This document shows, piece after piece, positions 1 through 32,000 of a stretch of DNA of 32,000 bases. The translations under genes were made by a program, and so were the position numbers. Position 1 is the stretch's first letter. Every line of letters begins with the position of its first letter. Below the pieces are notes generated by a model. The model did not search any database, was not told the origin of the DNA, and was given only the letters and a program-made list of their open reading frames with translations. Origin of the DNA: Telmatocola sphagniphila (GTDB taxonomy: Bacteria; Planctomycetota; Planctomycetia; Gemmatales; Gemmataceae); the NCBI RefSeq assembly GCF_018398935.1, contig NZ_CP074694.1:390001-422000 (forward strand), in the 5' to 3' direction.

Positions 1-13
1 GACATCTTGAGCT

Positions 14-838
14 TTAGCTTCCATGCCGTTTGCTCCAGCGTTCCAGAAGATTGATCGTGACCAGCAAAAGAAACGAGAAACTCAACAGCACGACGGCGAT
101 GGCTGCCGCTTCCCGGTAGGAGAATTCTTCGAGCCGAGCCACGATGAGGGATGGGGCAATCTCCGTTTTGGAAGGGATGTTGCTGGAAATGAACACCACC
201 GAGCCATATTCCCCAATAGACCGGGCGAAGGCGAGCGTGAAACCGGTCAGAGCAGGGGGGATCAGAGTTGGCAGGAGCACCCGCCGGAAGCTCTGCCAGC
301 GGTCCGCGCCGAGAATGCCCGCCGCTTCTTCCACTTCGCTGTCGATTTCTTCGAGCACCGGTTGCACCGTTCGCACGACGAAAGGAAAGCCGGTGAATAT
401 CAAAACCAGCACGATGCCGAATTGAGAATACGCTCCTTCAATTCCCAGTGGAACTAAAAACTGACCAAACCAGCCATCCTTCACATACAGGCTGGCGTAG
501 ACCAGGCCCGCCACGGCGGTCGGCAGGGCGAAGGGCACATCCACCAGGGCATCGATCACGCGTTTTAATGGAAATTCATACCGCACGAGAGACCAGGCGA
601 CAATCAGACCCAAGACCGTGTTGACCAGTGCGGCAATCAGAGACAGGCTGAAGGTCAGCTTGTAAGCAGCAATCGCTCGGGGAGTCCAGACCGCCGCGAT
701 GAAATCTCGAACTCCCAATTCCGAAGCTTTGAGAAAGCAGGCCAGCAAAGGAATGAGGACTAACAGACTGAGATAGGAAACCGTGTAACCCAGGCCGAGC
801 GAGTAGCCGGGCAGTATATTTCGATTGGCTGAACTCAA
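14..838 (-). CDS. cysT: Sulfate/thiosulfate ABC transporter permease CysT
   Basis: 274-aa polytopic ORF. By eye it matches E. coli CysT along its length (ILPGYSLGLG, PFALPTAVAG, FPFVVRTVQPVLEE, EEAAxxLGAxRWQSF EAA-loop). It lies directly downstream of the sulfate-binding protein gene. A complement ATG at 3..5 hints that the next permease gene starts at the window edge. Confidence 0.9.
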   Translation of the reverse strand: MSSANRNILPGYSLGLGYTVSYLSLLVLIPLLACFLKASELGVRDFIAAVWTPRAIAAYKLTFSLSLIAALVNTVLGLIVAWSLVRYEFPLKRVIDALVDVPFALPTAVAGLVYASLYVKDGWFGQFLVPLGIEGAYSQFGIVLVLIFTGFPFVVRTVQPVLEEIDSEVEEAAGILGADRWQSFRRVLLPTLIPPALTGFTLAFARSIGEYGSVVFISSNIPSKTEIAPSLIVARLEEFSYREAAAIAVVLLSFSFLLLVTINLLERWSKRHGS

Positions 839-888
839 ATTTTACTCCGCAAAAGCATCCAAGCCGAGGATCCTTCACACTGTCTTGA

Positions 889-1908
889 TCAGGGCCGGGC
901 ATAGATTCCATCGAACACGCCGTTCTCGGCAAAGAACTTCTTCTGAATCGCATCCCAGTTTGGGGCGATCAGGGTGGAAGGAAAAAGGTCGATTGGCGGG
1001 AAGCGATCGGTATAGCGCTTCCAGATTTTCTCGTTGGTCGGCCGATAGAAGTGCTGGGCAATCACTTCCTGGGCCTCTTCCGTGTAGAGGAATTTCAAAT
1101 ATTCCTCGGCCACCACTTTGGTCTTTTTTCGAATCACGTTAGCATCCACAACGGCCACATGCGGTTCGGCCAGAATGCTGGTTTTCGGATAGATGATTTC
1201 CAGTTCGCCCTTCGCTTCCTGCGCTTCCAGATACGCTTCGTTTTCCCAGGTGAGATGGACATCGCCGATCTTTTTGGTCGCAAACGTCATCGTCGCTCCA
1301 CGCGCGGCGGCGTCCAGAACAGGTACATTTTTGTAGAGTCGGGTGACGAAATCGAGAGCATCGTTTTCCGTGCCCCCCTGTTTGAGAATCGCCCCCCAGG
1401 CAGCCAGAAAGCTCCATTTGCCATTCCCGGAAGTCTTGGGATTGGGAGTGATGACGCTGATGTCCGACTTCGTCAGGTCCGACCAGTCTTTGATGCCTTT
1501 GGGATTCCCTTTTCGCACCACAAAAACGATCGTCGAAACATAGGGAAGCGATCGATTCGGCAGCCGATCCTCCCAGCCCGGTTCGATCAGACCGGCCTTG
1601 CGAACGGCATCGGTATCCGACCACAAGGCGAGTGTAATCACGTCGGCATCGAGGCCGTCGATCACGGCACGGGCCTGGCTGCCCGAACCGCCGTGCGACT
1701 GGCGGATCGAGACTTTTTGCCCTTTTTCCTCGGCGAATTTACGGATAAACCGCTCGTTGATGTCTTTCCACAATTCCCGGGTGGGATCGCAGGCGACATT
1801 CAGCAGTTGAATTTCCGACGTGGTTCGAACCACCCCGGAAGCGAGGATCCACAGAGTGGACCCGAGGAGGTAGAGCGCCAGTAGGCCGAGGATAATTTTG
1901 CGTGTCAT
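889..1908 (-). CDS. sbp: Sulfate ABC transporter periplasmic substrate-binding protein (Sbp/CysP family)
   Basis: 339-aa ORF with a hydrophobic N-terminal signal or anchor. Motifs match E. coli Sbp by eye (LLNVxxDPTRELW, SHGGSGSQA, ADVITLAL, STIVFVVRKGNPKGIKDW, ITPNPKTSGNGKW, WENEA). It is in an operon with cysT. Confidence 0.9.
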   Translation of the reverse strand: MTRKIILGLLALYLLGSTLWILASGVVRTTSEIQLLNVACDPTRELWKDINERFIRKFAEEKGQKVSIRQSHGGSGSQARAVIDGLDADVITLALWSDTDAVRKAGLIEPGWEDRLPNRSLPYVSTIVFVVRKGNPKGIKDWSDLTKSDISVITPNPKTSGNGKWSFLAAWGAILKQGGTENDALDFVTRLYKNVPVLDAAARGATMTFATKKIGDVHLTWENEAYLEAQEAKGELEIIYPKTSILAEPHVAVVDANVIRKKTKVVAEEYLKFLYTEEAQEVIAQHFYRPTNEKIWKRYTDRFPPIDLFPSTLIAPNWDAIQKKFFAENGVFDGIYARP

Positions 1909-1945
1909 GGGAATTCACTTTTCTTCGTATGTGTACAATCTACGA

Positions 1946-2419
1946 ATGGAATCGAAATACGACGAAGCCACGGCGTACCACGAGGCCGGTCATGCGGTCG
2001 TGGCACTAGCATTGGATCGGCCCGTAGCCAAGGTCAGTATCATCGCCGGTCGGGAATTTCTCGGAGTTTGCCATTTTCAAAAAGGGGTGAGCCGAGCTTC
2101 CATCGACCTGTTGGAACGGGAGATCCTGATTGCCCTGGGGGGTATCGCTGCAGAGGCTCGTAGGACCGGGCATTTCGACCGAGCGGGGGCCGGTCGCGAT
2201 TTGCGTACGGTTCGAAAGCTCGCTCTGGAGCGTGTGAGTGAACGGCAACTCGAGCGTTATGAACGTCGCATGTTCAGTAAGGTGGAGAACCTACTTGCGG
2301 AAGTAGAGAACTGGCTGGCTGTAGAACTGATCGCCGCGGAATTGATGAAGCAGGGGATGATCAGCGGGCGGGCGGCGAAGCATTTATTTGAGCAGGCCGG
2401 GCGGAAAGCAGAGGAATGA
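1946..2419 (+). CDS. Stand-alone FtsH-like (peptidase M41-like) HEXXH domain protein, no AAA+ module
   Basis: Start chosen at ATG 1946, because the ORF-track start at 1898 would overlap the divergent sbp start. YHEAGHAVV matches the FtsH protease-domain zinc site context. It is followed by LGGIAAE and a GAGRDL segment resembling the third-ligand Asp region. There is no Walker motif and no TM segment. Confidence 0.55.
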   Translation: MESKYDEATAYHEAGHAVVALALDRPVAKVSIIAGREFLGVCHFQKGVSRASIDLLEREILIALGGIAAEARRTGHFDRAGAGRDLRTVRKLALERVSERQLERYERRMFSKVENLLAEVENWLAVELIAAELMKQGMISGRAAKHLFEQAGRKAEE

Positions 2420-2544
2420 TCATGCTTTCTAGCGGTTGGAAAGCTTTTTAAGTTGGCTTGCTCCAAGAATTCAGCAGTTACACATCATGGGTTGTGAGTA
2501 TAATTTCTTCTGACTTAACCCGATATCTTTGGAAAGAAGCCCCC

Positions 2545-2976
2545 ATGTCGAATGATCACCTGAAGCTGATGCGAGTAATTATGGCATTATCGATCGTGGG
2601 CGGGCTATGCCTTTGCGCCGCGACTTTGGATCGAGTCGGTTACACATCTTCCAATAGAGGAATTAATATTGTTCTGCCTTTTGGCCAGACGTTTCCATTG
2701 AACAATTCGATGCCGAACACAAACTCAATCGAATTGGATCGGACAGTAGTACTGATCATTTGTGGGCTCTGGTTGCTAGCCTACTGGCTCCCTGCTCTGA
2801 TCGCACATTGCAGACATCACCCCAATGAAGTGCTTATCTTTTGGATTAATCTCCTGTTAGGGATAACCGGAATCGGTTGGTTGGCCGCGTTGGGTTGGGC
2901 GCTAGTGGATGGAGGCAAGCCGCAACAAGTAGTCCTGATTCAGCCCCCGACTGAAGGAAAAGAGAGAGGGGAGTAG
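2545..2976 (+). CDS. Membrane protein with C-terminal superinfection-immunity-like (Imm_superinfect, PF14373-like) domain
   Basis: Start chosen at ATG 2545, preceded by GGAAAGAAG. There is an N-terminal TM (VIMALSIVGGLCLCAATL). The C-terminal WLPALIAHCRHHPNEVLIFWINLLLGITGIGWLAALGWAL resembles the Imm_superinfect consensus as recalled from memory. Confidence 0.6.
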   Translation: MSNDHLKLMRVIMALSIVGGLCLCAATLDRVGYTSSNRGINIVLPFGQTFPLNNSMPNTNSIELDRTVVLIICGLWLLAYWLPALIAHCRHHPNEVLIFWINLLLGITGIGWLAALGWALVDGGKPQQVVLIQPPTEGKERGE

Positions 2977-2999
2977 GAGATAAGACTCAGGCGAAAATT

Positions 3000-3518
3000 T
3001 CAATCGAGCTTTTTCCAGTAGATCTTGGTGGCCGTGTAGCCGCCGAGCGGTTTTAAGGCAAAATCGGGAATCGAACCGGCCAGAATATAGCCCACTTTTT
3101 CGTAGAGTCCGGATGCTCCGCCATCGGCCGCAGTGTCGAGGACTAGCAAGGTCTTTTGATGTTCCCGTGCAAGCTTCTCGGCTTCTAAAAGGAGAGCTTT
3201 GGCGATCCCCCGACCCCGACAGATGGGGAGGGTCATCATCTTGGCAATCTCACCCCGGTGCGGTTGATTGGGGGCGCAGTCGAGCTGCAATGTAACGGTG
3301 CCCAGAATCTTCCCTCTATCACAGGCTGCGAGGATAATTCGCTCCTGGCGTTCCGCCGCCCGGAAGGAATTTTCCCAGAAGGTGCGGGCTTGCTGCAAGG
3401 GCAGAGGATGCAGGAACGTCACCGAGCCATTATTCGCAACAACTTCCACAAGGATCTCGGCGAGTTGATCGCAAATCTCGGGTGAGTAGTTCAAACGCTT
3501 GATCTCGAAATCGTGCAT
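3000..3518 (-). CDS. GNAT family N-acetyltransferase
   Basis: 172-aa ORF with an acetyl-CoA-binding motif, RGRGIAKALLLEAEKLARE (R/Q-x-x-G-x-G/A). Size and layout are typical of GNAT proteins. It begins 3 nt downstream of the XRE-cupin gene. Confidence 0.8.
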   Translation of the reverse strand: MHDFEIKRLNYSPEICDQLAEILVEVVANNGSVTFLHPLPLQQARTFWENSFRAAERQERIILAACDRGKILGTVTLQLDCAPNQPHRGEIAKMMTLPICRGRGIAKALLLEAEKLAREHQKTLLVLDTAADGGASGLYEKVGYILAGSIPDFALKPLGGYTATKIYWKKLD

Positions 3519-3521
3519 GAC

Positions 3522-4088
3522 TCAACTCCGTGACACGGCCACCAAATAGGTGCAAGGTTTTTCGCTCTCATTGGCGATCGTGACTTCCGAAGGTGGTCCA
3601 AAACCTAGACAATCGCCTACCGCGAGTTCATGGCGTGTGCTCGCTTCGTCGATCACCAGTCGGCCTTTGATCACCCAGATCACCTGTCGGATTCGGGCAT
3701 AGGAAGAGGGCGGGAAAACAATTTTTTTTCGAGCGGGCAATTCCACTTTTACCAGCTCCAGCGGATTATCGGCTTGGCAGAAGACTTGCGTGCGCAGATA
3801 ACCGGTTTCCGGATCCCTCCAAGTCGGCTGGCGCTTCACTTTGCTGAGTCGTTCGCCGTTTCCTTCCGCTCGAATCAGCAACCCGGCCAGTGTGAGATCA
3901 AACGCCCCAGCCAGTCGAACCAGGATCACCGCACTGGGGCTCATTTCTTCCCGTTCAATTTTGCTGATGGTGGCCTTGGCCACACCGGACTTGTCGGCGA
4001 GATCTTTCAGGGACCAGCCTCTCACGGTTCGTTCCAGGCGAATTCGCTGGGCGATCAGGACACTGGTATCGTCTATTTTAGTAGCCAT
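3522..4088 (-). CDS. XRE-family HTH transcriptional regulator with C-terminal cupin domain
   Basis: Start chosen at the complement ATG at 4086..4088 (MATKIDD). The N-terminus has an XRE HTH (IAQRIRLERTVRGWSLKDLADKSGVAKATISKIEREEMSPS). The C-terminal half is beta-rich and cupin-like (VELPARKKIVFPPSSYARIRQVIWVIKGRLVI), as in PuuR/SutR-type regulators. Confidence 0.8.
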   Translation of the reverse strand: MATKIDDTSVLIAQRIRLERTVRGWSLKDLADKSGVAKATISKIEREEMSPSAVILVRLAGAFDLTLAGLLIRAEGNGERLSKVKRQPTWRDPETGYLRTQVFCQADNPLELVKVELPARKKIVFPPSSYARIRQVIWVIKGRLVIDEASTRHELAVGDCLGFGPPSEVTIANESEKPCTYLVAVSRS

Positions 4089-4269
4089 GCGTCTTTTATA
4101 GTGGATGAAATATTGAAGCTCAATAGGGATATGCAAATTGCTAGTTGGCAAAATGGTTCCTATCTTCTCTGCCGAAATTGGAGCGGTGCATAGACCTACT
4201 CACTTCCATCCCGTAAATTGGTGCAGAACGAGCTTGTTACATCTCCTTGCATGTGAAAAGGAAATCCGA

Positions 4270-6099
4270 ATGCGACAAATTCCCCGGCTCTTCCTGGCAA
4301 GTGTTACGCTTCTGATTATCCAGTTTGAAATCTCACAAGCCGGTGATTTGTCGCCCGCAAAATGGAACGCCGCTGAGCGGGAGCAAGCCGAGAAACGGGA
4401 AACCGGAGGTTGGTCTCCCAGCGCAAATCGCTCGATATCGAGTAAAGAAGGAGTCATTTCGGCCATCGCCTCTCCGATCGCGGTTCAGGCGGGAATCGAA
4501 GCGCTCCGTCAGGGAGGCACAGCCGCCGATGCCGCCGGTACAATCGCTCTAACGCAAATCACAACTCAACTCGGCTCGGTAGTCTCCTACGCCGGGATTA
4601 TGACTATGGTCTACTACGACGCGAAAACGGGCAAAGTCTATTCGCTCGATGCCGGCTATCAAACCTATCGGAATGAAACCGACCCCCAGACGATTCCCCA
4701 GGCCGATATGGGACCGCTCAATCAGACTTTCAAAGATCTTCGCAAAAACGAAAAAGATGAGCTGGACAAATTACCCGCCAAAGGGCGCGAGACTTTAGTG
4801 CCCGGCTTTATGGCCGGGGTGGAAGCCCTTCACCAAAAATTCGGACGGCTTCCTTTCCCGGACCTTTTTCAACCGGCCATCTGGTACGCGGAGCAAGGGG
4901 TGAAAGTGAATGCTTCGCTCGCCGGATGTTTCCAACTGCGGAAAAGCTTTCTGATGAGAACTCCCGAGGGCAAAGTCTTTCTGCATCAGGCCGGTAATGA
5001 AGTGCCCACGAAAGGCGATCTGTTCAAGCAACCGGAACTGGCAAATACCTTGCGGCAGGTTGCCAAGGAAGGCGCCCAATACATGTATAGCGGCGCGTGG
5101 GGGCGGGAGTTCGTCAAAACGATTCAACGCGAAGGGGGCAAGGTTTTGCCGGAAGATCTGACGAATTATCGGGTGATTTGGAGTGAACCCCATTCGACCG
5201 AGTTCGCAGGGCATCGCGTTTACACTGCCGGTGAACCGAGCTATTCCGCCTATAACATTTTCCCCGCACTGAATCTAATCGAGGAATTCGATCTCATCAA
5301 ACGGCCGCCGTTCTGGAAAGCGGCCGGATCGCTTATGGATATGCAAAGGATCAACAATGCAATCTCGGGAGCACCTGCTATCGATGCTCGGTTCCTTAAA
5401 CTTTTGAAAGAAAAGAAGATCGACGCCTCCCCAGCCGCTCAGTTGACCAAGGCGTATGCCAAGAGCATCAAGCCTCTAATCGATGAATCAGCCGGGAGCC
5501 CTTCAAACGATCCGCACCATTCCAATTCGATAGTAGTTGTGGATAAATACGGGAATATTGCCGCGATCACACACACGATTAATTCAGTGATCTGGGGAGA
5601 CACTGGTATCGTCGTGGGAGGGATTCCGATTCCTGATTCCGCCGGCTTTCAACAAGCCCGGTTGGCCACCCTCAAACCGGGAAGTCGATTACCGAATGAA
5701 ATGGTACAGACGATTGTCCTCGAAGGAAACAAACCGATCCTGGCAACCGCGGCCATCGGCGCGGCTCTGATTCCCGAAACGATCAAGTTGATCTTGAGCG
5801 TGGCCGGGCAGGGCCTGAGTCTGGAGGAAGTGCAGGCCGCGCCGGCGTATCTGAGCGATTATAGCCCTCTCACAAAGCCGGAGGGGGCTCGGAGTCTGGC
5901 TGTGTCACTACCGGAAGGGCTTTACGGATCTGAGCTCCTTAACGAACTGGAAGCGAAAAAAGTGAAAGTGAAAATCGTTCCCAGTCAGATGGCGGCCGGT
6001 TTGCGAGGCACTGTGGCCGCGGTGAAAATCGATCCGAAAACTGGAGTGCGCTCGACTACTGAGACTCAGAAGGTGTTGCTCTACGGCGGGGGGCAGTGA
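4270..6099 (+). CDS. Gamma-glutamyltransferase (GGT/Ntn-hydrolase) family protein, secreted
   Basis: Start chosen at ATG 4270, which gives a signal peptide (MRQIPRLFLASVTLLIIQFEISQA). GGT-like blocks are present: ASPIAVQAGIEALRQGGTAADAA, TLVPGFMAG, LANTLRQVAKEGAQYMYSGAW, and SIVVVDKYGNIAAITHTINS at the expected autoprocessing site. Confidence 0.8.
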   Translation: MRQIPRLFLASVTLLIIQFEISQAGDLSPAKWNAAEREQAEKRETGGWSPSANRSISSKEGVISAIASPIAVQAGIEALRQGGTAADAAGTIALTQITTQLGSVVSYAGIMTMVYYDAKTGKVYSLDAGYQTYRNETDPQTIPQADMGPLNQTFKDLRKNEKDELDKLPAKGRETLVPGFMAGVEALHQKFGRLPFPDLFQPAIWYAEQGVKVNASLAGCFQLRKSFLMRTPEGKVFLHQAGNEVPTKGDLFKQPELANTLRQVAKEGAQYMYSGAWGREFVKTIQREGGKVLPEDLTNYRVIWSEPHSTEFAGHRVYTAGEPSYSAYNIFPALNLIEEFDLIKRPPFWKAAGSLMDMQRINNAISGAPAIDARFLKLLKEKKIDASPAAQLTKAYAKSIKPLIDESAGSPSNDPHHSNSIVVVDKYGNIAAITHTINSVIWGDTGIVVGGIPIPDSAGFQQARLATLKPGSRLPNEMVQTIVLEGNKPILATAAIGAALIPETIKLILSVAGQGLSLEEVQAAPAYLSDYSPLTKPEGARSLAVSLPEGLYGSELLNELEAKKVKVKIVPSQMAAGLRGTVAAVKIDPKTGVRSTTETQKVLLYGGGQ

Positions 6100-6105
6100 G
6101 CAAAG

Positions 6106-6149
6106 AGCTTTCAGCTATCAGCTATCAGCTATCAGCTTTCAGCTTTCAG
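6106..6149. repeat. Short heptanucleotide tandem repeat AGCT[A/T]TC, about 6 units
   Basis: Read directly as AGCTTTC AGCTATC AGCTATC AGCTATC AGCTTTC AGCTTTC AG. It starts 6 nt after the GGT stop codon (6097..6099). Confidence 0.9.
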
Positions 6150-6244
6150 TTAAGCCTGCCAGGGAATCACAGATTTTTGTTTAGCTATTCATGGAGTGCA
6201 ATCAAAATCTGCCTTGAAAATTTGAGTGGGAACGACAACTTTAT

Positions 6245-6596
6245 CTGCTGACTGCTGACTGCTGACTGCTGACTGCTGACTGCTGACTGCTGACTGCTGA
6301 CTGCTGACTGCTGACTGCTGACTGCTGACTGCTGACTGCTGACTGCTGACTGCTGACTGCTGACTGCTGACTGCTGACTGCTGACTGCTGACTGCTGACT
6401 GCTGACTGCTGACTGCTGACTGCTGACTGCTGACTGCTGACTGCTGACTGCTGACTGCTGACTGCTGACTGCTGACTGCTGACTGCTGACTGCTGACTGC
6501 TGACTGCTGACTGCTGACTGCTGACTGCTGACTGCTGACTGCTGACTGCTGACTGCTGACTGCTGACTGCTGACTGCTGACTGCTGACTGCTGACT
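6245..6596. repeat. Perfect heptanucleotide microsatellite (GCTGACT)x50, AGTCAGC on the minus strand
   Basis: Phase was checked line by line. Units run in register from 6247 to 6596 (350 nt, 50 units) with a partial CT at 6245..6246, and no variant unit was seen. The last unit base overlaps the TAA stop of the minus-strand gene 6596..6973. Confidence 0.97.
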
Positions 6597-6973
6597 TACT
6601 CGTCCTCGGCCGAAAGATCCTCTTGATGCAAGTCGGCCACAAATTTCTCCGCAGCGTCCCGATTCTTCCTTGCGACGCTGAATTCCACCCGGCCGTGACT
6701 CATGCCGGGAATATCTTTGAGAGTTTCGATCCGAGCGGCCTGCAGAACGATGGTCACTCCCATCCAGCTCGTACCCAACCACCCTTTAGTCAGCGTGACC
6801 GAAATCAATTCCTTCAGCGGGATGCTCACTTTTCGTATTCCCGATTTGAGGACACCGGCCAGAGAATCGACTTTCTGGAATTCGATAGTGATGTTCGCCC
6901 CTTCATCCTGGAGCAATCCCTGGCATTCACCAAGTCCGCCGTACAGTTTGACAGTGAAAGGAACTGGGTTCAT
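6596..6973 (-). CDS. Hypothetical protein (125 aa), no recognised domain
   Basis: ORF with an ATG start and balanced composition. It is convergent with the GGT gene, and its stop codon abuts the heptamer array. No motif was recognised. Confidence 0.5.
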   Translation of the reverse strand: MNPVPFTVKLYGGLGECQGLLQDEGANITIEFQKVDSLAGVLKSGIRKVSIPLKELISVTLTKGWLGTSWMGVTIVLQAARIETLKDIPGMSHGRVEFSVARKNRDAAEKFVADLHQEDLSAEDE

Positions 6974-7328
6974 GGTCGCTTCTCCGTGGTCGGGCGAATG
7001 GACAATTTTTTGACTCGTTCGAAGTTTATTCGCGGCGGTATCACTTTGGTTTTAAGAAAAATGGCGATTTGCGTTGAGAGGAAGAAAATCAGAAATGGGG
7101 CGGATTTGGCTCGTTGGAGAGCCGCTTCCTATTCTCAGTATGGGTCACTTTACGGGTGAATGGGAACGATGTTGAATCTCCTCCGCTCGTGATTATAACG
7201 AATTGTAGCATTATCGCGATGTTTCGCGGTAAGCGATTCGATTCTAGCCTTCTTCCCTCCGACCCGCTCACCCCAGCGAGCAAAGGGAATCGAATCAAGT
7301 TCTGGTATCGGCTCCAACAAGGACTACC

Positions 7329-8213
7329 ATGCAAAGCAACTTCAATCGGCGAGATTTTTTGAAAGTCGGCGGCGGCAGTGCGCTGGCCGTCGGCTCCGTG
7401 GGAATGCTGAGTGCGGACGAATCGAAAAAACGCAAACCTCCGCGTAAGGCCATGATGTCGGCCACGATCGGCTACAAAGGATCGGTGCTCGAAAAGTTCA
7501 AAGCCCTGAAGGAGGCCGGTTTCGAAGGCGTGGAGCCGATGAGTCATATGAATCAGGAGGAAGTTGTCAAAGCCCTGGAAGAAACGGGTTTGAAGGCGGC
7601 TAGCGTGTGCTGCAGCACGCACTGGACCAAGCCGCTTTCGCATCCAGATCCCAAGGTGCGAGCCCAAAGCCGGGAAGGCGTGCAGCGTGCTCTCTCCGAT
7701 GCCAAGCGATATGGCGCGACTTCCGTTTTGCTCGTCCCCGGCATTGTGAATAAAGACGCCACCTACGACGAGTGCTTCAAACGTTCGGTCGGCGAGATTC
7801 GCCAACTGCTTCCCTACGCGAAAGAAGTCGGCGTAAAGCTGGCAATCGAGAACGTTTGGAATGATTTCATCACGAAGCCCGAACAGGCCACCGCATTTCT
7901 GGATGAGATTAACAGTGACATGGTCGGCTGGCATTTCGATATTGGCAATGTCATCCGATACGGGGCCCCCGAAGATTGGATTCCCGTTCTTGGCAAACGT
8001 ATTCTCAAGCTTCACATCAAGGAATACGGCAAGGTTAAAGGCTTCAATGTGAAGTTGTTCGAAGGCGACAACAAATGGCCGGCGATCATGAAAGCTCTGG
8101 ATGCGATCGGGTATGAAGGTTGGGGAATCTCGGAACAGCCCGGCGACCAATCGAAAGACGCGGCTTCAATGAAGGATCTGGCGAATCGAATGGATAAGGC
8201 GTTTGCGAGTTAG
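7329..8213 (+). CDS. Tat-signal sugar phosphate isomerase/epimerase (xylose isomerase-like TIM barrel) family protein
   Basis: There is an N-terminal twin-arginine signal (NRRDFLKVGGGSALAVGSVG). TIM-barrel blocks typical of the AP_endonuc_2/xylose-isomerase-like family are present (LAIENVWNDF, WHFDIGNV, LKLHIKEY). The longer antisense ORF 7089..8150 has no recognisable features. Confidence 0.85.
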   Translation: MQSNFNRRDFLKVGGGSALAVGSVGMLSADESKKRKPPRKAMMSATIGYKGSVLEKFKALKEAGFEGVEPMSHMNQEEVVKALEETGLKAASVCCSTHWTKPLSHPDPKVRAQSREGVQRALSDAKRYGATSVLLVPGIVNKDATYDECFKRSVGEIRQLLPYAKEVGVKLAIENVWNDFITKPEQATAFLDEINSDMVGWHFDIGNVIRYGAPEDWIPVLGKRILKLHIKEYGKVKGFNVKLFEGDNKWPAIMKALDAIGYEGWGISEQPGDQSKDAASMKDLANRMDKAFAS

Positions 8214-8271
8214 GGCGGGTTCCTGACTCTATATACATCTGTCAATCCACACGACCTGCAAACGATAAAAA

Positions 8272-8329
8272 AGATTTCACCACCGAGTTCCCAATGAACA
8301 ATCCAATTCTTTAACTGGTGGTGAAATCT
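8272..8329. repeat. 13-bp perfect inverted repeat (hairpin with 32-nt loop), possible terminator or RNA element
   Basis: AGATTTCACCACC at 8272..8284 is the exact reverse complement of GGTGGTGAAATCT at 8317..8329. It lies about 60 nt downstream of the plus-strand gene ending at 8213. No U-tract follows on the plus strand. Confidence 0.5.
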
Positions 8330-8602
8330 CTTAAATTCTATCTTGCCGATGTTACGCCGTCGGTTGGGAAGCTTAGGCAAAATCTTGTCTGGTTTAGTGT
8401 CAAGAATTAATGACTCGATTAAAACTAACCTCGTTAATTCAGTACGTAAGTCTTGTAAAAATCTTGATCAATTTTTGACCGGTAGATGATTCCCTCTATT
8501 AGACCAATTAAACCCATAGGGATCGCTCAGTGAAACCATGGCAAGGAGCAGCCCCGGCTCACTCACCTGCCCCCTCTGATAGGAAAAACTTCGTTGTTTG
8601 CG

Positions 8603-10498
8603 CTACTTCGCCTTCGGCGTCCAGCCTGCGGGGATCTTCTCGCGTATGCTCTTCAACAACTTCATCTGATCGGGATCTTTGGGATCCTTGTTCGGATTAA
8701 AATCGTTAATTGATGCCGCCGCGCCTTCCTTTAAGACCTGCTTCAAGCGTTCCCAAGCCAAAAATCGCACGGCGGATTTGGAAGATTCCAGATCGGAGAG
8801 CCACTCCTGATACAGAACGGAATTCTCTTCATCCTCCTTCGCCGGGGCAATCGTCAAACGTAAGATTTGCTCGGCTTCGGTCGGCGAATATTTCTTCAAC
8901 TTGAAAATTACCGTTTGCATGAGAAGATCCAGATGCCGGGCGCTGCGATACAGCCAGACTTGTAAAGAGTATAAGGCAGCTAATCGAGAAGCTTCGCTTT
9001 CCTCCGTCGATTCGACGACCTCACTGATTTTGCTAATCGCCTTCTGTCCGATTTCGCCAATCTCACCGAACGAGGCCAGAATCAAATAGGCGATTGGCTT
9101 TAAATTCTCGTTCTTTTCCGCCTCACAACGGGCAATCACAACCTTTAATACTTCATCGCTTTTTTCGATAATATCGGCCCATTCTCTGATAGATCGCACG
9201 GCGTCCAGAACGAACTCATTCTTGGGATTCGACAGATTGGCATTCCACCAATAAGGCCAGGCGGGTAGGGGCTTCGGTCCGATCAAATTTCGCGTCTGAG
9301 GTTCCTGAAAAATCCCATTGCGACCATCCAGTGTGAACGATTTGTCGCTGCGTTTTAATAAGACAGAACCCGTGGTAAAGAAATTCACCAGAGGTTCGTT
9401 TTTCGCATCGAGTGGCTGGCCGAGTTTGGAGGCGATCAGGGGAGAAAAATAAGTCTCGACGACCACCTGGCTGGCAGCGTCTTTCAGAATTATCTCCCAT
9501 TCGGCATTTCTCATTTCGATTTTGATGCGGGCGGATCCCGAAGGTTTACCGTTATAAAAATGCAGTCGGCCGCGATCGAAAATCAAACTGGTATCGACTC
9601 CCACTTCCGGCACTTTGTGAATCCAGGAGGTTTCCAAAACCAGTGGAAGATTCTTCAATTGATCGGGCGACACAAATTCCCGGTCGAATTCGGGCAGATT
9701 GCTCAGAGCCGTGATAGCGACGCCGGTGTCGCATTGAATCTGGCAGCGAAAGCCGGGCAGTGCCAGTAATAATTGTCCGAACTCAACCCGGCCATTATTC
9801 GCAACGGGAGCCCAGGCGTAAGGCTCTCCGGGCCATTGAAGCAACGTACCTGGAAAAGCTTCGTCTTTTTTGATCAATCGGCCCACCGAGGGGGGAACCG
9901 CCTTGGCGATGGGGGCAGACTCGGTTTTATTGGCATTGGTCGAGGCGGCGGCTTTAGAAAATTCGGGAGCGATGGCCCCGGCATCTTTGGATACCGCGTT
10001 TGGATCCACCTTCGATTTGTCGTTCTTGGCTTTACCCGTGAATTGCCAAATCAAACCAAGTCCCAAAACCAGCGCGACCGCCGCGGCGATCCGAGGAGAC
10101 ATTTTCCTGGAAGGCGAATCGTTTTGCTTCGCGGGCTGTTTTCCCTTCCTGGTCGGTTCCGGATCGGCAATGGCCCAGGCCGGGTCAAAAGCGGAAACGG
10201 TAATGGCCGGTCCGGTATAGCCGAGTTGTATGCGATCTTTCAGCTTCAAGGTCATGGGTTGATTGGGCGGCAGCATTTTATCGTTGAGCAGTGTGCCGTT
10301 GCTGGAGGCCGCATCCATGATCGTCAGTTTGTTTTCCTGAAATTGAATGACAGCATGATTCCAGGAGACGCCTTTCCCCGCTTCTCCTTCGAACGCGACT
10401 GCGCTCTCCGGATCCCGTCCGATCGAAACGAGCGATTTCGAGGACTCGACCGAGCGGGTTTTTCCGCCGATGTCTTGAATGGACAGTCGAATTTTCAT
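8603..10498 (-). CDS. FHA domain - single TM - large extracytoplasmic domain protein
   Basis: Start chosen at the complement ATG at 10496..10498 (MKIRLSIQD), 2 nt after the upstream gene's stop. The N-terminal FHA domain reads SIGRDPESAVAF...VSWNHAVIQFQENKLTIMDAASSNGTLLNDK...DRIQLGYTGP. The TM is IAAAVALVLGLGLIWQF. About 470 aa of unassigned C-terminal region follow. Confidence 0.8.
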   Translation of the reverse strand: MKIRLSIQDIGGKTRSVESSKSLVSIGRDPESAVAFEGEAGKGVSWNHAVIQFQENKLTIMDAASSNGTLLNDKMLPPNQPMTLKLKDRIQLGYTGPAITVSAFDPAWAIADPEPTRKGKQPAKQNDSPSRKMSPRIAAAVALVLGLGLIWQFTGKAKNDKSKVDPNAVSKDAGAIAPEFSKAAASTNANKTESAPIAKAVPPSVGRLIKKDEAFPGTLLQWPGEPYAWAPVANNGRVEFGQLLLALPGFRCQIQCDTGVAITALSNLPEFDREFVSPDQLKNLPLVLETSWIHKVPEVGVDTSLIFDRGRLHFYNGKPSGSARIKIEMRNAEWEIILKDAASQVVVETYFSPLIASKLGQPLDAKNEPLVNFFTTGSVLLKRSDKSFTLDGRNGIFQEPQTRNLIGPKPLPAWPYWWNANLSNPKNEFVLDAVRSIREWADIIEKSDEVLKVVIARCEAEKNENLKPIAYLILASFGEIGEIGQKAISKISEVVESTEESEASRLAALYSLQVWLYRSARHLDLLMQTVIFKLKKYSPTEAEQILRLTIAPAKEDEENSVLYQEWLSDLESSKSAVRFLAWERLKQVLKEGAAASINDFNPNKDPKDPDQMKLLKSIREKIPAGWTPKAK

Positions 10499-10500
10499 CT

Positions 10501-11406
10501 TTAGCCCGCCTGCATTTTGAACCGCTGCTCGCCGAGCAGAAACTGGCAATTCCCCTCCAGGGGGATCTGCTCCACGCGGACCCAGACGCCGTTGAGAGAT
10601 TTATTGTTGACTATGAACCATCTTCCTTTGGCATCGCGATAAATGCGTGCGTGCTTGCCGTTCGCGAAAGGATCTTCCTTGGGAATGACCTGGCAATGCG
10701 GGTCGCGGCCGATCCATATTTCGGAGGTCGTGATCGGGATGCGCTGGCCTTCTCCCTGGGGGGTCAGTTCCACGATAGACGGTATCATCGCCAGAGCGCC
10801 CGTATCCTGCCAGGACACGGTCATGCCCGATTGGGATTTCTCCGCCGGTACGGTACTTTCCCCTTTGGCGCTGTCGAACCGGTAGTGCGTGCGACCGATT
10901 AGAAATTCTTGTCGGTTGTGGAGAATTCCGCTGCCGACGCGTACGAAGCTGCCATTGGTGCTGCCCAGATCGCTGAGGATCCATCGCCAATTCTCGCGGT
11001 TTTTTTGGCGTATCAATTCCGCGTGTTTCGTGGAAATCATCGCGTCATGAGGAATTTGAATGTCTCCCTCTGTTCGACCTATTACGATGCGATCTTTCAT
11101 GAGCCGGTGCCAGGTACCGTCTTCGCCCAAATCATCCAATACACAAAGCGAGGCCATCGGCGGCCGATTGGTCGGCTGGAAAAGTTGGGGCTCATACAAA
11201 GGAGCGGGTTTGGGAGAAACGTCGATCCAACCCGCCGTCGGGGCAGTTTCTGGTGTTGGGACGATGGCAGCGGGTTTAGGAATCGCAGGTTTTGGATCGG
11301 GAGCACTGGTAGGTTTAACACCCAATTTGCGAGCCGCTATCGCTGCTCGGATATCTTCGTCCGATTCGAGAAAGGTGGATTCTCTTTTGGGAATATTCGG
11401 GTTCAC
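10501..11406 (-). CDS. Cytoplasmic protein with Pro/Thr-rich N-terminus and two FHA domains
   Basis: The GTG start overlaps the upstream stop (GTGA). FHA-1 reads VIGRTEGDIQIPHDAMISTKHAELIRQ...LSDLGSTNGSFVRV. FHA-2 reads WIGRDPHCQVIPKEDPFANGKHARIYRDAKGRWFIVNNKSLNGVWVRV. Confidence 0.85.
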   Translation of the reverse strand: MNPNIPKRESTFLESDEDIRAAIAARKLGVKPTSAPDPKPAIPKPAAIVPTPETAPTAGWIDVSPKPAPLYEPQLFQPTNRPPMASLCVLDDLGEDGTWHRLMKDRIVIGRTEGDIQIPHDAMISTKHAELIRQKNRENWRWILSDLGSTNGSFVRVGSGILHNRQEFLIGRTHYRFDSAKGESTVPAEKSQSGMTVSWQDTGALAMIPSIVELTPQGEGQRIPITTSEIWIGRDPHCQVIPKEDPFANGKHARIYRDAKGRWFIVNNKSLNGVWVRVEQIPLEGNCQFLLGEQRFKMQAG

Positions 11407-12401
11407 TGGAATTTTCCTTCCGAGATGGCTTTTTTCATCGCGTTGTAGAGGGTGGTGTAAGCTTGCTCGTTTCCGACTAAGGCTTTGTCGAACTTCCAGC
11501 CGCGATCTCGCATCAGAATGATCAATTCCCCGACGGTGCGGGCATCAATACTTTTCTTCATAAAGATCGTTTCCGTGGGATTGGGACGGCTGAGGAAATT
11601 GATGCTTTCCTGAATTTGTCTCAGTTGACCTTTAGCGGCAGTGAACAAATAGGGGTCGAAGGCGCCTTTTTCTTTGAGGACTTGAACATTATCGAAGATG
11701 CGGGAATCAAGGCTGAAAAGTAAACCTTTCAGTTCGGTTTGTATGGGAAGTGTCATTTCGCCTCGCTCCGCCAGCGAAAGCCCTTTCTTCAGAAGTTCTT
11801 CGACTTTTTCGCGATCCTTTTTGTAGATGTCATCCTGCAGCAACCCCTGCCAGCGGACCTTCTCCATGAGAAGCAGACCCGTGGAAGCGTTGTACGTTCC
11901 ATCAGTGAAATTAATTCGCTTGGAAAGCCCTCCGTTCAACAGCTGTTCGGGGAGGGGAGTGATGTCGGAAGTGAGCAGACTCGACTGAGGCTCCATTCTC
12001 TTGCGGAGTACTTCGAGAGCGTATCCGGAAAAAATATCTCCCTTGGATGCGGCGATCATCTGCATCCGGTAGGATTCCTCCTGTACTCGCTTTTCAAAAT
12101 CGGCTCGATAGGGTTTGTTTTCAAGTTCCCATTTTATGTGTTCTATCTCTTTTTTCTTTGCCTCGAGCTTCTGGATTTGCGTCTTCACCGCTTCCTGCTT
12201 GGCTTTCTCTTTCTGCGTAGCGGCCAGCGCGTAATTATGGGCCGCGAGCGACTGCACGTACATGACCTGGGTGGCTCCCCAAACGCTACCGGAGGAACCT
12301 GGTTGCATCACGACCGAGGCGTAGGGGTTGTAGGGTTCGTCCGCTTTCAACGCGGAGCTCAACAGTATCAGGCTGAGAGAAAGCAATGTTCGTTGGAGCA
12401 T
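11403..12401 (-). CDS. Secreted hypothetical protein with coiled-coil segment; first gene of the FHA operon
   Basis: There is a signal peptide (MLQRTLLSLSLILLSSALKADE) and a Lys/Glu-rich helical stretch (QKEKAKQEAVKTQIQKLEAKKKEIEHIKWELE). A 4-nt overlap couples it to the next gene. No known domain was recognised. Confidence 0.65.
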   Translation of the reverse strand: MLQRTLLSLSLILLSSALKADEPYNPYASVVMQPGSSGSVWGATQVMYVQSLAAHNYALAATQKEKAKQEAVKTQIQKLEAKKKEIEHIKWELENKPYRADFEKRVQEESYRMQMIAASKGDIFSGYALEVLRKRMEPQSSLLTSDITPLPEQLLNGGLSKRINFTDGTYNASTGLLLMEKVRWQGLLQDDIYKKDREKVEELLKKGLSLAERGEMTLPIQTELKGLLFSLDSRIFDNVQVLKEKGAFDPYLFTAAKGQLRQIQESINFLSRPNPTETIFMKKSIDARTVGELIILMRDRGWKFDKALVGNEQAYTTLYNAMKKAISEGKFQ

Positions 12402-12723
12402 GAGCGTTTATCCTTCCGCGGTGAGCATTTCGATTCACAGGATCTCGGTTATACGCAACTTTCAATCGAGGCCGATCCGGCGACTTTTGCGAGTTCGTTT
12501 CTCGTTCTCCAGATGATAATGCGCAAGCAGTCTGGTTCTTTCGTCAGAAAATCGGGTCGAGCAATTTTAGCTGCTGCCGATCTAAATTTATCGGATATGA
12601 ATTTGCTGAGGAAGGAAATTTCGTCTCGAATTGCGGTGAAAAGCAATTCTCTAGGTTTTTATGAGGCTTAACTGCCTTGTTGGTTTCGAGAAATCCGCTG
12701 CTTGAGATCCGACTGTTTCAGAG

Positions 12724-12732
12724 ACTTAACCC
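12724..12732. repeat. Target-site duplication (left) of IS copy 1: ACTTAACCC
   Basis: The identical 9-mer directly flanks the other IS end at 14198..14206. Confidence 0.85.
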
Positions 12733-14197
12733 GTAACCGCTCACACCTCGTCCTGAGATTATCGGGAATTGCTCTTGCGCTGGGGAATTAATTATCTCAT
12801 ACTCGGGGCATGGAGTCTGTCAGCGAAGAATGGCTTGTTCGCCAAACGCCGGAAGTTCAGGCTGTGCTGCGGATTCTTTTGAACCGCATCGCCGAACTGG
12901 AAGCGAAGCTCGGCAAGGATTCCAGCAACTCTTCGAAGCCGCCTTCAACGCAACATCCCCACGCCAAGCTTTCGAAGCAAGCCCAAAAGAAGGCCAAACG
13001 GAAGTCGGGCGGCCAACCGGGGCATCCCAAACACGAACGCTCTTTGGTTTCCGCACACGAGTGCGACGGCGTCATTGTTTGTTTACCGGCCGAATGCCGC
13101 CGTTGTGGCGAACCTTTGAACGGAACAGATCCCCAGCCTTTGCGTCATCAGGTCTGGGAGATTCCCGAAATCAAGCCTTCGATTACGGAATATCAACTCC
13201 ATCGTCTGCGCTGTTCGTGCGGCAAGACCACCTGCGGAGAATTACCCCCAGGCGTGCCTGTCGGAATGGCCGGGCCTCGATTGGTTGCTTTGTCCGCTTT
13301 GTTGATGGTCTGCTTCCGGCTCTCCAAACGACGCTGCGCCCTGTTTCTGGAACAAATCCTGGGTCAGGAGGCTTCGGCTTCCTGGATGATCAAACTGCAG
13401 AACCGAGCCGCCGAAGCCTTGCAAGCCCCCTACCAGGAGTTGGCCTTAGCCTTGCCTGGGGAAGCGGTCCTCAACGGCGACGAATCGCCCACCAAAGAAG
13501 GGCTCGCCAAAGCCTGGACCTGGACTTTTGTAGCCGCGACTTTCAGCGTCTTCGCTCTCCGCACCAGCCGCAAAGCCCAGGTGGTCCTCGAATTCCTGGG
13601 CGATTCATTTACCGGCGTTCTAGGCTGCGACCGGGCCAAGATGTATTGGGCTTTCGGACGCTTGCAGTGGTGCTGGGCTCATTTGCTCCGCGACTTCCAA
13701 AGCCTCATCGATCGCCCCTGTCCGGTCGCTCGACGCTTAGGACACGACTTGCAACGACAGACTCGGGCGATGTTCGAACTCTGGAATCGCGTTCGGGACG
13801 GAACCCTCAGCCATAAAGCGTTCGGCGAACAAATGATCCCCATACGAAGCGAAGTCGAAGCCTTGCTCTTGCGAGGAAAATTCGATCCGAAGCTGCGTGG
13901 CTTTTGCTCCGAACTCTGGAAATACCGGGCTCGGCTTTGGACGTTCGTCGATGTCGAAGGAGTAGAGCCCACCAATAATGCCGCCGAGCGGGCTTTGCGG
14001 CCCGCGGTCATTTGGCGGAAGTTATGCTTTGGAACCCAATCGGCCCAGGGGAGTCGGTTCGTTGAACGAATGCTGACCGCGATCGAAACTTGTCGTCAGC
14101 AGAAACGGAACTCATTCGCCTGGATGACTCAAGCGGTACAGGCTCACTTTGCCCAAGAGAAAGCCCCTTCTCTCTTGGCCAGGGCGTGAGTTATTAC
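12733..14197 (+). mobile_element. IS66-family insertion sequence, single-ORF (ISBst12-like) type, copy 1, 1,465 bp
   Basis: Ends were defined by where the two copies in this window stop matching. The termini are GTAACCGCTCAC... and ...GAGTTATTAC, giving GTAA/TTAC tips and imperfect IRs (GTAAnnnCTCACnCC shared). It is flanked by a 9-bp direct repeat. Confidence 0.93.
12810..14189 (+). CDS. IS66-family transposase
   Basis: 459 aa. It has an N-terminal leucine-zipper-like helix (LRILLNRIAELEAKL), a Cys-rich zinc-finger region (CRRCGEPL...CSCGKTTCG), DESP, CWAHLLRDF and TNNAAERALRPAVIWRKLCFG motifs characteristic of IS66 TnpC. The protein is identical to the second copy. Confidence 0.93.
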   Translation: MESVSEEWLVRQTPEVQAVLRILLNRIAELEAKLGKDSSNSSKPPSTQHPHAKLSKQAQKKAKRKSGGQPGHPKHERSLVSAHECDGVIVCLPAECRRCGEPLNGTDPQPLRHQVWEIPEIKPSITEYQLHRLRCSCGKTTCGELPPGVPVGMAGPRLVALSALLMVCFRLSKRRCALFLEQILGQEASASWMIKLQNRAAEALQAPYQELALALPGEAVLNGDESPTKEGLAKAWTWTFVAATFSVFALRTSRKAQVVLEFLGDSFTGVLGCDRAKMYWAFGRLQWCWAHLLRDFQSLIDRPCPVARRLGHDLQRQTRAMFELWNRVRDGTLSHKAFGEQMIPIRSEVEALLLRGKFDPKLRGFCSELWKYRARLWTFVDVEGVEPTNNAAERALRPAVIWRKLCFGTQSAQGSRFVERMLTAIETCRQQKRNSFAWMTQAVQAHFAQEKAPSLLARA

Positions 14198-14206
14198 ACT
14201 TAACCC
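14198..14206. repeat. Target-site duplication (right) of IS copy 1: ACTTAACCC
   Basis: Matches 12724..12732 exactly. Confidence 0.85.
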
Positions 14207-14440
14207 TCATAACTTTTATGTCTAAATAATAATTTAACTAAATCGGCAAGGTAGATCCTATACGTCCGTCGTCCTCATCAGAATTCCCTGCATTCAGACA
14301 GGTCGCTAGCAGACGGCGGCATTAAAAAAGCTCTCACATCTCTGGCTTTAGACTTCGATTCCCTTCAGTAAATCCATCTGCAAAATTCCCAGATCAAAAA
14401 CCTAACCGGGAAGTTTTGGGTTGAGGTCAGCCGGCCTGTG

Positions 14441-17302
14441 CTAATTACGGATCCACTTGACTTCTTTGTCGTATGTGGACACACCAAGAAGTTGATTGGG
14501 ATTATCGGGGTCAATAACCATCGATTCGTGGCCGTTGGCCATGATAACCCGAATCAACCCTCCCTCGCGGACCCACTTGCAATAAGTTCCGTTCCAGTCC
14601 CGAACGGTGCCATTCTCCAGTACCGTGCGAACGTTCTGAAAATTCCTAGGCGAAGTGATAAACTTCCATTTCCCGAGAAAGTTGAAATCTTTCAAATCAT
14701 TCCGCATCCGTTTGAGTACAACTCGGGATGTGCTTTCATTCACTTTGTCCTCAACAACGAGATCGATTCGAGTAGCTGTCACATAACCAGAGCCCTCAAT
14801 AGCTTGGCGTTCAGCCATCTTGGGGGCACTGACAGTTCTAGCCTCAAGCGAGATTTTTCCCGAAGCATCGATCTTACCCTCGAACGTGGCTTGAAATCCG
14901 GAGTCCGTGCGCCACAGGGCTTTAAATTGTTCGCCCTCCCGATTGAGAATCGACCAACTGCCGCAGATCGTGGAAGTGCCTATTTGGCCGCGCCTTCTTT
15001 GAATGGTTCCCAAGCCTGCCCATTCGGATTTTAAAGGAGCTAAGATATCAGTCGCGGTCGAAGGGGAATTCAATTCCTTGATCTCGATGTTGCGAAACCG
15101 CGCCTCCTTATACGTTTTCAAAAGCCCGATGCGGCCATCTTTTCGATTCAGAGCCGGAACCGTGTTATCCTTGAAAACAACTCCCTCGGTGATACTGGTA
15201 TCTGTGACTAACTTGTCGTTAATCGTGGCTCGCAAAGTCCGTCCGTTGACTTCGATCTCTAACTTGTTCCAGTTGCCCGGTGAAGTCAACTGTGCACTGT
15301 TCTTAGGTCTGACGTGGGTGCTCGCGAGCACCCAATGCAATGTCCCGGTGATCTCACTTCCACCCGGCTGATCTTCCAGCATGAACACAGGGTGCTCGCG
15401 AATGCTAACCCCTTGAGGATGCGGCAGCAATTCCCCCGGGACGGCGCGCAAAACCACTCCACTGGCGGCATGATCGTTCAAATTGAACTCAAGTCTCAAG
15501 ATGAAGTTGTCATAAGATTTGTTTGTAAGCAAATAGCCAAGTCGCTGCGAATTCGTGCCACGAGCCAGAAGAACCCCATTCTCGATCGACCAGTCTTTGG
15601 AATCCGAGTATTCCATGCTCCATCCCGAAAGATCTTTACCATTGAACAAAGGCACAAACCCGTCGCCAGAGCTCTTGGAAGCCCAATCCGCATCGTTACC
15701 AACTTTTGGACTCTCTTTCTTATCGTTTGCCTCTTCTCTCGCTTGCATTGCTTCCAATCGAACTGAGATCGTTTTGCTTCGGCCAACCTCCACTTCCAAT
15801 TCTTTGCCGAAAACTTTGAAGCCCTCCTTTTTCACTTCGAGATTATGTTTCTTCTCTCCGGAAATAGTGATCTCGATGGGTTTACCTTCCCTGGGGGAGA
15901 TCGTCAGTTTATTTCCATCCACCGTGACTTCGGCATCTTCCGGCACATTTTCGAGAACAATGATACCGTCCTTGGTTTTGACGCGCAACACCCCCGAAGC
16001 GGCCAGAATACCAAAACCGACTAAGAGCAAGGCCAACACGCCAATGAGTACAGGCCATTTTCTTCTCGGCTGGGTTACCTGGATTAGGGACCTGCTGGAG
16101 CGGGATTTGGATTCCTCCTGGATGTCCTGAAATGGTAAGACTTCCCGCTCGATTTTTGAATTTTCGGTAACTTCCTTTTGAACAGTCTCCCCCTTGGAGA
16201 GCTTCACCAGTCCCTCGATGACTTCTTTGGGTGTTTGCGGTCGATCGGCGGACTTCGAGGCCATCATTTTCTGGATGAACTGCGACAATTCTGGCGAGAC
16301 ATCGTTACGAAGCAAGCAGACGTCGGGCCGGGGATCTTCCCAATGCTTGAAAATCAGATCGGCTAGTGAGATGCCATCGAACGGCGGCCTGCCTGTCAGC
16401 AGGAAGTAGAAGGTGCAGCCGAGGGAATAGATGTCCGCCCGGATGTCGGCGGTTTTCGCATCGCGAGCCTGCTCCGGAGCCATGTAATCCGGCGTTCCCA
16501 TAATCGCATTGGTACCCGTCAGACTGCGGCCTCTTCCCTTTTCCGATTCCCGATTGAACTTGGCCAGCCCGAAGTCTGCCACTTTGATCGTACCGGCGCG
16601 AGTCAGCATCAGATTGCCTGGCTTGATGTCCCGATGCACTAGCGATTTGAGCATGCCGTGCTGCAGTCCCTGAGCGGCCTGACGAATGAAATTGATCGCG
16701 TGAGCCACCGGCAGTGGTCCTTTGGTTTTCACCACTTCGCTCAGATCTTTGCCGTCAACATACTCCATCTCGAAGAGCATGTAGGGACCGAATTCTTCGG
16801 CCGAGTAGGCCCGTACCACGTTCGCGTGTTCCAGCGCGGCCGCCGAGACGACTTCCTGAAGAAATCGTTCTCGAATCGAGGCATTTCCTATCATTTCCGG
16901 CGGAATCAGTTTGACGGCGACCTTCCGCTTCATCAAGTTGTGCATGGCCAGCCAGACGATCCCCATGCCGCCGCCGCCGAGCTTTTTCAGGAAGGTGTAT
17001 CTCGTCTGCTGTCGTAACTCGAGGGGTAATTCCTCGGTGTTGAGAGGATTGGAATCGGCTTTTGGGGCACCGGTCAGACTCGAACCGGCTTTGGCTTTCT
17101 TCAGAATGCCCAGGAAGGTGTCGCGCGGCGTCTTGGCCAGCAGAGTTTCGCACCGAACGCAGTTGGCGACATGCTCGGCGATTGTTTCCGCGTTTGAAAC
17201 TTCCTTCCCCAATGCGAAAGCTGCCAATTCTTCGTTGGCGGGATGATCCGAGGCGCTCTTGAAAGGGCTCATGTGCGAGTTCTCTAATTCGCAAAATAGC
17301 AT
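14441..17302 (-). CDS. Receptor Ser/Thr protein kinase K1: HX3CX2C N-terminal motif - kinase - TM - PEGA-like - DUF1080 - unassigned 209-aa C-terminal domain
   Basis: - Kinase motifs are intact: LGGGGMGIVW, VAVKLI, HRDIKPGNLML, VADFGLAK, GTPDYMAPE.
- The N-terminal motif is HVANCVRC.
- The TM is WPVLIGVLALLLVGFGILAASGVL.
- The PEGA-like segment is VLENVPEDAEVTVDGNKL.
- The DUF1080 (PF06439) signature is GFVPLFNGKDLSGW...FRNIEIKEL. Confidence 0.92.
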   Translation of the reverse strand: MLFCELENSHMSPFKSASDHPANEELAAFALGKEVSNAETIAEHVANCVRCETLLAKTPRDTFLGILKKAKAGSSLTGAPKADSNPLNTEELPLELRQQTRYTFLKKLGGGGMGIVWLAMHNLMKRKVAVKLIPPEMIGNASIRERFLQEVVSAAALEHANVVRAYSAEEFGPYMLFEMEYVDGKDLSEVVKTKGPLPVAHAINFIRQAAQGLQHGMLKSLVHRDIKPGNLMLTRAGTIKVADFGLAKFNRESEKGRGRSLTGTNAIMGTPDYMAPEQARDAKTADIRADIYSLGCTFYFLLTGRPPFDGISLADLIFKHWEDPRPDVCLLRNDVSPELSQFIQKMMASKSADRPQTPKEVIEGLVKLSKGETVQKEVTENSKIEREVLPFQDIQEESKSRSSRSLIQVTQPRRKWPVLIGVLALLLVGFGILAASGVLRVKTKDGIIVLENVPEDAEVTVDGNKLTISPREGKPIEITISGEKKHNLEVKKEGFKVFGKELEVEVGRSKTISVRLEAMQAREEANDKKESPKVGNDADWASKSSGDGFVPLFNGKDLSGWSMEYSDSKDWSIENGVLLARGTNSQRLGYLLTNKSYDNFILRLEFNLNDHAASGVVLRAVPGELLPHPQGVSIREHPVFMLEDQPGGSEITGTLHWVLASTHVRPKNSAQLTSPGNWNKLEIEVNGRTLRATINDKLVTDTSITEGVVFKDNTVPALNRKDGRIGLLKTYKEARFRNIEIKELNSPSTATDILAPLKSEWAGLGTIQRRRGQIGTSTICGSWSILNREGEQFKALWRTDSGFQATFEGKIDASGKISLEARTVSAPKMAERQAIEGSGYVTATRIDLVVEDKVNESTSRVVLKRMRNDLKDFNFLGKWKFITSPRNFQNVRTVLENGTVRDWNGTYCKWVREGGLIRVIMANGHESMVIDPDNPNQLLGVSTYDKEVKWIRN

Positions 17303-17413
17303 TTCCGAAATCAGGAGACGCCGTTAAGCTCCGGGTACTTAAGGTCCATGATTTCTGGCTACCATAGGATACTGCCGGGTGCTGAAAAGTTAATGCAAAG
17401 ATGGTTCGGAATT

Positions 17414-20335
17414 CTACTCCATTTGTAGAAAGATTACTTGGCCCGGGGATAGTTTCTTATCCCAACTTGCAGAGCCTGATTGTAAACGACCCACTTTAAG
17501 CCAAGTCAACAATCGATTCGAATCTCTAAATACGATGACTAAGTTGCCAGAGCGATTCGGGATACCGATATTTTGAAATTCCCCAGTATCTCCTTCGGGT
17601 TTAATCCAGCCGTACAATTGCGGAACAGATTTTCCTAAATTGCTGATCGCTCTCTCTCGACATTTCTTGAGTTCGCTCTGCAGTTCCAGCGGATGAGTTT
17701 GTGTGGCAAAGAATTCTTTTGCATTCCCTCTCGCTGATTGGAATTCTTTAGAAGAAGTATCCATCCAGTTGAGATCGGATCTGATACTGGTTTTATCGAA
17801 CTCTTGCACGGTAGCGACTTCCGTAGTTGATAATTCGGGCGAGGTTTTAAGTACCCAATCCAAGGTTCGTCTTAATAGGATCGCCTTGAGGGCCGGGTCC
17901 AGAGATTTCTCATTCCAAATTTCGACGAATAATTTATCGATCCAGGTTTTCCAATCGCCGAGATTGGCGTTCTTGACTTCCTGAGCTAGCTTCTTGCAAA
18001 GTGCCGCTTGTTTGACGAGTCCATTATTGGCGAAAGTGATATTTTTTAAATCGAATATCATCTGTTGACCCGGACTGTCCGTTTCGGATTTAACCACTGT
18101 GAAAGCCAACTTCGCCCTCTTATTCTCCTCGGCAAACTTAATTTTAGTATTCGGATTTTCAGTTATATGAAACGTCAAATTCTTCTGATTCAAACCGGCG
18201 CCGAGTCTGTAACCAATTGTGCCCCATTCCGTCATAGGTTTAGAGTCTAAAATTCCTTGCAGTTCGCGAAGTTTGAAGGAAACATCCCTTTCGTTCCGCT
18301 TCGATTCGTAGAGTTTCGATAAAGTTTCCAAAGGCAAAATCGTTTGCAGGGAATCGCGATTTTCTATGCTCGATAGATAATCCGAAATTCGTGCCGAGCC
18401 AGCGGCCTGTTCGCTGTCCCAGGTCGTTTGTTTGAATATCGAAAAATCCGTCTGAACTTTTGGCCAAGCGATGATCGATTGAACCGCATTGGCGTCCGCA
18501 AGTGCGATCCGAAGTGCCGATTGCGTTTCCGGATAGAATGAGGCACTTTCTGCGAGATCCCTGAGATCGCTAACCCAGTTTGAGTTCGGTGCTCTAGTCT
18601 TCCAATTATTTTCGACGCGATTGAGGGTTCTCCAGAACAATTCCCGCTTTGTTAAATCGGACAACAATTTCGCTAGTTGACCTTTCTCTTCGTCCAGCAG
18701 CATTTGATCCGCTGGTTCCAATAGCCTCGTCGGCAGTGGATTCATTTTTCCATCAAAGCGATTTCGGATCAATGTCAGTTCATCGAGAGCATTGCTCAAT
18801 TCCGCTGCCGAGTTGGGAACCGTCTCGAACCGGGTCAATTCGGGTTTTAGAGAGGCAATAGCCGTTCTTACCGCAGTCGTCACTTGCGATTTTTCTTCTC
18901 TCTCCTTCCTAGCTTTCTCCTCGTTCGCCTTGGCTAGCCGCGCCTGCTTTAGTGCTGTTGGATCCTGGACTTGAGCCTCGGACGTCTTTTTCGCTTTCGA
19001 ATCGGCTTCATCCCGATCCACATTGCGCCTGGAAGGAAGGAAAATCGCCGTAAGCAGTGCCGCTAGACCCAGCAAGACGAGTGCTGCGCCTCCCATGATG
19101 TATTTCTTGGAATTTTTGTGCGTTTCAAGTGGCGCAGAGGCTGGTTGTATAGCGACCTTTTTTTCTAGAGTTGGGGCCGTCGGTTTCAGCTCCGCAGTCG
19201 ATTTTTTTGATGCAGGGAGTGTTTGATGTACCGCGCTCCCTTTTGACAGTTCCAGAAGTTTATCGATAACTTCCTTGGGTGTTTGCGGACGTTCCGCAGG
19301 CGACTTGGCCATCATCTTTTGGATGAACCTGGATAGCTCGGACGAAACGTCATTTCGGAGTTGAGAAACATCGGGTCTCGGGTCATCCCAGTGCTTGAAG
19401 ATGAGGTCCGCGATGGACGCCCCTTCAAAAGGCGGTTTCCCCGTCAGTAAAAAAAAGAAGGTACAGCCCAATGAGTAAATGTCAGCCCGGATATCCGCAG
19501 TCTTCGCATTACGAGCTTGTTCAGGCGCCATGTAATCGGGGGTGCCCATCATCTCATTCGCACCAGTCAGACTGCGATCTCCTCCCCGGTCGTTTTCGCG
19601 ATTGAATTTTGCCAATCCGAAATCGGCGACCTTCAGTGTACCGCCTCGAGTCAGCATCAAGTTGCCCGGTTTGATATCCCTGTGAACCAACGATTTTGAC
19701 ATCCCGTACTGAAGAGCTTGCGCGGCCTGACGGATAAAGTTCATTGATTGAGGGACCGAGAGCGGTCCCTTGTTTTTCACTATTTCACCGAGATCCCGGC
19801 CATCCACAAATTCCATTTCGAAAAGCATGTATTCGCCAAATTTCTCGGCAGAGTACGCTCGTACCACATTCGGATGTTCCAGAGCCCCGGCAGAGATGAC
19901 TTCTTGAAGAAATCGGTCTCGAATGGCAGGGTTCCCGATCAATTCGGGCGGAATTAATTTAACCGCCACCTTTCGCTTCATCAGTTTGTGCTCGGCCAGC
20001 CAGACTACACCCATGCCGCCGCCGCCGAGTTTCTTCAAAAATGTATATTTCGATTGTTGAAGTAATGCCGGCGGTAGTTCCGATTCCGAAGAAATTTCGA
20101 TTTTGGACATTTCCGGAGTAGTCTCGGCCCCGCCCAATTTCGAATCATGGAAGATATCCTGCAGAGTCTCCCGCGATGTTTTGTCGAGCAGAGTTTTGCA
20201 TTGCAAGCAGTGGGAGACGTGATTCGCGACCTGCGGCAGGTCTGGAATAGATTTCCCCAGGGCAAAAGCGGCCAGCACCTCCTTGGGGGGGTGGTTTGTG
20301 AATCCACTTATCGTGTTCATGAGCGAGTTCCCCAA
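17414..20335 (-). CDS. Receptor Ser/Thr protein kinase K2: HX3CX2C N-terminal motif - kinase - TM - about 540-aa unassigned extracytoplasmic domain
   Basis: Same cytoplasmic layout as K1 and K3 (HVSHCLQC; LGGGGMGVVW, VAVKLI, HRDIKPGNLML, VADFGLAK, GTPDYMAPE). The TM is GGAALVLLGLAALLTAIFL. A charged coiled-coil region follows (KQARLAKANEEKARKEREEK), then a long region with no motif I recognise. The start is TTG at 20335, with an alternative ATG at 20320. Confidence 0.9.
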   Translation of the reverse strand: MGNSLMNTISGFTNHPPKEVLAAFALGKSIPDLPQVANHVSHCLQCKTLLDKTSRETLQDIFHDSKLGGAETTPEMSKIEISSESELPPALLQQSKYTFLKKLGGGGMGVVWLAEHKLMKRKVAVKLIPPELIGNPAIRDRFLQEVISAGALEHPNVVRAYSAEKFGEYMLFEMEFVDGRDLGEIVKNKGPLSVPQSMNFIRQAAQALQYGMSKSLVHRDIKPGNLMLTRGGTLKVADFGLAKFNRENDRGGDRSLTGANEMMGTPDYMAPEQARNAKTADIRADIYSLGCTFFFLLTGKPPFEGASIADLIFKHWDDPRPDVSQLRNDVSSELSRFIQKMMAKSPAERPQTPKEVIDKLLELSKGSAVHQTLPASKKSTAELKPTAPTLEKKVAIQPASAPLETHKNSKKYIMGGAALVLLGLAALLTAIFLPSRRNVDRDEADSKAKKTSEAQVQDPTALKQARLAKANEEKARKEREEKSQVTTAVRTAIASLKPELTRFETVPNSAAELSNALDELTLIRNRFDGKMNPLPTRLLEPADQMLLDEEKGQLAKLLSDLTKRELFWRTLNRVENNWKTRAPNSNWVSDLRDLAESASFYPETQSALRIALADANAVQSIIAWPKVQTDFSIFKQTTWDSEQAAGSARISDYLSSIENRDSLQTILPLETLSKLYESKRNERDVSFKLRELQGILDSKPMTEWGTIGYRLGAGLNQKNLTFHITENPNTKIKFAEENKRAKLAFTVVKSETDSPGQQMIFDLKNITFANNGLVKQAALCKKLAQEVKNANLGDWKTWIDKLFVEIWNEKSLDPALKAILLRRTLDWVLKTSPELSTTEVATVQEFDKTSIRSDLNWMDTSSKEFQSARGNAKEFFATQTHPLELQSELKKCRERAISNLGKSVPQLYGWIKPEGDTGEFQNIGIPNRSGNLVIVFRDSNRLLTWLKVGRLQSGSASWDKKLSPGQVIFLQME

Positions 20336-20855
20336 CAGCGATCGAAATAGTTGTCAAACTAAGTAATGCGCGAATCCAGGGATTCTTTCCCGATAAAAAC
20401 TTGGTCGAGAATTACACATCTGGATCGCCGCTAAAAGTCCAAGGGTGTTCCCTGAACTAACCCCATCGTAATGGCAAAAGCCTTCAGTTCGGTTCTTCTC
20501 CAATAATCGATCAAAATTCACGGGCACATACGATGAGACCTCATCAGATCACGCTGGCGATACTACTCCAAATTTCCATTTTATTCCAGCATAATGTTGC
20601 GAGTGCAATTGTTCAGTTCGATTCCGGAAACCGATAGTGCAGGCTAACTGCTGTATCGAAGGATAAAAGGCCAAAAGGGCTCTGCTACACTTTCGCGTCC
20701 AATAAAATGAGAAACAGTTTATCGAGCAACCATTCTTACCTTTTTATTAACGCGTTGGGCCTCCGAATTCTCAGAAATAGTATTTCCCAGCGGAGAAATA
20801 TCCGTTTATAACTGCCCTGAACGAATTTGGAAGTTGACCGGCTGAATGAGAAAAT

Positions 20856-23186
20856 ATGAAGTTCAAATATCGAATTGAATCTGCCCAAGGCATTTCGTCG
20901 GATAAAGAAGCGGTTGGACCGGTGATTCGCATCGGTCGCAGCGCGTCGATGGAAGTGCCGTTTGACGAGGCTTTGTTTCCTCAGGTTTCTTCGATCCATG
21001 CCGAATTGCAACTGAGGGCGAACTTCCTGATTGTACTTCCTCGGAGCCAGAGCAATCGAACGCTCTTGAATAACGAGGAAGTCAAAACGCAAGCTCCGGT
21101 GAAGGTCGGGGACCGTATACAACTGGGCTATACAGGCCCATTTCTACACGTTTTGGGCTTTGAGGCCGATCCCATCGGCAAACCCTCGGCAACGCCGCCG
21201 GTAGCCATCAAACCGATTGAGCCGGTTGAGTCCGGTAAGACCTTAACTGCGAGTGCCGAGCAACTCGCGGCTATACGTCAGGAGTTTTCGCAAGCTCTGA
21301 AGTTTGATGTGGCCGAAGGGGGAATCGTCGGTCGGGATGCCGGGGTGAAAATTCGCCTCGATCATCCCCTGGTCTCGCGAAAACACGCAGAGTTTTTCCT
21401 GAAGAATGGGAAGGTTGCATTACGGGATCTGGCGAGTGCGAATGGAACCTATGTCAACGGCGAGTTGCTATCGCGTCCGGTGGCTCTGAAATCTGGCGAC
21501 CGGATAAGTATCGGCCCCTTCGACCTGGTTTTGAATGGAACCGTTTTAACCAGTCTCAGCCGTTCCAATAATGTCGAATTAATCGCCCGAGGCATCGGCC
21601 GCACGGTGACCGATCGAGTTTCCAGATCGCAAATAAATCTTTTGAATAATATTCGCCTGGCAATTCGCCCGGGAGAATTTGCCTGTCTTTTGGGGCCCAG
21701 CGGCTCCGGAAAATCGACGTTGCTTTCGGTCCTGAGCGGTCGCTCGAGCCCGGAAAGCGGTCTGGTGGAAATCAACGGTATCGACTTGCATTCGAATTTT
21801 GAGTCGTTGAAAGGTGATATTGCGTTGGTGCCGCAAAAAGATGTGCTGCACGACGCTCTCTCAGTGCAGACGGCACTAGAATATACGGCGAAACTTCGCC
21901 TGCCGCCTGATACGAGTGCTCAGGAAAAAGCCGAGAATGTCCTGCGCTTGCTCGAGACAGTCGGTTTGGAAAAACGAGCCAGAACGCTCATTCGCAATCT
22001 GAGCGGCGGGGAACTGAAGAGGGCCAGTCTCGCAAATGAACTGCTCTGTCGACCGAGTTTGCTATTTCTTGATGAGGTCACCTCCGGCCTGGATGAACAG
22101 ACAGATAACGAGATCATGAAACTGTTCCGGAAGATCGCAGATTCGAATAAAACCGTCGTCTGTATTACACATAATCTCGCGAATGTGGAAGCTTGCTGTC
22201 ATCTGGTGATTATTCTCACTTCTGGAGGGCGTCTGGCATTCGTGGGAACGCCGGGCGAAGCCAAATCGTATTTCGCAGTATCGCGCCTGGGCGAAATCTA
22301 TCAGGTGTTGGCATCGGAATCGCCCGCGCATTGGGAGGAAAAATTCCAGAAGAGTAATCACCACAAAACTTACATTGCTTCGCGACTAAGCGCGAATTCG
22401 TCGCCGACCCCGAAGGCTTCGGTCGAGCATGTCCAGGCGGGACATGTTACCGGTGCGATTTTCCGTCAATGCTACACTTTGACGCAGCGTTATATCTCTA
22501 TCTGGAAAACCAACCGTCTGGCGCTTTTATTACTCCTGGGGCAATGCCTGCTGGTGGCAGCACTACTGGTGTTGGTATTCAAGGAATTAAAGAGCCCGAT
22601 TGAAACTCGTAATCTTCTCTTCCTGATGAACATAACCTGTCTTTGGCTCGGTTGTAACAACTCCGCCAAGGAACTCGTGAAGGAGCGAGTTATCTATACT
22701 CGGGAAAGAGATTTCAATTTACGGGCGATCAGCTATTTATTATCGAAGTTTTTGATTTTGATGGGAATCGGTTTGCTTCAAGTGTTGCTCCTGGTCGGCG
22801 TGGTGAACTCCGTTTGTCATCCCGAAGTTTCGTTCACGAAGCAACTTTATGTATTCGGGCTATCGGCACTGGTAGGTACCTCGCTGGGCCTATTTATCTC
22901 CGCTGCCTCGAAAACGGAAGAGGTGGCGATCGCTCTTGTGCCCATAGCGGTTATTCCCCAGATCATTCTGGCGGGGGCCATCGTCAGTCTCAGTGGAGTT
23001 AGCCAGAGGCTCAGCCAGCTATTCATTACCGACTATTGGACGCAGCAGCTATTGGACGGAGCGTTACCGAATGCGGGTCGGGTACAGGAGAGTGCTACCA
23101 GCTGTTTTCTTGCGATTGGGCTGCATGCCACGTTTTTTCTTGTAGCTACTTATCTTCTGCTCCGAAAAAGTAAGCCTTCGATCTGA
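20856..23186 (+). CDS. FHA-FHA-ABC transporter (two N-terminal FHA domains, ABC ATPase, ABC-2/ABCG-type permease), Rv1747-like architecture
   Basis: - FHA-1: IRIGRSASMEVPF...VSSIHAELQL...DRIQLGYTGP.
- FHA-2: IVGRDAGVKIRLDHPLVSRKHAEFFLKNGKVALRDLASANGTYVNG.
- ATPase motifs: Walker A GPSGSGKST, signature LSGGELKR, Walker B LLFLDEVTSGLD.
- The C-terminal approximately 250 aa carry multiple TM helices. Confidence 0.92.
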   Translation: MKFKYRIESAQGISSDKEAVGPVIRIGRSASMEVPFDEALFPQVSSIHAELQLRANFLIVLPRSQSNRTLLNNEEVKTQAPVKVGDRIQLGYTGPFLHVLGFEADPIGKPSATPPVAIKPIEPVESGKTLTASAEQLAAIRQEFSQALKFDVAEGGIVGRDAGVKIRLDHPLVSRKHAEFFLKNGKVALRDLASANGTYVNGELLSRPVALKSGDRISIGPFDLVLNGTVLTSLSRSNNVELIARGIGRTVTDRVSRSQINLLNNIRLAIRPGEFACLLGPSGSGKSTLLSVLSGRSSPESGLVEINGIDLHSNFESLKGDIALVPQKDVLHDALSVQTALEYTAKLRLPPDTSAQEKAENVLRLLETVGLEKRARTLIRNLSGGELKRASLANELLCRPSLLFLDEVTSGLDEQTDNEIMKLFRKIADSNKTVVCITHNLANVEACCHLVIILTSGGRLAFVGTPGEAKSYFAVSRLGEIYQVLASESPAHWEEKFQKSNHHKTYIASRLSANSSPTPKASVEHVQAGHVTGAIFRQCYTLTQRYISIWKTNRLALLLLLGQCLLVAALLVLVFKELKSPIETRNLLFLMNITCLWLGCNNSAKELVKERVIYTRERDFNLRAISYLLSKFLILMGIGLLQVLLLVGVVNSVCHPEVSFTKQLYVFGLSALVGTSLGLFISAASKTEEVAIALVPIAVIPQIILAGAIVSLSGVSQRLSQLFITDYWTQQLLDGALPNAGRVQESATSCFLAIGLHATFFLVATYLLLRKSKPSI

Positions 23187-23187
23187 T

Positions 23188-26016
23188 CTAGCTATCCAGA
23201 ATCCAATCGACGGGAGTCGCGGGCAGTTCTGGCAGTCCATCGAAAAGTAACTTGCCTTCTGGAGTGGTCACACGGAAGTTGCGAAATTTTGCCGCGGTGC
23301 GCCAGGTACGCACGCCAATGCCTCCTTCGGGATTTCGATCTGTTTGAAAATCGAAGGCAGCCTCGTTATCGATGAACCCTTGGAATCGATTGCCGCGCAC
23401 GCGAATTTCCAACTTGTACCATTGGTTGTCCGCCATTGGATTGGTCCTCCGTTCTCGCATACGTTTACGGTCGGATCCTACCAGGGAAACGGCCGATTCC
23501 ACCAGACCTATGTAACGGCCCAGGATGAATTCACTTCGGCCATCATTATTTGCACGATAAACTAGTCCAGCCTCGCCGCGACCACTGATTTTCATGACCT
23601 CGCAGCTAAAGTCATAATTCTTCCAATTTTTATCGCCGAAAATCAGCGTGGAGTCTCCAAAGTCCGGGGACTGTTGAAGCAATTCCCCGTTCACGATCGT
23701 CCAATCTCCGGGTGCATTTTTGAAGCTCTGACGAAGTTTAGGATCGACGCTCGGAACTCGCGGCTCATTTTTTTCAGGGAGGTTGAACTGAAGATCCTGT
23801 GGCAGTTCCTTAATTTCGATGTTGCGATAGCGAATATCACCCGTTCGCTTTAAAAGGCCGATGCGACCGGAGTATCGTCTCAGACCGGGATTTAGTAAGC
23901 TTGGCTGGGCTATTTTATTTAGCATAACATTCTGTAATTCTTGACCATTGACTGACATGCGAAAAGATTGGCCCTTAAGTTCTATCTCCAATTCGTTCCA
24001 TTCGCCTAAATTCTTTAAATTGCATCGATTATCCGGTAACAGTATCGGAGAGCTACCCATGTATGCCACTGACCACCACAACGAACCTGTAGGGAAATTC
24101 GTAGTTGTCGAATTTTCAAGAAATGCCGTGAGATGCAAGGGTTGATTATTTCCAGTTATCCTGGACGGATCGGTGTTGCTAGCGCGTTCTCCGGGTACTG
24201 CACGAAAGGCGATACCACTCAGAATTTCTTTAGATAGTTGTTGAAATTGACATCGCAGAATGAAATCCTTGTAATCTCTATCTGACAAAAGATAACTCTG
24301 ATCCTGAAGCGCATACCACCCGCTTTCCGAGGCAAGACCGTGCACCGTCAAAGTCCCCTCTTGCACTTTCCAGGCGTTCACATCTCCACTATCCACGACC
24401 CATCCGGTTAAATCTTTGCCATTAAATAGCGAAACGAATCCGTCTTGAGACTTCGTTTCCAATCGAGACGAAAATAGCTTCTTTCCACCGGGCTCAATCG
24501 CGAACTTCTCACTCAAAATGGTCAATTCCCCACTGCGAATTTCGATTTTATGTTGTTTTCGAGCCGTGACGCGCAATTCGATAGGCTGATCCTTTTTGGG
24601 CACAAAGTTGATCTTTTCGCCATCGATGGTGACTTCGGCATTTTCCGGAAAGTTCACCAAGGAGATTGTGCCGTCTCCGGTTTTGAACCAGAACAGACCT
24701 GCAGTAGTGAGAAGTCCCAGAGTTGCAAAAATAATCACCGCACTAACAATAGTTGGCCTTCTCGTTTTCAGCTTGCGATTCTCACTGACTTCAAGCTCCT
24801 TTTTCGGTTGACTTGGGAGGGTATCGGAAACTACCGTTTTGTTCCGCCCGGAATCAGATCCGACGAGAGTTTCCGATTTGGACTTCATTCCGTTCGTTAT
24901 CACGGGGGCAGATTGAAGGTCTGCACTGAACCTGTTAAGCCCATCGATAACTTCTTTGGGTGTCTGCGGTCGATTCGCGGGGTCCTTGTCCATCATTTTT
25001 TGAACGAACCGAGCCAACTCCTCGGGAACATCGTTTCGCAACACAGACACATCCGGTCGGGGATCCTCCCAGTGCTTAAAAATCAGATCGGCCAGCGAAA
25101 CGCCATCGAAGGGCGGCTTGCCCGTCAGCAAGAAGTAAAAGGTGCAACCGAGGGAGTAGATGTCGGCTCGAATATCGGCGGTTTTCGCATCCCTTGCTTG
25201 TTCCGGGGCCATGTAATCGGGCGTACCCATGATGGCATTCGTACCGGTGAGGCTGCGACCTCGCGACTTATCTGTTTCTCGACTAAATTTCGCCAGACCG
25301 AAGTCAGCCACCTTGATAGTTCCATTGCGTGTCAGCATCAAGTTGCCTGGCTTGATATCCCGGTGCACCAGCGATTTCCCCATGCCATGCTGCAAAGCCT
25401 GCGCGGCCTGACGAATATATTTCAGTGCATGAGCTACCGGCAGGGGACCTTTGAGCTTCACGACCTCGCTCAAATCTTTACCATCCACGAACTCCATCTC
25501 GAAAAGCATGTAGGGACCGAATTCTTCGGCGGCGTAGGCCCTGACGACATTCGGGTGTTCCAGGGCCGCGGCCGAGACGACTTCTTGCAAGAATCTATCT
25601 CGCACCGTCGGATTGCCGATCATCTCGGGCGGAATCAATTTCACGGCCACCTTGCGTTTCATCAGGTTGTGCTCGGCGAGCCAAACTACTCCCATGCCTC
25701 CGCCGCCGAGCTTTTTCAGAAAGGTATATTTCGTCTGTTGTCGCAACTCGAGCGGCAACTCTTCACTGGGAACAACCGTTGATTTCGCGATTTGAGATCC
25801 CGTTAAACTGGACCCGGGTTTGGCTTTGTTGAGAATGCCCAGGAAGGTGTCTCGGGGAGTTTTGGCTATCAGGGTTTCGCAGCGGGCACAATTGGCCACG
25901 TGCTCGGCAATCGTTTCCGCGTTGGGAATTGCCTTTCCCAAAGCAAAAGCAGCCAGTTCCTCGTTGGCGGGATGATTCGGAGGGGTATTCTGAGTCTTCA
26001 CAAGCGAGTTCTCCAA
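23188..26016 (-). CDS. Receptor Ser/Thr protein kinase K3: HX3CX2C N-terminal motif - kinase - TM - PEGA-like - two DUF1080 domains
   Basis: The N-terminal motif is HVANCARC and the kinase motifs are intact. The TM is IVSAVIIFATLGLLTTAGLFWF, and the PEGA-like segment is LVNFPENAEVTIDGEKI. DUF1080 number 1 is GFVSLFNGKDLTGW...YRNIEIKEL. DUF1080 number 2 is GDWTIVNGELL...WYKLEIRVRGNRF...KFRNFRVTT. The start is TTG at 26016. Confidence 0.92.
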   Translation of the reverse strand: MENSLVKTQNTPPNHPANEELAAFALGKAIPNAETIAEHVANCARCETLIAKTPRDTFLGILNKAKPGSSLTGSQIAKSTVVPSEELPLELRQQTKYTFLKKLGGGGMGVVWLAEHNLMKRKVAVKLIPPEMIGNPTVRDRFLQEVVSAAALEHPNVVRAYAAEEFGPYMLFEMEFVDGKDLSEVVKLKGPLPVAHALKYIRQAAQALQHGMGKSLVHRDIKPGNLMLTRNGTIKVADFGLAKFSRETDKSRGRSLTGTNAIMGTPDYMAPEQARDAKTADIRADIYSLGCTFYFLLTGKPPFDGVSLADLIFKHWEDPRPDVSVLRNDVPEELARFVQKMMDKDPANRPQTPKEVIDGLNRFSADLQSAPVITNGMKSKSETLVGSDSGRNKTVVSDTLPSQPKKELEVSENRKLKTRRPTIVSAVIIFATLGLLTTAGLFWFKTGDGTISLVNFPENAEVTIDGEKINFVPKKDQPIELRVTARKQHKIEIRSGELTILSEKFAIEPGGKKLFSSRLETKSQDGFVSLFNGKDLTGWVVDSGDVNAWKVQEGTLTVHGLASESGWYALQDQSYLLSDRDYKDFILRCQFQQLSKEILSGIAFRAVPGERASNTDPSRITGNNQPLHLTAFLENSTTTNFPTGSLWWSVAYMGSSPILLPDNRCNLKNLGEWNELEIELKGQSFRMSVNGQELQNVMLNKIAQPSLLNPGLRRYSGRIGLLKRTGDIRYRNIEIKELPQDLQFNLPEKNEPRVPSVDPKLRQSFKNAPGDWTIVNGELLQQSPDFGDSTLIFGDKNWKNYDFSCEVMKISGRGEAGLVYRANNDGRSEFILGRYIGLVESAVSLVGSDRKRMRERRTNPMADNQWYKLEIRVRGNRFQGFIDNEAAFDFQTDRNPEGGIGVRTWRTAAKFRNFRVTTPEGKLLFDGLPELPATPVDWILDS

Positions 26017-26193
26017 GTCGACAAAATCCGCGGTCTTAAAAAATCCTATTTATGCCGGCCTGAGTTCTTTCGATAATGAATCGATGCCCTGATAAGCTTA
26101 TCCAAAATGGGCCGCCCCGTTGGGATAAATTCAAAAAGAAGACTCACGTAACTCGCATGCTTTATGGCATGAAAATGAAAAGTGAATCTTCGC

Positions 26194-26985
26194 TCAAGAT
26201 TGCGATTCTTTTTTCTTGGCGATCAACTTTATAACGCTATCGGCGAAGGCATTTCCCATATCGACCAGACCACTCGTGGTGTAGTGCAAGTTGTCTGAAC
26301 CTTTTTTGAAATTATCGCAGTCTATAAAAGCGTAACTCAGCTCTTTGCAGTTCTCGATAGCTTTACGAACCTTAGCTTCGAACGGAAATTTATTCGTGGG
26401 AGGATTGACCCGACCCGCAACAAAAATTAATTCAGGATTGGCTAAATCCTTTCTGGCCCGGCGAATGAACGATTGCAAATTCCCCGCATAGGAACTGGCC
26501 ATTTTCTGATCCTTCGAATCGGCTTCCCCTTGCATCCAGAGCATACCGACGATCTCGATTTTCCTAATCTTCTTCGCATCATTTACTTTCTTAATCAGTT
26601 CTGTGTATAGAGATTTTGCATTTGTCGGCGACCATTGGATGGCTAGGTTGGTTCCTCCAATACTATGCTTGATAATTCCGATAGGCATTTTAAGCTCCTC
26701 GGTGATTTTGTGTCCGAACGCGATTTCAGGACCGAAACCGGTCTTCTCTGTTCTGCCAGGTACCAGTGAAATCCACTTGCCCTCGGAAAAGAACAATGCG
26801 TTTTCCTGTTCTTTCTTGAGTTCCGGAGGCAACTCGGAGATAACGGCTCCTGCCCCAACCATATTCGACTGGCCTGCCAAGACAAACACTTTCAGCGGTT
26901 TCGAGTCCTGCGCGGCGGCTTCGGAATTGCTCGACCTAGCTGCGATGATCAACAAACAACAGAGACGAAAAATGCACTTGGTCAT
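26194..26985 (-). CDS. Secreted sialate O-acetylesterase-like (SASA/DUF303, SGNH-type) carbohydrate esterase
   Basis: Start chosen at the complement ATG at 26983..26985, giving a signal peptide (MTKCIFRLCCLLIIAARSSNSEAAA). The VFVLAGQSNMVGAG catalytic-Ser block, WMQGEADS and HYTTSGLVDMGNAFA are typical of the family. Confidence 0.7.
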   Translation of the reverse strand: MTKCIFRLCCLLIIAARSSNSEAAAQDSKPLKVFVLAGQSNMVGAGAVISELPPELKKEQENALFFSEGKWISLVPGRTEKTGFGPEIAFGHKITEELKMPIGIIKHSIGGTNLAIQWSPTNAKSLYTELIKKVNDAKKIRKIEIVGMLWMQGEADSKDQKMASSYAGNLQSFIRRARKDLANPELIFVAGRVNPPTNKFPFEAKVRKAIENCKELSYAFIDCDNFKKGSDNLHYTTSGLVDMGNAFADSVIKLIAKKKESQS

Positions 26986-27120
26986 CGATTTTCTCCGTCT
27001 TAAACTCTCCGGCACTCCCAATTTGAGTGCCGGAGAGTTTAAGATTCTGATTTTGGGTTTTTCTAACAAGGTCCTGAATTGAACTTTGCCTGTAAGTGAG
27101 GGAGTCGAAAGTCGTTTGGC

Positions 27121-28341
27121 TCAGCCTTTAATTTTCGCGAGTGTTTCCCCCGCTTGTTCGCGGATCGAATTCTTGGGATCTTGAAGAAGGATTTGAACCA
27201 TAGGCACGGCCGCCTTCGCCTCCGGTCCGAAATCGGCCAGTCCTTCCAGAGCACTCATCCGAACATCCCCATCCATGTCCTTCAATGCATCCATCAGCGC
27301 CGGCACTGCCACCGAGGGATTTTTCCCAATCGCCCCCAACGCTTCCACGGCCGACAGACGAACATGAACCTGCTTATCTTTAACCAATTTCACCAGCGAC
27401 GGCACGGCCGGCTCCGCCTCCTCACCAATTTGCCCGAGCGATTCCGCGGCCGCCGCTCGTACCTCGGCATTCTTATCTTCCAGAAGATCCTGCAAACGGG
27501 GCACGGCCGCTTTCGCCTTTTCCCCAAACTTACCGATCGCTTCCGCCGACGCGGCTCGCAGGTCTTCGGAAGGCTCTTTCAGACTGGCAATCAAGACCAG
27601 CAATCCATTCTCAGCGGCCGGACCGATATTTCCGAGGGCCTCGGCACAACTGATTCGCACGGCCGGATTACGATTCGAATCGGACAGCAACTTGCAAAGA
27701 ATCGGCACGGCTTTCACGGCATCCGGACCAATCTTCCCGAGCGATTCCGCGGCGGTCGCTCGTAATTCGGGTCCTTCCTCCGGACTATTGGACTTGCTGC
27801 GAATATCGATGTCGAGAATCGCGATCAATGCCGGCACGGCCTCCTTGGCCTGCGGTCCCACTCGACCCAGGCCTCGGGCGATCAAAGTACGAACAGCGGT
27901 AGGATTTGCTCGCTCATCCCGAAGCATTTTCACCAGAGTCGGCACCTGCTGGTAGGCCGCTTCGCCCATACCGCCCAGAGCATCCGCCGCCACCCCGCGA
28001 AGGCGAGGTTTGTCATCGCTCAGTGCGGCCACCAGTTCCGGAACGGTTTCCTTGGCCTCCTCGCCGATACTGGAAATCAGTTCGATCGCCAGAATTCGGA
28101 CTTCCTTGTCGCTATGGTGAATGACTTTGCATAGGGAGGGAACCAATTTCTTATTGGTACTGGCTCGCTCCAGCACTTTATCTGCGCGATTGTGCGTCGG
28201 GTTATCGTCGCTATGAAGATCTTTGAGCCATTTGCTGATCGGCTTGCCTTCCAGGACCGGATCGATCTGGGGATCTTCCGCCTGGGCCGAAGAAACAATC
28301 GAGGTCAAAAATATGCAAAGAATAGCTATTGGCTTGTTCAT
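27121..28341 (-). CDS. Secreted HEAT-repeat (PBS-lyase HEAT-like) protein
   Basis: There is a signal peptide (MNKPIAILCIFLTSIVSSAQA). About ten units follow, each roughly 30-40 aa, of the form VRxxAAEALGxIGxxAxxAVPxLxxLLxD. Confidence 0.8.
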   Translation of the reverse strand: MNKPIAILCIFLTSIVSSAQAEDPQIDPVLEGKPISKWLKDLHSDDNPTHNRADKVLERASTNKKLVPSLCKVIHHSDKEVRILAIELISSIGEEAKETVPELVAALSDDKPRLRGVAADALGGMGEAAYQQVPTLVKMLRDERANPTAVRTLIARGLGRVGPQAKEAVPALIAILDIDIRSKSNSPEEGPELRATAAESLGKIGPDAVKAVPILCKLLSDSNRNPAVRISCAEALGNIGPAAENGLLVLIASLKEPSEDLRAASAEAIGKFGEKAKAAVPRLQDLLEDKNAEVRAAAAESLGQIGEEAEPAVPSLVKLVKDKQVHVRLSAVEALGAIGKNPSVAVPALMDALKDMDGDVRMSALEGLADFGPEAKAAVPMVQILLQDPKNSIREQAGETLAKIKG

Positions 28342-28377
28342 GAGATTAGCCCTTTCAATTCAGTGGATTGGGGGTCT

Positions 28378-28770
28378 TTAATGGAACGGTATGATTCGAA
28401 CTTCAAAACCTTGTGAGCGCAGCAGGTGAGCGACCCCAGCCGCAGCGCCTCGATTGTGGGCGATCGATTGATTTCTCCAGCGCGGCATCTTGGCCACGAC
28501 AACATGCCCTTTATGATCGCGTTTGATATGGGTGATCCAGCCCTGACGATTCAGATGATGGGCCAGCCGATGGGCCGCTTCCGAACTTGGGACATGATGG
28601 AGAACCGGCCGCGGATGTCGGATTTGAATCCGAAACTTTTGCACGACATGGGGCTTGGGGGGTGCCTTTTTCTGAGCGTAAGCTGGGGAAGGGGCCCCGA
28701 GGCTTGCTACGAGAAGCCCCGCCATCAGAATTCCCAGAGCCAAGGATTTACGAACAACCAATAACTTCAT
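28378..28770 (-). CDS. Small secreted His/Arg-rich hypothetical protein (possible SPOR-like fold)
   Basis: Start chosen at the complement ATG at 28768..28770, giving a signal peptide (MKLLVVRKSLALGILMAGLLVASLGAPSPAYA). It lies 36 nt upstream of the HEAT gene on the same strand. The SPOR-like beta-alpha-beta-beta pattern is only a weak by-eye impression. Confidence 0.45.
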   Translation of the reverse strand: MKLLVVRKSLALGILMAGLLVASLGAPSPAYAQKKAPPKPHVVQKFRIQIRHPRPVLHHVPSSEAAHRLAHHLNRQGWITHIKRDHKGHVVVAKMPRWRNQSIAHNRGAAAGVAHLLRSQGFEVRIIPFH

Positions 28771-29084
28771 GGATATCTCCCGGCGGTAATGTTTTCGATC
28801 CGTAAGTAAAATGCAGACCAACTCCCATTCTCACGGATAAAAATAAATTTAAATAAATGGAGTTTGAGAACGCATGGCTCGAGGCGATGTCAAAACTAAC
28901 GCTTATGCAGCCCGGGCATTTTTTGCATACTGCATCGACCACCAACTCAATATTCTCTGCGGAAATAGCGTTCAATCCAGGAGATTTGGCAAGCGTTATC
29001 GCCTTGGAATTCTGCAGTAGTCGTGAATCAGTCCGTCAGCGAACCTTGAAGTTTCCGTAAGTGGAATTTCCGGTGCCGGCGGAT

Positions 29085-29873
29085 TTAGGGCTTAGCATCG
29101 GAATCTTCATTCAATTCTTTGATTTCAATATTTCGATAATGGACTTCCCCAACCCGCTTCATAAACCCGATCCGGCCGTAAAAACGGTTTAGACCTGGCA
29201 CGAATTTTTGGGGTCGAGAAACCTTGTTCAGCATGACATTTTGGATTTCGGTCCCATTTAAAGTCATACGGAGAAATTGCCCCTTCAACTCAAGCTCGAA
29301 ATCGTTCCACTCACCCGGTTTTCGAAGATCAATTAATCGATCTGGAGGTAGGAAGGGCATGGGGCCAACTGTCCAAAGAAGAGCACCGGGAACAAACGCG
29401 TTCGATTGAGTCGGAGAACGCTTGCCGACAATGGCCGTTAAATGCCAGGGGATATTTTCTGTCCAAAGTGGTTCGACGCATTGAACGGTTTCGTGAGGTA
29501 TCGCGCGGAGTGCAACCCCGCTCCAATCGTAGGGTCCATTAGCTTGCAGGAACTGAAACCGAAGAACAAAATCTTTATAGTCCTTAGTGGAAAATAGATA
29601 TCCCTGAGTTTTGAGTGTGGCCTCAGTGTCATCGGCTACTCCGATGGCGCACAATTCCCCCTCCTTGATCGCCCAACTACTCGGTGCGCCACTTTCGACT
29701 TCCCAGCCTGTAAAATCCTTCCCATTAAAAATTGAGACGAAACCGCCCTGGTGTTTCGTCGAATTGCCGTCCAGGGATTGGATCTGAATGCTCTTTCGAC
29801 TTCCCGGATCGACCTCGAACTCCTCACCGAAAATTATCCCTTTGCTGGTCAGGACTTCCAGTCGATGTTTTTG
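29085..29873 (-). pseudogene. 3' fragment of receptor Ser/Thr kinase K4 (second half of PEGA-like domain plus DUF1080), separated from its 5' part by IS copy 2
   Basis: It translates as QKHRLEVLTSKGIIFGEEFEVDPGSRKSIQIQS...GFVSIFNGKDFTGW...HYRNIEIKELNEDSDAKP*, colinear with the K3 ectodomain. The ORF-track ORF 29085..29981 owes its first 36 codons to IS sequence. Confidence 0.85.
29865..29873. repeat. Target-site duplication of IS copy 2: ATGTTTTTG (encodes QKH on the minus strand)
   Basis: The identical 9-mer lies at 31339..31347, directly flanking the other IS end. Confidence 0.85.
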
Positions 29874-31338
29874 GTAATAACTCACGCCCTGGCCAAGAGA
29901 GAAGGGGCTTTCTCTTGGGCAAAGTGAGCCTGTACCGCTTGAGTCATCCAGGCGAATGAGTTCCGTTTCTGCTGACGACAAGTTTCGATCGCGGTCAGCA
30001 TTCGTTCAACGAACCGACTCCCCTGGGCCGATTGGGTTCCAAAGCATAACTTCCGCCAAATGACCGCGGGCCGCAAAGCCCGCTCGGCGGCATTATTGGT
30101 GGGCTCTACTCCTTCGACATCGACGAACGTCCAAAGCCGAGCCCGGTATTTCCAGAGTTCGGAGCAAAAGCCACGCAGCTTCGGATCGAATTTTCCTCGC
30201 AAGAGCAAGGCTTCGACTTCGCTTCGTATGGGGATCATTTGTTCGCCGAACGCTTTATGGCTGAGGGTTCCGTCCCGAACGCGATTCCAGAGTTCGAACA
30301 TCGCCCGAGTCTGTCGTTGCAAGTCGTGTCCTAAGCGTCGAGCGACCGGACAGGGGCGATCGATGAGGCTTTGGAAGTCGCGGAGCAAATGAGCCCAGCA
30401 CCACTGCAAGCGTCCGAAAGCCCAATACATCTTGGCCCGGTCGCAGCCTAGAACGCCGGTAAATGAATCGCCCAGGAATTCGAGGACCACCTGGGCTTTG
30501 CGGCTGGTGCGGAGAGCGAAGACGCTGAAAGTCGCGGCTACAAAAGTCCAGGTCCAGGCTTTGGCGAGCCCTTCTTTGGTGGGCGATTCGTCGCCGTTGA
30601 GGACCGCTTCCCCAGGCAAGGCTAAGGCCAACTCCTGGTAGGGGGCTTGCAAGGCTTCGGCGGCTCGGTTCTGCAGTTTGATCATCCAGGAAGCCGAAGC
30701 CTCCTGACCCAGGATTTGTTCCAGAAACAGGGCGCAGCGTCGTTTGGAGAGCCGGAAGCAGACCATCAACAAAGCGGACAAAGCAACCAATCGAGGCCCG
30801 GCCATTCCGACAGGCACGCCTGGGGGTAATTCTCCGCAGGTGGTCTTGCCGCACGAACAGCGCAGACGATGGAGTTGATATTCCGTAATCGAAGGCTTGA
30901 TTTCGGGAATCTCCCAGACCTGATGACGCAAAGGCTGGGGATCTGTTCCGTTCAAAGGTTCGCCACAACGGCGGCATTCGGCCGGTAAACAAACAATGAC
31001 GCCGTCGCACTCGTGTGCGGAAACCAAAGAGCGTTCGTGTTTGGGATGCCCCGGTTGGCCGCCCGACTTCCGTTTGGCCTTCTTTTGGGCTTGCTTCGAA
31101 AGCTTGGCGTGGGGATGTTGCGTTGAAGGCGGCTTCGAAGAGTTGCTGGAATCCTTGCCGAGCTTCGCTTCCAGTTCGGCGATGCGGTTCAAAAGAATCC
31201 GCAGCACAGCCTGAACTTCCGGCGTTTGGCGAACAAGCCATTCTTCGCTGACAGACTCCATGCCCCGAGTATGAGATAATTAATTCCCCAGCGCAAGAGC
31301 AATTCCCGATAATCTCAGGACGAGGTGTGAGCGGTTAC
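29874..31338 (-). mobile_element. IS66-family insertion sequence, copy 2, 1,465 bp, inverted relative to copy 1
   Basis: It has the same termini and length as copy 1. The transposase and all overlapping alternative-frame and antisense ORF translations in the track are identical between copies, which implies nucleotide identity across the coding region. Confidence 0.93.
29882..31261 (-). CDS. IS66-family transposase (identical to 12810..14189)
   Basis: The 459-aa translation is identical to copy 1. Confidence 0.93.
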   Translation of the reverse strand: MESVSEEWLVRQTPEVQAVLRILLNRIAELEAKLGKDSSNSSKPPSTQHPHAKLSKQAQKKAKRKSGGQPGHPKHERSLVSAHECDGVIVCLPAECRRCGEPLNGTDPQPLRHQVWEIPEIKPSITEYQLHRLRCSCGKTTCGELPPGVPVGMAGPRLVALSALLMVCFRLSKRRCALFLEQILGQEASASWMIKLQNRAAEALQAPYQELALALPGEAVLNGDESPTKEGLAKAWTWTFVAATFSVFALRTSRKAQVVLEFLGDSFTGVLGCDRAKMYWAFGRLQWCWAHLLRDFQSLIDRPCPVARRLGHDLQRQTRAMFELWNRVRDGTLSHKAFGEQMIPIRSEVEALLLRGKFDPKLRGFCSELWKYRARLWTFVDVEGVEPTNNAAERALRPAVIWRKLCFGTQSAQGSRFVERMLTAIETCRQQKRNSFAWMTQAVQAHFAQEKAPSLLARA

Positions 31339-31347
31339 ATGTTTTTG
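31339..31347. repeat. Target-site duplication of IS copy 2: ATGTTTTTG
   Basis: Matches 29865..29873 exactly. Confidence 0.85.
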
Positions 31348-32000
31348 GCCGCTGGAAACTTCAATTTCAATTTGTTTAGAATTCTTCGTATCGATGGATT
31401 GGATTTTACCGTCGACCTTGATCTGCGAGCCTTCGGGGAGGCTCTCTAAAACCAAAACTCCCTGTTTGGCTCTCATTCTGAATCGGTCGCTGAACTGCAA
31501 GAGCACTATACCGACTAGGAGTGCGACGATTCCCACTCCAAAAAACACAAAACTCCCTGGGCGTCGGAGTTTTGTGTTTTTTAATGGCATCAGGAGGGAC
31601 GATTTCGAATGTTGGGGGGCTAATTTTGGGGGGTCAAGTTCTACTTGCAATAAATTAGCTTCTCGGGGTTCTCCCTCCGCGCGAGGCAGCTCCGGATTTT
31701 CTTTTCTCTTCGGTTCCGCCTTGGAAACTCTCGTCAATTCCTCGATCACTTCTTTGGGAGATTTTGGTCGATCGGACGGTTCGATGGCCATCATTTTCTG
31801 GATGCACTGGGCGAGTTCTTTTGAGACATCGTTCCAAAGTTCCGAAACATCGGGTCGGGGATCCTGCCAATGCTTGAAAATCAGATCGCCTATGGATTCT
31901 CCGGAAAAAGGAGGTTGACCAGTCAGAAGAAAATAAAAGGTACATCCCAACGAATAGATGTCGGCTCGGATATCCGCATCCTTGGTATTGCAGGCTTGTT
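31339..32000 (-). pseudogene. 5' fragment of receptor Ser/Thr kinase K4 (kinase C-lobe, TM, first half of PEGA-like domain); N-terminus lies beyond the window edge
   Basis: The frame is open to position 32000 (…QACNTKDADIRADIYSLGCTFYFLLTGQPPF…), colinear with K1 to K3. The TM is FVFFGVGIVALLVGIVLLQF and the PEGA-like segment is LESLPEGSQIKVDGKI. After GQKH the frame runs into the IS end and stops after 7 foreign codons (VTAHTSS*, stop at 31315..31317). Confidence 0.85.

Follow-up and report, generated by a model that had tools for sequence, protein, structure and literature searches.

A 32,000-nucleotide stretch of DNA (the window) from Telmatocola sphagniphila (Gemmataceae), a planctomycete of peat bogs, contains a region that we interpret, with a probability of roughly 0.6, as a phospho-threonine signalling cassette conserved among planctomycetes that has expanded in this lineage and been disturbed by IS insertions. 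The window encodes three intact receptor Ser/Thr kinases and a fourth that is split by an IS, and three further genes carry five FHA domains between them; one of these genes encodes an FHA-FHA-ABC exporter. Kinases of this family recur beside FHA proteins of three kinds, namely a soluble adaptor with two FHA domains, a half-transporter of FHA-FHA-ABC-2 type and a membrane protein, FHA-TM. We infer the function of the whole cassette from sequence; it can be seen as a relative of the PknF/Rv1747 pair with more components.

Features of the window

8603..10498, minus strand: FHA-TM receptor-like protein (Pfam FHA, 55 bits)
10501..11406, minus strand: soluble double-FHA (2xFHA) adaptor FHA2_301 (Pfam FHA in two stretches, 78 bits)
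11403..12401, minus strand: P332, first gene of a conserved trio
12733..14197, plus strand: IS66-family copy A (Pfam DDE_Tnp_IS66, DUF6444 and zf-IS66)
14441..17302, minus strand: K1, receptor Ser/Thr kinase (Pfam Pkinase, 164 bits)
17414..20335, minus strand: K2, receptor Ser/Thr kinase (Pfam Pkinase, 167 bits)
20856..23186, plus strand: FHA-FHA-ABC half-transporter (Pfam FHA, 110 bits over two stretches, ABC_tran and ABC2_membrane)
23188..26016, minus strand: K3, receptor Ser/Thr kinase (Pfam Pkinase, 164 bits)
29085..29873, minus strand: K4, C-terminal part, with the end of PEGA and DUF1080 (Pfam 3keto-disac_hyd; ORF 29085-29981)
29874..31338, minus strand: IS66-family copy B, 100% identical to inverted copy A
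31348..32000, minus strand: K4, N-terminal part (partial Pfam Pkinase match; ORF 31315 to >32000)

The original prediction of four paralogous receptor kinases, with K4 split by an IS, and of five FHA domains in these three genes is borne out by the Pfam matches. A six-frame signature scan of the window found no further FHA domains. The window was also said to lack a sigma factor and a PP2C phosphatase, and indeed neither was found among its 28 ORFs scanned with Pfam, and tblastn with the sigma factor of related loci as the query gave no match there. No PP2C phosphatase was seen at any locus examined.

Receptor kinases

The kinases are predicted to be single-pass Hanks kinases in which a constant cytoplasmic module (a zinc anti-sigma-like domain, then the kinase) is combined with interchangeable periplasmic domains. 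K1 has a ZAS-like N-terminus with the signature H20...H44-x3-C48-x2-C51, followed by Pkinase (residues 102-357), a TM helix (~415-440), PEGA, a DUF1080 domain with the 3-keto-disaccharide-hydrolase fold and a C-terminal extension. K3 begins with a ZAS-like head, Pkinase and a TM helix, after which come DUF1080 and a further lectin-like jelly-roll domain (Glyco_hydro_59_C/DUF1080-like). K2 resembles K1 in its ZAS-like head and kinase (67% identical), but has a different ectodomain of ~540 aa that is unannotated and gave no lectin-like match in our searches. Translation of K2 probably begins with the ATG at 20320, and the gene call in L172 is 968 aa long.

The ectodomains are PEGA plus lectin-like DUF1080 for K1, K3 and K4, and a different domain for K2. 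The idea of lectin-like sensors fits the first three of these, but K2 offers no match in its favour. A ZAS-STK-DUF1080 reading holds for the same three kinases, with an N-terminal profile that matches ZAS anti-sigma factors, and the proposed multi-input design is consistent with swapped ectodomains on a constant module.

The G-loop, VAVK, HRD, DFG and APE motifs are all intact in K1-K3, and their kinase domains are predicted to be catalytically complete. The cytoplasmic parts of K1-K3 share 67-71% pairwise identity. The N-terminal part of K4 comprises the kinase C-lobe, the juxtamembrane region, the TM helix and the first portion of PEGA, in a gene that extends past the right window end. This part shares 48-51% identity with K1 and K2, and the C-terminal part of K4 is 44% identical to residues 483-741 of K3. 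These values suggest that K1-K4 are recent paralogues.

IS66-family insertions

Copy A is 1465 bp long and has a single transposase ORF (12810-14189). It sits after the stop codon of K1 and ahead of the start codon of P332 and is bordered by the 9-bp target duplication ACTTAACCC at 12724-12732 and 14198-14206. Copy B interrupts the PEGA-coding part of K4, with its own 9-bp duplication at 29865-29873 and 31339-31347. Deletion in silico of this IS and one 9-bp target duplication makes the K4 frame continuous, and K4 was presumably inactivated by the insertion. Given that each copy has its own duplication and that copy B is inside K4, the two are independent insertions and not the ends of a composite element, and the region has not been rearranged by them. 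Copy A stands between K1 and the FHA operon, a feature overlooked in the original prediction.

Kinases between inverted, identical IS copies (15.7 kb apart) could also be read as a mobile or anti-phage defence island, i.e., a kinase-based system (PD-T4-6 or MADS) carried on a composite transposon. K1-K3 have PADLOC matches to the PD-T4-6 and mad6 models and NCBIfam matches to MAD6 and PglW. However, every match is confined to the generic kinase domain, the NCBIfam scores are under the curated cutoffs, and PADLOC gave no match for the FHA proteins or for P332. The kinases are of receptor type, with periplasmic lectin-like domains, the separate target duplications and the position of copy B argue against a composite element, and GC content is unremarkable. 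We give this explanation almost no credence.

FHA proteins

The exporter consists of FHA1, a linker, FHA2, an NBD and an ABC-2/ABCG-like TMD, and T129 in the linker is invariant in an alignment of orthologues. Its best NCBIfam match is TIGR00955 (ABCG/White-type), under the cutoff of that model. There are 4588 homologues at E<=1e-10; the best matches listed are ~50% identical, and the few that carry organism names derive from Gemmataceae, Isosphaeraceae and 'Planctomycetaceae' MAGs. The gene is divergent from K2 (520-bp gap) and convergent with K3 (1-bp gap). This layout is atypical, as the ABC gene is on the strand opposite all kinases and has no adjacent adaptor gene of its own. The pThr-binding residues (GR, S-x-x-H and N) are conserved across the FHA domains with one exception, the second FHA domain of the 2xFHA adaptor, where N replaces the S of S-x-x-H.

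The other two FHA genes belong to the trio. P332, of 332 aa, is predicted to be secreted or periplasmic (Sec-type signal peptide, coiled-coil-rich) and has no match in Pfam, NCBIfam or PDB; homologues occupy the same trio position at L167 (51% identity), L169 (49%) and L168 (27%). In the adaptor FHA2_301, two FHA domains come after an N-terminus that is disordered and rich in Pro. Its N-terminal T11 is invariant among aligned orthologues, within the motif R-x-x-T-x-L-E-[ST]-D-[ED]-[ED]-I-[RK]. The adaptor gene overlaps each neighbouring gene by 4 bp, and full-length orthologues (35-70% identity) at eight loci (L002, L165, L166, L084, L141, L167, L168 and L169) are directly upstream of FHA2-ABC or FHA-TM genes.

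FHA-TM is ~631-648 aa long (631 aa if the ATG at 10498 is used). It has an FHA domain of 'FHA1 type' in the cytoplasm and a TM helix (~138-153), and its periplasmic portion comprises a beta domain (~204-410) and ARM/HEAT repeats (~428-621). Foldseek searches with the ectodomain of the AF2 model (pLDDT 78 for the full length, 86 for the ectodomain) gave the periplasmic domains of the FecR-type regulators PupR (6OVK, E=3.8e-3) and BDI_1681 as best matches, plus ARM repeats; the FecR-like match is marginal (E=4e-3, target-normalised TM 0.49). The model suggests a receptor that has no kinase, in which a single membrane helix joins the FHA head to an ectodomain with FecR-like and ARM parts. This ectodomain family has 401 representatives, some of them fused to zf-HC2-Pkinase or caspase domains. 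A single-pass protein with an FHA head, whose type of ectodomain is found also on zf-HC2-Pkinase proteins of the present kinase family, is no evidence of the trans-envelope complex originally proposed.

The block DRIQLGYTGP, earlier taken as a sign of local module duplication, is indeed present in both the ABC exporter and FHA-TM. It is a family-wide motif and does not point to such a duplication, since GDRIRLGYTGP is the consensus of the ABC orthologues and GDRIQLGYTGP that of the FHA-TM family, and the two domains in the window are only 34% identical.

Conserved gene neighbourhoods

The linkage of kinases to FHA-ABC genes is kept in related and distant genomes, as the original prediction would have it. 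Among nine loci with planctomycete-type ABC orthologues (43-52% identity), seven have kinases of the same family directly upstream on the same strand (L001, L003, L164, L165, L166, L170 and L171), and no kinase is near the gene at L002 and L087. Of 19 distant FHA-ABC homologues, 14 are flanked by a Hanks kinase. The linkage extends to distant loci whose kinases are without the ZAS head; four Streptomyces FHA-ABC loci have no kinase within 10 kb. The neighbourhoods sampled are few and share phylogenetic history.

An orthologue of the double-FHA gene (~300 aa) was identified at L001, L002, L164, L165, L166, L170 and L084, and at L141 it lies upstream of a 33%-identical ABC gene with a 4-bp overlap. 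The 2xFHA gene is a conserved partner of the ABC gene, which had also been overlooked. The order P332, 2xFHA, FHA-TM is kept at L167, L168 and L169, and the trio is probably an operon conserved in these three other contigs. At L167, a kinase 68% identical to K1 is directly upstream of the trio.

Tandem STK duplication and IS activity might simply have placed kinases beside unrelated FHA genes with which they have no functional coupling. Gemmataceae genomes encode 98-140 STKs (PMC11032199), so single kinase adjacencies weigh little. Moreover, K1-K4 look like recent paralogues, two identical IS copies are present, the ABC gene is on the opposite strand and two ABC loci are without kinases. From per-genome counts we estimate ~0.3-0.4 STKs per 18 kb, where four are observed; this number itself is explained by tandem duplication, and the non-chance part is the conserved synteny. 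Coincidence accounts poorly, however, for related kinases upstream of seven ABC genes at ~50% protein identity with otherwise different neighbours, for the kinases that flank most of the distant homologues, or for the K1-like kinase ahead of the same trio at L167. The IS copies, with their separate duplications, have not rearranged the region. Coincidence is thus a very unlikely explanation, and the linkage of kinase and FHA-ABC genes does not appear to be due to chance.

Anti-sigma-like domain and ECF sigma factors

An H-x3-C-x2-C motif precedes the G-loop in 18 of 19 kinases from the window and seven related loci. A profile of the kinase N-terminus matches ChrR (E=1e-7), RslA (5e-6) and DdvA (3e-5), and four invariant head residues align with H6, H31, C35 and C38 of ChrR, which are the zinc ligands of that protein. 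Pfam zf-HC2 is matched by 14 of 18 members of the kinase family; taken singly, K1-K3 and the L167 kinase reach no zf-HC2 score. Genes of a single ECF sigma family (55-70% identity) stand at the head of the kinase arrays at L003, L164, L165 and L168, with remnants at L166, L170 and L001. A dedicated ECF sigma factor is thus a probable cassette member in other genomes. This was a further point overlooked in the original prediction.

These genes could form mainly a sigma/anti-sigma system, in which the kinases are membrane anti-sigma factors by virtue of their ZAS heads, phosphorylation releases or activates the ECF sigma factor, and the FHA and ABC genes are co-transcribed sigma targets whose products do not directly read phosphorylation by these kinases. 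Homology of the head to ChrR, RslA and DdvA and the sigma genes or remnants at seven loci favour this, as do the planctomycetal groups ECF59, 61, 62 and 217, which have been published as STK-associated and without a separate anti-sigma factor (PMC7826278, PMC8999054). It leaves without a stated ligand, however, five FHA domains whose pThr-binding residues are largely intact, and the window has no sigma factor. The FHA-ABC/kinase linkage persists at distant loci whose kinases have no ZAS head, and it is found in PknF/Rv1747, where direct phosphorylation was shown (PMC3138270). As the main explanation we consider it unlikely; it is compatible with phospho-threonine signalling and not exclusive of it.

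Proposed mechanism

In the signalling cassette as we read it, binding of a ligand to the ectodomain would activate the kinase, which would autophosphorylate and phosphorylate conserved Thr residues, with T11 of the adaptor and T129 of the ABC FHA1-FHA2 linker as candidates. FHA domains would read these phosphorylated sites, and the exporter would thereby be switched on or off, comparable to the action of PknF, which phosphorylates the FHA-FHA-ABC transporter Rv1747 and regulates it positively (PMC3138270). The kinase-less FHA receptor may be recruited too, to serve as scaffold or co-receptor. The anti-sigma-like head probably tethers the dedicated ECF sigma factor encoded beside the arrays in other genomes; if so, the same receptors would also have a transcriptional output.

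Comparison with known systems

The combination, which the original prediction did not know as a described system, is not wholly undescribed, as the pairing of an STK with an FHA2-ABC transporter is known (PMC3138270) and planctomycetal ECF-STK pairs have been predicted (PMC7826278, PMC8999054). The analogy to PknF/Rv1747 of M. tuberculosis (PMC3138270, PMC8339232) matches the architecture: a half-transporter with two N-terminal FHA domains and a linker, an NBD and an ABC-2-type TMD, with genetic linkage to a Hanks kinase. A Thr is conserved in the linker, as in that of Rv1747, where T152 and T210 are the phospho-acceptors. Streptomyces FHA-FHA-ABC proteins are 33% identical to the window ABC over residues 173-714. 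Unlike PknF, the kinases here form paralogue arrays and combine a ZAS anti-sigma-like N-terminus with large ectodomains of lectin-like type, there is an additional conserved double-FHA adaptor gene, and the window ABC is co-oriented with no kinase. The planctomycetal FHA1 type has S-x-N-[KR]-T in place of N-G-T and is close to neither FHA domain of Rv1747, whose structures (6CCD, 6CAH) align only to FHA2 of the window ABC (E ~1e-5).

The window kinases share the H-x23-H-x3-C-x2-C signature of the ZAS anti-sigma factors ChrR, RslA, RsrA and DdvA. In those proteins the fusion partner of the domain is a cupin domain or a plain TM anchor, whereas the predicted head here is fused N-terminally to a Ser/Thr kinase; we found no description of a kinase-borne ZAS-like module in the literature searched. 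As in STK-associated ECF systems (ECF43 EcfP/PknT and EcfK/PknS; ECF59, 61, 62 and 217; PMC7826278, PMC8999054), the sigma genes at L003, L164, L165 and L168 adjoin genes for transmembrane Hanks kinases, and a separate anti-sigma gene is absent. The differences are that the ZAS-like module is on the kinase itself, that the conserved neighbourhood includes FHA proteins and an ABC exporter, and that the window is without a sigma factor.

FHA-TM, like FecR/PupR-type regulators, is a single-pass inner-membrane protein, and the periplasmic beta domains of these regulators (6OVK, 4M0H, 4M0N) are the best, if marginal (E=4e-3 to 1e-2), structural matches of its ectodomain. It differs in that an FHA domain replaces the anti-sigma domain as cytoplasmic head and that the beta domain is followed by ARM/HEAT repeats, and no TonB-dependent transducer is encoded nearby. 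For the canonical FHA domains, the closest sequence matches with solved structures are GarA and OdhI, the FHA phospho-switches of Actinobacteria. The adaptor resembles these in being small and soluble and in having, within a disordered N-terminus, a short motif whose Thr is strictly conserved. It differs in having two FHA domains, in its Thr motif (T-x-L-E-[ST]-D-[ED]-[ED]-I-R) and in genetic context: GarA and OdhI are linked to TCA-cycle enzymes, whereas the adaptor gene is translationally coupled to that of a membrane FHA protein.

Kinases and gene content

Genes for four receptor Ser/Thr kinases (K1 to K4), two FHA proteins and an FHA-containing ABC transporter were mapped using Pfam, together with two copies of an insertion sequence (IS).

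Features of the window from position 8603 onwards (coordinates, strand, identity)
8603-10498, -, FHA protein with transmembrane helix (FHA-TM)
10501-11406, -, double-FHA protein
11403-12401, -, P332, 332-aa protein with signal peptide, no family
12733-14197, +, IS66-family copy A (DUF6444, zf-IS66 and DDE_Tnp_IS66)
14441-17302, -, kinase K1
17414-20335, -, kinase K2
20856-23186, +, FHA-FHA-ABC transporter
23188-26016, -, kinase K3
26194-27069, -, SASA esterase (sialate O-acetylesterase-like)
27121-28341, -, secreted HEAT-repeat protein, 406 aa
28378-28821, -, 147-aa ORF
29085-29873, -, K4, C-terminal part
29874-31338, -, IS copy B
31348->32000, -, K4, N-terminal part

The five FHA domains lie where the original prediction had placed them, and a signature scan of the window returned no sixth. 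Transport and metabolic genes lie at positions 1-8600, where Pfam identified neither a sigma factor nor a phosphatase. Also present there, in the intergenic space that follows the gamma-glutamyltranspeptidase gene, are the repeats AGCTATC (6.3 copies, 6106-6149) and CTGCTGA (50.3 copies with 100% matches, 6245-6596), the latter a heptanucleotide tandem repeat that may represent a contingency or slippage locus. Two ORFs that run through the CTGCTGA repeat (6189-6782 and 6241-6642, both on the - strand) were discarded as artefacts.

The kinase domains of K1, K2 and K3 score 164-167 bits (Pfam gathering cutoff 31.7) and retain the catalytic Lys, HRD, DFG and APE motifs of Hanks-type kinases. Their cytoplasmic parts are 67-71% identical in pairwise comparison, in keeping with the proposal that the window encodes paralogous receptor Ser/Thr kinases. 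K4 is partial and disrupted. One hydrophobic stretch follows the kinase domain (415-440 in K1, 412-434 in K2, IVSAVIIFATLGLLTTAGLFWF in K3), with PEGA and DUF1080 domains downstream of it. Thus, we infer from sequence a single transmembrane helix between a cytoplasmic kinase and an extracytoplasmic sensor. The lectin-like periplasmic sensors that had been proposed are predicted in K1, K3 and K4 (PEGA plus DUF1080, with an additional second lectin-like domain in K3); the proposal does not extend to K2, whose ectodomain is unannotated and found no match in a PDB sequence search. The periplasmic location of DUF1080 in planctomycetal kinases has been published (PMC11032199). Ectodomains of related kinases include FGE-sulfatase, C-type lectin, ricin or WD40 domains.

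PADLOC and NCBIfam matches to PD-T4-6, MADS and BREX PglW could indicate a defence island. The similarity is limited to the generic kinase domain, NCBIfam scores fall far under their cutoffs (MAD6 168 versus 460; PglW 82 versus 990) and none of the partner genes of these systems is present, which contradicts this interpretation.

Zinc anti-sigma heads and an associated ECF sigma factor

An H-x3-C-x2-C motif occurs about 60-100 residues ahead of the G-loop in 18 of 19 kinases from the window and seven related loci. In K1 to K3 it is part of the zinc anti-sigma (ZAS) signature H/C-x23-26-H-x3-C-x2-C (H20..H44-C48-C51 in K1, H15..H39-C43-C46 in K2 and K3). In an alignment of 18 N-termini, H9, H33, C37 and C40 are the sole invariant columns. 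The profile of these N-termini matched the anti-sigma factors ChrR (2Q1Z, E=9.8e-8), RslA (3HUG, 4.8e-6) and DdvA (8RLZ, 3.3e-5) in the PDB, and the four invariant residues align with H6, H31, C35 and C38 of ChrR, its zinc ligands. Pfam zf-HC2 is matched by 14 of the 18 family members. Given the invariant residues, the profile matches and zf-HC2, the earlier assignment of these heads as ZAS domains is correct at the family level; the family profile is needed, as the N-termini of K1, K2 and K3 searched singly against Pfam found no match even at E=10.

One family of ECF sigma factors, with members 55-70% identical, is encoded at the head of the kinase arrays in four related loci (L003:879-1460, L164:43-624, L165:4583-5128 and L168:2133-2765), and degraded remnants of it were identified in L166, L170 and L001. 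The window has no counterpart: as originally predicted, no sigma factor was found there, either with Pfam or in searches with the sigma factor of the related loci. ECF sigma factors usually carry the motif DAED. Two members of this family, read by eye, have EASD or ESSD in its place, a sequence feature that could be relevant to sigma activation by phosphorylation. The planctomycetal groups ECF59, 61, 62 and 217 have been published as kinase-associated ECFs without anti-sigma factors (PMC7826278, PMC8999054).

These genes might be primarily a sigma/anti-sigma system in which the FHA and ABC genes are regulon members. The sigma genes at the head of kinase arrays fit such a system; when the regions preceding the L003, L165 and L168 sigma genes were searched for a common ECF-type bipartite promoter, only GC-rich chance pairs emerged. 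A regulon of this kind is compatible with the FHA-based mechanism that we favour.

Conserved neighbourhoods

Gene neighbourhoods were compared because Gemmataceae genomes encode 98-140 Ser/Thr kinases each (PMC11032199), and the clustering of kinases with FHA genes could be coincidence. Nine loci encode planctomycete-type orthologues of the ABC transporter (43-52% identity). Kinases of the same family lie just upstream, on the same strand, in seven of them (L001, L003, L164, L165, L166, L170 and L171) and were not found there in L002 and L087. A protein of about 300 aa that is a full-length orthologue of the double-FHA protein (35-41% identity) is encoded immediately upstream of the transporter gene in L002, L165, L166 and L084 and in its vicinity in L001, L164 and L170. 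In L141 the double-FHA gene overlaps an ABC gene by 4 bp, and that transporter is only 33% identical to the one in the window. A tblastn search of metagenome loci recovered 19 distant FHA-ABC homologues (31-35% identity), and a Hanks kinase lies in the flanks of 14; no kinase lies within 10 kb of the FHA-ABC genes of the four Streptomyces loci among the matches listed, which were otherwise generic ABC ATPases.

The trio of P332, double-FHA protein and FHA-TM recurs in L167, L168 and L169. In L167 its members are 50-67% identical to those of the window, and the gene directly upstream encodes a kinase that shares 68% identity with K1; in L168 they are 25-45% identical, with a sigma gene and kinase genes on both sides. 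The linkage of kinase, FHA and ABC genes that had been predicted thus recurs across related genomes, and this conserved synteny contradicts coincidental clustering. It indicates two output modules, double-FHA plus ABC and P332 plus double-FHA plus FHA-TM, each repeatedly attached to the kinase family. The window contains the complete second module and the transporter of the first, and is an atypical, partly damaged instance of the cassette.

The SASA esterase, HEAT-repeat and 147-aa ORF genes (26194-28821) lie on one strand between K3 and K4. Their order is repeated in an independent assembly, a 15.7-kb short-read contig (L172) whose ends fall at the IS copies. No homologues of the three were seen in the related cassettes.

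Recent IS66-family insertions

IS copies A and B are each 1465 bp long, 100% identical and inverted relative to each other. The element has a single ORF, true ends GTAACC...GTTATTAC with terminal inverted repeats GTAA...CTCAC, and makes 9-bp target duplications (ACTTAACCC at copy A, CAAAAACAT at copy B). Copy A separates the stop codon of K1 from the start of P332, and copy B interrupts K4, whose frame is restored after in silico removal of the copy and one duplication. The separate duplications and the identity of the copies point to two independent insertions and recent IS activity.

A pair of identical, inverted copies could also bound a composite transposon carrying the intervening genes. 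Each copy is flanked by a duplication of its own, none is shared at the outer ends and copy B is inside K4, so this explanation is contradicted; the separate duplications likewise rule out an inversion between the copies. The pre-insertion order, on one strand, is K2, K1, P332, double-FHA, FHA-TM. A related element (483 aa) is present beside the cassette in L165.

The FHA-FHA-ABC exporter

The transporter polypeptide comprises FHA domains in two stretches, ABC_tran (263-410) and ABC2_membrane (537-715). This is the architecture of the Rv1747 type: two N-terminal FHA domains, a nucleotide-binding domain and an ABC-2-type transmembrane domain in one polypeptide. As in that type, kinases are adjacent (K2 divergent at 520 bp, K3 convergent at 1 bp), although the transporter gene is not co-oriented with them. 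The single nucleotide between its stop codon and that of K3 (23186-23190) leaves no room for terminators, and transcriptional interference is possible.

T129, in the linker between FHA1 and FHA2, is invariant across 17 orthologues. Rv1747 has T152 and T210 (PMC8339232), to which T129 would be analogous as a candidate phosphorylation site. The comparison with Rv1747 was made through its FHA fragments 6CCD and 6CAH only, with matches at E about 1e-5; identity to Streptomyces FHA-FHA-ABC proteins is 33% across residues 173-714. Also identified near ABC orthologues were a 463-aa FHA-FHA-ABC2_membrane protein lacking the nucleotide-binding domain (L001:15658-17049) and a 578-aa FHA-STAS-FHA-STAS protein (L002:14622-16358).

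The double-FHA adaptor and the FHA-TM protein

A disordered, Pro-rich region at the N-terminus of the double-FHA protein carries the invariant motif R-x-x-T-x-L-E-[ST]-D-[ED]-[ED]-I-[RK]. The threonine of this motif, T11, does not vary among 11 orthologues and is conserved in L141 as well. For the canonical FHA domains, the best sequence matches in the PDB are GarA and OdhI. GarA and OdhI are FHA phospho-switches; the organisation of N-terminal Thr motif plus FHA resembles theirs, with two FHA domains here versus one in GarA and OdhI.

The FHA domain of FHA-TM and FHA1 of the transporter belong to one subtype. The block shared by these two domains had been read as a sign of local module duplication. 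It is, however, the consensus of both families (GDRI[QR]LGYTGP), and the domains are only 34-38% identical; the block thus reflects an old shared domain type and not local duplication.

AlphaFold2 models of FHA-TM (pLDDT 78 at full length, 86 for the ectodomain) show an FHA domain, a transmembrane helix, a beta domain and a helical repeat. Foldseek with the full-length model returned FHA domains only, and the ectodomain was modelled separately. The structures nearest to its beta domain are the periplasmic domains of PupR and BDI_1681, both FecR-type regulators, at marginal E values of 4e-3 to 1e-2 (PupR 6OVK, E=3.8e-3, target-normalised TM 0.49; 4M0H and 4M0N are also top matches; TM range 0.44-0.49), and Pfam FecR did not match the protein. 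The helical part matches ARM repeats.

Among the 401 representatives of the ectodomain family, P0145, P0147 and P0201 are fused to zf-HC2-Pkinase. FHA-TM therefore looks like a receptor in which an FHA reader replaces the kinase head. Other members are fused to a caspase (Peptidase_C14; P0278, 1047 aa) or to a PEGA-containing protein (P0272, 887 aa), which suggests that the ectodomain is a periplasmic sensor module in wide reuse. The models and fusions provide no evidence for the trans-envelope complex envisaged in the original prediction. P332 found no match in a PDB sequence search.

Proposed signalling and comparison with known systems

We propose that ligand binding by an ectodomain would activate its kinase, and that FHA domains would read the resulting phosphothreonines, placed on the kinase itself, at T11 in the adaptor and at T129 in the transporter. 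This reading would gate the ABCG-like exporter, as in PknF/Rv1747, the precedent for a kinase-gated FHA-ABC exporter (PMC3138270), and would assemble the FHA receptor. The ZAS head probably holds an ECF sigma factor.

A broader joint reading, to which we give about three chances in ten, is that the kinases are an uncharacterised class of anti-sigma/Hanks kinase fusions. Several paralogous receptors with near-identical zinc anti-sigma heads and differing ectodomains would compete for a single dedicated ECF sigma factor. Their phosphothreonine marks would in addition drive a double-FHA adaptor resembling GarA, an ABC exporter gated by FHA domains and, built from the same ectodomain family, an FHA pseudo-receptor without a kinase. 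If so, a single cassette integrates many periplasmic inputs into transcriptional and transport outputs.

Members of the Gemmataceae encode around a hundred Ser/Thr kinases apiece, almost none of them with a known substrate or output. For one such kinase family, the cassette offers a concrete wiring scheme that can be tested, with receptors, candidate phosphorylation sites (T11 and T129), five FHA readers and a transporter output, to which other genomes add a dedicated sigma factor. In the original prediction the combination was not known as a described system. Its pairings have precedents, Ser/Thr kinase with FHA-ABC and ECF with Ser/Thr kinase; for the conserved whole (anti-sigma-fused kinase, double-FHA adaptor with invariant Thr and alternative FHA pseudo-receptor) no description was found in the literature searched. 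Anti-sigma/ECF control and Hanks kinases, two of the pillars of bacterial signalling, may be directly fused here. With a kinase near 14 of the 19 distant transporter homologues, the scheme known from PknF/Rv1747, in which a kinase controls ABC export gated by FHA domains, extends well beyond Actinobacteria.
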